Source: Candidatus Latescibacterota bacterium (GTDB taxonomy: Bacteria > Latescibacterota > UBA2968 > UBA8231). Taken from it: a stretch of DNA of 64,000 nucleotides. Shown here piece by piece: positions 1-64,000 of the stretch. The number at the start of each line of letters is the position of its first letter. The stretch's first letter is position 1. The notes beneath the pieces are model-generated. The model did not search any database and was not told where the DNA came from. It saw only the letters and a program-made list of their open reading frames with translations. The stretch is from contig CBDCDC010000002.1 in NCBI GenBank assembly GCA_965215195.1, positions 992,001 to 1,056,000 of the forward strand. The letters are read 5' to 3'. The translations under genes were made by a program, and so were the position numbers.

Positions 1-1
1 C

Positions 2-505
2 TTCTGGCGCTCCCGCCTTCTGCATCCAGTCCCGGCGCACGTAGAGCGTCCGGTTGGCCCCCACCAGCGGCACCCCGTAGGTCTTTCCCTTGTACTCGCC
101 CGCGCTCAGGGCCACGTCAATCCACGCTTCGCGCTCGGCCGCACTCATAAAAGCATCGAGCGGCTCCAGCACGCCCCGCTCGGCATATTCGGGTATCATG
201 CCCATGAAGAGAAAACCCAGATCGGGCAGGTTGTCGCCCTGTATCATGGTATTGTAAAACGTCGGCCCTTGGTCGTAGGAGACGTATTGCTGTTCAATGG
301 TCACGCCGGGATGTTCGGCCTCGAATCCCTTTTTCCAGATCCCGTAGGTCTCGAGTTCGGGGCCCAGCCAGACGATCTTCAAGACCGCGTCCCGGTCATC
401 GGGAACGTCCGCGCAGCCGGACCAGACCGCGCCGAGGACCAGCAAGACCCACGGGGAGAGGGAGCGACGATGGGCTAAACAAGCCGCGCATTTCGCGATC
501 GCCAT
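2..505 (-). CDS. ABC transporter sugar-binding lipoprotein (5' part; runs off window start)
   Basis: Manual translation (not in ORF track): MAIAKC...VLLVLGAVWSGC (lipobox-like), FEAEHPGVTIEQQYVSY, GDNLPDLG, GVLEPLDAFM, YKGKTYGVPL...LYVRRDW; typical of family-1 solute-binding proteins. Confidence 0.85.
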   Translation of the reverse strand, partial: MAIAKCAACLAHRRSLSPWVLLVLGAVWSGCADVPDDRDAVLKIVWLGPELETYGIWKKGFEAEHPGVTIEQQYVSYDQGPTFYNTMIQGDNLPDLGFLFMGMIPEYAERGVLEPLDAFMSAAEREAWIDVALSAGEYKGKTYGVPLVGANRTLYVRRDWMQKAGAPE

Positions 506-711
506 AAGCGCACTTTCTCGCTTGGATGAGTTGCAAACAGTAGATTAGCAATTGGATGTCGTGCAATTTTTCGCTAGCCGTCAAAATAGGTAGAATACCG
601 AGCACACAACAGCAAAGCGTGGGCGGCCGCGGGAAGAGTTATTGGGCTGAACTCTACGACCCGTGGGCGTCTTCGTTTAATATCCCAACACCACTTGGAG
701 GGTTTTCCAAC

Positions 712-1779
712 ATGAACCGCAATCTGGCTGGATGCCTCGGGCTGGCTTTGTTGACCATTGCCCCCGGGCGAGCGCTTGAACGTCCCGACAAAGAGTTCGC
801 GATCTTCCAATTTCCCCCCACTATGATACCCCGCATTGATGGGCGCAGCGACGACTGGGAGCTCGTCCCCGAATCCTATGTAATTGGAACCGAGGAGTTG
901 GCGGAAACCGTCATCGGCAAGGGCACCAACCACGACCCGCAAGACCTCGAGGTGGCCGTGCGGGTGGGCTGGGTTAATGGTTTGGACCGGCTCTACTTCC
1001 TCTACGAAGCCCACGACGATTACTGGAACATGCACTACCGTCGCGGCGATATTTTTGAAGTCGCCGTCGATGCGGACCGCTCGGGCGGTCCCAACATATA
1101 CAACCCCCAGCTAGATGAGTGGGACAGCCACTTTGCGTTCAAGGGAGTACACGCGCAAAACTACCACATTTTCACGCCGCCCGGACCGGGCCGCGACTGG
1201 GTTTTCGTCTGGGGCTGCCAGCCATGGGTCGGGCGGCTGCCCTACGCCAACCACGCGTACTCGTACGATTTTGCCGAGGGCGAGAGCGGCCGGCTGGTGC
1301 TCGAATTTTGGATCACCCCTTTTGACTACGCCCCTTACGAGGGACCCGAGCGAGCAGTGGTGTCCACGCTGGTGGAAAATGCCCTCATCGGGCTGTCGTG
1401 GGCCGTGCTCGACTACGACGAGAGCAACAGCGCGTACGAGGGCTTCTGGAACCTCTCCCACAAGACCCGCATGGACTCAGACGCCTCGAATTTGTGCGCC
1501 TTTCGGCTCATGCCGCTCGCCAGCGGCTTGCGCAAGCCGCTCGAAGCCCAGTGGGAATTTCAAGTGGTGGACATGGACCGCAGATTAGTGGCCTTCAAAG
1601 ACCTTTCCTATGGCACCATCACCTCTTGGTCGTGGGATTTTGACGATGGCACTACCTCTGCCGAACAACATCCCATCCACCAGTACCAAGAAGCCGGGGG
1701 ATACACGGTCGTGCTCACCGTGCAAGGGCCGGAGGGCACGGCGCGCCGCGTCAAAGTGCAGCAAGTAGTGGTGCGCTAG
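712..1779 (+). CDS. Secreted DOMON/CBM9-like protein with C-terminal PKD domain
   Basis: ATG at 712 with ggagg upstream; signal peptide; PRIDGRSDDW; C-terminal FKDLSYGTITSWSWDFDDGTTSAEQHPIHQY...YTVVLTV is a PKD motif. Confidence 0.8.
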   Translation: MNRNLAGCLGLALLTIAPGRALERPDKEFAIFQFPPTMIPRIDGRSDDWELVPESYVIGTEELAETVIGKGTNHDPQDLEVAVRVGWVNGLDRLYFLYEAHDDYWNMHYRRGDIFEVAVDADRSGGPNIYNPQLDEWDSHFAFKGVHAQNYHIFTPPGPGRDWVFVWGCQPWVGRLPYANHAYSYDFAEGESGRLVLEFWITPFDYAPYEGPERAVVSTLVENALIGLSWAVLDYDESNSAYEGFWNLSHKTRMDSDASNLCAFRLMPLASGLRKPLEAQWEFQVVDMDRRLVAFKDLSYGTITSWSWDFDDGTTSAEQHPIHQYQEAGGYTVVLTVQGPEGTARRVKVQQVVVR

Positions 1780-1781
1780 GG

Positions 1782-4700
1782 TCAGCAACCCCCGAGTTCC
1801 ACGCAACTGAGCCGCCCCCCGGCCAGACTGCACACCACGCGGCCGCGGCACGGCCACAACCCGCGAATTTCCGCTTCCAGTTCCACAGAACCCACGCACC
1901 TGCCGTCTGCGTCACAGGCCAGCAGTGCGCCCTTTTCCACGGCCGCGACAATGTACTCCCCCACCGGGGCAATGGCCCGGATCCACTCGCCGATCTGGAC
2001 GTGCCAGCGCAATTCCCCGCGGTAGCTAAAGGCGTAGAGTTCGCCAAATTCGCTGGCCGCGACTAGGCCGCAGGGAAAGGCGCTGAGCCCCACAACCTCG
2101 CCGACGACATTGGCGTGCCAGACCTCGGCCCCATCCTGCGGTTTGACCGCGTAGATCCAGCCATCCTGCGTACCATAGACAATTTCCCGCACACCGTCTC
2201 TATCAACATCGACCAGTTGCAGATGGGTGAGGCCAATGCCGCGCCGCGGCGTGGTGGCATTGCCCTCGGACCCCACCTCTTCAAAGGTGGTCCAGCGGAA
2301 GGACCCATCGCTATTATGCACATTCAGGGGAGTGGAATATTCGGTCCCCGCAATCACCTCGGCCCGGCCATCGCCATCTACATCGGCTGCGGCGAGCGCC
2401 GTGATCGCGTGGTAGCGCACCCACTCGGCCCATTCGAGCGTGCCATCCGCAGCAAAGGCGTTTATGTACCAGCCCACGGTTGACGCGAGGACGCTCGTGC
2501 GGCCCCGGCCCTCCAAGTCGGCCACGGCTAAGCCGGAGACCTTTGAACCCCACCCCGAGTCCTTCAAGGTCCTGCACCAATGCTGCTCGCCGCTGTGGCC
2601 TTTGAGTGCGGCCAGTTGACCATCGTCCGTGCCCACCAGCGCTTCCACCGCCCCATCGCCGTCGATATCGGCGAGGAGCAGGGCGCTGGCCGCATTGTCC
2701 GCGCCCAGTTGGTGCGACCACATGGCCGCACCGTCCCCAAGCCTTAGTTGAACGACCTCCCCTTCCGCGGTGCCGGCGAGCAGCAATTCGCCGCGCACAG
2801 CTACAGCGCGGATATCAGTCGCGCTTAGGTCCCGGCTCCACTTGGCACTCCAGCCGCTCTGCGGCCGCCGCCAAGGGGATTCCATCGCAGCAGGAGGCGA
2901 TTCTGGGGCGATGGCGTTCATGGCGTCGCAGATGCGCTGCGCCGTTTCGCTCTGTCCCACTTGGAGCGTCGCGGGCGACCCGTCAAACACCTGCCAAGTC
3001 CAATGTGCGCCCTCGGCAAAGCCCAAGCACTCAATGCCCTGCAAGCTCAGGCTATCCCCCTTTAGAGAGATCGCGAACATTGCGGCCTCGATCTTTAGAT
3101 CGCCCAGACGGGTATGGCCGACGCCCAAAAGGGTCGTCTGCGCCCCATCGCGTATCTCGACCACCCTTTCATTCAGGCGCGCTAGGCGTATGTCGGGATG
3201 CGGCGTCAGCAGATTGACATAGACCAGATCATCCCCCGGCTGCATGGTGCGGGCGGCTTGCTGGTGCAGGACGTGGAGGACGTCCCCGGCGTGTGGATAA
3301 TTGCGCCAGCGGCTTTTCTCGTGCAAGTCGGCGACGATCTCTTGGGCCGATCCGTCGGCATTGTCGATGTACAAGTGTTCGCCCTCTTGGTGCAGACACA
3401 CCCTAGAGCCCTTGAGTTCAGCTTCGCCGACTAGACGCCACAAGCAAAAGCAGCGGTAGGCCCCGGCCTCGGTGCATTGCAGTTGGTCGATCACCGCAAA
3501 ATAACGCCCCTTGCCCCAGAAGATGTTGCGCCGCCAGTCAAGGCCGTTGTACCCAGAAGCCTCGGTCTGCACCAAGCCCAAGGTGTCGCTTTCGCTGCGG
3601 TAATTCAGCGAGGCCAACAGCGGCATCAGCAAGCCATCCCCCGGCCGCTGCAACGCGCCCACGCCATCGCGGATGACGGCGATTGAATTGTGGAACTTGG
3701 GGGCCGCCCGGATGTAGTCGCCGTCCCCCAGCCAAGCCCGGTCGTTCCAAGTCAGCCGGACGATGGTATTGCTGTCTTCGTGCCCGTGACAGAACGTGCC
3801 GCTCCCTTCGAGCAACAGGTACTCACTCAGCGGGTCGAAGTCGCGCCGCAGCGAGAGCTTGTCGAAGTAGAATTTTTGCGGATCGGGCTGGTTATCAGCC
3901 GGGGCGTACGCACGCACCCAGTGCAGCGCTTGGGCCGGCAATTTCATCGCGTATATGCCGAGCAGACCAACTGGTTCCTGCGGGACGCAATCGGCCAGCA
4001 CCCAGCCCTTGTCGCTCCATTCGACGCCGGCGTAAAGCCCTCGCAAGACGTGCATTAGCGTCGGCTTCTTGCGCGCACCCAGCCAGTTGAGGATCCACAG
4101 ATGCTCGGGGTTGCGCGCATACCAAGTGGAGACCATCGGCGCCCACAAGCGGCCCTCCCACCCCGCGGACGGAGCAAAAGGCGCGTACCCGGCCGTATCC
4201 CCGTGGTTGCTCTCGCTGCGCATGTTGTCCGTGGTCACCACCGCCAGTTTGCATAGATCGGCGATGGGGCCGTTCTCGATGTACCCGTAGTCGTTCTTTT
4301 TCAACAACGCGTACGAGAGCGTCTCTTGGGGCACGAGCCAAGCGTACCCCACGCCCCCGTCGTCGTTGGCTTTGTAGCAATCGTTCTGGCCGGCAAAAAT
4401 CCGTTCCACCACGTCCTCGGTAGGCGCGAATTCGCGGATGCCGTAGCGCTTGCTCAAGTAGCTGTGGCCGGCGGCCAAGTCCATGGCGATATAGGTGGTG
4501 TGGTTCTGGCGAATCTGGTGCGGGGGGTTGACTTTTTCGTCCATGTAGAACAGGCCGGCCAAGTGGCGCAGCATCTCGCCCATCATGGTCACCACCGCGC
4601 GGCGGTCGGCCTCGGTATAGAGCGGACTATCCTCGATCAGATCCCAGAGGTGGATGAGGCTGTGGAAGTGGAAAAAGCAGTGGTAGGTCTCTGGGTGGTC

Positions 4701-5378
4701 GCGCCGCTGGGCCCGCCAAGGTGCCAAGGAACCGGCGAAGATGGCCGGCACGGCGCGGCCCCACACCGGGTGATCGGTCAGATAGTAATACCAAGCGTAG
4801 TTTTCCACCTGACCGCCGCGAAAAGGCGTGGAGACCCAAGCGCCCTCCCAAGTCTTGAGATCGTCCTGCACCATCTTCTCCAGTTGCGCTTCCGCCGGAA
4901 ATGGGGGCAGAGGATGCTGGAACCGAGCGGCGTGTACCCTGTGCAGGTCCCCGGCGCTGGTGCGGACCAAATCCTCGAACACGGCCAAGGCCGCGTAAAG
5001 CCCGGCCCGGCTGCTGGCCCCGAGCGCAATGCAGTTTTTGCCATAGCCAAAGGGATCGGAAATCGACTTGACAAAATAGCCGTCCCCGCCGGGAAAAAAG
5101 GTATCGACAAAACAGCAGCGGGCCGCGTAGAGCCGCCGCAGCGCGGCATTGTTCGCCATGTTGCCGCCGGCGATCACCTGCACACTGCCAAAGAGCGCGT
5201 CCGTGAAATCCCGCTGCGCGACAATGTCGGGGGGCCGGCCGGCCACGGCGGCAATAGCTCTTTGCAATTGCACAACGGGCGAAGTTGCTGCGAGACCGTC
5301 CGGCACTACCAAGACCGTATCCGCGGCGAGGTTGGTGCGGGGAAAGTGGCGGGAGCGCGCAACGGCGAATGCTGTCAT
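1782..5378 (-). CDS. Large protein with heparinase II/III-like central region and C-terminal PQQ-like/FG-GAP beta-propeller
   Basis: HGHEDSN...DGDY...FHNSIAV resembles the heparinase II/III motif; repeated ADIDGDG/ADVDGDG/DVDRDG and W-blade motifs at the C-terminus. Confidence 0.6.
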   Translation of the reverse strand: MTAFAVARSRHFPRTNLAADTVLVVPDGLAATSPVVQLQRAIAAVAGRPPDIVAQRDFTDALFGSVQVIAGGNMANNAALRRLYAARCCFVDTFFPGGDGYFVKSISDPFGYGKNCIALGASSRAGLYAALAVFEDLVRTSAGDLHRVHAARFQHPLPPFPAEAQLEKMVQDDLKTWEGAWVSTPFRGGQVENYAWYYYLTDHPVWGRAVPAIFAGSLAPWRAQRRDHPETYHCFFHFHSLIHLWDLIEDSPLYTEADRRAVVTMMGEMLRHLAGLFYMDEKVNPPHQIRQNHTTYIAMDLAAGHSYLSKRYGIREFAPTEDVVERIFAGQNDCYKANDDGGVGYAWLVPQETLSYALLKKNDYGYIENGPIADLCKLAVVTTDNMRSESNHGDTAGYAPFAPSAGWEGRLWAPMVSTWYARNPEHLWILNWLGARKKPTLMHVLRGLYAGVEWSDKGWVLADCVPQEPVGLLGIYAMKLPAQALHWVRAYAPADNQPDPQKFYFDKLSLRRDFDPLSEYLLLEGSGTFCHGHEDSNTIVRLTWNDRAWLGDGDYIRAAPKFHNSIAVIRDGVGALQRPGDGLLMPLLASLNYRSESDTLGLVQTEASGYNGLDWRRNIFWGKGRYFAVIDQLQCTEAGAYRCFCLWRLVGEAELKGSRVCLHQEGEHLYIDNADGSAQEIVADLHEKSRWRNYPHAGDVLHVLHQQAARTMQPGDDLVYVNLLTPHPDIRLARLNERVVEIRDGAQTTLLGVGHTRLGDLKIEAAMFAISLKGDSLSLQGIECLGFAEGAHWTWQVFDGSPATLQVGQSETAQRICDAMNAIAPESPPAAMESPWRRPQSGWSAKWSRDLSATDIRAVAVRGELLLAGTAEGEVVQLRLGDGAAMWSHQLGADNAASALLLADIDGDGAVEALVGTDDGQLAALKGHSGEQHWCRTLKDSGWGSKVSGLAVADLEGRGRTSVLASTVGWYINAFAADGTLEWAEWVRYHAITALAAADVDGDGRAEVIAGTEYSTPLNVHNSDGSFRWTTFEEVGSEGNATTPRRGIGLTHLQLVDVDRDGVREIVYGTQDGWIYAVKPQDGAEVWHANVVGEVVGLSAFPCGLVAASEFGELYAFSYRGELRWHVQIGEWIRAIAPVGEYIVAAVEKGALLACDADGRCVGSVELEAEIRGLWPCRGRVVCSLAGGRLSCVELGGC

Positions 5379-5381
5379 GGT

Positions 5382-8300
5382 TCACTTTTCCTCCAAGGCG
5401 AGGTACTTCGCAAAATCGCGGCGCGCCCTTTGCAGACGCGGATGGGCGCCGGCCTCGTAGCATTTGACGCGCGCGGCGAGCAACGTGCGCTTCCAGGGCA
5501 CGTGCGGTTCCAACTCGTCGAGAACCTCTATGCAGTTGTGCGGAAAATTGAGCTCATAGCCCAAATTCAACAAGGCGTTCAGCCGCGTCTCCCGCGCGTA
5601 ATCCATGACAAATCGAGGGCGCAGGGCCGCGTACAACCGCTCGGCATGAGCCGCATCCCGGCCGCCGAGGTCTATCGCTAGCGCCAAGCCGCGCTGCACC
5701 AGTGCCGGCCAAGCCCAAGGATCGCGGCCGTACCCCCGGAAAGCGGCCTCCAGTGCTGTGACGGCCTCTGGTATCCGTCCCTCGCGCGCATGCAAAACGG
5801 CCGCGATCACGTCCGCTTCAACAGGCTGGAGGCGGCGCAACTGCTCAATGTAGTGGGCGGCCTCCGCGCGCTGGTTGACCGCCATCATGTAGGCCACGGC
5901 CGACACTTCGCGCAGCCCGCGGGGCGGGCGCGGCTGCCTTTGCCACCACGCCAGTCCATGGCGCGACCGCGAGTCCCACCACGCCGCTAGGGCTCTTAGG
6001 CGATATTGCTGGTGCGGCGTCAAATCCGGGTATCGGCCCGGGCGAATTTGTTCCCCTTGGCCAATCAGAAAGGCGAGGCGCTGGTCTGTGACCCAGTCCC
6101 AATCCACGACCCCGCCCGTTACTTGGGGCCGATCTGCTCCCCGGGCACGCGCCAATTGTTCCACTGTCTCGATATTGAAATGCCGCCCAAACCCCAGATG
6201 GCGGGCAAACGCGTACTCCACCAAGGTGCGATCGTCCGTATTCAGGGCCTGCTCGCCGGCCAAATCGCGCGCCACCGCAGGGCCGGCCACGTAGTGGGCG
6301 AGGAAGCCTTCGAGATCTGCGGTGCGCCAGACGGCAGCCAGCGCACTGCGGTAGGGCTCCTCGGCGACCCGGGCGCGCAGTCTGGGAATGTCGTACGACA
6401 GCGGCTTGGCAGACGACAGCAGCAGCAAATCGCCGCGCTGGGTCTGCCAAGTTTCCACGTGCGCGAAAACCGAACTCAGGGTAGCGTAGATCGTGCGGAT
6501 GGTCTGCTCATCCACCTCGTACATTTGCACCCACTGGGCGAACAGGCCGCCGTCCCGCAGCCGCGGGGCAACCCCTTCGTAGAATTCTCGCGTGTACAGG
6601 CTGGCGACCCCGGCCCGGTAGGGATTGGAAGGCTCGGAGAAGATGAGATCGTAGGATTGCCGGGTAGTCAGGACCACCTCTCGCCCATCGCCGACAATGG
6701 TATGCACCTTGGCGTGGCCGACCGCGTTTGCATTGACCGGAGCAAACGCGTTGGCCGCTTCGACCACAGCCGCCTCCAACTCCACCACATCGACGCGCTC
6801 CATCGCGTCAATGGCAGCCAGCCAACCTGCCGTAGAGCCGGTCCCAAGGCCAATGACTAGGGCATTGCGCGGCTGTGGATGCAGAATGGCGCCGATCATC
6901 CCGCTCATGATCTGGGTGGAGGCGTCCCCCACGGCCGAGCCTTCGCTCTTGCCGTTCAAAAAGAGCACCGGACCTCGGTCGGCCACGCGAATGGCCACCG
7001 CGCTCTCAACGCCTTCCCGCTCCCAGCGCACAGCGCGCCGCTGCCCTTGCATCCAACCCTGTACCTCGTTGGCACTCAAATTGGAGCGCGCGCTTAGCCC
7101 CGCCCCAATCGGACTGTGCCGCCACGCGGCCGTAGGCCCGGTCGCCCACAATGAGGACGCGGCCATTGCAGCCAAAGCCACGGCGAGCCCCGCCCATTTT
7201 GCGCTTTCTGCTTCCCTGCTACTTCTCGTCCGCGAAAACCCAGCAATACCGCCGCCCAAAACCGCGAGCAGCACTACCACGAGTTGCCACGCGCCCGGGG
7301 CCGAAAGCCACGGCAGCAAGACAAAGCCCCCGAGCAAGGCACCCACAATGGCCCCCAGCGTATTCCAAGCATAGGTCCAGCCCACGTCGAGTCCGAGCCG
7401 GCGCGTCCCGGGACCCAGCAGCGCAATGAGGAGCGGGAACTGATACCCCGCAACGACAGCCGTGGGCAGCACTGCGATGCCCACCACCACAGACCACGAG
7501 AGCACCAAGCCACCAAAACCCAACGTCCCCCACTCGCGCAGGCCACCGGCCAGCACCGCTAGCTGATCGCCGAGTGCAAAGGGAATGGCCATAAATAGCG
7601 CTTCTAGCGTGCAGGTCAGGGCCAGCCCGGCCAGCGTCGGGTCCCGCTTGCGCCCCCACAACGCATAGGCGGTCCCCCCCAAACCAATGCCCAGCAGCGC
7701 CACCGCGAGGATGAGGCCAAAGGTATAGGTAGTACCCCCGAGCAGCGGCGCCAGCATCCGATACCAGACCAGTTCCATGAGCAGAAAGGCCAGCCCGGCC
7801 AGCGCGGCCGTGGCAAAAATCAGCCGCCGCACAGCACTGTGCACCTTGGTATTTCCTGCTGGCGCAACAGGCACCGGCTTGTCAAAGGCGGCTGGATAGG
7901 CGCGCGCAATCCACAGGGCCCAGCCGCCGACGAGGGCGTTTAGGGCCCCGGCGGCCCACAGGGTCGCATCGGCCCCCAGCTGTTCCAACAGCGCGAAAGT
8001 GGCCAGCAAGGCCCCGGTCACAGCGCCGAGCGTATTGATTCCGTACAGTGCGGCAACTCGGCGTCTCCCAGCATCCTCGTCGCCGCCGACGGCTCTGGCC
8101 GCGGCCGGCAGGGTTCCGCCCATGAGAAAGGTCGGCACGGCCAGCGCACCCGCGGTTAGCACGAGCCGCACCAGCGTGGCCGCGACCGGCCCCAACCACA
8201 GGACTCCGCCCAAGGCGACGTAGAACTCGCGCACCATCCACACCAGCACTGGGGTGAGGGCGGCCGAGCCCGCAATGAGCAGTTCAAGGTAGGCGTATAG

Positions 8301-8540
8301 GGCCAAAGGCCGCGGGTGGCGGTCGACGCGCCGCCCGAACCAGAACCCGCCCGCGCCAAGCCCCCCTAAAAAGACGGACAGCACTGCGGCCGAGGCGAGG
8401 GTAGAGGCCCCAAAGACAAAGCGGAATTCGCGCAGCCAGACCATTTGGTAGATCAGGGCGCACATCCCCGACCCAAACAATAAGCCAGCGACCAGCCCCC
8501 TCGCCCCAGTACTGGGGCCGCAAATCACCTGTCGCACCAT
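5382..8540 (-). CDS. Fused MFS/spermidine synthase
   Basis: Many TM segments (SGMCALIYQMVWLR, LYGINTLGAVTG) followed by LVIGLGTGST, VDVVELE, GDGR, YDLIFSEPSNPY. Confidence 0.9.
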   Translation of the reverse strand: MVRQVICGPSTGARGLVAGLLFGSGMCALIYQMVWLREFRFVFGASTLASAAVLSVFLGGLGAGGFWFGRRVDRHPRPLALYAYLELLIAGSAALTPVLVWMVREFYVALGGVLWLGPVAATLVRLVLTAGALAVPTFLMGGTLPAAARAVGGDEDAGRRRVAALYGINTLGAVTGALLATFALLEQLGADATLWAAGALNALVGGWALWIARAYPAAFDKPVPVAPAGNTKVHSAVRRLIFATAALAGLAFLLMELVWYRMLAPLLGGTTYTFGLILAVALLGIGLGGTAYALWGRKRDPTLAGLALTCTLEALFMAIPFALGDQLAVLAGGLREWGTLGFGGLVLSWSVVVGIAVLPTAVVAGYQFPLLIALLGPGTRRLGLDVGWTYAWNTLGAIVGALLGGFVLLPWLSAPGAWQLVVVLLAVLGGGIAGFSRTRSSREAESAKWAGLAVALAAMAASSLWATGPTAAWRHSPIGAGLSARSNLSANEVQGWMQGQRRAVRWEREGVESAVAIRVADRGPVLFLNGKSEGSAVGDASTQIMSGMIGAILHPQPRNALVIGLGTGSTAGWLAAIDAMERVDVVELEAAVVEAANAFAPVNANAVGHAKVHTIVGDGREVVLTTRQSYDLIFSEPSNPYRAGVASLYTREFYEGVAPRLRDGGLFAQWVQMYEVDEQTIRTIYATLSSVFAHVETWQTQRGDLLLLSSAKPLSYDIPRLRARVAEEPYRSALAAVWRTADLEGFLAHYVAGPAVARDLAGEQALNTDDRTLVEYAFARHLGFGRHFNIETVEQLARARGADRPQVTGGVVDWDWVTDQRLAFLIGQGEQIRPGRYPDLTPHQQYRLRALAAWWDSRSRHGLAWWQRQPRPPRGLREVSAVAYMMAVNQRAEAAHYIEQLRRLQPVEADVIAAVLHAREGRIPEAVTALEAAFRGYGRDPWAWPALVQRGLALAIDLGGRDAAHAERLYAALRPRFVMDYARETRLNALLNLGYELNFPHNCIEVLDELEPHVPWKRTLLAARVKCYEAGAHPRLQRARRDFAKYLALEEK

Positions 8541-8546
8541 GAGCCA

Positions 8547-9686
8547 TCAAACTTGTCTGATGTAAATCCGCCGTCGATGCAGCCCCCGCTCGAGCCGCCA
8601 AGTCCTGATGCTGGTGTCGTCGATGTGCATGGTAATGTCGTAGAACCCCATCCTCGCAGGTTCCCACGCATGCGACCAGAGCGTCCAAGTGTCGTTGGTC
8701 TCCTGCGCGTAGGGCATGTTGACCGCAACGGGATCTTGGTCGCGGCCGAACCGAATCATCAATTTGTCGGTCGGCCGCTCGCCCCCCCACAGCAGACCGA
8801 CCACCCGATAGACGATCCGCTCGGACAGACGCCATTTTTCAATGCGGATGGGCAGGGCCGCTTGGTCGATCAGAGCCGGGTCAAAGTCCCTCGCCAGCTT
8901 GGGATCGCCCGGCTGGTTGATGCGGCTGGCGAATTCCAGCATCTGACTCGTCGCCGCTTCGCGGTCGTCGACCAAGGCGATCTCATTGACCCATTTGATG
9001 TCCGCGCAGCTAAACCACCGCGGCACCACTAGCCGCACGGGAAAACCGTGATCGTGCGGCAGCGGTTCGCCGTTCATCTCGGTGGCCAAAAAGGCGCGGT
9101 ATTTTTCGAGCTCGGCAAAGGTGAAAACCCAGCTCGCCCCCGGAATTGAAGAGTGCGATTGGACTGAGTATTCGTCAAAGCCCGAGATCAGGACGCGGGT
9201 CGCCGCGGGTTTGACGCTCAGCCTCGCTAGCACTTGGGTCAGGGGGACGCCCGACCACTGGGCCGCGCTCATCAGCCCAAAGGGCCGGTGCTGGTTGCCG
9301 GCGCACTCCAGCAGCACGGGGCCCATGGGTTTGACCAAGGGCTTTAGCTCTGCTAGGGCGATTGCCCCGGGTCGCTCAACCAGTCCGCGCACCGCGATCT
9401 TCCACGGCCGGGCAAAATCGATCCGCTCGGAACAGCGCGTGCGCACAAAGAAATGCTCATTGGGGGTGATTAGGGTGGCGGGCGTGAGCGCACTCAAATC
9501 AGTGTGGCGCCGCGCATCGAGTCCATGGCCTAGTTGCAGGGGTTCTTTGCCGTTGAGGAAGCTCAGAGTCTCCAGCAATTGGCCGCTGGCAAAGCTCTCT
9601 GGACGGGCGCACGAAAGGCCCAAGGCCAGCGCACCGCCCGCGCCAAGCGCCTGCTGGATAAACGTCCTGCGCGTCCATTCTTCCAT
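8547..9686 (-). CDS. Molybdopterin-dependent oxidoreductase, sulfite oxidase family (Tat signal)
   Basis: TRRTFI Tat motif, TPNEHFFVR, LECAGN (Mo ligand Cys), MNGEPLPHDHGFPVRLVVP, IKWV. Confidence 0.85.
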   Translation of the reverse strand: MEEWTRRTFIQQALGAGGALALGLSCARPESFASGQLLETLSFLNGKEPLQLGHGLDARRHTDLSALTPATLITPNEHFFVRTRCSERIDFARPWKIAVRGLVERPGAIALAELKPLVKPMGPVLLECAGNQHRPFGLMSAAQWSGVPLTQVLARLSVKPAATRVLISGFDEYSVQSHSSIPGASWVFTFAELEKYRAFLATEMNGEPLPHDHGFPVRLVVPRWFSCADIKWVNEIALVDDREAATSQMLEFASRINQPGDPKLARDFDPALIDQAALPIRIEKWRLSERIVYRVVGLLWGGERPTDKLMIRFGRDQDPVAVNMPYAQETNDTWTLWSHAWEPARMGFYDITMHIDDTSIRTWRLERGLHRRRIYIRQV

Positions 9687-9720
9687 TGACGGCCCTCCCC
9701 TGCGCAACTAACTGATTTGC

Positions 9721-11337
9721 CTACTGACCGCCGCGTTGCCGGACGTAATCCCGCGCCTCTTTGAGGGCCGGCAAATCGGCGTCGGCATCGCGCCAGATAG
9801 CGAGGAGTTCGCGATAGAAACGCACGGCTTCTTCCCCGCGGCCCAGCGCCGCTTCGGCCCGCGCCAGCCCCAGCACGTATAGCGGGTCCTGCGGCCGCAT
9901 CTCCAACAGCCGGGCAAACAACGGGCGAGCCTTTTGGGCATGGCCCTGCTCCAAGAGCAGTTCCGCGTACAGCTCGCTGCCCAAAATGTCGGGCGGGGCT
10001 TTTTCTCGCCGCTCCCCTTCCATGGCCCGTCGGGCCGACTCCAGCGCGGCCGCCGCATCGCCGCGCGCCCGGGCGTGGACGGCGTCGAGGTAGTGGGCCA
10101 CGGCCTCGAGATAGTTTTTGAATCTCCCCAAGGCCGGCATGCGCGCGTAGGTCCGCACGCGCTCGACCGCGAGGCGAAACAAGGAGTCCTGCCCGGCCAC
10201 TGCGGCGCGATAGCCGATGAAGCGAGCGCCCGCGCCCGGCCGCATAGAGGCCACATCGACCTTCTCGCGCACCGGAAGCCGCACGTCAATGCGGCCCACG
10301 GCCAGCGCGACCCTTTGGTAGCGGCTTTTGAACATGATCGCGTTGTACGGGATGAGGTCCAGTTCCTCACCCCGCCGCCGCGCTTCGGCCGCAATGGCGT
10401 CGAGTTCGTGGAGCAGGCCCTGTGCATCCTGCAAACGGCCGAGCTTCAAATAGGCGTCCAACAGCCAGTCAAGCGAGTGGAAGTCGCGCTTGTACAAGGG
10501 TCGCCCCGTCCGCTCCTGCCACTGCACGGTTGCCGCGTAGGAGTCCTCGTTTGAAGCGGCCATCTCCGCCCACATGCCGAGCCAGCGAAAAATGTGGCTC
10601 GGCATGTGCAGGGCGTGCGACGAGGCCGGCGCTAGGCGGGCGTAAACCCGGGCCAAGTCCAAGCCCCTGGCGGCGAAGGTGCGCGAGTCGTACACGTGGA
10701 TGAGATAGTGTACCACGCCGGGATGCTGCGGGCGGCGCTGGTACACTTCCTCCAAAATGGCGGCGAGCGGCTCCACAAACGCGGCATCGTCCCAAGTGAA
10801 TCCCCTTTTGACCCGGGCCGCGCTCATGCGGGCCAATGCGGCGAAGACGACCACTTCGTCGTCGTCCGGGTAGCGCGCGGCGAGTTGCTCCATGGCCGCG
10901 GCAAAAGCCCGGCGCCCTTTTGGACTGCCCCGCTCGCGGAAGAGCGGCCGCAGCGCATCGACGAAGCCCTGCTCGCGCGCAGTCCATTGCAGCTTTCCCT
11001 GCGCTTGCAGCGCATCCAAGCGACTGAGAATCGCTTGACCCGCCTCTGAGTCCTGCACCCCCCTCGGACCTTGCAGGGGAGCATCGTGCGTCATGGCCTC
11101 GCCCCAGTAGGCCATGGCGAAATTAGGGTCTAGTTCCCGCGCCTTGCGAAAGTGGTCGCGCGCCTCCTCGTACCAGAAGCTGTGCAGCGCCAGCACCCCC
11201 AGTTCGAACTCCGCGTGAGCCGCCGGCGCAGCAGAAGTGGGAAAGTGGATGCGGCCGAGAAGCGGCGACTCTTGGGTGCGCTCGGCAGTGCCACACGCCC
11301 ACGCTACCGAGAAAACAAGGGTTGCTATTCGCGTCAA
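9721..11337 (-). CDS. TPR-containing lipoprotein
   Basis: Lipobox-like WAC; FELGVLALHSFWYEEA, DPNFAMAYWGEAM, HPGVVHYLIHVYD, HALHMPSHIF; C-terminal TPR. Confidence 0.8.
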   Translation of the reverse strand: MTRIATLVFSVAWACGTAERTQESPLLGRIHFPTSAAPAAHAEFELGVLALHSFWYEEARDHFRKARELDPNFAMAYWGEAMTHDAPLQGPRGVQDSEAGQAILSRLDALQAQGKLQWTAREQGFVDALRPLFRERGSPKGRRAFAAAMEQLAARYPDDDEVVVFAALARMSAARVKRGFTWDDAAFVEPLAAILEEVYQRRPQHPGVVHYLIHVYDSRTFAARGLDLARVYARLAPASSHALHMPSHIFRWLGMWAEMAASNEDSYAATVQWQERTGRPLYKRDFHSLDWLLDAYLKLGRLQDAQGLLHELDAIAAEARRRGEELDLIPYNAIMFKSRYQRVALAVGRIDVRLPVREKVDVASMRPGAGARFIGYRAAVAGQDSLFRLAVERVRTYARMPALGRFKNYLEAVAHYLDAVHARARGDAAAALESARRAMEGERREKAPPDILGSELYAELLLEQGHAQKARPLFARLLEMRPQDPLYVLGLARAEAALGRGEEAVRFYRELLAIWRDADADLPALKEARDYVRQRGGQ

Positions 11338-11625
11338 GATCGGTCCTCCCGATGCTAGGTTGAATTTTTACCGACGGTAAAGATACTAACGAATAGCGGA
11401 AAAATCAGGCGCGTTCTACGGAGTGTCGGCACCCGGCGGCCCTTCGCTCGGTAAATATCCCGAGGCGGCGAGCACCCTACAAAAATCGCTCGGGCAGACC
11501 CCTACCCAAAAATCGTTATTTGAGATTTTGGCGATAATAGCGCATGATAATAGCGAACTCTACGACATGCTCGCCACGGCCCTAGACGAAGTTGGGCTTT
11601 CTGATACGGCGCACGATAGTCTCGG

Positions 11626-11782
11626 TTTTCTGCTGTTTCCGATGGGTGCGGGATCGAGGGCACCAGTTCCCAAGCACGGGCTTGCGCCTGCTCTCAGGTC
11701 CGGGATCGAGGGCGTCCCGCCCTCGCCGAGGGCAAGATGCCCTCGATCCTTGGCAGGCTGAGGGCTGGTGTCGTGTAGTAAG
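11626..11782 (-). mobile_element. Truncated, inverted copy of the MITE at 14157-14308
   Basis: Near-identical to the reverse complement of 14157-14261; ends ggtgtcgtgtagtaag; carries an extra segment with a cgggatcgagggc duplication; second TIR absent. Confidence 0.8.
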
Positions 11783-11854
11783 CGTGTTGGCTAAAGACCG
11801 GCGCCGTTTTGTCGAGATGCTAGAGGCCGCATTCGAACCTTTGAGAAAATACCC

Positions 11855-12092
11855 CCGAGCGAGCAGTTTCGTCTCGCAGCACTCATTTTACAGGAGTTGT
11901 CCGAAGTGGTTGTTGTGGAACGAAGTGATACTTGGAGCGAACAAGCTCAAAGCGACTTAACCGCCGCCGCCTTACAGTATGCGGCGCAACTCTACTCGGA
12001 GGAAGAGGATCCTGTTTACTCCTAGCGACATAGTGGTGCTTGGCTCCCCCGGTGTAACGGGTATCAAACTATTCATCGCGCAAGCATGTTAA
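11855..12092 (+). pseudogene. Degraded antitoxin plus PemK/MazF toxin 5' remnant
   Basis: Manual translation: PSEQFRLAALILQEL...SDTWSEQ...LQYAAQLYSEEE* overlapping FTPSDIVVLGSPGVTGIK (cf. MazF PGDIVVxxFPGxxGxKxRP), then an early stop. Confidence 0.55.
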
Positions 12093-12127
12093 CGACAAGC
12101 GGTCTGATGGATCGGCCCCAAGGAGAA

Positions 12128-13687
12128 ATGGCCATGAACAAACGCTTACTTCCCATCGGCATTCAGACCTTCCGCGAGATTCGCGCGCGCGAGTGCTACT
12201 ACGTTGACAAGACCGCCTACATCCGGCGGCTGCTCAACGAGGGCAAGCACTACTTCCTGTCGCGTCCCCGGCGCTTTGGCAAGAGCCTGTTCTTGGACAC
12301 GCTCAAGGAAGTGTTCGAGGGCAACGAGCCCCTGTTTGCCGGGCTTTATATCCACGACCATTGGGATTGGTCGGTGCGCCATCCGGTCCTGCGGCTCAGC
12401 TTTGGCAGCGGCAACTTCAAGGTGCCCGGCTACGTGGAGACGAACCTGATGGCGCAATTGGACGCGGTCGAACGTCGGACCGGTGTGGCGTCGGACTACG
12501 CCACCGGAGCGGAGCGATTCGCGCACCTGCTGGAAGAACTGCACGACCGAGCCGGGCAGCCAGTGGCGGTGCTGATCGACGAATACGACAAGCCCATTGT
12601 CGATGCGCTGGAGGTGCCGGACATAGCTCGCGCCAACCGCGACTTTTTGCGCGGCCTCTACGCAGTCATCAAGGACAGCGACGCGCACATCCGCTTCACG
12701 TTCATCACCGGGGTGAGCAAGTTTTCCAAGGTCAGCCTGTTTTCTGGCCTCAACAATCTGAAGGACATCACCTTGGACCGGCGCTATTCGGCCATCTGTG
12801 GGTACACCGAGGCCGACTTGGATACCGTGTTCGCGCCGGAACTGCCCGGCTTGGACCGAGAGCAGATTCGCGCCTGGTACAACGGCTATCGTTGGCTCGG
12901 CGACGAGAAGGTGTACAATCCCTTCGATATCTTGCTACTGTTCGACAGCCGCGAGTTCAAAGCTCATTGGTTCGAGACCGGGACGCCGACGTTCTTGGTT
13001 GAAACGCTGTTCAAACGCCGCGTCAGTTCCCTCGAACTCGGCGAGATGGAGAGCAGCGACGAACTGCTATCGGCCTTCGATGTCGATGCCATCGCCACCG
13101 AGGCCCTGCTGTTCCAGACCGGCTACCTGACCATCACCGACGCCGAGGAGCTTGGCGGCGAGATGCTTTATCGCTTGGACTATCCCAACCGGGAGGTACG
13201 GCAGAGTCTGAACCGCAGCTTGCTGCGCTACTTGGTGCAGGACTCAACGCGGCAGATGGCCAACAGCATCCGGCTCTACCGGCTGCTCGAAGCCAACGAT
13301 TTCGCCGGGCTGGAGACGCTCTTTCACGCCTTTTTCGCCAGCATTCCCTACGAATGGTATTCCAACAACGACATCGCCGGGTACGAGGGGTACTACGCCA
13401 GCGTGTTCTACTCCTATTTCGCTGCGCTGGGATTGGACATCAGGGTGGAGGACAGCAGCAGCCACGGCCGCTTGGACATGGCGGTTTTGTTCAACGGCCA
13501 CGTCTATCTGTTCGAGTTCAAGGTGGTCGAGCTGGCGTCAGCGGGTGCGGCGCTGGCGCAGTTGCAGGAGCGGCGGTACGCGGACAAGTATCGCGCCTTG
13601 GGGCAGCCGATTCACCTGATTGGCGTGGAGTTCAGCAAAGATGAGCGCAATGTCGCGGCGTTTGACGTGGAGCGAGGGGGAGCGTGA
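12128..13687 (+). CDS. AAA-ATPase-like protein with C-terminal PD-(D/E)XK nuclease (PDDEXK_9-type)
   Basis: LPIGIQTFREIR, YYVDKT, SRPRRFGKS (Walker A), LIDEYDKP, GRLDM...YLFEFK; RBS aggaga. Confidence 0.92.
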   Translation: MAMNKRLLPIGIQTFREIRARECYYVDKTAYIRRLLNEGKHYFLSRPRRFGKSLFLDTLKEVFEGNEPLFAGLYIHDHWDWSVRHPVLRLSFGSGNFKVPGYVETNLMAQLDAVERRTGVASDYATGAERFAHLLEELHDRAGQPVAVLIDEYDKPIVDALEVPDIARANRDFLRGLYAVIKDSDAHIRFTFITGVSKFSKVSLFSGLNNLKDITLDRRYSAICGYTEADLDTVFAPELPGLDREQIRAWYNGYRWLGDEKVYNPFDILLLFDSREFKAHWFETGTPTFLVETLFKRRVSSLELGEMESSDELLSAFDVDAIATEALLFQTGYLTITDAEELGGEMLYRLDYPNREVRQSLNRSLLRYLVQDSTRQMANSIRLYRLLEANDFAGLETLFHAFFASIPYEWYSNNDIAGYEGYYASVFYSYFAALGLDIRVEDSSSHGRLDMAVLFNGHVYLFEFKVVELASAGAALAQLQERRYADKYRALGQPIHLIGVEFSKDERNVAAFDVERGGA

Positions 13688-13864
13688 CAAACCGCCGTAG
13701 TCGCGTACCTCGCCGCCACCGCACCGGCCTATACGGGCAGCGTCTGGACAGTCCAGTGGTCTGTGATCTGCGACCTAGCCCTACGCTACTAACCTGACCA
13801 CTGTATCTATTTAACTGATGTTACGCGCCATTCAGGCGTTGGTGCTCCTTGCGCGTCTAGCAAA

Positions 13865-13892
13865 GTAGGGCATAACGATCGTTATGCCCTAC
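13865..13892. repeat. Perfect 28-bp GTAG-type REP-like palindrome
   Basis: gtagggcataacgatcgttatgccctac is its own reverse complement. Confidence 0.8.
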
Positions 13893-14135
13893 CGTCCTGC
13901 CTACTTCACGTTTCAGCGGCCCTCAACGTCGAAGCCGGCTTGTCCGGCCAAGCGCGGCAATGACACCCGACCGGCGGCCGCAAGCCGCAGACGCTGTATA
14001 AGAGCCTGCCCCGGCCAAGGCCGGGGATGCGGAACATCCGTTACCGATATGAACCATCCATTTGTGTTCGTCGATCACCCGACGGGCTTCTCAGCCGGAT
14101 CGTCCAAAGACATGAGAATGAGGGTCTTCATTATC

Positions 14136-14480
14136 AGAAGACCGTAACGCCTGCTTCTTACTACACGACACCAGCCCTCAGCCGGCCAAGGATCGAGGGC
14201 ATCTTGCCCTCGCCGAGGGCGGGACGCCCGCGAGCCCGCACCCAGCGGAAACCGCAGAAAAGGCGTACTCAAAGTAAGGGGCACCTACTTTAGGTGGCGT
14301 GTACTAAGCGCCTGCTTCTCTAAGGGCGGGGAGGTGTGTGTTGATTGACGCGGCACTGAGGGGAGTGCCAAGCACCCACCGCGTTTTCAACTTGTCGAGG
14401 CTGAGCAACGGACGCACATCCGTAATGGCCGTGCTACCCAGAGCCAGCCATTTCAGGTTGGTCAGGCGCGCCAACGAAGT
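14136..14480 (-). pseudogene. 3' remnant of an internalin-like leucine-rich repeat gene, interrupted by the MITE
   Basis: SLARLTNLKWLALGSTAITDVRPLLSLDKLKT...PLSAASINTHLPALREAG; removing the MITE and one TSD copy continues VTVF-stop. Confidence 0.7.
14157..14308. mobile_element. 152-bp MITE (IS4-like) with 16-bp TIRs and 9-bp target-site duplication
   Basis: TIRs cttactacacgacacc / ggtggcgtgtactaag (14/16 match); cgcctgctt at 14148-14156 and 14309-14317; internal palindrome gagggcatcttgccctc. Confidence 0.88.
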
Positions 14481-14522
14481 ATGCCATCAAAACAAAACTG
14501 ATGGTACGCACGGTGCGTAACG

Positions 14523-15065
14523 TCAGTATTTAAGACGACCCGCGAACACCTCGGCGAACCGCTCCTCGGCCGTGCCGCCCAAGCGCTGCGCCATGCGCTC
14601 GAAGGCGGCGCGGCGATAGTCCCATTGGCCCCACCGCGCCACCTGCTCCAGCCAGTCGCACAGGTGGATCCGCACTAGATCGTTAAAGTCCCGCTCGGTC
14701 ATCTCAATGGAATCGCCGGTCAGGCGGTCTTGGAGCACGTAGGGCGCATAGTGCTGTTCCACAGCGGCGTCGAACGTGTCGCGCACCATAGCGCAATTGA
14801 CGTACGCCAAGTATTCGGCCCGTTCGCCGATCAGTGCCCGCACGTCAGCGCGGCGCTCGACAGGCAGGGCAAAATCTTGGAAAATCTCAGTGCCGTATAT
14901 GGAGTGAAAGAGCGCGGCGCGGCACATCACATCGTCGCCTCCCCACTTCTTCATGTCGCCGTGTACGCCGATGCAGTGGGCCAAATAGGTCTTGTTGGTA
15001 TGCCCCACGTCGGCAGCACCAATTTCCCTAAAAAATGCAGTCAGTTCCTTAAAGCTAGCAGCCAT
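14523..15065 (-). CDS. DUF6817-like (HD-fold-like) protein
   Basis: GHTNKTYLAHCIGV...ALFHSIYGTE...VRALIGERAE pattern. Confidence 0.7.
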   Translation of the reverse strand: MAASFKELTAFFREIGAADVGHTNKTYLAHCIGVHGDMKKWGGDDVMCRAALFHSIYGTEIFQDFALPVERRADVRALIGERAEYLAYVNCAMVRDTFDAAVEQHYAPYVLQDRLTGDSIEMTERDFNDLVRIHLCDWLEQVARWGQWDYRRAAFERMAQRLGGTAEERFAEVFAGRLKY

Positions 15066-15074
15066 AGCGTCGTC

Positions 15075-16271
15075 CTATGCGTTTGCGGATTGAAGCGGCC
15101 GGTCGGCAATCGGCAGGTGGAGCAGCGCAGCCACCACGCCGAGAGCAATCGCCAACCACCAGACGGGATCGTACGACCCCGTCGCGTCGTAGAGCCAACC
15201 AGCCAGCCAGACCCCCAAGAAACTGCCGGCCTGATGACTAAAAAAGACAATCCCGTACAGGGTCGATAAGTAGCGCGCCCCGAATATCTGCGCCACGGTC
15301 CCACTGGTCAACGGCACAGTGGCCAGCCACAAGAAGCCAATCAGGCCGCCAAAGAGCAAGGCGGAAACGCTGGTCAGGGGGACGAAGAGAAACAAGCCGA
15401 TAACTATGGCGCGGCTGAAGTAGAGGGCACTCAACAGGTATTTCTTGCGGTAGCGGTCGCCGAGCCAGCCAAACAACGACGAGCCGAAGATGTTGCACAG
15501 GCCAATCAGCGACAAGGCCGTGGCCCCAATCATGCGCGATAGGCCATTGTCGGTGAGGAACGAGGGCAGGTGCGTGGCGATAAAGGCGACGTGGAAGCCG
15601 CAGACGAAAAACCCCGCGTTGAGCAGCCAATAGCCCGAATGGCCCCGCGCCCTGACCAGCGCCTGCAGCAGCGTACCCTCACTGTGCGACCGGGCCGCAT
15701 GTGTACTGGGTCGGCGCGGAAAGCCAAAGGCCAACAGCATCACCCAGCCGATTAGGGCCGCGCTGACCACAAAGGACGCCTGCCAACCTGCGTGGACAAT
15801 CACCCACTGCACCCCGGGCACCAAGGCGAAGGTCCCAAACGACCCGGCCGCAGTGACGATGCCAAACGCCGTGCTGCGGTTTGCCGGATGGACGACTCGG
15901 GCGACAGCTCCCAACACGACCACATACGTCGTGCTGCCGAGCCCCAGCCCGATGATGAGGCCCAGCGTCAGATACAAGCCGAGCGGGCCGCTGCTAGCCG
16001 GCACCAACAGACACCCGGCCGCGTAGAGCAGCGCACCCCCCAACACGACCCACCGCACGCCATAGCGGTCGGCGATCATCCCGAACAGGGGCAGGCCGAA
16101 GACAGCGTTTTGCAGCGCTATGGCTAGACTGAACACTTCGCGCCCCAAATCCAAACTGTCGCTAATCGGCTGTAAAAAGAGGCCAAACGACTGGCGGATC
16201 CCCATGCTGGCGAGGACCGTCAACGCACTGAAAAGCACGATGATCGTCGTCTGGCGGTGGGGAGAGGGCAT
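15075..16271 (-). CDS. MFS transporter
   Basis: About 12 TM segments; GMIADRYGVR and GWLGDRYRKK motifs; GFFVCGFHVAFIATHLP. Confidence 0.92.
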   Translation of the reverse strand: MPSPHRQTTIIVLFSALTVLASMGIRQSFGLFLQPISDSLDLGREVFSLAIALQNAVFGLPLFGMIADRYGVRWVVLGGALLYAAGCLLVPASSGPLGLYLTLGLIIGLGLGSTTYVVVLGAVARVVHPANRSTAFGIVTAAGSFGTFALVPGVQWVIVHAGWQASFVVSAALIGWVMLLAFGFPRRPSTHAARSHSEGTLLQALVRARGHSGYWLLNAGFFVCGFHVAFIATHLPSFLTDNGLSRMIGATALSLIGLCNIFGSSLFGWLGDRYRKKYLLSALYFSRAIVIGLFLFVPLTSVSALLFGGLIGFLWLATVPLTSGTVAQIFGARYLSTLYGIVFFSHQAGSFLGVWLAGWLYDATGSYDPVWWLAIALGVVAALLHLPIADRPLQSANA

Positions 16272-16393
16272 GGGGGAATGCGGGCTGGGTGAATTGATGA
16301 GGATTAGGTAGTATATCTACCCACAGAAAGAGGATCTTGTTTAATTAGGACGACATAGCTTATTCGCGCAAAACCTCAAAGGAGCAAACCGCA

Positions 16394-17413
16394 ATGACTG
16401 CACAACGACCCGTCGTCTTGGTCTCGCTCACCGGCGACCAAGCCATCAAATTCTACGACCTCAACCCCCAATCGGGCGCATTGGACCTGCGCGCCACCAG
16501 TCCAGCGCACGGCCCGTCGGGCGCGCTCTTTTTGCATCCGTCGCGCCCGGTGCTCTACGACGCCCACGTTGAGTCCACAACCCTCGCCAGCTTCCGCCTC
16601 AACGCCGCATCGGGCGCGTTGACTCTGATCAACAAAATAGACACCGGCCTCGACACCCCCGCTCACCTCATTACCGACCGCAGTGGCCGCTTTCTCCTCA
16701 CCGCTTATTACACCGGCGGCGGCGTCACCGTACACCGCTTGGACGACGACGGGGCCATCGGCGACCTCGTCCAGCGCCTCGACACCGGCCCCAAGGCCCA
16801 CGCCATCCTGCTGACCGAGGACGAGCGCTTTGTCTTTGTGCCCCACGTCTGTCCCAACAACAAGACCAGCCAGTTCCGCTTCGACGCCAGCACCGGCCAG
16901 CTCTCGCCCAACGACCCGCCCGTGCTGGCCCCGCCCGCGGGCGATCCCGGCCCCCGTCACATCTGCTTCCGTCCGCTCGGCGATGTCGCGTACATCGTCA
17001 ACGAACAGGGCAACACCGTAACTGCCCACCGCTTCGACCCCGAGCGCGGCACCCTCTCCATTTTCCAAGACATTTCGACCCTGCCCGCAGACTACGCCGA
17101 AGGCGGGAACACCGCCCACGTCGAAGTCCATCCCAACGGCCAGTGGTGCTACGCATCCAATCGCGGCCACGACAGCATCGTCGGCTACCACATCAGCGCC
17201 GAGGGCGCACTCCGCCCGTTTGGGCACTACCCAGTGCCGGCCAGCCCGCGCTCGTTCAACATCGACCCGAGCGGCACGTACCTGTACTGCGCCGGGGAAG
17301 CCGCCGACCGCATGACCTGTTATCGGATTGATGCAGCCAGCGGCGCACTACAGGCCATCGCGGAGTACGACGTGGGCAAGCAGCCGTTTTGGGTCATGGT
17401 ACAGACGGTATGA
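16394..17413 (+). CDS. Lactonase family beta-propeller (6-phosphogluconolactonase-like)
   Basis: LLTAYYTGG, AHAI, GPRHICF, YIVNEQ, YASNRGHDSI, PRSFNIDPSG. Confidence 0.9.
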   Translation: MTAQRPVVLVSLTGDQAIKFYDLNPQSGALDLRATSPAHGPSGALFLHPSRPVLYDAHVESTTLASFRLNAASGALTLINKIDTGLDTPAHLITDRSGRFLLTAYYTGGGVTVHRLDDDGAIGDLVQRLDTGPKAHAILLTEDERFVFVPHVCPNNKTSQFRFDASTGQLSPNDPPVLAPPAGDPGPRHICFRPLGDVAYIVNEQGNTVTAHRFDPERGTLSIFQDISTLPADYAEGGNTAHVEVHPNGQWCYASNRGHDSIVGYHISAEGALRPFGHYPVPASPRSFNIDPSGTYLYCAGEAADRMTCYRIDAASGALQAIAEYDVGKQPFWVMVQTV

Positions 17414-17455
17414 CAGGAGGGAGGGGGGAGACGGGGCGCGGTTGCACCCTCGCTC

Positions 17456-18712
17456 CTATCCCAATCCCAACGCCTCGTCAATGTCTTGCTGATAGGCCCG
17501 CACGGCCCCGCTCGTAATCTCTTCCATGGCCAGCGAACGCCCGGCGTGCGCCGACTCATAGGCCCCCACAATCGCCGCCACAGCCTGCATCCCGCCGCAA
17601 CCATCCACTTCGGGTTGGCCGCCGGTGAGAATGGCTTGGGCAAAGTCGTGGTACTCAATGGCCAAGTGCCGGGAATCGATTTCGTAGAAAGATGTTGCGG
17701 AAGGATCGTATTCTACGCCGTCGGCACCAAAGAGGCGCTCGGTGATCTCGTCGAGGTGAAAGTCCGGCAAGAGCGAGAGGATTTCGCGGCCTTTTAGCTC
17801 CTTGCCTTGCAAGCGCAGCACCGCGGGCCGGCCATTGCGGTCGCCTGGGGCATAGAGTGCGCCCCAGCGGCCGTGGACGCTGCGCTCCCATCCCCGCCCA
17901 CCGCGGCCGGCCACCAGCACGAGCTGGGCCAGCGCACCAGACCGCATCCTGTACAGCGCGACCACTGAATCCTCGCCCGTGGCCTCTACGGCATCGGGAT
18001 AGGTCTTGGCCCGCTCGCGGTAGGATTCGAGGGGGTGATCGTCGTAGCCTTCTGGCCTGCGCCGCACCGGCTCAACGATGAAGCCACCGCCGAAGACGTG
18101 CGCGTAGTCCCCCATGTAGTATTGGATGATGTCGCCGTAGTGGACGCCCATGTCCAAGCCAATGGCCCCCTTTTCCTTGAGATGACGCCAAGGCGTAATG
18201 GTTATGCGGTCGCTGCCACCGGCCGATGCCTGTATCATCAAAAAGGGATCCCCGAGCAGGCCGGACTCAACGACGGCCCGCGCCAAGCGGTTGGGCGGGT
18301 CGCGGCGGTAGTTTTCGGCTGTGGCCAACACGGCATTGCCGGTGTGGGCCGCGTCGATCATGGCTTGGCAGGCGCGCATGGTAATGCCGAGGGGCTTTTC
18401 CACTAGCGCGTGCTTGCCGGCCAAGAGGGCCGGCACGGCCACTTGGTGGTGCGTTGAGCCGTCGGTGACCACATCGACGGCGAGGATGTCATCGCGCTTG
18501 AGCATCAAGTCCATGTCCGTAAAGATCAGGGGCTCGCGGCCGAACAGCCGCTGCACTTCGCGGGCGGCAAACTCGGCGTTTTCCCGGCGCACGTCGCAGA
18601 CAGCCATCAATTCGACATTGCCAATGCCGCTCTCTTCCAACACCTTGTAGGCCAAGATGTGGCGATGGCCCATGCCGCCGCAGCCGACGACGCAAAGCGG
18701 TACTTTTTCCAT
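17456..18712 (-). CDS. Gfo/Idh/MocA family oxidoreductase
   Basis: VVGCGGMG, GKHALVEKPL, AENYRRDP, DMGVHYGD. Confidence 0.9.
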   Translation of the reverse strand: MEKVPLCVVGCGGMGHRHILAYKVLEESGIGNVELMAVCDVRRENAEFAAREVQRLFGREPLIFTDMDLMLKRDDILAVDVVTDGSTHHQVAVPALLAGKHALVEKPLGITMRACQAMIDAAHTGNAVLATAENYRRDPPNRLARAVVESGLLGDPFLMIQASAGGSDRITITPWRHLKEKGAIGLDMGVHYGDIIQYYMGDYAHVFGGGFIVEPVRRRPEGYDDHPLESYRERAKTYPDAVEATGEDSVVALYRMRSGALAQLVLVAGRGGRGWERSVHGRWGALYAPGDRNGRPAVLRLQGKELKGREILSLLPDFHLDEITERLFGADGVEYDPSATSFYEIDSRHLAIEYHDFAQAILTGGQPEVDGCGGMQAVAAIVGAYESAHAGRSLAMEEITSGAVRAYQQDIDEALGLG

Positions 18713-18796
18713 AATAGGGTCTCCTGTTGTGTATGCGGAAGGTCGGGCGCGGCTTGGGGCCTTGTCAAGGGAAAGGCAAAACGCGGAAGGAACACT

Positions 18797-20755
18797 TTGC
18801 TAAGACGTTCTCCACCAGCGACAAAGGGATGTACGCCCAAGGCGCTGATCGTCGGGCTGCTCGGGGCCCTTTGCATCGGCCTCGGCTCAACCTACAACGA
18901 CATGATCGTCAAAGGCTCTGGGCTGGCCGTGTGGAACCTGACCCCGGCGGCGATCTTTCTCTTTTTCGTGCTAGTCGTCCTCTTAAACCCGCTCTTGCGG
19001 CTGCTGCATCCGCGCCTGCCCTTGCAGCGCGGCGAATTGGCCGTGGCCTTCTTCCTGATCCTGCTGGCCAACACCTTGTCGAGCCGCGGCCTGCCCGCGC
19101 AACTTTTGCCGGTCATCACTGGGGCCTATTACTACGCCACGCCGGAAAACGGTTGGGCCGCGATCGTCCAGCCCTATATGCCCGATTGGCCGGTGCCCCA
19201 AAGCCGCGACGCCATCTGGGGCTTTTACGAAGGCGACTCGACCGGGGCCGTGCCGTGGGCCATCTGGGCGGCCCCTCTGTTGTACTGGGCCGCGTTCGGC
19301 TTGGCCCTCTTTCTGGCCATGGTGTGCCTGATGGTGATTGTGCGCCGGCAATGGGTGGAGCACGAGCGTTTGGCCTATCCCATGGTCCAGCTCCCGTTGG
19401 CCATGATCGCCGACGACGGGCGCGGACGAGCCATCAAACCCCTATTCCGCAGCGGGTTGCTGTGGCTGGGGTTTGCCATCCCGTTTGTCCTAGGTTCGAT
19501 CAACGCCTTGCACAACTACTTTGTGGTTGTTCCCGCCGTCAGCATCTCGCTCGGTGGCTTGTCGATATTCCGCGGCGCAGTGTCGCTGGGCTTGAATCTA
19601 AACCTGTCGATGGTGGGCTTTTCCTATTTCGTACCGCAGAACATCGCCTTGGGCTTGGTCTTTTTTTACATCGTGAATGTGGTGCAGCGCGGGTTGTTGG
19701 GGATGCTGGCTTGGGGGGGCAAGGACGAGACCATGGGCGCGTACAGTCAGTACACCGACCCGATCATCATTCACCAAGCCATGGGCGGCATGATCGTCTT
19801 GGTCGCCGGGTCTTTGTGGGTGGGTCGGCACCACCTAGGGAACGTGCTGCGCAAGGCTTTGGGCCGCGCACCCGAGGTAGAAGACGCCGATGAAATTGCC
19901 TCCTATGGGGTGGCCGTGTGGGGGGCCGTGGCCAGCTTCCTAGTGATGGGCGTCTGGCTGTGGCAATCCGGCATTCCACTGCCCTTTGTTCCCCTGCTGC
20001 TGTTCGGCGCATTTGTCGGGTTTATGACCATTGCCCGCGTCGTCGCCCAAGGTGGGGTCGCGTCAATGTTTCCGCCGACCAATGGGCCGGACTTCGTCGT
20101 CGCCAATGTCGGGGGCACTGTGTTGGGCACGAAGGGCATGGCCGGCATGGCCCTGAGCTACGCTTGGAGCGTGGATACCTTGATCTTGCTGATGAGCGCC
20201 TGCGCCAATGGCCTAAAACTCGTCACCGAAATCAGCCTACCTCATCGCCGCCGCCTCTTTGGGGCCATCGTTGCGGTGATCGTCCTGACGCTGGGCTGCG
20301 TCGTCGCCTTAACCCTCTATCTAGGCTATCAGTACGGAGCCATTAATTTGTCGCGGTTTTACTTTGATAACGTCGCGCAATACCCCTATCGGTTCATGGA
20401 GAAGAGCATCCTCAATCCATTCGCGCCGCGGCCGAGTACTTGGATGCACATAGGCACTGGCGCGGCGATCATGGGCGGGTTGATGGCAGCCCAGCACCGG
20501 TTCCTGTGGTGGCCCTTCCACTCGCTCGGATTCCCGATTAGCTGCGTCTTCGGCTCAATGTGGTTCAGCGTGTTTGTCGCTTGGCTCCTCAAGAGCACGG
20601 TGCTCAAATACGGCGGGCTGACCTTGTTGAACCGCCTCAAACCCTTCTTTTTGGGGCTGATTCTAGGCGAGGCCGTCGTGGCCGGGACGTGGGTGCTCAT
20701 CGACTATGCAACCGGCATGCAAAACAATCATCTGGGCGGGATTGTGTTCCAGTGA
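18797..20755 (+). CDS. DUF6785/DUF6784 (OPT-like) multi-pass membrane protein
   Basis: VRRQWVEHERLAYPMVQLP, WWPFHSLGF, LKYGG...KPFFLGLILGE; start uncertain (TTG 18797 chosen; ORF open from 18659). Confidence 0.75.
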   Translation: MLRRSPPATKGCTPKALIVGLLGALCIGLGSTYNDMIVKGSGLAVWNLTPAAIFLFFVLVVLLNPLLRLLHPRLPLQRGELAVAFFLILLANTLSSRGLPAQLLPVITGAYYYATPENGWAAIVQPYMPDWPVPQSRDAIWGFYEGDSTGAVPWAIWAAPLLYWAAFGLALFLAMVCLMVIVRRQWVEHERLAYPMVQLPLAMIADDGRGRAIKPLFRSGLLWLGFAIPFVLGSINALHNYFVVVPAVSISLGGLSIFRGAVSLGLNLNLSMVGFSYFVPQNIALGLVFFYIVNVVQRGLLGMLAWGGKDETMGAYSQYTDPIIIHQAMGGMIVLVAGSLWVGRHHLGNVLRKALGRAPEVEDADEIASYGVAVWGAVASFLVMGVWLWQSGIPLPFVPLLLFGAFVGFMTIARVVAQGGVASMFPPTNGPDFVVANVGGTVLGTKGMAGMALSYAWSVDTLILLMSACANGLKLVTEISLPHRRRLFGAIVAVIVLTLGCVVALTLYLGYQYGAINLSRFYFDNVAQYPYRFMEKSILNPFAPRPSTWMHIGTGAAIMGGLMAAQHRFLWWPFHSLGFPISCVFGSMWFSVFVAWLLKSTVLKYGGLTLLNRLKPFFLGLILGEAVVAGTWVLIDYATGMQNNHLGGIVFQ

Positions 20756-20816
20756 GCTGCGCTTGAACGACGCCCTTAAAACGGCTATCTTTTCCATCTA
20801 AACAAAGGCCCAACCC

Positions 20817-21644
20817 ATGATGACGCCCGAGCAACGCTACTTCTTCGATTTGACCGGCTACCTTCACTTGCGCGGCGTGCTCACCCCAGAGGAGCTCGCG
20901 CCGGCGCAAGCGGCAGCCGCCCGCTACATCAACATGCCGCCGGCCGAGTGGCCGCCCGAATTCGGCGCGGACCTTGCACGCCGCGACCTCACCGGCTATC
21001 AGCACGGCTTTGCCTTTGACAAAAGCCTCGAAGTGCTCACCCGGCATCCTACTACTTGGCCCATCCTCATGGAACTCACCGACCGCCGGCCGCGCTTCAA
21101 CGGCGGCACCCTCGGCTACAACCGCCACGGCCACCGCTTCCACCGCCTGCACGCCGGGTGGCAGCCATCCAAGCGGCCCGATGTGCGGCGCTATTACGTC
21201 GAAGACGGCCAGGTCCGCTGCACCGATTTTATTTTCTTTTTTTATTTGAGCGATGTCTTGCCCGGCGATGGCGGCCTCATCGTCTTGCCCGGCTCGCACA
21301 AGGCCCACTTCGACCGGCCCGGAGGGATGTTTTACCCAGATGGCGACGCGGACTATGTCGCCGACACCGTGCCCCCGGGCGTCCACAATGTCTGCGCCCG
21401 CGCCGGCGATGTGGTCATCATGCCCGAGCACCTCATGCACGGTGCGCTCACCTGGAAGCCCCGCGACCGCGACCGCCGCTTCTTGATTCTGCGCTACAAC
21501 GTCCAGCACATGCTCACCGGCCAGCGCCGCCCCTTTCCCGAGGCCATCCGCCAGCGGCTCGACCCGGAGACGATTGACCTGCTCGAATTGGCCCCGTACT
21601 ACGAATACAAAGCCATCGTCAAGAAGCGCGAAAACATGGCCTAG
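20817..21644 (+). CDS. Phytanoyl-CoA dioxygenase family protein
   Basis: QRYFFDLTGYLHLRGVL, LHAG, GDGGLIVLPGSHK, AGDVVIMPEHLMHG. Confidence 0.85.
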   Translation: MMTPEQRYFFDLTGYLHLRGVLTPEELAPAQAAAARYINMPPAEWPPEFGADLARRDLTGYQHGFAFDKSLEVLTRHPTTWPILMELTDRRPRFNGGTLGYNRHGHRFHRLHAGWQPSKRPDVRRYYVEDGQVRCTDFIFFFYLSDVLPGDGGLIVLPGSHKAHFDRPGGMFYPDGDADYVADTVPPGVHNVCARAGDVVIMPEHLMHGALTWKPRDRDRRFLILRYNVQHMLTGQRRPFPEAIRQRLDPETIDLLELAPYYEYKAIVKKRENMA

Positions 21645-21724
21645 CCCCGGCTGCGTCACAAGGGTTGACAATGCCCTACTTTGCTTGAACATTCGCCTAG
21701 TCAAATCAAACCGAAGGGATAGTC

Positions 21725-22267
21725 ATGTGGAATAGGCGATTCACTGTCGATGTAGGGCGCGGGTGGGCCGATTTGCTCACGCCGATCAACTACTATCGCA
21801 TCCACTGCCGCGGCTTCCGGCTAGACGTGGTCGTGCAAACCGGGGCCGAGATTTTGCCGGGGGTCGTCATCTACCCCCAGATCATGGCCGTCTGTGGTCT
21901 CACCGTACAGACCCGGCGCGACCGCGACATCTATCGCGGGCCACCAAGCCTCGTAGCAGAGATTTTCCCACACGCCGAGCCGTCCTCCGACATAGTGGAA
22001 AAGTCGCAAGAGCTGTTGGCGGAAGCCGGCGTCATCGAGTACATCGCCTCCGGCGGCAGCGCGGGAAATACGACTTGGTTCCGGTTGGCCGATGGCCGCT
22101 ATCGGGAGGTTGCGCCAAGCGCAGATGGCTTCATTCGCAGCGCGGCCCTGCCGGGCTTCTGGATGGACCTAGCGGCGCAAAAAAGGGGCTTCTACCAGCG
22201 GGTATTCCATGGGATCCACAAGGGCATTGCGGCCGACCTCGACGAGAAGTATCAGGCACTAGCATGA
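21725..22267 (+). CDS. Uma2 (DUF820) family endonuclease-like protein, divergent
   Basis: YRGPPSLVAEI, AGVIEY, WFRLADGRY, DGFIRSAALPGFWMD. Confidence 0.7.
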   Translation: MWNRRFTVDVGRGWADLLTPINYYRIHCRGFRLDVVVQTGAEILPGVVIYPQIMAVCGLTVQTRRDRDIYRGPPSLVAEIFPHAEPSSDIVEKSQELLAEAGVIEYIASGGSAGNTTWFRLADGRYREVAPSADGFIRSAALPGFWMDLAAQKRGFYQRVFHGIHKGIAADLDEKYQALA

Positions 22268-23013
22268 CAGCACTCGACTTCCGCGCCCGCGTCCCGGTCT
22301 TTGACGCCAACATCGGCGTCGGCCACTGCCACGACCGGCCCGCGCCGTTTGCCGATGTGGCCGGCCTGCGGGCGGAAATGCAGCGCCACGGCGTGGAGCG
22401 CGGCCTGATCTACCACCGCCAAGGCGAAGCCATCAGTGCGATTGAGGGCAACGAGGCCCTGCGGGCTTGGCAAGGCCACGGACTCGTCCCCCAATGGGTG
22501 GCCGGGCCGAGCGCGGACTCTTTGGCGCAACTGCGCGGGCTCCACGCCACAGGCGAGGTCCGCAGCGTCCGCCTGCACAACATTGAGGCGTGCCGCGTCC
22601 CCTTTGCCGACTGGATCTACGGCGAGTTGCTCGCTTGGCTGGCGGCCGAGCGCATTCCTTTGTGGCTCTCGCTGGCCGACACTCCGGTCGCCGAAGTCGC
22701 GGAGACCTTGCGCCGCTTCCCGGATGTCCAAGTGGTGCTCCTCGGCGCTCACTACGTGCATTCCCTCGCCTTGCGCCCCCTGCTCCGGGCACTGCCCCAA
22801 GCCGCGCTGGAGCTGAGCCGCTTTGAGAATCTGGGCGGCATTGAGGCCCTGATCGGCGAATTTGGCGTGGAGCGCTTCCTCTACGGGTCCTATTATCCGC
22901 GCTACGCCATGGGGCCGATGCTCTTTTACCTGCACCACTTGGCCATTGACGACGACGCGCTCGCGGCTTTGACTGCGGGCAATCTAGAGCGCATTCTCGG
23001 AGGTGCCGCGTGA
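22264..23013 (+). CDS. Amidohydrolase family protein (degenerate metal site)
   Basis: VFDANIGVG in place of HxH; ERFLYGSYYP; GNLERIL; ATGA overlap with upstream stop. Confidence 0.8.
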   Translation: MTALDFRARVPVFDANIGVGHCHDRPAPFADVAGLRAEMQRHGVERGLIYHRQGEAISAIEGNEALRAWQGHGLVPQWVAGPSADSLAQLRGLHATGEVRSVRLHNIEACRVPFADWIYGELLAWLAAERIPLWLSLADTPVAEVAETLRRFPDVQVVLLGAHYVHSLALRPLLRALPQAALELSRFENLGGIEALIGEFGVERFLYGSYYPRYAMGPMLFYLHHLAIDDDALAALTAGNLERILGGAA

Positions 23014-23744
23014 TCATCGACTTTCACGGCCACGTAGGTCGCTGGGACGGGCTCGACATGGTCGATGACCCGGCCGAGATGCTGCGCGCCATGGATGCAG
23101 TGGGGATCGACAAGAGCTGCGTCTTCAACATCTTCCATCCCGACGGCAAACCCGGCAACGATCAGACAGCAGCTTTTGTCGCCCGCCACCCCGATCGCTT
23201 CATTGGCTTCGCTTACGTGGCTCCCACCTGCCCCAACACCGTGCGGCCCGAGCTAGAAAGGGCCATCGACGAACTCGGGTTCCGGGCGATCAAAATCTAC
23301 TCGCCCTATACGCCCTTTCCGCTCGACGACCCGGCTTGGGATCCAATCTACGAGTTTGCCGCTGGGCGCGGCCTCGCGGTCTTGGCGCACACCGGCGGCG
23401 AGGCAACGGCCGCGCCCGCCCAGTTTGGCCGTGCGGCCGCGCGCTTCCCCAACGCCCGCTTCGTGGCCGGCCACGCCGGCAACATTGAGCCGTATCGCGG
23501 CCAAGCCATTGCCGCGGCCCAGCGCTTGCCCAACTACTTCCTCGAAACCTGTTCGACCTTCCGCACCCCGGGCGTGGTCGAAGAGCTGGTCGCCAAGGCC
23601 GGGGCCGACCGCGTTCTCTTTGGCTCGGACACGCCTTTGATGGACCCCCGCCCCCAGCTCGGCAAGATCATTACCGCGGCCATTGACAGCGACGCCAAGC
23701 GCCTCATCCTCGGCGAGAACGCCCGGGGCCTGCTCGGGCTGTAA
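23010..23744 (+). CDS. Amidohydrolase family protein
   Basis: IDFHGHVG, IKI, LAHTG, AGHAG, RVLFGSDTP, ILGENARGL. Confidence 0.9.
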   Translation: MIIDFHGHVGRWDGLDMVDDPAEMLRAMDAVGIDKSCVFNIFHPDGKPGNDQTAAFVARHPDRFIGFAYVAPTCPNTVRPELERAIDELGFRAIKIYSPYTPFPLDDPAWDPIYEFAAGRGLAVLAHTGGEATAAPAQFGRAAARFPNARFVAGHAGNIEPYRGQAIAAAQRLPNYFLETCSTFRTPGVVEELVAKAGADRVLFGSDTPLMDPRPQLGKIITAAIDSDAKRLILGENARGLLGL

Positions 23745-23749
23745 GACGC

Positions 23750-23784
23750 AAAAAGCCCGCCTGCCACCAAGGCAAGCGGGCTTT
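23750..23784. terminator. Probable bidirectional intrinsic terminator
   Basis: aaaaagcccgcctgcc-acca-aggcaagcgggcttt hairpin between convergent genes. Confidence 0.75.
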
Positions 23785-23811
23785 GCTTTGCAAAGGGTGT
23801 GGAACCGGGTA

Positions 23812-24744
23812 TTACTGCTGGTACTGGTGCTTAATCCGGCCCCAGCTCTGCTCCTCAACCGCAGTCGCCTCGCCCCAATCAATGGTATTGTCCATGGGGG
23901 AGATGAGCAGGTCCTGCGAAGAGTGGCAACAGCTCGTCGGGGTCGTCGCCCACATGCCCACGCGGTTGTCGGCATCGCCGGCGCTGTCATCCACATCGCT
24001 GACGAAAATCGAAAAGCCGATCACCTCGCCCGCCGTCAAGTCGTGCTCAATCACCTGATCTTCGGTGATGTTCTCCTCGGTGGGCTTGGGATACGAATCA
24101 ATGGCAATCGTGCGGAACTCGTAGATATACGTGCTCTCGCCGTACTCCTCGCCCTCAAAGCTATAGGTGCAGTAGTACCAACGGCTGCCATTGGCCAACA
24201 GCGTCGGGTTTTCGACGTCGGCACTACTGACCGCAGCCGTTTGCAGGGCCGGACCGAAATTGCCGTTGAGCGGCGGGAACGCGAATGAGTACTTGTGGTG
24301 CGTCACCACGTCTTCGGGCTTGGGCAAGTAATCGTGCCGCGGGTTGAACTCGATCTCAATGCTGTCGTCCCACCAATAGGAACCCAAGTCTTGGCGGGTG
24401 ATCGTGTGTTTGTTGTCGAATACCTTGGTGGTCACGTACAGCTCGTTGCGCGAGTCGTTCCAGCCCAAGATGTGGCGGATCTGCATCGAAGCCGGGTCCA
24501 TGCCGCCGCGCGGCACGTCGTCGCCCGCAAAGCCATGCACCGAAAAGAGCCTCGAACTGGGAATGGCGTACACCTCGAGCGGCACGGCCGACCAATCGTC
24601 GTCAAAACCATCGATGTTCGGCACATGCGAATCCGGGAACTGCACGGCGAGGAAAAACTCGCCTGGGGGCTCGTGCGCCCCGGCGGATAGAGCAAAGGCC
24701 AATAGGGCAATGGCCGTCAGGCTACAGGTGAAAAGACGCTTCAT
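23812..24744 (-). CDS. Secreted DOMON/CBM9-like protein with C-terminal TAVEEQSWGRIK motif
   Basis: MKRLF signal peptide with aggagg RBS; PNIDGFDDDW; WDDSIEI; ends ATAVEEQSWGRIKHQYQQ. Confidence 0.75.
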   Translation of the reverse strand: MKRLFTCSLTAIALLAFALSAGAHEPPGEFFLAVQFPDSHVPNIDGFDDDWSAVPLEVYAIPSSRLFSVHGFAGDDVPRGGMDPASMQIRHILGWNDSRNELYVTTKVFDNKHTITRQDLGSYWWDDSIEIEFNPRHDYLPKPEDVVTHHKYSFAFPPLNGNFGPALQTAAVSSADVENPTLLANGSRWYYCTYSFEGEEYGESTYIYEFRTIAIDSYPKPTEENITEDQVIEHDLTAGEVIGFSIFVSDVDDSAGDADNRVGMWATTPTSCCHSSQDLLISPMDNTIDWGEATAVEEQSWGRIKHQYQQ

Positions 24745-24872
24745 GGCTACCTCCTTGGGTGAGTGGATGATGAACGATAAATTGCAAATGTAGTCTAATG
24801 ACTCGCCAAATACAACTATTGGGATTTCAGTCCCCCGAACATCCAAGAAGTTTCAAACGGACGCAGCATCAA

Positions 24873-27554
24873 CTATTGCAAGCCAGCGTAGAGCGTGACA
24901 AAGGTCTCGGTCGTGGTTGTGGCCTCGGCCTCGGCAAACGCCTTGCGCTCTACCACAAAGCCGGCCAACGCTTGGATGCGGTAGCCCAAATAGGCCGACT
25001 CGGTCGCCAACTGCAAAGCCCAGCTCAGGGAGTCGAAGTTCCCCATATCGCGGTCGAAGTCGTTGAACAGCGCGTACTCGACGCCGGCTTGTACCCGCGT
25101 GGCCTGCAATAATTGCGTTTCCAAAAGCAGCGAAAACAGCTCCATCAGGGTCTTGCGCTCCTCTTGGTCAAACAGCGACCGGCTCTGGTGCCGCCACTCG
25201 CTCTTCCAGCGCGGCACTAGCGTCAGCCCGCGCCAAGTGCGGCGATAGCTGGCCTTGTTGACCAAGCCTATAAAAAAGTCCGACGCACCGCGTTGCCGCG
25301 GCGCGAAGAAGACCCCGTGCAGCTTGCTCATCACCAACAGCGCGTCGCCGCTCAGGCTGTGGCCGACGAATAGCTGATGCACCCAAGCATCGCGCGCCAA
25401 CAGCGGATCGCCGAGGTGAACGAGCTGGCCACCGCGCAGGGTGTTGTCTGGCCGCCACTGCAAAATTGGATCGGGAATGTCGTCTTGCACCAACTGGCTC
25501 ATCTCGAAGAGCCGCACCCGACCCACCCGCGGCCACGCCCGCTCGTAGCCTAGCTGCAAATACGTGCTGTGGTTTTTGCGGTCTGCCGAAATCTGCTCCT
25601 CGCGCAGGGCCCCCACCTTGAGCTGCCAGTGCCGGCTCAGGGAGATGCCCCCATAGACGTTGAAGCCTTGTTGATCGCGGCGGTAGGGATAGTCCGGCTC
25701 GGTGTCGTTTTCGTATAGATCGACCCAGAAGTTGTGGTTCATATCCACGCCGAAGAGGAACTCCGGCCGATCGACCAAGAAGCGCAGGAACGGCTCCTCG
25801 TAATCTGGCACGGCGTTGGCCTTGACCCGGTTGTCGTTTTGGTTGAAGTCGGGCACCAAGTCGTTGTTGAGGTCCCAGCCGGGGAAGACCAAGCGGTCAT
25901 TCACTAAAAAGTCCGCACGGAATCCATCGGGAAAGCGGTCTTGATCGTCGTTGTCTTCCACCAAGTCAAAGCGGTTGCCCTGCCGGGCGTAATCGAGGCC
26001 CGAGGTGGTGGTGACAAAGGACTGGGTGTTGTAGCGCGGGTCAATCGAATACACCTCCCCGAACAGCGACAGCCGCCCCAAGTGCTTGCTCAGGTTTGCC
26101 ATCCACGCCGGTGCGCTGGGTCGGCCGCCAATGCCCGCCGAAGAGGTGTGCGTCTCCTCGGCGACATTGGGATACTTGCGGAAGCTCCAGCTCAGGTCGT
26201 ATTCGCCATACAGGTCGAAGCCGAGCACGTCTTCCACCTTGAGCGTGGCTCCGGCGACTGCTGTGGCCGTCGGCAGCCCGTAGGCAAAGCGGACCGTGCG
26301 CAGATTGGATATGTCCTGCACATTGCCCTCGGCCTGCGCCACCAGCAAGAAGACCGGGTCCTCCACATCCGCCCCGAATACGTCGCCCAAGCTGATGGAG
26401 CGCTCGCCCGTCTGACTAAACGAACTCGATGGCCGACCAACCGTTACAAAGCCGCCGCCCTCTCCCAACTGCTGGTCCGAACTCATCCAGATCTGGTAGT
26501 CGTTGGCCAGCACGAGGCGAAATTCCACCGCCACAATCTCGGACTTATCGGCCGCGGCGCGGTTGACAAACGACGCGCTGTCAAAGTCGTAGAGCAGACT
26601 GATTTGCCCGTCGCCATCGGCCGTGAGAAACCCCTGCCGCTCCAAGCCGCCGCTAGTTACCGGAGCAAAGCGAATGTCGCGGCCCGACTCCACTGTGCCG
26701 TCGCGGTAAGTGATAATCACGTCCGAGGCATCGGGGAAGAACGCAGCACCGCCGCGACCGTCTTCCGGCGAGTCGTCCCGCAATGCGATCGCGATCTGGG
26801 AGATAGTCGCGTTTTGCTGCTCGTTTAGCCCGCCTTTGTACAGGGTTTCTACGAGCTGATCCGACTCGCTGTTGGTCTGGTGGGCGTTGGCCGCGTGCAG
26901 GCCCAACTCCACGAAATCCCCTAGCTGGGCCGCAAACCGCCCTCCCACGAGGGACGTCGCGTCCGTAAAGCGGCTCTCCTCCTCCTGCAAGCCGCGCGGG
27001 CCGGTGATCAGGGAGTGGAGAAAGGTCAGTTGGTATTTGTCGGTGGCGAGGTCGATCTGCAAGCCGTTCAGGCGCGGCTTGGAAAACGACAGCGGCGTCA
27101 AGGTGGTCCGCAGGTTGTTGCTCGCCGTCAGGGCGTAGTGATATTGGCCCTTGTGATCGCCGGCGATGACCAGCTCGTTGAACCACTGGGCGAACCGCGC
27201 GGTCTTGAACAGGGAGCTACCGGCCTCCTGCGGCCGCGTCTGCGCCGTGTTGAAGATCAGCCAGCCTTGGGTCAGGTAGTTCCCGTACAGATCGTAGAAG
27301 TAATCGCCCTCCAAGTCGATGTTCACGTAGCGCTGATACGGCAGCCGTGCGCGGTTGGTGTACTCCCACTGCCGCCACGGGTATTCGGCGAACATCACCT
27401 GCGGCACGTACCAGCGCCGCAGGGCCGGGTCGAGGGCGTCGAGGTATACCTCTGGGCTTTGCGCTACCTCTCCACCATAGGCCCCGTCGGCAAGGGCGAG
27501 GCCGAGCCATGCGGCGCAGAGGAAGGCCAACGGCTGTCTTTTCGGACCGCTCAT
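24873..27554 (-). CDS. Conserved hypothetical exported, outer-membrane-like protein (paralogue of 59325-61982)
   Basis: Signal peptide; RRWYVPQ...WRQWEYTN...LEGDYFYDLYGN; acidic DNDDQD motifs; amphipathic beta-like C-terminus FVTLYAGLQ. Confidence 0.7.
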   Translation of the reverse strand: MSGPKRQPLAFLCAAWLGLALADGAYGGEVAQSPEVYLDALDPALRRWYVPQVMFAEYPWRQWEYTNRARLPYQRYVNIDLEGDYFYDLYGNYLTQGWLIFNTAQTRPQEAGSSLFKTARFAQWFNELVIAGDHKGQYHYALTASNNLRTTLTPLSFSKPRLNGLQIDLATDKYQLTFLHSLITGPRGLQEEESRFTDATSLVGGRFAAQLGDFVELGLHAANAHQTNSESDQLVETLYKGGLNEQQNATISQIAIALRDDSPEDGRGGAAFFPDASDVIITYRDGTVESGRDIRFAPVTSGGLERQGFLTADGDGQISLLYDFDSASFVNRAAADKSEIVAVEFRLVLANDYQIWMSSDQQLGEGGGFVTVGRPSSSFSQTGERSISLGDVFGADVEDPVFLLVAQAEGNVQDISNLRTVRFAYGLPTATAVAGATLKVEDVLGFDLYGEYDLSWSFRKYPNVAEETHTSSAGIGGRPSAPAWMANLSKHLGRLSLFGEVYSIDPRYNTQSFVTTTSGLDYARQGNRFDLVEDNDDQDRFPDGFRADFLVNDRLVFPGWDLNNDLVPDFNQNDNRVKANAVPDYEEPFLRFLVDRPEFLFGVDMNHNFWVDLYENDTEPDYPYRRDQQGFNVYGGISLSRHWQLKVGALREEQISADRKNHSTYLQLGYERAWPRVGRVRLFEMSQLVQDDIPDPILQWRPDNTLRGGQLVHLGDPLLARDAWVHQLFVGHSLSGDALLVMSKLHGVFFAPRQRGASDFFIGLVNKASYRRTWRGLTLVPRWKSEWRHQSRSLFDQEERKTLMELFSLLLETQLLQATRVQAGVEYALFNDFDRDMGNFDSLSWALQLATESAYLGYRIQALAGFVVERKAFAEAEATTTTETFVTLYAGLQ

Positions 27555-27607
27555 TGTGGCTGAATCCGCCGCACTGCAACCTTAAAATTGGTACGAGTAA
27601 TACAGCG

Positions 27608-28492
27608 CTACTCGTCGGCGTCTAGGAGGGACTGGAATGCCTCCAGACTCTCTACTTGGATCGCCGCCCGATGCAATGGCTTGAGCCGCTGCAAATCCTC
27701 AATGCCCCGGACGCGAGCGGCCAACGGGTCGGCCGCGCCGAGCGCAAAGCGGATCTCCAGCACGTCAAGCAACGCTTCAATGGCGCGTTCTCGGCCCCCT
27801 TGCTCAATGCCTTGTTGGGTCAGGTATTGGGCAACGGGTGATTCGCGGATCATATCCATTAGGCTCTCCTGAAAGAAAATGGCAGAAACGGTTTCTCGCG
27901 CATACACCAACCCGCTCAAAAGCGACATCCCGGCCAGACAATCGGCTTTGGTCGCCCGATCCAGCGGCTGCGCCTGCACCGTATGCACACACGTCTGCAG
28001 CCAATCCGCTGGCCGCCCTGTCGGCCGCATCAACGGCGCAAACGGCCGCAGCCCCACAGGCCCCGACTCGAGGATGCGCTGGCCGTCCAACTCGCTCAGC
28101 CGGATCACCTGGTACTCAATTAAGATGCGCTGGCCGGGACGATCCTGTAGATAATAGCCCGGATCGCCCCGGCCAGCCCCCGGCCGCAGGTAGATGACGC
28201 TGGACACCACCGGCAGGCCGTAGTGCTCAACGGCTCGCCCGATATAGCCGACCATCCGCCGCGCCATCGGCAGGGGCCTACTATCGGTGGTTTGAAACTC
28301 GGTGTGGACTAGGACCTCTTCGCCGCCGAGCTGCACCCGCAGCAAACTGTCGGTCTGCCTCGTCTTGACGGTGAGTTGCTCTGGGTCAATCCCTTCGACG
28401 ACTTCGACATCGTCGCGGCCGAGGGCAAAGCGGGCGAAATCGTCGGGGTAGTGCTGCATCAAATACCTAGAAACAATATCAAAGTCGGCCAT
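27608..28492 (-). CDS. Rpn family recombination-promoting nuclease / putative transposase
   Basis: RQTDSLLRV...LVHTEFQT (PD-(D/E)XK-like), RMVGY, VSSVIYL, C-terminal QQGIEQG...EIRF. Confidence 0.85.
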   Translation of the reverse strand: MADFDIVSRYLMQHYPDDFARFALGRDDVEVVEGIDPEQLTVKTRQTDSLLRVQLGGEEVLVHTEFQTTDSRPLPMARRMVGYIGRAVEHYGLPVVSSVIYLRPGAGRGDPGYYLQDRPGQRILIEYQVIRLSELDGQRILESGPVGLRPFAPLMRPTGRPADWLQTCVHTVQAQPLDRATKADCLAGMSLLSGLVYARETVSAIFFQESLMDMIRESPVAQYLTQQGIEQGGRERAIEALLDVLEIRFALGAADPLAARVRGIEDLQRLKPLHRAAIQVESLEAFQSLLDADE

Positions 28493-28635
28493 GGCCTACC
28501 AACGTTCCACGATAGGCACCGGGCTGTCAAGGCAGCATGTCCCACATAAAGGCCGCCGGGGTTGGAATCCAGTGGCTTTGGAATTAGGAACTGATGTACC
28601 GCACGGGCACTTTAGGTATAAGAGGCTGTTCACGC

Positions 28636-28893
28636 CTAAAGGCGAGATGAAGCAATAGCCCAGTGCTGTCCACAGAGTGCAAGCACCTGTTCGAGGTCGA
28701 TTCGGTTGGTGATCAGCAGGATTCGTTCGTCGTGGGTGAAGCGATGATACTCCAGATTCAAAGTCAATCCGTCATAGAGGTATGAATAAACATGATGCGG
28801 CTCCTGTGTTTAGGGTTTAGATGAAATCTTGGTTGATGACAAATAAACCTAAGTCAAGGCTGCACCACAACTTAGCTTACTGTCGTGTACTAA
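28636..28893 (-). mobile_element. IS4-like remnant (terminal repeat plus transposase fragment)
   Basis: End ttagtacacgaca (minus strand) resembles the MITE TIR; fragment ILLITNRIDLEQVLALCGQHWAI resembles the IS4 LLxTN...YxxRWxIE region. Confidence 0.55.
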
Positions 28894-28904
28894 AGGTGAT
28901 TCCA

Positions 28905-30428
28905 TTATGCCTTGGCTGACTGCAAAATGAGCCTGCCAGCGTTCTTCATCTGCCTCAGAATGACGAACCAAGTCCCCCCCCCGACAATATATCCAATAGC
29001 CAGCATCCAAGACTGATTCTCTATTATTGCCACTAAGGGAGCCACCACGAATAAGTAGCAATAGATAAAACAGGCCACTTCACTGACTGATCGTCTGCCG
29101 CTTTCGGCATTGAGAGCTTTGGCAAGCCCGTGAATTGCGACGAAGTTCCAGTAAAAATTAAAGAATGGTACAAAGAGAAATCCAACGGCTTTGTCGGGCG
29201 TCGTCTTCGCTTTATGAGTGGGAATGAGGGACCACAGCTTATGCAGAATAAGGCAGCCAAACAGGCCAGAAAGCAAAAAGGACACGACACAGAGAAAAAA
29301 GACCAGCGCATTATCTTTATCTAGATATAGCCTCGCATTGTTGGCCGCGACCAACATAATGGAGAATATCAGTGTGCTGACAAAGCAAATGCAATGGAGC
29401 TTAAACCAAGTGTTCAAGCGATCCGCGTCTTTAACTTTGGCGGCTGACTGAGTACGTACAGATTGTTCAATGGGCGGCATGGGCGGCGTATCAACGCGCT
29501 CGCTGCCCGTGCCCTGCCTTCCCTCCTCTTGGCGACGCTCCTGCTGCGGGTCCGCCTCCGCTTCCAGCACCTCCTGCCACGCCTCCACACTCTGCGGACG
29601 ATCCCCTTCATCCACCGACAACGCCGCATCGATCGCCAACAAAAACGCACCACTCGCCTGACCCGCACACCGCTGAGATACCGGAATCAGCGGATCGTTT
29701 CGTTCCCTAACCGTCGCATCGTCAGGCACCTGACCCGTCAACGCTCGATAACACACCCCACCCAACGCATAAAGGTCCGTCCAAGGCCCCTGATTCCCCC
29801 GACTCGAATACTGCTCTATCGGTGCATACCCCGGCGTTACGATAGACGTAACCGAACGACTCTTCGCCCCGATCGCCTGCCGCGCCGCCCCAAAGTCCAG
29901 CAACACCGGCGATCTATCTTTTCGCAAGACGATGTTGCCCGGCTTGATGTCCCGATGCAAAAAGTCCGCCCCATGTATCACTTTTAAGGCAGCCAATAGC
30001 GAATACAGAATCGCTTTAAGCTCGGCTTCGCTCAGCGTCCCCTTGCGCGTCAGATACGCCGACAAGTCCTCCCCTTCCACATAATCCATGGCGATGTACG
30101 CCGTGTTGTGCGCTTCAAAGTATTGATGGACGCGGACGATGTTGGGATGTCGGAAACGCGCCAGCGTGCGGGCTTCGTCCAAAAACCGCTCCAAGCCCCA
30201 GTGGAAGTCGGACGCCGCCCGCGACGACTGCGGCACGACGGACAGGTCTTGTTCGCGGGTGGCCAAGTCGGCCGGCAGATACTCCTTGATGGCTACGGAA
30301 ATATCCAGCACCACGTTCCGTCCTAGATAGGTAATGCCAAACCCGCCATGGCCGAGTACGCGGTCAAACTCAAAGTCCCAGATGCGCGTCCCCGGCGGCA
30401 GCGCCAAGAGGTGCTGTTCCTCACTCAT
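28905..30428 (-). CDS. Ser/Thr protein kinase with C-terminal multi-TM (DUF4328-like) domain
   Basis: LGHGGFGITY, VAIKEY, HRDIKPGN, DFG, GYAPIEQ, DLYALG; C-terminal TPDKAVGFLFVPFFNFYW and about 4 TM segments. Confidence 0.92.
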   Translation of the reverse strand: MSEEQHLLALPPGTRIWDFEFDRVLGHGGFGITYLGRNVVLDISVAIKEYLPADLATREQDLSVVPQSSRAASDFHWGLERFLDEARTLARFRHPNIVRVHQYFEAHNTAYIAMDYVEGEDLSAYLTRKGTLSEAELKAILYSLLAALKVIHGADFLHRDIKPGNIVLRKDRSPVLLDFGAARQAIGAKSRSVTSIVTPGYAPIEQYSSRGNQGPWTDLYALGGVCYRALTGQVPDDATVRERNDPLIPVSQRCAGQASGAFLLAIDAALSVDEGDRPQSVEAWQEVLEAEADPQQERRQEEGRQGTGSERVDTPPMPPIEQSVRTQSAAKVKDADRLNTWFKLHCICFVSTLIFSIMLVAANNARLYLDKDNALVFFLCVVSFLLSGLFGCLILHKLWSLIPTHKAKTTPDKAVGFLFVPFFNFYWNFVAIHGLAKALNAESGRRSVSEVACFIYCYLFVVAPLVAIIENQSWMLAIGYIVGGGTWFVILRQMKNAGRLILQSAKA

Positions 30429-30482
30429 AAATCCCTCCTATTGTTCATGCCGGCACAACAGATGAACCATAGTCAGCTTATT

Positions 30483-31847
30483 TCACTCTCGAGCACCGTA
30501 AAGGCGCAACACCGACGCTGTCGAAGAAGCATTATACTCCCCCGCAACGTGTAGCGGCGTATGGCCCTCGGTGTTTATGGCATTGACTTTAGCTCCCTGC
30601 TCGAGCAACACCCCCGCCGTCAAAGAAGCATGATGCTGCGCCGCAACGTGCAGCGGCGTCAAGCCGTACCTGCATCTGGCATCCACAGCTGCCCCTTGCT
30701 TAATTAGGGATAGCGTCAGCACGGACAGGTTCAGTTTCGCTGCATAGTGCAGGTCGGTCATGCCCTTATCGTCCATCGCGTCCGGGGACGGCTCTCGCCC
30801 CACTTCCGCGACAAATCTTTCTCGCGCCCCCTCCAGATTCGCTTGGCGACGCGCTTGCGCTAGGTCCGAATCCCCCAACGCCTCTCGCCACGCCGCAACA
30901 CTCTTCGGACGATCCCTCCCAGCCACCTGCAATGCCTTGTCAATCGCCGCAAGAAACGCTTGACTTGTTTGACCCGCACACTGCTGCGATACTGGAACCA
31001 GCGGATCCTTCCGCACCCGAACCGTCGCATCGTCGGGCACCTGACCCGTCAATGCCCGATAGCACACCGCACCCAACGCATAAATATCCGTCCAAGGCCC
31101 CTGAGGCCCCCGCTCCTCATACTGCTCTATCGGCGCATATTTCGGCGTTACGATCGACGTAACTGGACGGCTCTTGGCCTCTATCGCCTGCCGCGCCGCA
31201 CCAAAATCTAGCAACACCGGCGCTCCATCTTTCCGCAAGACGATGTTGCCCGGCTTGATGTCCCGATGCAGAAAGTCCGCCCCATGTATCACTTCTAAGG
31301 CATCCAACAGTGGATAAAGAATGTCCTTAAGCTCGGCTTCGCTTAGCGTCCCCTTGCGCGTCAGATACGCCGACAAGTCCTCGCCCTCCACATAGTCCAT
31401 TGCGATATACGCCGTGCTATGCGCCTCAAAGAAATGATGGACGCGGACGATGTTAGGGTGCTCAAACCACGCCAGCGTGTGGGCTTCGTCCCTGAAGCGG
31501 TTCAAGCCCCAGTGGAATACAGACCACGCCAAGGAGTCAGACTCGTCCTGCGACGACGGCGGCACGACGGACCAAGACCGCGTGGGGGCTTCTTCCACCA
31601 AGAAGCGTTCCAAGTCCCCTTGGAATACAGACTCGTCCTGCGACGACAGCGGCACGACGGACAGATCGCTTTCGCGGATAGACCAGTCCACGGGTAGGTA
31701 CTCTTTGATCGCCACCGGAATATCCAAGGCCGTGTTCCTGCCCAAATAGGTGATGCCGAACCCACCACGGCCGAGGACGCGGTGAAACTCAAAGTCCCGG
31801 ATGCGCGTCCCCGGCGGCAGGGCCAAGTGATGCTGTTCCTCACTCAT
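30483..31847 (-). CDS. Ser/Thr protein kinase with C-terminal ankyrin repeats
   Basis: Same Hanks motifs; GMTDLHYAA, GLTPLHVAA, GHTPLHVAG. Confidence 0.92.
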   Translation of the reverse strand: MSEEQHHLALPPGTRIRDFEFHRVLGRGGFGITYLGRNTALDIPVAIKEYLPVDWSIRESDLSVVPLSSQDESVFQGDLERFLVEEAPTRSWSVVPPSSQDESDSLAWSVFHWGLNRFRDEAHTLAWFEHPNIVRVHHFFEAHSTAYIAMDYVEGEDLSAYLTRKGTLSEAELKDILYPLLDALEVIHGADFLHRDIKPGNIVLRKDGAPVLLDFGAARQAIEAKSRPVTSIVTPKYAPIEQYEERGPQGPWTDIYALGAVCYRALTGQVPDDATVRVRKDPLVPVSQQCAGQTSQAFLAAIDKALQVAGRDRPKSVAAWREALGDSDLAQARRQANLEGARERFVAEVGREPSPDAMDDKGMTDLHYAAKLNLSVLTLSLIKQGAAVDARCRYGLTPLHVAAQHHASLTAGVLLEQGAKVNAINTEGHTPLHVAGEYNASSTASVLRLYGARE

Positions 31848-32928
31848 AATTTGTCCCTTCTTTCTTTTTTGGCGGCTCGTTCAGCTCGGATTTCTCTCCT
31901 TCAGCACGGGTGCTGTCCCCTGTCTCCTCCTCCTGAGAGGCCGGCGCGCCCTCTTCAGCAGGTTCAACAGCAGGGGCGGCTGCCGGCATCCTCTCAACAG
32001 CCACCTCTTCGCCCCGCCTAAGCCAATAAAGCATCCCCCATAAAACGGCAACACATAGCAACATCCCCAACAGTCTGCCCCAGCGTTTTCGTTTTAAGCG
32101 CGGCTTACTCTGAACAGCTTCCCCCTCGCCAACAGCAGCCGCAGCCCCTTCCGTGTCCTCGGCCGGCGCGTACAACAAGACGGTCGTATTGTCCTGCTGG
32201 GGATGCTCGGCCGCTTCCACCGCTTGGATAAGAGCCGCAACACTATCCTCCAAGGGCGCGTCTTGCGTTTCTTGGAGGATGGCCGCGATCGCTGGATCGC
32301 TGAGGGTCATCAAACCATCGCTCGCCAACAGCAGCCGGTCCCCTTGCTCGACCGCCACCGGCTGGGACGACACGTCAATCAGATGGATGGCATCGCCCAT
32401 GACCGCTGACCGCAGCGAATGCCGACTTGAATCCTGCGCGGCTTCCTCTGCGGTCATGCGCCCGGTGGCCACCAAGTCCGCCAGCACCGGTGCCATCGAG
32501 TGGTCGGCATTCAAGCGGCTCAATTGCCCCTCGTGGAACAACCACAACGGCGAGTCGCCCACGCTGATCCAGTGCAGCCCTTCGCTTGCAACAACCGCCG
32601 CAACCAAGGTCGAACCCATGCTGTCGAGTGCGGGATTTTCGGCAATGGCCGCAGCCATGGCTTCATTAGCCTCTTGGAGACAGGCCCGCAGCCGATCGAC
32701 GATGGGCCCCGAAGCCTGCGGATACGCCGCGACAAAGGTCTTGCTCAACAGGCCACTGGCCGTTGCGCCGCCCACGTGGCCGCCCATGCCATCGGCGACC
32801 ACCAACATGGTGTGCTCGCGGCCGTCGAGGCCGAGGTCGCGCCCATCCAGCAGGCCGTAATCATCCTCTTGATAGGCCCGCTGGCCGGGAATTTGCCGGG
32901 CGGCAAAGCGCCCGTCTAATGCGTTCAT
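31840..32928 (-). CDS. PP2C/PPM Ser/Thr phosphatase with C-terminal TM anchor
   Basis: RAYQEDD, VADGMGGH, VGDS, DHS, LLASDGL, QDNTT; LLGMLLCVAVLWGMLYWL. Confidence 0.92.
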   Translation of the reverse strand: MNALDGRFAARQIPGQRAYQEDDYGLLDGRDLGLDGREHTMLVVADGMGGHVGGATASGLLSKTFVAAYPQASGPIVDRLRACLQEANEAMAAAIAENPALDSMGSTLVAAVVASEGLHWISVGDSPLWLFHEGQLSRLNADHSMAPVLADLVATGRMTAEEAAQDSSRHSLRSAVMGDAIHLIDVSSQPVAVEQGDRLLLASDGLMTLSDPAIAAILQETQDAPLEDSVAALIQAVEAAEHPQQDNTTVLLYAPAEDTEGAAAAVGEGEAVQSKPRLKRKRWGRLLGMLLCVAVLWGMLYWLRRGEEVAVERMPAAAPAVEPAEEGAPASQEEETGDSTRAEGEKSELNEPPKKKEGTNYE

Positions 32929-33578
32929 TGCGCCTCGCTTGCTTCTGTATCCTGCCAATCAAACTCGGCACCGCACAGGGGCACGAAGCGAAGAACCGTA
33001 TGGCCGATACAGATGTGACTCAGGGCCGGCAACTCAGCCGGTGTGAGCACGGGCTGGTCCCCGAGATACGTCAGATTCTTGCCGCCGCCGTGCTGCACGT
33101 AAAACCTCCGGCCGCGCGGATCGTACGTGACAACGGCATGGCCATTGCGCGAAATCTGATCGTCGCCAAAATCGAGCTTGATGCGGTCGGTGGCTCCGCG
33201 TCCAATCGAATTAGAGCCATACCCCAACCGCACGGCTCGCCCCTTGCCCGGCCCCTCCACAACCACCAGCCACCCCACAACCGGATCATCCATGCCGCGA
33301 TCCGCTGCGGCGCGCTCCTGCCGGCGCTCCTCGTCTTCTCGCCGCGGCCGCCCTCCCACCAAGCGCGTCCGCTCCTTCTCGTCGACATTGGCCGGCGCAC
33401 GGCTTTCGCCCATTGGCTGGGTGGGCGCATCTAAACGCCCGGCACCGGCGGGTTGCTCGCCATCCGGTGGTGCCGGCGGCAACGGCCTGTGGGCTCTGTC
33501 CGTTGGTTTGGTATCCTCGTTCCGCTTCTCGGTTTTCTCTTCAATGATTTTGCCATCGGGGACGCGATAAACAGGCAT
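32925..33578 (-). CDS. FHA domain protein with disordered N-terminus
   Basis: PVVGWLVVVEGPGKG, SIGRG, ISRNGH, GGKNLTYL. Confidence 0.88.
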   Translation of the reverse strand: MPVYRVPDGKIIEEKTEKRNEDTKPTDRAHRPLPPAPPDGEQPAGAGRLDAPTQPMGESRAPANVDEKERTRLVGGRPRREDEERRQERAAADRGMDDPVVGWLVVVEGPGKGRAVRLGYGSNSIGRGATDRIKLDFGDDQISRNGHAVVTYDPRGRRFYVQHGGGKNLTYLGDQPVLTPAELPALSHICIGHTVLRFVPLCGAEFDWQDTEASEAQ

Positions 33579-33611
33579 GGTGCCCTCCTATTTTTGGGTT
33601 GTTCCAGCAAC

Positions 33612-34397
33612 TTACTTTTCGTAGAGCCGGTTGATTAAGTTGTCTAGACAGTATTGGCCGGATTGGTTCAAGGCCATCTCTTCCCGGCTTTGTGCAATGT
33701 GCAGCGCAAACACCAGCAGGGCCGACTGGACCAACGCCAGCAAGGTCGTGTAAAACGCAACGCCCAGCCGACCGGTGATCTCCGCCAGCAAGGTCGGGTC
33801 CTGTGGGTCTTCAATGTTGGCCGCATAATCCAAGGCAAACGCAATGCCCACCACCGTGCCGATAAAGCCCAACGTTGGCATCAGCCATACGAGATAGCGC
33901 AACATCGCGTATTTGAGTTCGAGCTCGTGTTGGAACAATTCGAGGGACGAATTCAACAACGAGTTGGCTTGATTGACCGAGTGGCTCCCCTGAAATTGTA
34001 GAATGCAGCGCATGATCAGACGCTGTAAATAAAAGGGGCGCTCCTCGGCCTTGGGCCGCACCGTTTGATAAAAGGACCCCAAATCCCGCGCCCGCAACAT
34101 GACCGCATCGTCTTCCGGCAGATAGCGTTTCGCCACCTGCTCCATTTCGAGCTGGGCTTGGTTAAACCGCACCCAGAGTTCACCGCAGCCAAGCCAAAAC
34201 ATGAGCCACATGACGTTTTGGATGGTAAAAGGATAGGGGAAATTCTCGGTGTGGCGATCTAGCAGGAAAGCACCGGCCGCCGAATCGGGATGACCGAAAA
34301 TAAGGCTCATAATCGCGATGGATACGACGCCTCCTAGCAGACTGATGACGCTTGCTTTTAGGCGTTGCTCTAGCTCTACCCCTCGCCCGTTTGCCAT
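33612..34397 (-). CDS. MotA/TolQ/ExbB proton channel family protein
   Basis: LMPTLGFIGTVVGI...LGVAFYTTLLAL. Confidence 0.88.
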   Translation of the reverse strand: MANGRGVELEQRLKASVISLLGGVVSIAIMSLIFGHPDSAAGAFLLDRHTENFPYPFTIQNVMWLMFWLGCGELWVRFNQAQLEMEQVAKRYLPEDDAVMLRARDLGSFYQTVRPKAEERPFYLQRLIMRCILQFQGSHSVNQANSLLNSSLELFQHELELKYAMLRYLVWLMPTLGFIGTVVGIAFALDYAANIEDPQDPTLLAEITGRLGVAFYTTLLALVQSALLVFALHIAQSREEMALNQSGQYCLDNLINRLYEK

Positions 34398-34398
34398 G

Positions 34399-34782
34399 TC
34401 AATCCTCCTCGCCCATGATCTCACCCGTATCTACGTTGCGCCGCACGGGACCTACGGGCAGGCTGTCCGGCTGCGTGGGTTTGCCGCCTTCTGAACGGCG
34501 CTCCTCTTGCGCGGCCAGCGCGATGAGTGCGGGTGCGGTCGTCTGGTAATGACCGAGTAAAATCGCCTCTGTCGGGCTTATAAACTCCTGCCGGATGCGT
34601 CTCCACTCGCCGTTCCGCGCCACATAACTACCCCCGCTGCTAGCGCAATCCGTCAGGTAGTACGAGCCGCTTGGCGTCGCAAGTAGCTCGGCGTGGACGC
34701 GAGAAACCGAATCATCGTCAATCTGGATGTCCACGCCGGGGCTGCGCCCAATTCGATACACCGAAAACGTCGATTTGTTCAT
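34399..34782 (-). CDS. Small FHA domain protein
   Basis: IGRSPGVDIQIDDDSVSRVHAEL...LTDCASSGGSYV. Confidence 0.88.
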   Translation of the reverse strand: MNKSTFSVYRIGRSPGVDIQIDDDSVSRVHAELLATPSGSYYLTDCASSGGSYVARNGEWRRIRQEFISPTEAILLGHYQTTAPALIALAAQEERRSEGGKPTQPDSLPVGPVRRNVDTGEIMGEED

Positions 34783-34783
34783 G

Positions 34784-35776
34784 TCAACCCGGCTTGGCCC
34801 CTATGAGATAGCCGTTGTTTTGTTCGGTTAGCTGCACCAGAAAATCAATAAATTTCCGGTCTGTCACGTAATTGCCAACGGCTACGGCATGTATGGGTAT
34901 GTTCCGCCTGTTCTCCGCCGTTACAGCCCGCACGACCATGTGCCAATCTTCAGAGGGGGCCCCATCGCTCAACAGGACGATCTCTTCGGGGTGCAGTGCA
35001 ATCGCCGCCAGCAAAGCTTCGCGTGTGGGCGTACCGCCATCCACTAATCTCATCCAGTCGTTCACCTGTCCGACAACGCGATCTCGCGTATTCCTTCTTA
35101 CTTGAAAGTACCCTCTATTTTGAGGCCAATAGTGCAACGCCGTCCTCTGGTTTGGGGCGTGAAAACCAATGAGACAGACCTCTATTTCCGCCTTAAAAGC
35201 AGCGAGCATGTCTTGAATGGCCAATGTTATGAACTGGCGATAATCTTGCTTTCCAGGCTGATAAATACTGCCCGACATATCTATGACGAACGCGAACTTT
35301 CTCGCCTTCGTCTTAATGCCTAATAAAACGGTTGTGTCATCTATCTCCTGTTGCAAAGCCTCCACTCGTTTTGCAAGCTGACCTTTTGCTTTCGCCGCTT
35401 CGGCCTTTGCCCGCTCCAGCTCCTGTTGCAAAGCCTCCACCCGTTTTGCAAGCTGACGTTCTGTCTTCGGAGCTCTGGCCTTTGCCCGCTCCAGTTTGGC
35501 TTTCTCCTGTCTTAGCTTGGCTTTTTCCCGTTCCAGCTTAGCCTTCTCCCGCTCTGCTTTGGCCTTTGCCTGCTCTAACTCGGCCTGCGCCTGTTCCTGC
35601 GCCTGTTCCTGCGCCTGTTCCTGCTCGGCCTTTTCCTGTCCCGACAGGTTCAGATTTGGAAAAAAGGGCAGCAGCACTACGGTAATGAGTATGAAAGCGC
35701 CGAGTGCCGAGGCGAACAGATCGAGCGCGGACATGCTAAAGATGTTGAACTCGCGGCTGCGTTTCTTCATGCCCAA
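34784..35776 (-). CDS. Membrane-anchored vWA protein with ExbD/TolR-like N-terminal TM and coiled coil
   Basis: FSMSALDLFASALGAFILI (Asp in TM); QEQA and QLAKRVEALQQE repeats; MIDAS DMSGS...GGT...LLSDG. Confidence 0.85.
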   Translation of the reverse strand: MGMKKRSREFNIFSMSALDLFASALGAFILITVVLLPFFPNLNLSGQEKAEQEQAQEQAQEQAQAELEQAKAKAEREKAKLEREKAKLRQEKAKLERAKARAPKTERQLAKRVEALQQELERAKAEAAKAKGQLAKRVEALQQEIDDTTVLLGIKTKARKFAFVIDMSGSIYQPGKQDYRQFITLAIQDMLAAFKAEIEVCLIGFHAPNQRTALHYWPQNRGYFQVRRNTRDRVVGQVNDWMRLVDGGTPTREALLAAIALHPEEIVLLSDGAPSEDWHMVVRAVTAENRRNIPIHAVAVGNYVTDRKFIDFLVQLTEQNNGYLIGAKPG

Positions 35777-35782
35777 TACCCT

Positions 35783-37096
35783 CTAAAGTTTGGACGCCAC
35801 GAGCACCAAATCGCCCAGCGCGACTTTGGCACCATAGTCCAGCCGCGCCGGCTCAAAGGGCGACAGGCGCTGTTCGTTCAAAAACGTCCCATTGCTGGAG
35901 TGCAAATCTTCGACATACAATCGATTGCCTTGGGCGGCAATGCGCAGATGCCGTCGAGATACGTTTCCATCGGCGACGACTTCATCGACCAACTCGGGAT
36001 GCCGGCCGATCGAAAGCCCCAAGCGTTGGCCAGCCAAGCGGGCCGGCGACAACTCAATGCAGACGCGGTGGCCACGACCGTCAAAACCAGCCAGCACGAG
36101 GCCGTGCCTTGGGCCTTTTGCAACGGCCCCTACCCCTACGCGCCGACTCATCTGCTGGACGAGTTGGCGCGGCTTGGCCAAGGTCTGCTGGGCGAACTGG
36201 CGCGGCTTCTTTAAGGCCACGACCAAGGCGGCCAAAGCCACACCGCCCAATAGTAGCAGATAGACGATAAATTGATCGCTGGCTTCTTCGGCCTGCTCTC
36301 GCGCTTGTTCGGCCTCGCGCCGCGCCTTTTCCGCTTCGCGCCGCGCCTTCTCGGCCTCACCCGAACTCCCCGTGCCGCCAGCCGCCACACAATCGTCACT
36401 CTCCGCTTGAAAAGCAATGCCGTGGTCGTCCAACAGGTTGGCCAACTCCTCTATGTGCGAAGACCAGTAAATGCCCGCCGCATGGGGCACCCGCGTCACC
36501 CCGCTCGATGGACTGGTAATGACCACGAGCGACGCCTGCGTATTGACGCCGACAGCTCGGCTACAATCATCTAATAAGGGGCCGCCGCTGTTGCCCGGGT
36601 TGGTCGGCGCATTGTGCTGAATAATCCTGAGTTGTTGCGTGTGCCACGCGCCTGAAAAAATCCGCCCAATGACGCCGTCTTGCACGGTCGGGTCGTGCGC
36701 CGGTCTGTTGCGGTCGGCCCCACCGGGATAGCCGATGGACCATACCTTCTGGCCTTTTGTGGCGGGTGCGAGCGACAGCGCGATTGGCGGCAGGGTTATG
36801 TCTGGGATATGGGCGATGGCGAGGTCGAGTTCTGGGGACGTGGCGATTACTTCCACCTCGTACAGGGCGTTGGAGTTTGTCGGGACGGCTTGGATTGAGC
36901 GGGCATTGGCGATGACGTGGACGTTGGTCGCAATATAGCCTTGGTCGTTGATGGCGAATCCAGTGCCGGCACTGGTCTGGGTCACGATGCGCACCACGCT
37001 CTTCTCCAGCGCGTCAAAGTCTGGCGCAGCAACAGCGCGGCCCGGCAGCAGTGCCAGCAGAAAGAAGACGAGACCCCAGCGTCTGGAGCGGTGCAA
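35783..37096 (-). CDS. Trypsin-like serine protease - TM - FHA
   Basis: Signal peptide; TNVHVI, LDLAI, PGNSGGPL (intact triad); TM followed by KKPR; IGRHP...VSRRH...SSNGT. Confidence 0.9.
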   Translation of the reverse strand: MHRSRRWGLVFFLLALLPGRAVAAPDFDALEKSVVRIVTQTSAGTGFAINDQGYIATNVHVIANARSIQAVPTNSNALYEVEVIATSPELDLAIAHIPDITLPPIALSLAPATKGQKVWSIGYPGGADRNRPAHDPTVQDGVIGRIFSGAWHTQQLRIIQHNAPTNPGNSGGPLLDDCSRAVGVNTQASLVVITSPSSGVTRVPHAAGIYWSSHIEELANLLDDHGIAFQAESDDCVAAGGTGSSGEAEKARREAEKARREAEQAREQAEEASDQFIVYLLLLGGVALAALVVALKKPRQFAQQTLAKPRQLVQQMSRRVGVGAVAKGPRHGLVLAGFDGRGHRVCIELSPARLAGQRLGLSIGRHPELVDEVVADGNVSRRHLRIAAQGNRLYVEDLHSSNGTFLNEQRLSPFEPARLDYGAKVALGDLVLVASKL

Positions 37097-37099
37097 TGT

Positions 37100-38725
37100 T
37101 CACTCCTGCACCAAGCGCACGGTAAAAGTGACTGGCCCAATCTCAAGCCGATCATTGTTTTGCAACAGCACCTGTTCGCGGGGGTTGAGCAGGCGTCCGT
37201 TCACCTTGGTGCCATTCAGGGCGTTCAAATCCTCTGCGTAGAGTTGGCCGTCAACACACGCGAGCCGGACGTGTTCGCGGGAGACTTCTTGGTGGTCAAT
37301 GATAAATTCGGCGTTGGCCGGGCTTCTGCCGAGCGTCACCCCGGCGCGATCCCCCAAGGCCAAGGCCGATAGGGTCAAGGCGAAGGGTCGGCCGGTGGGG
37401 TCTTGGCCTTCCAATAGACATCTGAAAGGCGCGGGTTGCGGTGCGTTCGCCGCGGCTTGGTGCGCGGCTTGAGCCGTTTGCTCGGCTTCGCTCACTCGGG
37501 ACTCGGCACTCTGTAATTGCTCCTTTTTGCGCCGTGCGGAAAGCCACCAACCGAGGAGTGCGAGCATCACCAGTCCCGCCCCGGCCGCAAGGCCCCACTG
37601 CAATCGCTGCGCGGCCTTTTCTTGGGCCGCTTGGAGGCTATCGGCTTTGGCTTGGGCCTGCACTTCCGCTGCTTTGAGGCTGTCGGCTTTGGTTTTGGCG
37701 GTCTGGAGGCTGTCGGCCACGGCCTTACTCGCCGAATCAGCCCGCGCCTGCGCCATCTTCAGGCTGTCGGCTTGGGCCTTGGCCGCTTGGAGGCTGTCGG
37801 CCACCGCTTTCTTTGCGGAATCGGCTCGCGCTTTCGCCCGTTCTGCCGCCCGCCGAGCGGCCTTTTCTTTTGCCTCGGCCTTTTTTGCGGCTTCGCTCGC
37901 CGAGTCGGCCTGCGCCTTGGCCTTTTCTGCGGCTTTGCCTACCGAGTCGGCCTGCGCCTTGGCCACCTTGAGGCTGTCGGCGGCTGCTTTTCTAGCGCGT
38001 TCAGCGCGCTCAACCGCACTCAGGCATTTTGCTGCAACCACGGTATGGGCGATTTCTCGCTCTTCGAGCGCCGCTATTATGTCGCCGCTGCGCAAGGCAA
38101 AAATGGTCCCTCTCGGCTTCGCTTTCCGAAACGGCCACGAGCCGCTTTTCGGATCGGGCAGGTTGAGGGCGACGACGTCCCCGCATTCGTTGAACAAGGG
38201 CATGCCAAAGGATTGGGCCGTTATCAAGGCATTGTGTTGCAGCAGGTGCGCCACCGGACGGCCTGCTTTTTTGCCGCGGAGGTCTTGGTACGTGCCAATC
38301 GTCCCGTGAGAAAGCCGAACATCCCCCGCCGCGCCGAACCGCAGCGTCTGCACGGCCCGGCCGACAGCGGCTCCTTGCTCGGACAAGCTGAGGGGCGGCA
38401 AGTTCAAGCCCGGTACGTGCAACAGGGCCAAGTTCAGGGCGCGGCTGGCAAACACCCGCTGCGCCACGACCTCAGCCCCGGTCTTCAGGGACAATACAGT
38501 CAAGCCGTCTGCCTTAGCTGTGAGATGGGCATTCGTCAGCACGTAGCCCTTTTCGTTGACGACAAACCCGCTTCCTTCAACCGCGATTTTGTGATCGTCA
38601 TAAGCGCGCACCCGCACGATGCTTTCAGAAACAGCATCCACATCGATCTGCGCCGAGACCGGGCTTGGGCAAAGGAACCAAGCCACGGCGAAATGCGCGA
38701 TGAAAGGTAGGTATTGTTTGTTCAT
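37100..38725 (-). CDS. Trypsin-like (probably inactive) domain - coiled-coil repeats - TM - FHA
   Basis: GSGFVV...TNAHL but LNLALL and AQSFGMPL; repeated ADSL/AQADS; LGRSP...VSREH...LNGT. Confidence 0.85.
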   Translation of the reverse strand: MNKQYLPFIAHFAVAWFLCPSPVSAQIDVDAVSESIVRVRAYDDHKIAVEGSGFVVNEKGYVLTNAHLTAKADGLTVLSLKTGAEVVAQRVFASRALNLALLHVPGLNLPPLSLSEQGAAVGRAVQTLRFGAAGDVRLSHGTIGTYQDLRGKKAGRPVAHLLQHNALITAQSFGMPLFNECGDVVALNLPDPKSGSWPFRKAKPRGTIFALRSGDIIAALEEREIAHTVVAAKCLSAVERAERARKAAADSLKVAKAQADSVGKAAEKAKAQADSASEAAKKAEAKEKAARRAAERAKARADSAKKAVADSLQAAKAQADSLKMAQARADSASKAVADSLQTAKTKADSLKAAEVQAQAKADSLQAAQEKAAQRLQWGLAAGAGLVMLALLGWWLSARRKKEQLQSAESRVSEAEQTAQAAHQAAANAPQPAPFRCLLEGQDPTGRPFALTLSALALGDRAGVTLGRSPANAEFIIDHQEVSREHVRLACVDGQLYAEDLNALNGTKVNGRLLNPREQVLLQNNDRLEIGPVTFTVRLVQE

Positions 38726-38878
38726 AACCTGTCCGTGTACGTTCAAACTGGCCGTCAACAGCTAAGTTTCCAGCGCAGTTGCAGGGATTTCTCACTCCGC
38801 TCAGATTGCTATCTGACTATTTGAGACCCTACTCAAAGTGCCTTCTATTCAGATGGCGTTTGCGTAAGGTCCTCTTAT

Positions 38879-39718
38879 TTAAGGTGCCCGAAGCCTCTTT
38901 GTTTTTTTATTTAAGGCTTGGAACAACGGGCTACTGAATTGCTCATGCTCATATATAGCAAAAGACTCTTCTACTCTTTCTTTACCAAGTTTGGCGGATG
39001 CATCTATTTTAATTGACTTTGCCCTCAAGGCAGGAATTAAGTCGGAAATTTTCGAAACTTCGTTGATTCGATCGATTAGATCATTCGTCGGAATGGTAAC
39101 ACTTCCGTTGTCGTCCGTGCGGTAAGTATCTTTGTATCCGAATTGTGGAAAGGAGATAGAGAGGGGATGATTGAGAATCTTTATAGGAGGATCCTGTTTT
39201 ACCGGTGAGGTCTTCCAATCCGTACTTTCTGTCTTTGTACCGCTGTAATACAATAGCAATAAACTCGATACTAAGAAATCTGATCCAACACCAATGAGAA
39301 TCGGCTGTTGATATTTTTCTAAAAACTCTCTGAACTCTGGATCATCTTGTGATACTTCATCCGGATAGAGTGCCATAGACGCAAATACAAGCTCCACCAA
39401 GCCTATTACAAAAATGTTATTGGCCATATTGTCGCCAAAAAGACCGTCGTCCCTCAGTTCCCATTTATATCTCTTAATTGATCGGCGTTTTTCTTGGTAA
39501 TAGGGCTGATATTGCAAACGGAAATTGAGCCCATCACCCTTTGGCGTTGGTGCGAAGGTTAGCTTGACCTCTCTTTTTAAGTCTGTTCGTCGTGTTTCTG
39601 GAGTTGTTCCAACCCAAGACTTTCTCATTGTAGAAGGTAGTAGTAACGAACAACCTGTCAAACTACATGCCATTATGACAATGAGAACCCGACAGTCAAA
39701 CCAATTCAGTTTCATCAT
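38879..39718 (-). CDS. Hypothetical lipoprotein B (paralogue of 50570-51460)
   Basis: Lipobox LTGC; shares YRTDDNGSxTIPTNDLIDRINEVSK with the paralogue. Confidence 0.75.
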   Translation of the reverse strand: MMKLNWFDCRVLIVIMACSLTGCSLLLPSTMRKSWVGTTPETRRTDLKREVKLTFAPTPKGDGLNFRLQYQPYYQEKRRSIKRYKWELRDDGLFGDNMANNIFVIGLVELVFASMALYPDEVSQDDPEFREFLEKYQQPILIGVGSDFLVSSLLLLYYSGTKTESTDWKTSPVKQDPPIKILNHPLSISFPQFGYKDTYRTDDNGSVTIPTNDLIDRINEVSKISDLIPALRAKSIKIDASAKLGKERVEESFAIYEHEQFSSPLFQALNKKTKRLRAP

Positions 39719-40784
39719 GATACTTCCTTTGCATTTTAATTGTGCAGCACAGGACATTGGTTCCTAGGCTACAGAGGCTTGGCCATCGGTTATTCCTCCT
39801 CCAGCTTCCATGCACAAGCTCTGCGCTTGGCTCCGCCCTTTTTATACATCTCGCCCAAGTTGGTCTGAGCGCTGGCATGTCCTTGTTCCGCCGCCTTGCG
39901 ATACCACTTCACAGCCGCCCCAGAGTCCCGCGCCACACCCCGGCCATAATAATACATCAAGCCCAAGTTGTACTGAGCGGTGTCATCTCCTTGTTCCGCC
40001 GCTTTGCGATACCACTTCACAGCCGCCCCATGGTCCCGCGCCACACCCCAGCCATTTGAATACATAAAGCCCAAGTTGTTCTGAGCGCTGGCATGTCCTT
40101 GTTCCGCCGCTTTGCGATACCACTTCACAGCCGCCCCAGAGTCCCACTCCACACCCCGGCCATTTTCATACATCAAGCCCAAGTTGTACTGAGCGGTGTC
40201 ATCTCCTTGTTCCGCCGCCTTGCGATACCACTTCACAGCCGCCCCAGAGTCCCGCGCCACACCCCAGCCATTTTCATACATAAAGCCCAAGTTGGTCTGA
40301 GCGCTGGCATGTCCTTGTTCCGCCGCTTTGCGATACCACTTCATAGCCGCCCCAGAGTCCCACGCCACACCCCAGCCATTTTCATACATCAAGCCCAAGT
40401 TGTACTGAGCGGTGTCATCTCCTTGTTCCGCCGCCTTGCGATACCACTTCACAGCCGCCCCATGGTCCCGCGCCACACCCCAGCCATTTTTATACATCAC
40501 GCCCAAGTTGTACTGACCCCAAGCATGTCCTTGTTCCGCCGCTTTGCGATACCACTTCACAGCCGCCCCATGGTCCCGCGCCACACCCCAGCCATTTTCA
40601 TACATCAAGCCCAAGTTGAACTGAGCGCTGGCATCTCGACAGTCAAACCAATTCAGTTTCATCATGATACTTCCTTTGCATTTTAATTGTGCAGCACAGG
40701 ACATTGGTTCCTAGGCTACAGAGGCTTGGCCATCGGTTATTCCTCCTCCAGCTTCCATGCACGAGCTCTGCGCTTGGCTTCGCC
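39690..40784. repeat. ~148-bp direct repeat (39690-39837 and 40637-40784)
   Basis: Near-identical segment covering an SLR-gene 3' end, the intergenic region and the MMKLNWFDCR start; offset 947 bp. Confidence 0.9.
39790..40665 (-). CDS. Sel1-like repeat protein (7 full SLRs)
   Basis: 36-aa repeats AQxNLGxMYENGWGVARDxGAAVKWYRKAAEQG. Confidence 0.9.
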   Translation of the reverse strand: MMKLNWFDCRDASAQFNLGLMYENGWGVARDHGAAVKWYRKAAEQGHAWGQYNLGVMYKNGWGVARDHGAAVKWYRKAAEQGDDTAQYNLGLMYENGWGVAWDSGAAMKWYRKAAEQGHASAQTNLGFMYENGWGVARDSGAAVKWYRKAAEQGDDTAQYNLGLMYENGRGVEWDSGAAVKWYRKAAEQGHASAQNNLGFMYSNGWGVARDHGAAVKWYRKAAEQGDDTAQYNLGLMYYYGRGVARDSGAAVKWYRKAAEQGHASAQTNLGEMYKKGGAKRRACAWKLEEE

Positions 40785-43130
40785 AATTTGAGCGCTCGTA
40801 ATCTTCCTTGAAACGTTCCTGCGGTATTTCTCCTTTTCACCTCCTGCTTCGGCGAGGATGTACCACATACACGCCGTCACATAGTCCCGCCTCACCCCCC
40901 GACCTTTCTCATACATCCAGCCCAGGTTGATCTGACCACTGGCATGTCCTTGTTCCGCCGCCTTGCGATACCACTTGACGGCTTCCCTATCGTCTTGCGC
41001 CACCCCCTGACCCCGCCTATACATCCAGCCCAGGTTGTTCTGACCCAAAGCATGTCCTTGTTCCGCCGCCTTGCGATACCACTTGACGGCTTCCCTATCG
41101 TCTTGCGCCACCCCCCGACCTTTCTCATACATCCAGCCCAGGTTGATCTGAGCACTGGCATCTCCTTGTTCCGCCGCCTTGCGATACCACTTGACGGCTT
41201 CCCTATCGTCTTGCGCCACCCCCTGACCCCGCCTATACATCACGCCCAAGTTTCTCTGACCCAAAGCATGTCCTTGTTCCGCCGCCTTGCGATACCACTT
41301 GACGGCTTCCCTATCGTCTTGCGCCACCCCCTGACCTTTCTCATACATCACGCCCAGGTTGTTCTGACCCAAAGCATGTCCTTGTTCCGCCGCCTTGCGA
41401 TACCACTTCACAGCCGTCACATAGTCCCGCGTCACACCCCGGCCCTTTGCATACATCTCGCCTAGGTTGAACTGACCCCAAGCATCTCCTTGTTCAGCTT
41501 TATCCCTTACGAACCCCGCCTGCAGCTCGGAGATGGTTGTACTCGGGGTTTCGTCGTCGGCGATCTTGATGTCCGTCTGCGCCGAACCCCCAGACGCCGC
41601 CGCCTGCACATCGTAATCGAAATCTCGAAAACTTGCGTGTATGGTATAGCTTCCGGTAGATGACTCATAGCTCTCTACTTTGATGTAATAAGTCCCCGGA
41701 TTAGGCGACTGTTCTATTTTGAAATTGTTGCCGCTCCCATCATCGGAATCGCGTACTAAGGTGGCACCAGAACTATTTTGTAGTATCCCCTCTGTATCGA
41801 GAATACCTGTCGTATAGACCGTCAACACACCCGACCTACGTACCTGTACCTTGAAATAATCTACATCACTACCGGGTTTTATCTGCCCCGAGAGTGAATC
41901 CCCCAACGCAAGACTCGTCGCACCAGACCTAGTACCGCTATGATTATCTTTCCGGGCCGGTGGTGGCGACGGACGCTGAACAACAACTCTTTGTTCTCGA
42001 AAACTTGCGTGAATGGTATAGCTTCCGGTATGTGAGCGATAGCTCTCTACTTTGACGTAATAGGTCCCCGAATTAAGCGACTGTTCTATTTTGAAATTTT
42101 TGCCCCTTCCACCATCGTCAGCGCGTGTCAAGGTGGCACCAGAACTATTTTGTAGTATCCCCTCTGTATCGAGACTACCTGTCGTATAGACCGTCAACAC
42201 ACCCGACTTGCGTACCTGCATCTTGAAATAATCTACATCACTACCGGGTTTTATCTGCCCCGAGCGTGAATCCCCCAACGCAAGACTCGTCGCACCAGAC
42301 CTAGTACCGCTATGATCATCGACAACTGACCGCTCTGGACTTTGTTCTCGAAAACTTGCGTAAATGGTATAGCTTCCAGTAGATGACTTATAGCTCTCTA
42401 CTTTGACGTAATAAGTACCCGCACTCACGGACCGGTCTATTTTGAAATTCTTGCCCCTTCCACCATCGTAATCGAGTACCAAGGTGGCACCAGAATTATC
42501 TTGTAGTGTCCCCCTTGTATCGAGATTGCCGGTCGTAGTCGTATAGACCGTCAGCACACCTGACTTGCGTATCTGCATCTTGAAATAATCTACATCACTA
42601 CCGGGTTTTATCTGCCCCGAGCGTGAATCCCCCAACGCAAGACTCGTCGCACCAGACCTAGTACCGCTATGATTATCTTTCCGGGCCGGTGGTGGCGACG
42701 GACGCTGAACAAAAACTGGTTTGTCTGGTTTGTCTTTTATCGAATATACCTCAACGGATCCAAGCCCCGGAGGACTGATTAGCTTCAAAATGGCTAATAA
42801 GAGCACAGGTGCAAGGGCAATCAACACCCCCTTCTCTTTTCGCCCGTAGATATTCATCTCTCGGTACCCTTGAATCGCTGCGCCAATTACAAGTCCCCAA
42901 AAAGCCCAAACCACAACGGGGGAAACGTCGAATCCGGGATAAAATATCTTATCGAGAGCGATAAGTATATTAGTGGAGATGAATTCTAATCCAGTATATA
43001 AACCGAATAAGACATAGGCAGGGATCGAAAAAATAACAAAACCAATAAAAGAAAGTATAAAAGCAGCGACTGCAATGATTATTAGAATCAAGACACAGCC
43101 AACACCAATACCAACAGCTTGGTCCGACAT
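40737..43130 (-). CDS. Membrane protein with 3 PPC (pre-peptidase C-terminal-like) domains and 6 Sel1-like repeats
   Basis: N-terminal TMs; three DxHSGTRSGAT...DVDYFK...GTYYxKVESY...TGSYTI units; C-terminal SLRs. Confidence 0.85.
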   Translation of the reverse strand: MSDQAVGIGVGCVLILIIIAVAAFILSFIGFVIFSIPAYVLFGLYTGLEFISTNILIALDKIFYPGFDVSPVVVWAFWGLVIGAAIQGYREMNIYGRKEKGVLIALAPVLLLAILKLISPPGLGSVEVYSIKDKPDKPVFVQRPSPPPARKDNHSGTRSGATSLALGDSRSGQIKPGSDVDYFKMQIRKSGVLTVYTTTTGNLDTRGTLQDNSGATLVLDYDGGRGKNFKIDRSVSAGTYYVKVESYKSSTGSYTIYASFREQSPERSVVDDHSGTRSGATSLALGDSRSGQIKPGSDVDYFKMQVRKSGVLTVYTTGSLDTEGILQNSSGATLTRADDGGRGKNFKIEQSLNSGTYYVKVESYRSHTGSYTIHASFREQRVVVQRPSPPPARKDNHSGTRSGATSLALGDSLSGQIKPGSDVDYFKVQVRRSGVLTVYTTGILDTEGILQNSSGATLVRDSDDGSGNNFKIEQSPNPGTYYIKVESYESSTGSYTIHASFRDFDYDVQAAASGGSAQTDIKIADDETPSTTISELQAGFVRDKAEQGDAWGQFNLGEMYAKGRGVTRDYVTAVKWYRKAAEQGHALGQNNLGVMYEKGQGVAQDDREAVKWYRKAAEQGHALGQRNLGVMYRRGQGVAQDDREAVKWYRKAAEQGDASAQINLGWMYEKGRGVAQDDREAVKWYRKAAEQGHALGQNNLGWMYRRGQGVAQDDREAVKWYRKAAEQGHASGQINLGWMYEKGRGVRRDYVTACMWYILAEAGGEKEKYRRNVSRKITSAQIGEAKRRARAWKLEEE

Positions 43131-43241
43131 AACCAACCTTCCTTCATCAATACAGTGAAAACGCTTTTAGAAATCGAAAAGAGCGTCAAAAAAATGCTGT
43201 TTGCACAACTTTCAGCACTCTAACACTGACTATTCTGACCG

Positions 43242-44131
43242 TCAATAGACGTGTGAATCTGCCAATGACCTATCTCGAATGAGAAAATAAAAAACAAAAC
43301 TGGCGATTTTTAAGAGTGCAGTGGTATAAGAAATCAAAAAAATACTTAGCGAATAACTGATGAGAAATTGGAATTGACTTCCCATTAAATAGTACGTGGC
43401 GATTGTTGAGCCGGCAGAGGTCGCGACAAAAAAGAAAAAACAAGCCCCAACTTCCCACTTGTTATCCAACATAAGGGCTCTGGTAAGCCGATAGATTGTG
43501 CCGACCTGATATTCTCTCTCAACTACGATAAACTTCATCCCAAGCGACAGAAAACCAGCGTACATGATAAGTAAAGGTAGAATGCACAGACTAATCACAG
43601 TCCATGCAAGTATGGGGGAACTCAGCGTACGAGAAAAAAAAACAAAAATGGCGAAATTATAGCGACTATAAGCCCGGAGAGGAGATAAAATGAGCCTTTG
43701 AAAATTAAAGCAGGCTTAAAATACATCCGACCATAAGAAATTACCTGTGTGGAACGATAGCTATTTTTTAGGAGTAAGTCGCGAATGATCGCAGCCAGTC
43801 CTGTATCGTTATAAAAGGCGATCAGAAACGAACCTATCAAGAGACTGGCTACAATAATTAGAGATTTCGGCTGTTCAAAATTGAGATATTCCATGCGATG
43901 AAGCACACGCAACAATTCTTCAAAATGCCCCACCTGAACATCTTCAAGTGCATGTCGAAAGGCATTGATATTCACACTGTCTGCAATCATTTCGTACAAT
44001 GTCTTATCTGTAAATTGTTCAATCAGGTCAATAATTTTGCCAAACACCACGGAAATTAGCGCAATGCCGATGAGTTTCCGATTGCGATTCATCACGATAA
44101 ACCCTCGTTTGAGGGAAACTGCCCAAATCAT
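43242..44131 (-). pseudogene. Membrane protein split by a frameshift in a T9 tract (ORFs 43622-44131 and 43242-43598)
   Basis: Downstream frame is open back to the A9 run at 43634-43642; one extra base fuses them into a ~296-aa hydrophobic protein. Confidence 0.6.
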
Positions 44132-45507
44132 CCAGATCTCCTTTTTCGAAAGAAGAAAAAGATACCTGTACCTAAAGCAGCTAAAGCAGCAAATACAACA
44201 ACAAAACTAAAGCCTGCAAAGCGAGGTACATAAACCTGCCACTCTAACATCGGCCATTCGAACCATCTGATCCACCTCAAATCGTTCAAATTCACAAACC
44301 TGGCACTCACTAACCAGCTAAACCCGGAAACTTCAATTAATATCAAGCGTGCAACAAGGGCAATCGCCCCTATTGAAACACCACTAATGGCAACCCGGCG
44401 GATAGATTTCTGAATGGGATAATCAACGTAGCAGGAAATCGGCACTTCCAAATTACCGCCATTCGTCTTGATAATGAGTTCGGTCTTATGAGTTTGTTTG
44501 GCCGTAAGGGAGCTTGCGTCAAGTTCGACAGTTACGGCAGCACTCCTTCTGATCCGGGTCGATGAAATCTGAAGCCCCGGCATTTTGCTTGCCAAGTTGA
44601 CATCGCCGTGGAGAAATCCACGTCCAGTATTCTTAATTTCCAAACGGATGGTTTTTTGGGTTTCGTTATCAATCTTGCCGAACTTGATGCTGGTATGACT
44701 CGTTTCTGGCTCAGGTGAACCAATACGCGGGTCAAGTTTTTGAACAAACATCTCCAAACCGATGTCCCGCTCATCCGCGTAGCCGCTGGTGACTTTCTCC
44801 GCGGTCTTCGCTAACTCCCCTTGATTGACGTACTCAAGCCAGAGCGCGATAAATCCATTGAATAGCAAGGTTTTTGCCTGTGGCCAATTCTGGTCAATCA
44901 ACTTCGCCAGTTGTTGAGGCGTTCCGGCTTCACTTCCATTAAGCTGTATCTTCTCTTTAAGAATTTGCACCATCCCCCTAAGCCCGAAATCCTGATCGTT
45001 GGGATATTTTTTGACAACAGCCCGAGCTGCTTTGGCAAAGAACAACTCGCCAGCTCCATCAAGAGCTGTCGCAAGGGAGCCGTCATAGAGGACATCTTTA
45101 GTACGGTCAGAATGCCTTATCATCAATGTTGCCAACTTTGAGATGCTGGTGGCTTTGTCGCCGTTAGGGAATGTGGCGATGAGACGTGGCTGTGGGGGAT
45201 CGGGCTGTGGGGGATCGGGCTGTGGGGGATCGGGCTGTGGGGGATCGGGATCGTCTATTTTTTTAATGTGTTCCTTTCGCTTTTCTTCGTCTACCAAGAT
45301 ATCCTTAGCGTCCAATAAGAGTTTCTGGCACTCCTTTTGATCTTTCCCTTTGAAACATTTTTTACTACTGAAATATGGGTTATTTATTCCAGCCGTCGTT
45401 AGATTATAGATCCTCCTAAAAGCATCATGAACGCTCTTTTTGAAAGCCTCCTCGTCTTTTTTTTCGGAATCTTCAATTGAAAGATCCAGTACCTCAAAAT
45501 AGTTCAC
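44128..45507 (-). CDS. Degenerate J-domain protein with Pro-rich linker, Ig/BACON-like domain and C-terminal TMs
   Basis: NYFEVLDL...AFRRIY...LLLDAKDILVDEEKRKEH (J-like, no HPD); IKFGKI...LEIKNTGRGFLHG...IKTNGGNLEVPI. Confidence 0.65.
   Translation of the reverse strand: MNYFEVLDLSIEDSEKKDEEAFKKSVHDAFRRIYNLTTAGINNPYFSSKKCFKGKDQKECQKLLLDAKDILVDEEKRKEHIKKIDDPDPPQPDPPQPDPPQPDPPQPRLIATFPNGDKATSISKLATLMIRHSDRTKDVLYDGSLATALDGAGELFFAKAARAVVKKYPNDQDFGLRGMVQILKEKIQLNGSEAGTPQQLAKLIDQNWPQAKTLLFNGFIALWLEYVNQGELAKTAEKVTSGYADERDIGLEMFVQKLDPRIGSPEPETSHTSIKFGKIDNETQKTIRLEIKNTGRGFLHGDVNLASKMPGLQISSTRIRRSAAVTVELDASSLTAKQTHKTELIIKTNGGNLEVPISCYVDYPIQKSIRRVAISGVSIGAIALVARLILIEVSGFSWLVSARFVNLNDLRWIRWFEWPMLEWQVYVPRFAGFSFVVVFAALAALGTGIFFFFRKRRSG
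45188..45247. repeat. 15-bp tandem repeat x4 encoding (DPPQP)n
   Basis: ggctgtgggggatcg repeated four times. Confidence 0.9.
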
Positions 45508-45654
45508 TTTTTCTCCTTTCTAATTCTCTGGTTTCAGCTATCAGGACCGATGCCTTCCATCAAAAGAAAGGGAAGCATTGCCTGACTCTGGTTTATCGTA
45601 TGTAGGTGATGAAGAATAGGGCTTGCTCCCCCGCCGTGCCTTTAGGGTAAGGTC

Positions 45655-47250
45655 CTATTCAACTTCAAGGCTTTGCAGGTGCTCGGTGGCTTCTGCGACC
45701 TCTGCCTCGTTAAGTGTTGGCCGTTCAATCGTTGCGTTTGCAGTGCGTCCATCAGGTCCCTCTACCGTTACCTCAAGCGTCTGATCTAGGTTATATTTGA
45801 AGGTAACATGAATTGGTGCTCCCTTAGATAGTCCAGAAGGCAGTTGAAGAGAGCATTCACCCAACTTGTAATCCTCAAACTTGACATACCCGTCCTCTTT
45901 TTGCTCTTGTTCAAGCCCCTGAATGACCGGTATCAGAGTTGAAGATTGGTTATCATGCCTTGTTACATAGTCTTTCCTTATCTCGCAAGGAACTGGAGTC
46001 ATCTTGGGAATTATCACATCGATGTGAGGCTCTTCTTCGTTCTCATAATAAACCGCGGTCCCGAGATTGTGAGTAGCACCATCAACCACCGTTACTTTGG
46101 GTGCCCCGGCAGGGCCGACGAATCGATCGATGACAGCGTCCGGAATGTCTTCTGTTGCGGCTGTGTCAGAAGTTCCGCTCGTCCCCTCCTCAATCTGGCG
46201 GAGGGTTCCCTGAATCGCTGCGCCGAGTGCTACCGCATCATCGGGATTGACCTCCTGTGGGTTAATCTCTTTGCCGCTGATTTCGGCAATCATCTTTTGC
46301 ACCATCGGCATCCGGGTTGACCCACCCACCAATAGCACTGTGTCAATATCGCTCCACGTCATGTTCCCTTCAGCGAGTACCACATCGCACAAGCCTCGGC
46401 ATCTTTCGACAAGATCGTGGGTCAGTTCCTCAAACTTTTCGCGCGTCAACTCAACGCGGCTACTCTTGCCGTTATAGTTGCATACAATTCGTGCCCTCTG
46501 CAGTCGGGATAAAGCTTCCTTTGCCGCAATTGCCCTCAGTTGGATATCTTGATACGTCTCAAGAGCCTGTAACGGATTTTCGCCGTGTTCACTCTCAAAC
46601 ATTTCGGCCACATGGACGATTATTGCATCGTCCCAATCCTTCCCCCCAAGTCTGTGGTCGCCATTTGTTGCTATCATCTCTATTCTAGAATCAGAAACCT
46701 TCGTGATGGTTACGTCAAACGTCCCACCCCCAAGGTCAAATACGAACACAGTCTGGTCGCTGCCCAACTGATCAAGCCCGTAGGCAAGTGCAGCCGCAGT
46801 CGGTTCATTAAGCACTTGCAAGACGTTCAATCCCGCAATTTTACCGGCGCTGCGCGTCGCCTCACGCTCTGCGTCACGAAAATAAGCGGGGACAGTGATG
46901 ACCGCATCGGTGATCTCCGTCTTAAGATACGCCTCGGCATCCTGTTTGAGTCTTTGCAAAATCAGCGCGGAGAGTTCTTCGGCTGAATACTTCTTACCAT
47001 TAAATTCTCGGGAAAACTCCTCTTTGGATTTGCCCATTTCGCGTTTGACGAACTCTACGATCTGCTCTGGCATCAATGCAGCGTTCTGCTTGGCGACTTT
47101 CCCAACGGTGATGACCTCCTCAAACAGAATCACTGAGGGCGTAAGTCGATCACTTTCCTCGTTTGGAATGATCTCCGGCTGGGCATGTTCGTTGACATGC
47201 GCTATCGCAGAAAATGTCGTTCCTAGATCAATTCCAACAACTTTAGCCAT
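45655..47250 (-). CDS. Hsp70 family protein (short, lid-less)
   Basis: GIDLGTT, TVPAYF, NEPTAAALAYG, DLGGGTFD, LLVGGSTRMP, NPDDAVALGAA; 531 aa. Confidence 0.93.
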   Translation of the reverse strand: MAKVVGIDLGTTFSAIAHVNEHAQPEIIPNEESDRLTPSVILFEEVITVGKVAKQNAALMPEQIVEFVKREMGKSKEEFSREFNGKKYSAEELSALILQRLKQDAEAYLKTEITDAVITVPAYFRDAEREATRSAGKIAGLNVLQVLNEPTAAALAYGLDQLGSDQTVFVFDLGGGTFDVTITKVSDSRIEMIATNGDHRLGGKDWDDAIIVHVAEMFESEHGENPLQALETYQDIQLRAIAAKEALSRLQRARIVCNYNGKSSRVELTREKFEELTHDLVERCRGLCDVVLAEGNMTWSDIDTVLLVGGSTRMPMVQKMIAEISGKEINPQEVNPDDAVALGAAIQGTLRQIEEGTSGTSDTAATEDIPDAVIDRFVGPAGAPKVTVVDGATHNLGTAVYYENEEEPHIDVIIPKMTPVPCEIRKDYVTRHDNQSSTLIPVIQGLEQEQKEDGYVKFEDYKLGECSLQLPSGLSKGAPIHVTFKYNLDQTLEVTVEGPDGRTANATIERPTLNEAEVAEATEHLQSLEVE

Positions 47251-48325
47251 CTCTTTCCTCTCCTTTTTCGGTTGGGGATGGTGTGTATCGGAAAATTGTC
47301 ACCTCTTCTGGACGGAACACCTTATCCCGCCAGTAGAATCCGATTTTGTGAACTTCTGCCACTTTCCAATCCTGCTCAGGGGTATCGGCAGGTTTTGTGT
47401 AGAGCGTTTTGTGCAACTTCCGGTTCAGTGTCTCCAGACGTTCCTCGTACGGGATCACATCCAGACGGAACAAAACTTCTTCTAATTCTAAGCGCACATT
47501 CTCCAGATTCTTCTGAAATTGATACAGGTCATTAGAACGAATATCCTCCGTTGCGTTGAGAATACCATTGAGTTGTGATTCAATCAGCTTAAAGTTATCG
47601 TAGAACCCGATCAAATTTTGGATAATCGGCTTGTGATGAGCCTCAAGGAGGGAATTTTCCTTGTACTCCTTCATTTCGCGATGGATCGCGTCAAACATCT
47701 TATTCTGATTCGCGTTGCGAGCAATCTGTTCTTCAAACAGTTGCCGCAACTCGGACAAGCTCTGCGTCACTTCTGTCAGTGAGTCTGTCTGTAATGCCGG
47801 CGGATCACCCTCTGGTGTTGACGGATCCGTTGCCTCAACCACGTCTATTTTCGACGGCGTTTCAACGCGCAGGGTCAGGCATGGGCCAACCGGTTTGTGA
47901 AAAGCCTCAAGGTACTCCTGCATTTCACGGTAAAGCGCGTCGAACCTGTTGTTTTTATCTCGGTTTTGGGCAATCTGTTCTTCAAACAGTTGCCGCAACT
48001 CGGACAAGCCCTGAGTCACCTCTGCCAGCGAGTCTGTTTGTAATGCCGACGGTTCATCCTTTTCTGTCGAGCTTTCACCACCATCACCGTTGGTCTCTGA
48101 GTGTGAGTTAGCACCTGTACCCAACTCATCCTCTGAAGGCGTATCAGTTTGTGATGCCTCAGGCTCACCCTCTGGGGTTTGTCGATCCGTTGTCTCGCCC
48201 GCAGCTATTTCGGGTGAGGTTTCACTGTCATTACTGTCGTTTTCTACCGGCAAATCGGGGACCGTATCCGAAGTGGCCCCTGACGTTGCATCATCGGGTT
48301 TTTTCTTCCTAGACCAAGGCCACAT
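47243..48325 (-). CDS. grpE: GrpE-like nucleotide exchange factor with acidic N-terminus and duplicated coiled coil
   Basis: C-terminal LNRKLHKTL...VAEVHKIGFYWRDKVFRPEEVTI; located between two Hsp70 genes; RBS gaggagg. Confidence 0.8.
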   Translation of the reverse strand: MWPWSRKKKPDDATSGATSDTVPDLPVENDSNDSETSPEIAAGETTDRQTPEGEPEASQTDTPSEDELGTGANSHSETNGDGGESSTEKDEPSALQTDSLAEVTQGLSELRQLFEEQIAQNRDKNNRFDALYREMQEYLEAFHKPVGPCLTLRVETPSKIDVVEATDPSTPEGDPPALQTDSLTEVTQSLSELRQLFEEQIARNANQNKMFDAIHREMKEYKENSLLEAHHKPIIQNLIGFYDNFKLIESQLNGILNATEDIRSNDLYQFQKNLENVRLELEEVLFRLDVIPYEERLETLNRKLHKTLYTKPADTPEQDWKVAEVHKIGFYWRDKVFRPEEVTIFRYTPSPTEKGEERDG

Positions 48326-48405
48326 CGTAACCTCCTCTATCAAAAGTAAGTAGTAAAGGTGAGCAAGAATTCAAATCCTTGCTTCGCTTCTGATTCGTAG
48401 ATGAT

Positions 48406-50478
48406 CTATAATCTCATCAGCCCACTGCCACCCCACGAAGATTCCGTGACGAGGCGACCTGCAATGGTGGTAAAAGTCGATTCAAGCTGAACGCTCTCCT
48501 CTGCGAAATAGTAGTCCTCGGGGGTTGACCCAACTTGCTTGAGATACTTGCTATCGACACCATTACCGACACCAATCGTAATCATTCGGATCCCTTGATG
48601 TTTTGCGAGTTCAGCTTCTCGGCTCGTACTACTTGAGTCATTGGGCATGCCATCGGTCAACAAGATAAGCACATTCTCATTATCGCTGTTGACCAATACT
48701 TGCTTTCGGGTAAGAGCGATTGCCTCGGCCATTGGCGTACTACCATCGGCATTCAAGTTTTTGATTGCCCGGCGGAGTTTCGCAAAATCTTGTGTGAGTT
48801 CCATCTGAATGTGAGCAGAGGGATTCCCAAAACTGACAAGCCCTACGTGGGCACTCGGATCGATATTATCGAGGAATTGAACTGCGGCTTTTCTTGCATC
48901 GCGGATTTCTTGACCAAACATACTCATCGAGCAGTCAATGACCAAGGCGATGTCCATAGGCACAGGCTCAGGAGCAACGAGGCTGTCCCAATCAATATCC
49001 TCCACCTTCTTCCGCTTGGGAAGTGCTTTTCCAGAAAGCACATCCTCGGCTTCGACCTCAATCACGCCACTCGCGTTATATTTGAAAGTGACTCTGAGGC
49101 GCGTCTCCCCAGCAGGGCGTGGTGGGATATTGTAGATTTCATAAGCGTCGCGCACGGGGCAATCGCGTGGGTCTTGCATGTCTCCCTGTACCACAATCAC
49201 ATCAAATTCCGTTTGATCGGGGCTTGTCGTCTCATAGTTGTCACGGCTAATCTCACAGGGGATGTTGGTGTTTTTTTTAATAATCGTACTGTTGCTCAAT
49301 TCTCCGATCTCGTCTAGGACGACCATCCCGAGGCTATGGGAGCAAACATCGCTAATCCGCATGATGCCCGTAATTGGGGCAGGTCCTGCACCGATGAATC
49401 GGCGTTCTTCTGTCTGTTCGGATTGAATAAGTGCGCCCATCCCTGCGGCACCAATCGCGACGGCTTCATCGGGATTGACCGAAGTATCCGGCGGCTTTCC
49501 GAAGTCTTGGGCCAGCATGTCGCGAATCATCGGCAGGCGCGTTGAACCACCGATCAAGAGGACCGTGTCAATCTGCTCCCGCGTTAAATTCGCTTCTATC
49601 AATACGACATCTACGAGGCCCCTACATCTTGTGACCAGATCAGATGTAATTGCCTCAAATTCCTGCCGGGTGAGTTGGAGACGAAGAGTTTTTCCCGCGT
49701 AATTAGCAGTAATCGCGGCTCTGTTGCGGGTTGACAACTGACTCTTGGCATGAACCGCACTCGCCTGAAGATCTTGGTAGGCATGAAGGTCAACCAATGG
49801 ATTTTCGCCGTGTTCAGTTTCAAATATTTTGGCCACATGGACGATTATTGCATCGTCCCAATCCTTCCCCCCAAGTCTGTGGTCGCCGTTAGTCGCTAAA
49901 ATTTTCATCTCCTGTCCATCAACTTCCATGATAGTCACATCAAAGGTGCCACCGCCAAGATCAAAGACTAAAACCCTTGACTTACTGCCGCTCTGGTGCA
50001 TGCCATAAGCGATAGCAGCGGCGGTTGGTTCATTGATGATGCGGTGAACTTTAAGCCCTGCGATTTCCCCTGCACGAATAGTCGCCTGCCGTTCCGAGTC
50101 ATTGAAGTAGGCGGGGACCGTAATAACAGCATCGGTGATCTCCGTGTTAAAATACGCCTCGGCATCCTGTTTGAGTTGTTGCAAAATCAGCGCGGAGAGT
50201 TCTTCAGCCGAATACTCCTTACCATTAAATTCTCGGAAAAACTTCTCTTTGGATTTGCCCATCTCGCGTTTGACGAATTCTACGATCTGGGCTGGCATCG
50301 CTACAGAGTTCTGCTTGGCGATTTTCCCAACGGTGACGAGATCATCCTCAAACAGAATCACTGAGGGCGTAAGTCGATCACTATCCGCGTTTGGAATGAT
50401 CTCCGGCTGGGCATGTTCGTTGATATGTGCAACAGCAGAAAATGTGGTCCCTAAATCAATCCCGATTATTTTGGGCAT
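48406..50478 (-). CDS. Hsp70-vWA fusion protein
   Basis: Full Hsp70 NBD motifs and SBD-beta (DVCSHSLG...FKYNASGVIEVEAED), then vWA DIALVIDCSMSM...GSTPM...LLTDGMPN...ITIGVG. Confidence 0.92.
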   Translation of the reverse strand: MPKIIGIDLGTTFSAVAHINEHAQPEIIPNADSDRLTPSVILFEDDLVTVGKIAKQNSVAMPAQIVEFVKREMGKSKEKFFREFNGKEYSAEELSALILQQLKQDAEAYFNTEITDAVITVPAYFNDSERQATIRAGEIAGLKVHRIINEPTAAAIAYGMHQSGSKSRVLVFDLGGGTFDVTIMEVDGQEMKILATNGDHRLGGKDWDDAIIVHVAKIFETEHGENPLVDLHAYQDLQASAVHAKSQLSTRNRAAITANYAGKTLRLQLTRQEFEAITSDLVTRCRGLVDVVLIEANLTREQIDTVLLIGGSTRLPMIRDMLAQDFGKPPDTSVNPDEAVAIGAAGMGALIQSEQTEERRFIGAGPAPITGIMRISDVCSHSLGMVVLDEIGELSNSTIIKKNTNIPCEISRDNYETTSPDQTEFDVIVVQGDMQDPRDCPVRDAYEIYNIPPRPAGETRLRVTFKYNASGVIEVEAEDVLSGKALPKRKKVEDIDWDSLVAPEPVPMDIALVIDCSMSMFGQEIRDARKAAVQFLDNIDPSAHVGLVSFGNPSAHIQMELTQDFAKLRRAIKNLNADGSTPMAEAIALTRKQVLVNSDNENVLILLTDGMPNDSSSTSREAELAKHQGIRMITIGVGNGVDSKYLKQVGSTPEDYYFAEESVQLESTFTTIAGRLVTESSWGGSGLMRL

Positions 50479-50569
50479 TTGGATTTTCTCCTTATGTAAC
50501 ACAGTATTGTGTATCGGCGTAGTGCCATCCTTGTCCTGCACGTTGACATCGGAGCCGCGATCGCGATAA

Positions 50570-51460
50570 TTAACGCTCGGTCTGAAGCCTCTTTGCTCTT
50601 TTATCTAAGGCTTGGAACAACGGGCGGCTGGATCGCTCATATATCGTAAAAGACTTTTCTGCTTTTTCTTTATCAAATTTGGCGGATGCATCTATTTTAA
50701 TTGACCTTGTCCTCAGAGCAGAGGTTAAGTCAGAAGTTTTTGAAACTTCGTTAATTCGATCGATTAGGTCGTTCGTAGGAATGGTAAAACTTCCGTTGTC
50801 GTCCGTGCGGTACGTCGTATCTTTGTCGAATTGCGGAAGGGAGACAGAGACGGGATGATTGGGAATATTTATAGGGTCATCCAGTCTCGCCGGCAAGGTC
50901 TTCCAGTCTGTACTTTTTGTTTTTATGCCGCCTTTTATATCAAGAGGGTCCCGTAAGCCGTTTGTGCCGCCGTAAAAAAAAGAAAGTAACAAAGTCGATA
51001 ATGCGTCTGATGCAACACCAATAAGAATCGTTTTTTGATTCTCTTTAAAAAACTCTCTTTCCTTGATGTATTCGTCTCCTGCAAATAATTCATCCGGATA
51101 GAGTGCCCCAAAGTAAAACACAAGCTCCACAATGCTTAAACCAAGCATTATTGCTCGGCCTGGGCCCTTCACTCCCCATCTATATGTAGTAATTGCTCGG
51201 TGTTGTTCTTGGTAATAGGGTTGATATTGCAAATGGAAACTGATCCCATCACTCGTTGGCGTTGGCGTTGGCGTTAAGGCCAGTTTGAACTCTTTTTTAT
51301 TTAAGTCTGTTCTTCGTGTTTCTCGAGTTGTTTTGACTCCTTGCTTTTCCATTGAAAGAGGCATTATTAATGCACAACCCGTCAAGCTACATGCCATTAT
51401 GACAATGAGAGAGTCTCTAACCGGCCCCCTCAGATAAATAAGTAAAGTGCTGACTGGCAT
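50570..51460 (-). CDS. Hypothetical lipoprotein A (paralogue of 38879-39718)
   Basis: LIVIMACSLTGC lipobox identical to the paralogue; shared C-terminal domain. Confidence 0.75.
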   Translation of the reverse strand: MPVSTLLIYLRGPVRDSLIVIMACSLTGCALIMPLSMEKQGVKTTRETRRTDLNKKEFKLALTPTPTPTSDGISFHLQYQPYYQEQHRAITTYRWGVKGPGRAIMLGLSIVELVFYFGALYPDELFAGDEYIKEREFFKENQKTILIGVASDALSTLLLSFFYGGTNGLRDPLDIKGGIKTKSTDWKTLPARLDDPINIPNHPVSVSLPQFDKDTTYRTDDNGSFTIPTNDLIDRINEVSKTSDLTSALRTRSIKIDASAKFDKEKAEKSFTIYERSSRPLFQALDKRAKRLQTER

Positions 51461-51552
51461 TATACTTCCTTCCGTAACGCGCAAAACAGCCCTCCCTTGG
51501 GAATATAAAGGCCGCTTAACCCGAACAGACGTTCAGTTAGGTATTGCGTTAT

Positions 51553-51906
51553 CTACAAGAGGAGTAGATATACTGCGGCAGCCGCTGCAGACATTCGTCC
51601 ACCGCCTTCAACAGTAGCAATCGGGTCACTAAACCAACCCTTTCGTCCCTCATAAACTTCGTTATCTTCAACAGTAGCAATCGGGTCGCTAGACCAACCC
51701 TTCCTTCCCTTATAAACTTCGTTACCTTCAACAGTAGCAATCGGGTCGCTAGACCAACCCTTCCTTCCCTTATAAACTTCGTTACCTTCAACAGTAGCAA
51801 TCGGGTCGCTAGACCAACCCTTTGGGTAGGTAAACACCTCGCCTTTCTCCACTATCAGAATAGGATCGTCAGACCAACCCTTTTGACCTTGATAAACTTT
51901 AGCCAT
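51553..51906 (-). CDS. Small protein of five 20-aa repeats (beta-flower-like)
   Basis: (EVYKGRKGWSSDPIATVEGN)n ending GGGRMSAAAAAVYLLLL; RBS aggagg; 60-bp DNA period. Confidence 0.75.
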   Translation of the reverse strand: MAKVYQGQKGWSDDPILIVEKGEVFTYPKGWSSDPIATVEGNEVYKGRKGWSSDPIATVEGNEVYKGRKGWSSDPIATVEDNEVYEGRKGWFSDPIATVEGGGRMSAAAAAVYLLLL

Positions 51907-52433
51907 TACTGCTAACCTCCTAGGCTTTGTACGATAAAAATAGATGTGAGCATAATCGAAATGCGCCTCTGGTTGGATGACTTGGCCAGTGAATGGCAAA
52001 AGGCGTACAGATGGACACCACACGACTCAAAATTTACTTACCTTACCCCGTAGCCCACTAAAGCGTATCGCTCCAGCAACACTCCGTTCCCCGACTGAAA
52101 CAAAAAACTGCGGGGATGGAGCCGTACAGACCACTGCCAACCCGGCATCGAATGAATCGCCAAGCGTTAGCGAAGCGATCATCCGACCCTTGAGCGGATC
52201 TAAGAGATTGTAGTCTAACGGCGGAAAAAAAGTGGGGGGGGGGGGGGTAAGTCTTTGTTTTTTAACGACTTACGGCGATTTTTGTCGGCGAAATCTTGGG
52301 GATAGAAGCAGGATGCGCCACTGCGACAGGCACTGCCAGCGGCAACTTCAATCTCAGATGTTGGATTGTTTATCATCTTCCTGTTCGTCCTCCGACGGGC
52401 GGCATAGCAGGCTCCGCTTTGCTTTAGGTGCTA

Positions 52434-52461
52434 AAAATATAGACGGTAAAAGCGTTGTCAA
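52434..52461 (-). promoter_or_regulatory. Candidate sigma70-type promoter pointing into the island cluster
   Basis: Minus strand TTGACA-N16-TATTTT. Confidence 0.35.
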
Positions 52462-52471
52462 GAAAAAACTA

Positions 52472-52518
52472 ACACGACAGATGGATGTAAGTGGTACAGC
52501 CTTGATTTAGGTTTGTTT
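52472..52518 (+). mobile_element. IS4-like end remnant, inverted relative to 28841-28893
   Basis: acacgacag...gtggtacagccttgatttaggtttgttt versus reverse complement acacgacag...gtggtgcagccttgacttaggtttattt (25/28 in the second block). Confidence 0.65.
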
Positions 52519-52528
52519 CTCCGCCGCC

Positions 52529-54604
52529 CTAGTACGCCACCCCCACCATCCCATTCGCCATTTCGCGGCCCTTGTCGGTGTCCCAATCGAGTTGATAGAG
52601 GTACAGACCGGGCGGCACGAGCGCACCCTCTTCGTCGCGCCCGTTCCAAGTTTGGGCAAAGCTGCCGCTGCCGCTGCTAGCCGCGATTTGGCGCACTAGG
52701 CGGCCGGACAGGTCGTAGATCCGCAAGCGGATCGGCCGCAGGCTCTCCAAGTCGCGCAATTCGTAGGCAATCGCGACGTGGTCGTTGACGCCGTCGCCGT
52801 TGGGCGTAAAGGTCGCTGGCATGGCCTGCACGCTGCTGATGAGGCCGCCGCCCATAGGCGTACGCACGGATACTACATCGCCGCCAAAGCGGAACGTCGC
52901 ATTGCCCGGGGCGACCTGTTGCTTGAGCTCGGGGTCGGCGCTGTCGTACACCCAGCTTCTGAAGTCCGCGCCAAAGCGCAAGACCTTGGCGTCGAAGACC
53001 ACCTCAATCCGCTTCTCATTGTCGCGCGGCCCCACCAAGCGGTCGAATGAGACGATCAGGCGGTCGTCCTCGATCTCGGGCGGGAAGCGATCGCTGATCT
53101 CCTCGCCGTCGATGAGCACCGAATGCACCCGTTCCACCGGGATCTGGGTGAAAATTTCCAGCCGGTCAAAGCCCAAGTCGCTGGCGCGCAAGACCGGGCG
53201 CACCACATAGGTGAAGGTTTCAGCCGCAAAGCTCTCGGTGGCAATCGGCCAGATCTCCCCAACCACCTCTTGGGCCACTGGATCCTCGGAAAACAGCAGG
53301 GCCATGTTGTCGATGCGCGGCGCCGCGGCGCCGCTGGCGAACAGGATGGCCTCTAGCTGGAAGTAGCGCGCCGGACTCGGCGACAGCACGGGCGTACCGT
53401 CCTGCCACAAATCGGCCGGCAGCTCGGCCTGCCGCAGCCCAGCCGCGAACTCATAGGGCGCCGACCAGAGGCTCCAATGCTCTAGGTCGTAGCTCAATTC
53501 CACGTCGTCCCACCGCCGGCGGCCGAGCTGGGTCAGGTATTCGTCGAGAGTCGATACTTCGAGGGTGCCGGTCGGGCCGATGGTGCGATAGACGTTGGGC
53601 TGCGGCGCGTTGCCCGTGCGGGTGCGGAGCAAAAGCTGGGACCCCTCGGGCACCTCGCCTTGCCAGCGAATTTTGCTCCAAGCGACCTCGCGGCCAAAAT
53701 CCAAGATCGGGGTGCGGTAGGTCGTGCGGCTCACAAAGCCCTCGCCATAGAGTTCGAGCTCGGCGATCTCCCAGTCGCGCTCGGGGTCGAGCGGGCGAAT
53801 GGCGATCCACTTGAGGTCGCGGGTGGGAAAGCGCAAATCCACCACCACGTCGAGGCTCTCGCGGTTGCGCGCCAAGATGTTAAAGGCCGGGTCGTTGGGC
53901 GCGCCCAAGGCCGCGTCGATAACCATGTACCACCGCTTGCCGCGCTGGCTGCGGTCGAAGTTGCTGTCCCAAAACGGCGCAGTGTGGTCGGCCACGCCGA
54001 TTTCGTACCACGCCAAGTAGTTGTCCTCAAACCCGGGCCGGGGAAAGAAGCGGATGCGGTTGATGGGCAGCTCGGCCCCCAAGTGAATGACGTTGTTTTT
54101 GACCACGCCGGGGTTGTTGCGGCCGGCCAAGCGCGGCGGCTCGGGCACTCGCACCAGCATGGCGGTCGTGGGATCGCCGTCGATGAGAAACTGCAAGGGC
54201 TGGGAGTCGGTCACCAAGTGCGTACCGCCGTAAATGCTGGCCGTGTAAAAGTGCCCTTGGCGCTCCTTGATCGACCGCGCCAAGTTTTCGCTCGGGTCGA
54301 TGTACAGCGGGCGCAGGCCGCCGTCGGCAAAGTCGATCAAGGTATCGACGCCCGCAGTGTTGAAGCGCACACTGACCTCTTCGGCGACCGCGCCAATGGC
54401 CACCTCCTCGACGATGCGGCCCTCGGCGTCGAGCAGCACGTACGAAGCGGTCTGCTCGGCCACCAGTGCCTGCCAAGAATTGCCGTCCGCGCCGCCGAGG
54501 CGGAACTCGCCGCGGCCCCACGCGCTGGTGGCCCAAGCCACGGCCAGCACCGCGCTCAGCCAGCCCAGCCGCTCTATCCGATTCAGCACGACGTCTCCTT
54601 TCAT
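52529..54604 (-). CDS. Exported protein with C-terminal FlgD Ig-like domain
   Basis: Signal peptide; INRIRFFPR, IAELELYGEGF, SPSPARYFQ; FTPNGDGVND...IYDLSGR...WNGRD...VPPGLYL; start uncertain. Confidence 0.8.
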   Translation of the reverse strand: MKGDVVLNRIERLGWLSAVLAVAWATSAWGRGEFRLGGADGNSWQALVAEQTASYVLLDAEGRIVEEVAIGAVAEEVSVRFNTAGVDTLIDFADGGLRPLYIDPSENLARSIKERQGHFYTASIYGGTHLVTDSQPLQFLIDGDPTTAMLVRVPEPPRLAGRNNPGVVKNNVIHLGAELPINRIRFFPRPGFEDNYLAWYEIGVADHTAPFWDSNFDRSQRGKRWYMVIDAALGAPNDPAFNILARNRESLDVVVDLRFPTRDLKWIAIRPLDPERDWEIAELELYGEGFVSRTTYRTPILDFGREVAWSKIRWQGEVPEGSQLLLRTRTGNAPQPNVYRTIGPTGTLEVSTLDEYLTQLGRRRWDDVELSYDLEHWSLWSAPYEFAAGLRQAELPADLWQDGTPVLSPSPARYFQLEAILFASGAAAPRIDNMALLFSEDPVAQEVVGEIWPIATESFAAETFTYVVRPVLRASDLGFDRLEIFTQIPVERVHSVLIDGEEISDRFPPEIEDDRLIVSFDRLVGPRDNEKRIEVVFDAKVLRFGADFRSWVYDSADPELKQQVAPGNATFRFGGDVVSVRTPMGGGLISSVQAMPATFTPNGDGVNDHVAIAYELRDLESLRPIRLRIYDLSGRLVRQIAASSGSGSFAQTWNGRDEEGALVPPGLYLYQLDWDTDKGREMANGMVGVAY

Positions 54605-54605
54605 T

Positions 54606-56654
54606 CTAGTACGCCACGCCCAAAGGCCGCACGATCTGCCCGCTGCGCGCATCCCCTTGCACCTCGATCCGCACCAAGTACATGCCCGGAGCGACGCGCC
54701 GGCCCCGCTCGTCTGTGCCGTCCCAATGCACGGCCTCGTACGCGCCGTTTTGCCCCTCAACGTCAAAGAGGCGGCGCACCTGCCGGCCCCCCAAATCCCA
54801 CAGGTCGATCACAATCCGCGCTTTGCCGATGACCGCCAGCACCTCGAAGTTCACGTCAAGGACGTCGTTTACCCCGTCCCCATTGGGCGTCAAGACTGCG
54901 CTGCCGAGGGCGAAACGACCGATCAAGCTGCCCTCGTTCACCGCCCGGCTCAGCACGGTCGTCCCCGACTCGGTCGCCACGTCGCCTGCGGCCAAAAAGG
55001 CCGCGTCGCCCGGGGTAATGCCCTGAAAGGCATCCTCCGCTAGCAGCAGGGCGCGGCCGCCAAAGCGGGTGCTAAAGGCCAGCACCCGGCTGACGAAGTG
55101 GATTTTCAGCACCGCGTCGTGCTGGTCTATGGCCGGGAAACTCACCGCAAAGCGCTCGTCGTCCATGGCGGTGATCGCGACCTCGCCTTCGGTCGTGACC
55201 CCATCGGCGACCGCAAAGGCGTGGTTGAGCACCTGCTGGCCGCTGGCGTCGATGATCTCGATCCGCTCGACGCGGCCCACGCGACTGGGGGTAAACACCT
55301 CAAAGCTGTTGAAGCCCTGCACGGGATCGCTCTCCATCACCGCTCGCACTGCGTACACAAAGGGCACGTCCGCGGCGGCCGGCACCTCGCGGGGGAAGAT
55401 CTCGCCAACGAGGGCATCGGCCAGCGGCGGCGTGGAAAATTCGAGGCCGATCTGCTGGAGAATGTGACTCGCTTCCAAGTGCCGGCTGTGAAATTCCACG
55501 CGAAATTGGAAGTAGCGGCTGGGGCCGGGCGAGAGAACCTGCGTGCCCGCAGCCAGCTCCTCCAGCGCATAGGGCGAGGTCCACGGGCTCCAGTTTGCCA
55601 AGTCGTCGCGCACTGAGCCGCGCTCCCAATCGTCGCCCTGACGCCCGCGCTCGGGCAGCTTTAAGTACTCGTTGCGCAGCAGCGGCTCGTCCGGATTGGC
55701 TGCGGACAGGGGGATCTCTGGGGCGTCTTGCAGACCCACCTGCTTGCGGGTGTACGCCAAGGGACTGGGGTCGTGGCCGCTGCGGGTGCGCAACTGCACG
55801 TCGGCGAGGTCCGCCGCGCCTACTTGCTGCTGCAAGGTGCGGATGAGGCCCCAATTGGCCGGGCTGCCCATGTCGATGATCGGCGAGATGTAGCGCGCCG
55901 TTGGAAAGAACCCCTCGCCAAAGACTTGGAGCTTCTCAATCTCAAAGGGAATGGCCGACGTGGCCCGCAGGCGGATAAAGCGAATGTAGCGCGGCGGATC
56001 GATAGGCACTTGGGTGATCCGATCGCTGTTGTCGTTGCGCACGGCATAGGTTTCCCAGATCGGGTTGCCCGAGCTGGTCAGCACCAAGCCGTCGTTGATC
56101 TCCACTTCAAAGTTTTTCAAAAAGTCGTTTTGGAAGGGGGTGCCGGGCGAGGCAAAGACCGTGTTGCGCGGGAAGAAGCGCAGCCGGTTGACCCCAAAGC
56201 GCGCGCCTAGGTCGAGAATGAGCTGGGTCCCCAAGATGTCGTCCCCTTTGCGCTCAAAGGCCTGCCCGGTGGGCTCGGCCGCGAGCATGTCCTCGAAAAT
56301 CACCTGTAGCTGCAAGGCGGTCAGGTCGAAGACGGTCGGGGCGCGCAGGGAGCCGCCGCGCTCTATCACCTCGGTGGCCAAGTTCTGCTCGGCACCCACC
56401 CGGCGCGGCAGGATGCTGCCCGCAAAATCCGCGCTGTCAAACTCAATTAAGTCGGCCGGCGCATGGCCTATTTCGGTGACATTGGGGTCGAGAAAGGAGC
56501 GGTGCTCGGGCCGGATCGCGGAGATGCCCTCGGCCCCTTGGACCCGCCCGGTCCACGAGATTTGGCCGTCCTGCCCGATGAGCAGGACTTGTCGGGCCGC
56601 TAGCGGTTGCACCAAGCACACAGTTAGGACCCCAATCAGCAACGCGGCTTTCAT
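54606..56654 (-). CDS. Exported protein with C-terminal FlgD Ig-like domain
   Basis: LDLGARFGVNRLRFFPR, SPGPSRYFQ, LTPNGDGVND...WDGTD...VAPGMYL. Confidence 0.85.
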   Translation of the reverse strand: MKAALLIGVLTVCLVQPLAARQVLLIGQDGQISWTGRVQGAEGISAIRPEHRSFLDPNVTEIGHAPADLIEFDSADFAGSILPRRVGAEQNLATEVIERGGSLRAPTVFDLTALQLQVIFEDMLAAEPTGQAFERKGDDILGTQLILDLGARFGVNRLRFFPRNTVFASPGTPFQNDFLKNFEVEINDGLVLTSSGNPIWETYAVRNDNSDRITQVPIDPPRYIRFIRLRATSAIPFEIEKLQVFGEGFFPTARYISPIIDMGSPANWGLIRTLQQQVGAADLADVQLRTRSGHDPSPLAYTRKQVGLQDAPEIPLSAANPDEPLLRNEYLKLPERGRQGDDWERGSVRDDLANWSPWTSPYALEELAAGTQVLSPGPSRYFQFRVEFHSRHLEASHILQQIGLEFSTPPLADALVGEIFPREVPAAADVPFVYAVRAVMESDPVQGFNSFEVFTPSRVGRVERIEIIDASGQQVLNHAFAVADGVTTEGEVAITAMDDERFAVSFPAIDQHDAVLKIHFVSRVLAFSTRFGGRALLLAEDAFQGITPGDAAFLAAGDVATESGTTVLSRAVNEGSLIGRFALGSAVLTPNGDGVNDVLDVNFEVLAVIGKARIVIDLWDLGGRQVRRLFDVEGQNGAYEAVHWDGTDERGRRVAPGMYLVRIEVQGDARSGQIVRPLGVAY

Positions 56655-56995
56655 GGCGAGGCCCGTCCCGACCGCTGGCGCTCTTCAATCACAACGCCCC
56701 CGTCATCCCATACTTCCAAGGTTACGCTACTGTCTTGGAGCAAGGACATTCCGCGCAGAGATTCCTCATCCCCAAGGTAGGCGTTTAATACTACGGATTC
56801 GCCATTAGCGAGTGTTGCGCTGCGCCGACCTAACAGAACTAACCCCAGTTGTTGGATGACGTCCTGCGGTAGCGTCAAATCGCCGTTATACCCTGTGTCC
56901 AAGACGGCCTCTAATGAATGGAAAAGTCCGTCCTTGCCTACGAAGGCGACGATGATTACTGCTTCGAGGTAATGGTTTATCTTGCCCGTAATCAT
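56651..56995 (-). CDS. Clan AA aspartic protease (possibly internally deleted)
   Basis: AVLDTGYNGDLTLP, ATLANG, GMSLL; short spacing before the GMSLL motif. Confidence 0.75.
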   Translation of the reverse strand: MITGKINHYLEAVIIVAFVGKDGLFHSLEAVLDTGYNGDLTLPQDVIQQLGLVLLGRRSATLANGESVVLNAYLGDEESLRGMSLLQDSSVTLEVWDDGGVVIEERQRSGRASP

Positions 56996-57249
56996 GGCTT
57001 GGGCGTCAAGTGTCTGCCGCCGATGCGGTAAGCTATGCGATAACCGACTCGTACCGCATCAGGCCGCCGCTCCAGCAGCTTCAGCGTAGCCGTTACGTCC
57101 CTTGAGTCTAGCTCGTAGTCGCCGGTCTCAATGTCAATAATCACGAACTTTCCTTTTTCTGTCGTCTCCACCAAGCTGCGTATCTGTTCCCGGTAGATGG
57201 CTTCCCCTCGGGCTGTTATTTCCTCGGGGCTATAAGCGTGGCCTGCCAT
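56992..57249 (-). CDS. Small protein typically paired with clan AA proteases (putative TA partner)
   Basis: RGEAIYREQIR...KGKFVIIDIETGDYE; ATGA overlap with the protease gene. Confidence 0.7.
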   Translation of the reverse strand: MAGHAYSPEEITARGEAIYREQIRSLVETTEKGKFVIIDIETGDYELDSRDVTATLKLLERRPDAVRVGYRIAYRIGGRHLTPKP

Positions 57250-57552
57250 AGTACCCTCCTTTTGGATCGGCTAAATAGTGTTCATGGCGTATTAGGCGGT
57301 TGTCAGTCCGTGCGAAACCGCAGGAGGTCAACGTTCATATCAGACAGGACAGAAACTCGGCTTGGTGGCGAGACTTAGGGACAGCACTTGACGCAGGTCC
57401 CCTTTTCAACTTTATAGATTAGCTTCACAGTACAGCAGCGGACGGTTTAGGTTGAGATTGTTGGGCAGCAACCAATAAACTCAATATCGGGCTGTACTTC
57501 AATCTATCTCTTGGTATCGCGTATTAAAAATTTTGGCTCGCGGAGAAGAGTT

Positions 57553-57918
57553 GTGGCGACCGATATTGCAGTTAAAGAACAGCAAGCGAGGCATTTGATC
57601 GCTCAGGAGACTATTGATGCCATCGTCCAAGTTATTGCCGATCGTCTTGCACCCAAGCTCATCATCCTGTTCGGCTCATACGCCTCTGGCTGCCCCACGC
57701 CCGATAGCGACCTCGATCTGTTGGTCGTCATGGATACCGATCTACTCCCGCACCAGCGTACCACGCCGATCCGATTGCTGTTCAAACCAGTGCCCTGTGC
57801 CTTGGATCTCTTGGTCTATACGCCCGCAGAAGTGGCTTATTGGAACGGCACGGTAAACCACATTATTACCGCAGTATTTCAACACGGCAAAGTAGTCTAT
57901 GAACAGCCAGCACCTTGA
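57553..57918 (+). CDS. Minimal nucleotidyltransferase (MNT) antitoxin
   Basis: IILFGSYASG...DSDLDLLVV...DLLVYTP; start uncertain. Confidence 0.88.
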   Translation: MATDIAVKEQQARHLIAQETIDAIVQVIADRLAPKLIILFGSYASGCPTPDSDLDLLVVMDTDLLPHQRTTPIRLLFKPVPCALDLLVYTPAEVAYWNGTVNHIITAVFQHGKVVYEQPAP

Positions 57919-58274
57919 ACTGGCCCAGCACTGGCTGCGAAAGGCCGATAACGATCTGATCACCGCCCGGCAGACGCTTTTGCTGTCCGGCGGACCGACT
58001 GATACGCCCTGCTTTCACGCCCAGCAGGCCATTGAAAAGGCTTTGAAAGCTCTGCTGACCGCCGCCCAAATCCCTTTTCAGCGCATCCACGATCTGAGCC
58101 GCCTGTTGGATCAAGCCCACCCTCTATTGCCCGCTTTGGAATCCTTCAGGGAAGGTTTAGCCGCCATTTCCAATTATGCGGTTGACACGCGCTACCCCGA
58201 AAGAAGCCGTTGAAGCCCTAGCCACCGCTGAAAAGGTGATGGCGATGATTCGCCCTGAGATCGAACCTGACTAA
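57899..58274 (+). pseudogene. HEPN domain protein with frameshifted C-terminal helix
   Basis: WLRKADNDL, CFHAQQAIEKALKA, IHDL, RYP then stop at 58213; alternative frame gives KEAVEALATAEKVMAMIRPEIEPD*. Confidence 0.75.
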
Positions 58275-58283
58275 ACGCGGCTT

Positions 58284-59324
58284 TCACGGCGTTTTCCCAG
58301 ACAATTGTTTCAGCAAGACGTCCCTTTCGGTTTGGACGCGCGCGGCGACTTTGGCGCGCTGCTGGTGGCGCTGGTACTGGGCAAACGCTTCCCGTGCGGC
58401 GGCCTCCTCACCCAGCAGCCCGTGCAGCTTGCTCAGAAAAAAATGCACCCGGTAGTCGCCCGGGGTAGCTTCAGCCAGCTCAGCGACACAAGTGAGGGCC
58501 TCGCGGTAGCGCCCCTGCCAGAACAGCAGCTTGCCCAAGCCCCACAAGTCGGCGTTTGAACCGGGCCTTTCCGCGAGTGCGGCTTCGAGCTGCTCTTCCG
58601 CCTTTTGCATGGCTTCCTCCCCGACCAGCCCTTGCGGCCGCCACCAACCCTCGGCCCTTGCGCGGCCCAAGTCGCCGCGGCGGCGGTCCATCTCAATGAG
58701 GAGATCCGCCAGCCCCAAGGCCGCTTGCCGCGCATAGGGCTTTTGGCCCAATAGCTCGGCGTAGGCCGCAATCGCTGGTTCGGCCCGGCCTTCGGCCTCG
58801 TACATGCGCGCTAGCTGGTAACGCGCCCGGCTGCTGTCGGGACGCAACGTTAGCAAGTCGCCGTAGGACTGGGCCGCACTCGGCAAGTCGCCGCTCAAGC
58901 GCTGGGCGTCTCCCAAGCGACCCAGCAACGCGGCCGGATCGCCACCTTGGTCGAGCAGGGTCCGGTAGAGGCTGGCGGCGGCAGCCGGTTGCCCGGCAGC
59001 TACGTAGCGGGCCGCCAGCAACTCCTGTGCGCGACTTTCTTCGGGCCAGCGCTCCAACAGCTCGCGGTACGCCGCAATGGCCTTGGCGTGTTCGTCCTTT
59101 TCGCCATAGAGGGCTCCGAGCGCGTAATAGGCGGCGGGAAAATCGACCCCTGCCGCAACCGCACTCCGGTACTCGCGCAGGGCGTTGGCCTGCATGCCCT
59201 GCGCTTGGTATGCGTGGCCCGACCAGTAGTGCTGCTCTCCTTTTGATCTCCCATCGCATGCATTGAGACCCATACTGAGCGCGATGACGCGACCGCACTG
59301 GGCCAATATGGCTAGCCGGCGCAT
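58284..59324 (-). CDS. TPR-containing lipoprotein
   Basis: LNAC lipobox-like; AYYALGALY, ARYQLARMY, VHFFLSKLH helical repeats. Confidence 0.85.
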   Translation of the reverse strand: MRRLAILAQCGRVIALSMGLNACDGRSKGEQHYWSGHAYQAQGMQANALREYRSAVAAGVDFPAAYYALGALYGEKDEHAKAIAAYRELLERWPEESRAQELLAARYVAAGQPAAAASLYRTLLDQGGDPAALLGRLGDAQRLSGDLPSAAQSYGDLLTLRPDSSRARYQLARMYEAEGRAEPAIAAYAELLGQKPYARQAALGLADLLIEMDRRRGDLGRARAEGWWRPQGLVGEEAMQKAEEQLEAALAERPGSNADLWGLGKLLFWQGRYREALTCVAELAEATPGDYRVHFFLSKLHGLLGEEAAAREAFAQYQRHQQRAKVAARVQTERDVLLKQLSGKTP

Positions 59325-61982
59325 CTAGTTCAGCCCCGCGTAAATCGTCACAAAGGATTCGTTGGTCGTCCGCGCCGGCTGCCCGGTGAACTGCTTGCGC
59401 TCTATTTTCATGCCAGTCAGGGCGCGGAGCTTGTAGCCGAGGTAGTTGGACTCATTGCTGAACTGGACGGCTACGGTCACCGCGTCGAAGTCGTTGGCGT
59501 CGGCGTCGAAGTCGTTGAAGATCGCGTACTCCACGCCGGCTTGGAGCTTGGTCACCTGCAAGACCTGCGTCTCCACCAAGCCCGAAAACAGCTCCATCAG
59601 GCTGGTGTGGCTGCTGAGCGAGAGCAGGCTGCGGCTCTGCTTGCGCAGCTCGCTCTTCCAGCGCGGCTCCAGCGACCACGCCCCGAGCTGGAAGCGGTAG
59701 CTCGCTTTGTTGATCAGGCCGAAGAAGAAGTCAGAAGGGGCCAAGCCGTACTGCTGCCGCTGGGCCTTTTCCATCTGCTGGTGGAAGTAGAGCCAATGCA
59801 TCTTGGTGGTCAAAAAGAGCGACGCCACCTGTAGATTGTGGCCGACAAAAAGCTGGTTGACCCAAGTGTCGCGCGCCAACAGGGGGTCCTCGACCTTGGT
59901 CAGCTCGCCGCCGCGCAGGGTATTGTCCGGCGCCCACTGCAACAGGGGGTTGGGGATGTCGTCTTGCACCAACTTGCTCATCTCAAATACCCGCAAGCGA
60001 CCCAGCCGCGGCGCCGCGCGCTCGTAGGTGAACATCAGGTAATTGCTCTCGTTTTTGCGCGCCGAGGAAATCAGCCCCTCGCGCAGCGCACCCACCACCA
60101 AGCGCGCCCGCGGCGTGATGTCGGCCCCGAGGTGGATGTTGAATCCCCGGTGATCCCGGCGATACGGATAATCCGGCTCCTCGTCGTTTTCGTATTGATC
60201 GACCCAAAAGTTGTTGTTCATATCGACGCCAAAGAGAAATTCGGGCCGATCGACGTAAAACCGCAAAAAGGCCTCCTCGTAGTCCGGCTCGGTATTCGAG
60301 CGCACGAACGTGTCGTTTTGGTTGAAGTCGGGCACGAAGTCGTTGTTTTGATCCCAGCCCGGAAAGACCTGCAAGTCGCCGCTGAGAAAGTCGAAGCGCA
60401 CGTTGTCCGGGAATTTGTCCTGATCGTCGTTGTCATCGACCAAATCGACCAAGCCGCGCTCGTTGTCGTAGTCGAAGTCTCCGGTGCCCGAGGTGATAAA
60501 AGTCTGGGTGTTGTAGCGCGGATCCATGCTGTAAAACTCGCCAAAGGCAAAGTACGGAGCGGCCTTTTTGGACGCGTTGACCATCCAAGCGGGGGCCGAG
60601 CGCCGGCCGCCGATCCCGGAGAAGGCCTCGTGGGTCTCTTCGAGCACGTTGGGGTACTTGCGATAGGTCCAGCTCAGATCGTACTCCCCGTACACGTCAA
60701 AGCCCCGCAGGTTTTGCAACTCAAAGCTGCCGCCAAAAATGTGGGTGGCCGTGGGCAGGCCGTACTCAAAGCGGATGGTCTGCAAATTGGTGATGTCTTG
60801 GACATTGCCCTCGGCCTGCGCGACGAGCAGCAAGACCTCCTGGCCGTCGAGATTGATCTGGCGGTCCGAGGTCATCCAGACCTGATAGTCGTTGCCCAGC
60901 GTCAGCAGGAATTCGACCTTGGCGATTTCGTCCTTGGCAAAGCGGGCCCGATCGACAAAGTCCGGGCTGTCAAAGTCGTACACCAGCCGCATTTCCTCCG
61001 GCCCATTGGCTGCGACAAAGCCCTGCTGCAAAAAGCCGCCCTCGACGATCGGCTCAAAGCCAATGGCCTTGCCCGATTCCACCGAGCCATCGCGATAGGT
61101 AATCTGCACGTCCGACGCATCGGGAAAAAAGGCCGCGCCGCCCACGCCGTCTTCGGGCGAGTCGTCGCGCAGCACCAGCTTGATGAGCGAGATGGTTTTG
61201 TTTTGCCCGATGGTCAGGGAGCCGGCGAATGGGTTGCCGGCCTGCTTGTCGAGCAAGGTGTGCGACTGGTGGGCGTTGGCCGTGTGCAGCGCGACTTCCG
61301 CAAAGTCCCCGAGCTGGGCCCCCAACCGCCCGCCCACCAAGATGGTGTTGTTGGTCCGCAGCACCTCGCGGTCCCCGGTTGAGCCGCCGCCTGGGTTGCT
61401 CAGCCGCGAAAACAAAAAGGTGGCTTCGTAGCGGTCGGTAGCGAGGTCGAACTGCACGCCGTCCATGCGGGCCTTGGCAAACACCATCGGCGACAGGACC
61501 GAGCGCAGGCGGCTGCTCGCCGTCAAGGTGTAGAAGTACTGGCCCTTGTTGTCTTGCGCCACCACGACTTCGGAAAACCAGCTCTGGAAGCGGGAAGACT
61601 TGAACAGCACATTGCCGAACTGCTGGGGCTTGCTCTGCGAGTTGTTGAAAATCAGCCAGCCGCGGGTGAGAAAATTGCCGTACAGATCGTAGAAGTAATC
61701 GCCCTCTAGGGTTGTTTCCACGTAGCGCTCATACGGGTTGCGCGCGTAGTTGGTGTATTCCCATTGCCGCCAGTGGTATTCGCTGTACAGTTCCTGCGGC
61801 ACGTACCAGCGGCGCACGGCCGGGTCGAGCGCGTTCAGGGCCACCCCAGGGCCTTGAGGCGCGAGACTCGTCTGGTCGCCGAGCTGCAAGCCCAAGCGCG
61901 TCCCGTACTGGCCCTGTGCGCCGGCCGGCGCGCCGAGTGCGCACAACATTAGGAGACCGCAAATTCCGGTCTTTGCTCTCAC
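59325..61982 (-). CDS. Conserved hypothetical exported, outer-membrane-like protein (paralogue of 24873-27554)
   Basis: GTG start with aggagg RBS; signal peptide; RRWYVPQELY...LEGDYFYDLYGN; ends FVTIYAGLN. Confidence 0.75.
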   Translation of the reverse strand: MRAKTGICGLLMLCALGAPAGAQGQYGTRLGLQLGDQTSLAPQGPGVALNALDPAVRRWYVPQELYSEYHWRQWEYTNYARNPYERYVETTLEGDYFYDLYGNFLTRGWLIFNNSQSKPQQFGNVLFKSSRFQSWFSEVVVAQDNKGQYFYTLTASSRLRSVLSPMVFAKARMDGVQFDLATDRYEATFLFSRLSNPGGGSTGDREVLRTNNTILVGGRLGAQLGDFAEVALHTANAHQSHTLLDKQAGNPFAGSLTIGQNKTISLIKLVLRDDSPEDGVGGAAFFPDASDVQITYRDGSVESGKAIGFEPIVEGGFLQQGFVAANGPEEMRLVYDFDSPDFVDRARFAKDEIAKVEFLLTLGNDYQVWMTSDRQINLDGQEVLLLVAQAEGNVQDITNLQTIRFEYGLPTATHIFGGSFELQNLRGFDVYGEYDLSWTYRKYPNVLEETHEAFSGIGGRRSAPAWMVNASKKAAPYFAFGEFYSMDPRYNTQTFITSGTGDFDYDNERGLVDLVDDNDDQDKFPDNVRFDFLSGDLQVFPGWDQNNDFVPDFNQNDTFVRSNTEPDYEEAFLRFYVDRPEFLFGVDMNNNFWVDQYENDEEPDYPYRRDHRGFNIHLGADITPRARLVVGALREGLISSARKNESNYLMFTYERAAPRLGRLRVFEMSKLVQDDIPNPLLQWAPDNTLRGGELTKVEDPLLARDTWVNQLFVGHNLQVASLFLTTKMHWLYFHQQMEKAQRQQYGLAPSDFFFGLINKASYRFQLGAWSLEPRWKSELRKQSRSLLSLSSHTSLMELFSGLVETQVLQVTKLQAGVEYAIFNDFDADANDFDAVTVAVQFSNESNYLGYKLRALTGMKIERKQFTGQPARTTNESFVTIYAGLN

Positions 61983-62005
61983 AGCAACCTCCTTTAGTGG
62001 CCTAT

Positions 62006-64000
62006 TTAATAGGCAGCCGCGATGAGGCGAGTGCGGGTCGTCCCTCCGGCGCCTTCGGCATCCGCCTCCACTGCAATCTGACACAAGTACAACCCCGGCG
62101 GCACCACCTGCCCGGCCGCGTCCTTCCCGTCCCACCTAAACTGCTGCGGCCCGCCGGTCGCCAGCCCGGCTATCTGCCGCACCTGCTGCCCGGCCAGCGT
62201 GTACAGGCGGATGGTCAAGGGCCGCGCGGCCTGTACGCGGAAGAGAGAAAAACCGATTTCAGCGGTCTCGTTGATCCCGTCGCCATTGGGGGTAAACGGG
62301 TTGGGCGCGATGGCAATATCGTCGATGGTGGCCCGCGCCCCTTGCGCGCCAATCGACAGGCTCTTGGAAGGACTCAAGGCGGTCGCGTCGCCCCCGTCGG
62401 CCACCTGCCAAGGCGTGGCCGGTTGGCTCTGCCGCACGGCCACCTGCATCCGCGTCCCTTGCAGGTACACCCGCCCGGCAAAGCGCACGCGCAACAGCCG
62501 ACCGCGCCCCACCACCCAGCCCCGCTGACGGCCCAACCGGCCGTAGCCGCGCTGGTCGAGGCTGTCGCCGGCCGCGTCAAAGGGCACCTGATCGCCCAAC
62601 CCAACCACCTTGCGGAAGTAGCGCACCGGGCCCTGCTCGTCCGCGCCGAGCGCGTCGTAGGCCGCGGCATCTACTTCGGCCAAGCTGCCGTTTGCCAGCC
62701 GCCGAAAGTAGCGCACCGCGCCCCGCTCGGCCTCGGGCAAGAGGCTGTGCGAGGTAAAGGTCAACAGGTTGCGGTCCAGTCCAGTGGGCACCTCGTCGCC
62801 GGGGACGACCGAGCGGTAGTACACCGGAGCGAGCACGTCGGCCGGCGCACCCTGCACGGCCTGCGGAAATTCCAGCCACAGGGAGTCGCCCTCGGCGCGT
62901 ACCCTTAGCTCGTCGCCCCACTCGAATGGCGTTGCGGCCAACAGCTCGGCCTCGGTGCCCATGGCCACATCGACCAGCTTTAGCGCGAACAGCGGGTCCG
63001 CACGCAAGAGCAACTGGTCGAAGCCCGGGCTGCGCACGTTGGCTGGCTGCTGCAAAAAGTTGGGCTGCACGTAGAGCGCAAACGTGTCGAGCACCCCGGC
63101 CGCGGCCGCGGTTGGCCATACCTCGGCCCGCAGGTGCTGGGCCACCGGCTGGTGCAACGCCACCGCAATGCGGTGCAGGGCCGGCGCGTTTTGGCCGCTG
63201 CTTTTGAGACGCGCTTGGACCTGCATGAAGCGCCGCAGGCCCGGGGAGGTGGCCAAGTCCCCGGGCTGCAAGTAGCGCTGACTCCACGGACTCCAGCCCG
63301 GCCCGACCACCACGGTCGTGTCCGAAGGCCCCTTGAGAAAGCCGGCCAGCGTCTTGTACTCGGCCGCGGTCTTCTCGTTGCCGGTCTTGTCAAAATAGCG
63401 GATCTGCTGCAAAAGCTGGTCGCCGCTGCGGGTGCGGATCTCCACGTCCGTGCCCGGGGGCGTGCTCGCCTCCCAGCGCACCGCACCCAAGGCCACCAAC
63501 CCCGGCAGCTCGATCAGATCCGACTCCAGCACCGCCTCGGCCGGCGGCCCCTCGGCGAGCAGCATGAACTCGTGCTGATACGACCAGAACTGGTTCATGT
63601 GGCCGGTGCCGCCCGGGCCGGTGGCCCTAAATCCCGGGGGCACGTGGCCGATGGTGACCATGTCGAGGAAGCGGGTCAAAACCGGCGGCGCCTGAATGTC
63701 GGCAATGTCGCGAAAGTTGCCGGTGAACACATTGCGCTCGCGTTCCTCCGGGCTGATGCGCTGCCACTTGAGATTGCCCTGAGCGTCGCGCTCGCCCGTA
63801 GAGGCGCGCATGATGTAGCCCCGGCTGCTGCACACTAAGCGGGTCTGAGCCAAGCGCACAATGCCCCCCATATCTATGGTCAGCACGTTGGCCGTGGGGT
63901 TTTTCGGGTTGCGGATCTGGTGCGAGAATCCAGTGCTGGCGTCGCCGTCAAACGCCAGCAGCGTATTGGTCCCATCGGTCGTCAGCGCGTACGAGCCGCC
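62006..64000 (-). CDS. FlgD Ig-like domain protein (5' end outside window)
   Basis: Frame open to window end; IRTRSGD, WSPWS, FTPNGDGINE...WDGKD...VPPGLYL, ends AAAY. Confidence 0.85.
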   Translation of the reverse strand, partial: GGSYALTTDGTNTLLAFDGDASTGFSHQIRNPKNPTANVLTIDMGGIVRLAQTRLVCSSRGYIMRASTGERDAQGNLKWQRISPEERERNVFTGNFRDIADIQAPPVLTRFLDMVTIGHVPPGFRATGPGGTGHMNQFWSYQHEFMLLAEGPPAEAVLESDLIELPGLVALGAVRWEASTPPGTDVEIRTRSGDQLLQQIRYFDKTGNEKTAAEYKTLAGFLKGPSDTTVVVGPGWSPWSQRYLQPGDLATSPGLRRFMQVQARLKSSGQNAPALHRIAVALHQPVAQHLRAEVWPTAAAAGVLDTFALYVQPNFLQQPANVRSPGFDQLLLRADPLFALKLVDVAMGTEAELLAATPFEWGDELRVRAEGDSLWLEFPQAVQGAPADVLAPVYYRSVVPGDEVPTGLDRNLLTFTSHSLLPEAERGAVRYFRRLANGSLAEVDAAAYDALGADEQGPVRYFRKVVGLGDQVPFDAAGDSLDQRGYGRLGRQRGWVVGRGRLLRVRFAGRVYLQGTRMQVAVRQSQPATPWQVADGGDATALSPSKSLSIGAQGARATIDDIAIAPNPFTPNGDGINETAEIGFSLFRVQAARPLTIRLYTLAGQQVRQIAGLATGGPQQFRWDGKDAAGQVVPPGLYLCQIAVEADAEGAGGTTRTRLIAAAY

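Follow-up and report, generated by a model that had tools for sequence, protein, structure and literature searches.

TolQ-like pentamers have been predicted to pair with vWA proteins via an Asp-bearing trans-pore helix and, in the sections of that work that deal with these pairs, they are described without a TolR/ExbD gene (PMC12204202, published in 2025). In addition, passages of two other papers provide precedents in which Hsp70-like ATPases or vWA/PP2C/kinase triads are linked with conflict systems (PMC7159879, PMC11090510). Here we describe a locus within a 64,000-nucleotide stretch of DNA (the window) that carries a putative motor pair (g14/g16) like the one in the first prediction, next to kinases, which are absent from that prediction as set out in those sections. 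We found no description of a system matching the locus in the literature, and PADLOC, run on the locus, gave no system-level match, only generic kinase matches and weak ZorA/ZorB matches. This agrees with the original prediction, which had not recognised the assembly as a named system.

RESULTS

Twenty genes form one row

The ORF list of the window contains 20 ORFs between 28905 and 52023, all on the minus strand, in a row of ∼23 kb. About 19 genes on one strand had been predicted; the strand was right and the count was one short. The widest intergenic gap, between 45655 and 45507, measures 147 nt, five ORF pairs overlap as the predicted overlapping start/stop codons had implied (47243/47250, 44128/44131, 34399/34424, 32925/32958 and 31840/31847), and Pfam matches along the ORFs reproduce the predicted domain inventory and order almost exactly. 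The row consists of a chaperone-containing part, g01–g11 (38879–52023, the cassette), and a signalling part, g12–g20 (28905–38758, the core). The gene order is the same in a second species (G010), and a contig from two public runs covers 38677–39719, across the cassette/core junction, with zero differences; therefore the juxtaposition of the two halves is not an assembly artefact, and the 23-kb row is confirmed as a real observation. The G+C content is 0.43–0.50 in the cassette, 0.55–0.63 in the core and about 0.59–0.66 in the flanks. A consensus scan of 28000–47900, junction included, found promoter- and terminator-like sites at chance frequency only. The window contains no tRNA gene, and of the four flanking ORFs tested, none was recognised as a phage or mobile-element gene.

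The core is a self-standing conserved unit

The core begins with two related genes. g12 (37100–38758) encodes an inactive trypsin-like domain, an Ala/Lys-rich linker, a TM helix (390–408) and a predicted cytoplasmic FHA domain, and g13 (35783–37096) an active-looking trypsin-like protease, also with a TM helix and a cytoplasmic FHA (Pfam Trypsin_2 and FHA in both). The catalytic positions read H-D-S, with GNSGGPL, in 29/29 g13 orthologues and H-N-F in all 28 readable g12 orthologues, a count that leaves out a 29th, in which truncation has removed two of these positions; the call of g12 as a pseudoprotease is thus upheld. g13 has 545 database relatives at E ≤ 1e-10. The next gene, g14 (TPH-vWA, 34784–35776), combines an N-terminal MotB/ExbD-like trans-pore helix carrying an Asp, a coiled coil and a predicted periplasmic vWA head. 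Its helix motif, SALDLFASALGAF, is kept in every orthologue displayed, apart from a single substitution in G001 and another in G034/G031, and its N-terminus gave weak matches to the ZorB models of PADLOC. The Pfam VWA match (E 2e-4) is below the cut-off; the DMSGS MIDAS motif is present, with DxSxS visible. g16 (33612–34424) is a TolQ/ExbB/MotA-family channel protein with three hydrophobic helices (Pfam MotA_ExbB, E 3e-10) and 77–93% identity across two families. The remaining genes encode a small cytoplasmic FHA protein (g15, 34399–34782; Pfam FHA, E 4e-13), another FHA protein, whose N-terminal region is long, disordered and charged (g17, 32925–33578; FHA, E 9e-7), a PP2C phosphatase with DGMGG and DNTT motifs and a C-terminal TM helix at 295–313 (g18, 31840–32958; PP2C_2, E 4e-12) and two Hanks-type Ser/Thr kinases. 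The first of these, g19 (30483–31847; Pkinase, E 2e-37, and Ank_2), has C-terminal ankyrin repeats, and g20 (28905–30428; Pkinase, E 6e-37), the last gene of the cluster, ends in a membrane domain with three hydrophobic segments after the kinase domain.

The genome of the window (G000) has three copies of g12–g20, with 61–95% protein identity, which group together as a single clade when the concatenated core is used for tree building. Chaperone genes adjoin the window copy only. Loci with the core gene order were obtained from three of the class's four families, and a core marker protein finds a match at E ≤ 1e-40 in 28 of 132 class genomes. The core (28905–38758) is thereby shown to be a self-standing conserved unit. 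Upstream of g12, different genomes have kinase/ankyrin genes, unknown ORFs or collagen/LDL-repeat lipoproteins, and this region may be no more than a site where foreign DNA inserts.

The cassette occurs without the core in other genomes

The first cassette gene, g01 (51553–52023), encodes a small repeat protein with a 6-fold beta-flower (Pfam Bflower_3, PF21786, E 5e-17) and contains tandem repeats of 60 nt (D4); homologues lie directly upstream of Hsp70-vWA in L021, L023 and G010. g02 (lipo1, 50570–51484) and its duplicate g11 (lipo2, 38879–39757), the last gene before the core, are 56% identical as proteins and were matched to no family by the Pfam search. Both had been called lipoproteins, and both do have a lipobox (LTGC in g02), yet each has two further hydrophobic segments. 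Their DNA blocks (D5, D10–D13), 80–88% identical and 11.7 kb apart, are direct repeats that bracket the cassette; g11 is absent from G010. The N-terminal domain of g02 is common to proteins of 965–1003 aa in L020, L021 and L023, of which the L023 protein, the one tested, has CARDB and caspase domains as well, and it recurs in a 664-aa protein adjoining the core of G011.

The chaperone genes follow. g03 (48406–50541) is a lidless Hsp70 with a C-terminal vWA domain and its MIDAS (Pfam HSP70, E 7e-132, model positions 1–490 of 599; VWA, E 3e-26); the D-x-S-x-S motif is invariant in alignment A1, both domains are present in 98 of the 120 homologues listed, and the database copies begin 21 residues later (690 aa). 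g04 (47243–48343) is a GrpE-like exchange factor (Pfam GrpE, E 1.4e-11) with an internal duplication (D7, a 159-nt direct repeat of 80% identity), and g05 (45655–47250) is a second lidless Hsp70, a paralogue 57% identical to g03 (HSP70, E 7e-117, model positions 1–375 of 599). g06 (44128–45507) is a membrane-anchored protein composed of J-like helices without the HPD motif, a helical domain, an Ig/PapD-like sandwich and two C-terminal hydrophobic helices (373–391 and 435–453). The Pfam search matched no family in g06 itself, and Foldseek, run with its AF2 model (pLDDT 74), returned PapD/Ig-like sandwiches and nothing else; the predicted J-like character draws on alignment A2 with relatives, in L022 and in fourth position of the Myxococcota loci, that match Pfam DnaJ below the cut-off (E 1e-4 to 3e-4). 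Two small membrane proteins of no Pfam family come next, the 3-helix g07 (TM169, 43622–44131; 85% identity in G010, 84% in G031) and g08 (TM118, 43242–43598; 85% and 78%), whose homologues are fused into one 289-aa protein in L023. g09 (40737–43136) is a membrane protein whose N-terminal 3-helix domain is conserved and whose outer part varies (here Pfam PPC ×3 and Sel1 ×6), and g10 (39790–40704; Sel1 ×7), which encodes Sel1 repeats, is a local copy of the Sel1 part of g09, with a 108-nt repeat family (D1) and a 153-nt repeat (D6, 97% identical) that is also present at the 5′ end of g11.

Relatives of the C-terminal part of Hsp70-vWA occur in 147 species-level genomes. In 80 loci outside the class the recurring order is Hsp70-vWA, GrpE, Hsp70 and then the J-like protein, with a GrpE match after Hsp70-vWA in 40 of the 80, where ORF calling was crude. 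In the five closest outside loci, parts of the set of lipo-like, beta-flower, J-like, TM169/TM118 and g09-type proteins recur, and L023 has them all. The Hsp70-vWA/GrpE/Hsp70/J-like cassette is also kept in Poribacteria and Myxococcota; in three Myxococcota loci examined closely, the module sits amid apparently ordinary genes, as judged by the N-termini of the neighbours. Within the class, the C-terminal part of Hsp70-vWA is present in two of 132 genomes (G000 and G010), and the J-like protein in one of the 31 genomes of family f2 (G031). When the nine core proteins were compared with the 80 outside loci by tblastn (E ≤ 1e-5), none of the loci, 41 of which include at least 8 kb downstream of the Hsp70-vWA gene, was matched, and no orthologue of the protease-FHA marker was seen in any of the ten outside cassette-bearing genomes tested. 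These results run against the view of chaperone and signalling halves as one system. Horizontal movement of the cassette is the best explanation.

The cassette is docked upstream of the core in two families

Of the 26 core loci examined in the class, three, from two families, have cassette genes on the upstream side of the core, and the other 23 have none there. In all three (G000, G010 and G031) they are immediately upstream of g12 and in the same orientation. The two halves thus do co-occur elsewhere: G010 has both, and in G031, a member of another family, cassette genes abut the core. The flanks of the whole block differ between G000 and G010. The G031 contig stops inside the J-like gene, and a cassette-type Hsp70 was looked for in the G031 assembly without success. 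The core tree follows the family split, with 56–77% identity per gene between G000 and G031, and g12 of G031, the neighbour of the junction, is no nearer to G000 than is g12 of cassette-free f2 genomes. The cassette, in contrast, is about equally distant in both comparisons, as seen with TM169 and with the J-like protein (57–61% to G010, 61% to G031). This difference indicates separate placements, and the sequences point to a cassette that was placed upstream of the core separately in two families; the differing histories make the docking look non-random. Indirect support comes from two contig sizes, 86,375 and 28,328 bases, each on record both for an Hsp70-vWA protein (83% and 77% identity) and for a protease-FHA cluster (92% identity between its representative and that of G031); the equal sizes, rather than a reading of the DNA, suggest that cassette and core markers lie together there. 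At best, the coupling of cassette and core is facultative. The original prediction of one integrated apparatus with private Hsp70s is therefore only partly supported, since the core is present three times in the genome, twice without chaperones, and 23/26 core loci of the class have no cassette.

DISCUSSION

We lean, with caution, towards reading the row as a composite of an autonomous core and an optional, horizontally moving cassette that is docked upstream and most likely feeds into the core. The functional input of the cassette would most likely be that of a sensor, adaptor or assembly cartridge and not of an obligatory part. It is possible, though on balance unlikely, that the two are neutral neighbours, i.e. 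that the cassette is an unrelated mobile island in an insertion-tolerant spot, with no functional link to the core. The modules are mostly found alone (23/26 core loci, 80/80 outside cassette loci), the G+C of the cassette is foreign, the lipo-gene repeats bracket it and the region upstream of the core varies between genomes, all as expected for such an island. However, every cassette copy found in the 132 class genomes (three genomes, two families) adjoins g12 on the upstream side and shares its orientation. The histories of cassette and core differ, and it is improbable that a locus of roughly 10 kb in a 5–6 Mb genome would be hit twice by chance, unless the site itself attracts insertions. 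Moreover, in G011 a lipo-family protein lies among kinases beside a cassette-free core.

A role in conflict, for example against phages, is compatible with either architecture, and we regard it as doubtful. The motor, thresholded by kinases and FHA domains, and the proteases would be the effector, and the variable Sel1/PPC/ankyrin modules would sense invader proteins. The patchy spread (core marker in 28/132 genomes, cassette in 2/132), the multiplication of the core to three copies in one genome, the foreign G+C of the cassette, the exchangeable sensor-like domains (PPC/Sel1, FGE-sulfatase, and caspase on the L023 lipo homologue) and the precedents in passages of PMC7159879 and PMC11090510 are consistent with this role. 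The kinase domains also match the PADLOC PD-T4-6 and mad6 models (E about 1e-47), but at the domain level only, and PADLOC made no system-level call. In addition, Pfam found none of the usual effectors, such as a nuclease or an NTPase-STAND, in the 20 ORFs, the three Myxococcota loci showed no obvious island, and neither phage or mobile-element genes in the four flanking ORFs tested nor tRNA genes in the window were seen. Finally, an obligatory envelope-spanning machine of 19–20 genes, with Hsp70s dedicated to assembling the kinase/protease/motor complex, is very improbable: the single strand with gaps of ≤147 nt and five overlaps, the same order in G010 and the differing G000/G010 flanks, as though the block had been retained or transferred in one piece, would fit it, but the distribution data already contradict it, as two of the three core copies of the window genome have no chaperone half, 26 of the 28 class genomes with a core-marker match show no Hsp70-vWA and other phyla carry the cassette without the core.

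The mechanism put forward in the original prediction is hypothetical: variable surface modules would respond to a ligand, a kinase/PP2C/FHA switch would control a protease, and the Hsp70s would assemble or remodel the complex. For the composite of core and optional cassette, the domain content suggests how the parts might work. The Asp-bearing helix of g14 would sit in the TolQ/ExbB-like channel of g16, as in MotB/ExbD/TolR, with the vWA head reaching the periplasm. g12 and g13 supply the conserved dead/live pair, whose trypsin-like domains would lie in the periplasm, each joined through one membrane helix to a cytoplasmic FHA. The Hanks kinases may phosphorylate threonines, and the four FHA domains may read these marks and thereby assemble or gate a proton-driven motor, whose vWA head would pull on or position a partner in the periplasm, perhaps the g12/g13 pair or a substrate of that pair; the PP2C phosphatase would reset the switch. 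The Hsp70 engine of the cassette would be anchored on the inner side of the membrane, where it could act on the cytoplasmic parts of the cassette membrane proteins. The outward domain of g09, here PPC and Sel1, is exchangeable; elsewhere the outer part carries FGE-sulfatase domains (L023) or PPC only (G031).

Gene order and domain content of the cluster

The cluster is a row of 20 minus-strand ORFs (g01-g20, 52023 to 28905) in which, according to the ORF listing, intergenic gaps do not exceed 147 nt and five pairs of ORFs overlap; the original prediction had counted about 19 genes on one strand, of which the single strand held and the number became 20. In the upstream half, Pfam identified a beta-flower repeat protein (g01), a protein with a lipobox (g02), an Hsp70 followed by a vWA domain (g03), GrpE (g04) and a second Hsp70 (g05). 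Three minus-strand ORFs without a Pfam family come next (g06, the J-like protein, and g07 and g08, here TM169 and TM118), then three PPC domains with six Sel1 repeats in g09, seven Sel1 repeats in g10 and a second lipobox protein (g11). We refer to these eleven genes as the cassette and to the nine genes downstream, on the same strand, as the core: two proteins with both Trypsin_2 and FHA domains (g12 and g13), a membrane protein with a weak vWA match (g14), an FHA protein (g15), a MotA_ExbB protein (g16), a further FHA protein (g17), PP2C (g18), a kinase with ankyrin repeats (g19) and a kinase with a membrane tail (g20). The domain list previously read from the sequence was thus borne out almost item by item by Pfam across the 20 ORFs. 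A simple hydropathy scan placed single helices in both protease-FHA proteins, g14 and the PP2C, three helices in the TolQ-like g16 and two C-terminal helices in g06.

The G+C content is 0.43-0.50 at 42-52 kb, 0.55-0.63 in the downstream half and about 0.59-0.66 outside the cluster. Contigs from public runs bridge 38677-39719, across the junction of cassette and core. In three such runs (X1, X2 and X5) the summed contig depth at 34000-38900 was ∼2-5 times that at 42000-52000, depth not being equal to copy number, and this excess over the core is compatible with several core copies or with related strains. Consensus promoter and terminator scans of 28000-47900 stayed at chance level (17 sites versus 13.2 ± 3.6 and 19 versus 20.6 ± 5.0, respectively).

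The core is a self-standing unit

The downstream half of the cluster is a self-standing unit. By tblastn against the whole genome (G000), g12-g20 are present three times: in the window, at C2:2890960-2899448 and at C2:4031291-4040449 (the latter two are copies B and C), with protein identities of 61-95%. In the tblastn search of the genome with all 20 proteins, g01-g11 were single-copy, the internal lipobox and Sel1 duplicates excepted. ORF maps of copies B and C revealed no adjoining Hsp70, GrpE or J-like gene, and each copy has additional kinase and ankyrin genes nearby. As the three cores form one clade in the concatenated-core tree, with the same-class genomes G018 and then G010 as successive sisters, copies B and C arose within G000 by recent duplication of just the core.

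The core extends well beyond this genome. With g13 as the marker, 28 of 132 class genomes, spread across three of the four families, gave a match at E ≤ 1e-40, and 545 database relatives were found at E ≤ 1e-10 among 8000 scored candidates. The fetched loci keep the order of dead protease-FHA, live protease-FHA, helix-vWA, FHA, TolQ-like, FHA, (PP2C) and kinase(s). The catalytic positions of g13 read H-D-S in all 29 orthologues, and those of g12 read H-N-F in all 28 readable ones, one more sequence being truncated; the live/dead protease pair is therefore a conserved feature.

The g14 protein consists of one N-terminal helix and a vWA domain (Pfam VWA E 2e-4, below the cut-off) with a DMSGS MIDAS motif. 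Its helix carries the motif SALDLFASALGAF in all orthologues printed, apart from single substitutions in G001 and in G034/G031 (all three of the same class), and the Asp of the helix motif LDLFASA is kept in the three G000 copies and in 9/9 orthologues printed. Only the small FHA gene g15 separates g14 from g16 (Pfam MotA_ExbB E 3e-10). Among the 20 ORFs we found no ExbD, TolR, MotB or OmpA Pfam family, the sole ZorB-like signal being the N-terminus of g14. There is one such helix-vWA gene per core; double matches in two core loci (L120 and L127) are two pieces of one gene.

The kinase-ankyrin gene g19 (30483-31847) has an N-lobe insertion of ∼40 residues that repeats the adjacent segment, giving two copies of SVVP.SSQDES, and the Pfam kinase match therefore begins at residue 116. 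Upstream of another core copy in G001 (L111:9159-19998) lie three paralogous genes and then a protein of >2200 aa; the paralogue tested has collagen-like Gly-X-Y repeats and LDL-receptor class B repeats. These genes are a further example of variable cargo upstream of the core.

The Hsp70 cassette is a unit in its own right

The upstream half, too, is a unit in its own right. Database relatives of the g03 C-terminal part number 122 at E ≤ 1e-5, HSP70 and VWA being found together in 98 of the 120 listed, and the few source names among them are Poribacteria and Myxococcota. Hsp70-vWA relatives occur in 147 genomes (one per species scanned), and the best 80 of these 147 loci, which were kept, have a recurring order of Hsp70-vWA, GrpE, Hsp70 and a ∼600-aa protein with a sub-threshold Pfam DnaJ match.

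The five closest loci (62-69% identity) contain parts of the wider cassette set, and one of them, L023 from a Candidatus Poribacteria MAG, contains it in full. The beta-flower protein is present in L021 and L023, and the J-like protein in four of the five, the contig of L021 stopping short of it. TM169 and TM118 are one fused protein in L023. The N-terminal membrane domain of g09 recurs in proteins of L020 and L023, with FGE-sulfatase domains attached in the latter. A 965-1003-aa protein in L020, L021 and L023 shares the N-terminal domain of the lipobox proteins g02 and g11; in L023 (3211-6123) this domain is fused to CARDB and a caspase (Peptidase_C14), beside the Hsp70 cassette. The same domain, with a CARDB-like segment, is encoded in G011, a genome of the same class, by a gene that lies among kinases upstream of a cassette-free core (L101:5462-7453). 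It is the one element that we found with each module separately.

Both cassette Hsp70s are without a helical lid, the Pfam HSP70 match ending at model position 490/599 in g03, where the vWA domain follows, and at 375/599 in g05. Their ATPase motifs are canonical-looking (GIDLGTT and DLGGGTFD), and alignment A1 shows no variation in the MIDAS residues of the Hsp70-linked vWA. The g04 protein matches Pfam GrpE with E 1.4e-11 (44.8 bits versus a cut-off of 25.8 bits). A housekeeping dnaK lies elsewhere in G000 (C2:3383860). Within g04, at 47663-48070, we observed an internal 159-nt duplication (80% identity) by which a segment of ∼50 residues stands twice ahead of the GrpE domain; the GrpE-like protein has 366 aa in the window versus 324 aa in G010.

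The g06 protein had no match in Pfam, DnaJ included, and the HPD motif was not at the aligned position in alignment A2. Its putative J-likeness rests on this alignment and on the sub-threshold DnaJ matches of its relatives. An AF2 model (pLDDT 74) comprises N-terminal helices, a helical domain and a beta-sandwich, and Foldseek with the whole model returned PapD/Ig-like sandwich matches only and no J domain. The ESM Atlas gave weak leads, from g06 to a DnaJ cluster (0.77) and from g02 to unnamed clusters, and a metagenome scan with the J-like alignment gave two distant loci only, at 27-31% identity.

Several repeats lie within the cassette. The two lipobox genes (38890-39686 and 50584-51410) are direct repeats 11.7 kb apart with 80-88% DNA identity that bracket the cassette, and G010 has the upstream copy only. 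The g10 gene is a copy, made locally, of the Sel1 part of g09. A 153-nt direct repeat of 97% identity (39690-39842 and 40637-40789) stands at the 5' ends of g11 and g10; at both places it runs from the final codons of the gene before, through the spacer, to codon 23 of g11 or g10, and the Sel1 protein g10 therefore starts with the beginning of a lipoprotein signal peptide. PPC-type arrays that are 35-62% identical to that of g09 are also found elsewhere in G000, at C2:1767476-1769749 and C1:910746-912881.

Cassette and core are separate modules that appear to dock non-randomly

The two modules mostly occur apart. No tblastn match to any of the nine core proteins was found in the best 80 of the 147 outside cassette loci, 41 of which have at least 8 kb downstream and 45 at least 8 kb upstream. 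In the five closest cassette-bearing genomes, the search for a g13 orthologue gave generic protease-domain matches only, and five Myxococcota-type genomes had no g13 match at E ≤ 1e-20. Searches for the Hsp70-vWA part gave 2 genomes each time, out of 31 in the genus, 76 in the order and 132 in the class. No cassette gene lies upstream of the core in 23 of 26 evaluable core loci, these being loci with at least 5 kb upstream of g12, plus the added locus of G031; G006, G007 and G038 (<3 kb upstream) and a G001 fragment without g12 (L110) were excluded.

The modules nevertheless meet outside G000. In G010 the entire block except g11 is present, with the gene order unchanged and identities of 57-92%. 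In G031, which belongs to another family (f2), contig C20 starts within the J-like gene, of which residues 67-459 are left (61% identity), and continues with TM169 (84%), TM118 (78%), a PPC-bearing g09 homologue (63%) and then the core. Had the two halves never occurred together in other genomes, the original prediction would have been refuted; they do occur together in G010, and cassette genes accompany a core in G031. Its interpretation of the locus as a single system gave way to one of two modules, copies B and C being without chaperones and the outside cassettes without a core.

The G031 core is of the f2 type and groups with those of G034 and G038, the split between f1 and f2 being fully supported in the concatenated-core tree. 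Per gene, the G000 and G031 cores have 56-77% identity, whereas the G000 and G010 cores are 83-92% identical. In the cassette genes, G000 is about as similar to G031 as it is to G010. The cassette similarity is thus alike in the two comparisons though the cores differ, and the cassette therefore has its own history. The cassette reached the same place and orientation in two families. We considered a recombination tract, by homology, as an explanation of the docking in G031 and rejected it, as g12 of G031, the core gene beside the junction, is 62% identical to that of G000 versus 63% for cassette-free f2 genomes. For a shared insertion site, comparison of the G000 and G010 flanks gave no tblastx match above 70 bits; the flanks are unrelated.

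Further database proteins bear on the linkage. The longest contig is 86,375 bases for both an Hsp70-vWA protein (83% identity over the part searched) and a protease-FHA protein (92% identity to its G031 counterpart), and a second such pair has the figure of 28,328 bases in common; the equal contig figures of the two pairs are an indirect sign of linked modules. The locus is a composite of two uncharacterised modules whose docking appears non-random. A coupling of cassette and core is facultative; for G000 itself we find it plausible, the balance tipping slightly in its favour.

Relation to known systems

The g14/g16 pair resembles motors in which, according to the accessible part of PMC12204202 (Mol Biol Evol 2025, msaf138), TolQ-like pentamers are predicted to pair (5:2) with vWA proteins through an Asp-bearing trans-pore helix (TPH), without a TolR/ExbD gene. 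As in that description, the TolQ/ExbB-family g16 lies tightly beside a single-pass vWA protein, the helix of g14 has a conserved Asp and the cluster is without TolR, ExbD or MotB. Unlike the TPH-vWA genes described there, which come mostly (predominantly, not universally) in heterologous pairs, there is a single such gene per core. Moreover, as far as that part of the article goes, the motors differ from g14 and g16 in that the latter are embedded in an operon with kinases, PP2C, four FHA domains and a protease pair, preceded by an Hsp70 cassette; in its main text, the word 'kinase' is absent and 'FHA' matches FhaC only.

T6SS families had no match among the 20 ORFs and four flanking ORFs. In the PpkA-PppA-Fha1 pathway, the genes for a kinase, a PP2C and an FHA protein form part of a T6SS gene cluster or adjoin it. 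A further set of this kind is the TerY-P triad of vWA, PP2C and kinase, with a soluble TerY-like vWA protein and a C-terminal zinc ribbon on the kinase (accessible part of PMC11090510). So far as these descriptions extend, what the locus has in common with both is a reversible phospho-switch gene set of kinase, PP2C and vWA and/or FHA reader, and with TerY-P in particular the joint encoding of a vWA protein (g14), a PP2C (g18) and Ser/Thr kinases (g19 and g20). Compared with the TerY-P proteins described in that part, g14 is membrane-anchored with a motor helix whereas TerY is soluble, and the kinases here end in ankyrin repeats or membrane helices and have no Pfam zinc-ribbon family. Unlike both sets, the locus has four FHA domains, of which two sit on the tails of proteases.

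The mitochondrial PAM import motor consists of mtHsp70, Mge1/GrpE, Pam18 and the HPD-less Pam16. By analogy, the cassette may likewise place Hsp70 and GrpE at the inner membrane face through a membrane-anchored J-type protein, with an HPD-less component; unlike the PAM motor, no translocase channel was identified in the cluster. An HSP70-GrpE theme is also described for GAP1-N2 GTPase-centred conflict systems in the accessible part of Kaur et al. (eLife 2020, PMC7159879). With this theme and with DnaK-DnaJ-GrpE, the cassette shares, within that coverage, a dedicated gene set, distinct from the housekeeping dnaK, for an Hsp70 with GrpE and a J-type protein and for a second Hsp70 without the usual parts of the substrate domain. 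In contrast to the GAP1-N2 systems as presented there, no GTPase or tubulin is found among the 20 ORFs; in contrast to DnaK-DnaJ-GrpE, the Hsp70s are lidless, one of them ending in a vWA domain, and the J-like protein is HPD-less and membrane-anchored. Another combination is that of type III CoCoNuT, for which the accessible part of PMC11090510 (eLife 2024) describes an Hsp70-like NBD/SBD protein and the vWA/PP2C/kinase triad in one predicted McrBC superoperon. An Hsp70-like protein and such a triad stand together here as well; compared with that partial description, the 20 ORFs have no McrB GTPase, McrC (DUF2357), HEPN or coiled-coil nuclease, and the Hsp70s have canonical-looking ATPase motifs and their own GrpE.

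In PADLOC-DB 2.0, no protein set of any one system was matched. The sole strong matches were those of the kinase domains, to PD-T4-6 and mad6 (E about 1e-47 to 1e-48); the protease domain matched RT-Protease (1e-15), ZorA and ZorB were weak (1e-4 to 1e-5), and of the Hsp70s only g03 gave a match, to PDC-M61B (E 2.7e-4, 17.7 bits). In the published articles, whose supplements may hold relevant neighbourhood tables and were outside the scope, we found no description of either full module or of the combination, and no experimental work on either module. The earlier view that the whole assembly is not a named system thus stands, with neither a system-level match in PADLOC nor a description in the literature. 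The novelty is that of variants and of their junction, not of a wholly new kind of part.

A proposed mechanism and its implications

We propose that, in the core, the kinases would phosphorylate threonines, and that these marks would be read by the four FHA domains, two on the cytoplasmic tails of the periplasmic proteases and two on soluble proteins. This reading could assemble or license the TolQ-like/helix-vWA motor, whose proton-driven vWA head would then act on a periplasmic partner, and PP2C would reset the switch. In the cassette, the two lidless Hsp70s may be held at the membrane by the HPD-less J-like protein; the metal site of the vWA tip would serve to dock one Hsp70 to a partner, and GrpE would recycle both. 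As clients, the Hsp70s would probably take the cytoplasmic portions of the g09-type protein, whose outer domain is exchangeable, and of the small membrane proteins.

A bolder and rather unlikely possibility is that the cassette is an exchangeable cartridge that plugs a cytoplasmic, ATP-driven chaperone engine into a phosphorylation-gated, trans-envelope proton motor with tethered proteases. A target would be captured by the variable domains that face outward (PPC/Sel1 in this locus, FGE-sulfatase or caspase in others), the membrane-held HPD-less J-like protein and the vWA-tipped Hsp70 would turn the capture into a cytoplasmic signal, or pull membrane proteins, and the kinase/FHA layer would then license the motor and the live protease. 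If true, two sources of energy would thereby be coupled across the bacterial envelope in a new way.

Each module is conserved and has a wide distribution. With the core, proton motors of the Tol/Ton/Mot type would gain a dead/live protease pair and control by phosphorylation, and the cassette would show that membrane-tethered Hsp70s can work with neither a lid nor an HPD J-domain. The locus is one of few meeting places of the two, and their separate histories and repeated docking make cross-talk between cassette and core a testable hypothesis, for which G000 offers a natural experiment, with one core copy with a cassette and two without.

Upstream of the cluster, two ORFs (window 52529-54766 and 54606-56654) have a C-terminal CHU_C / type IX sorting domain (E 2e-10 and 3e-5), a hint that the organism is a diderm equipped for type IX secretion. 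As called, these two ORFs overlap by 161 nt, and one of the two starts is therefore probably wrong.
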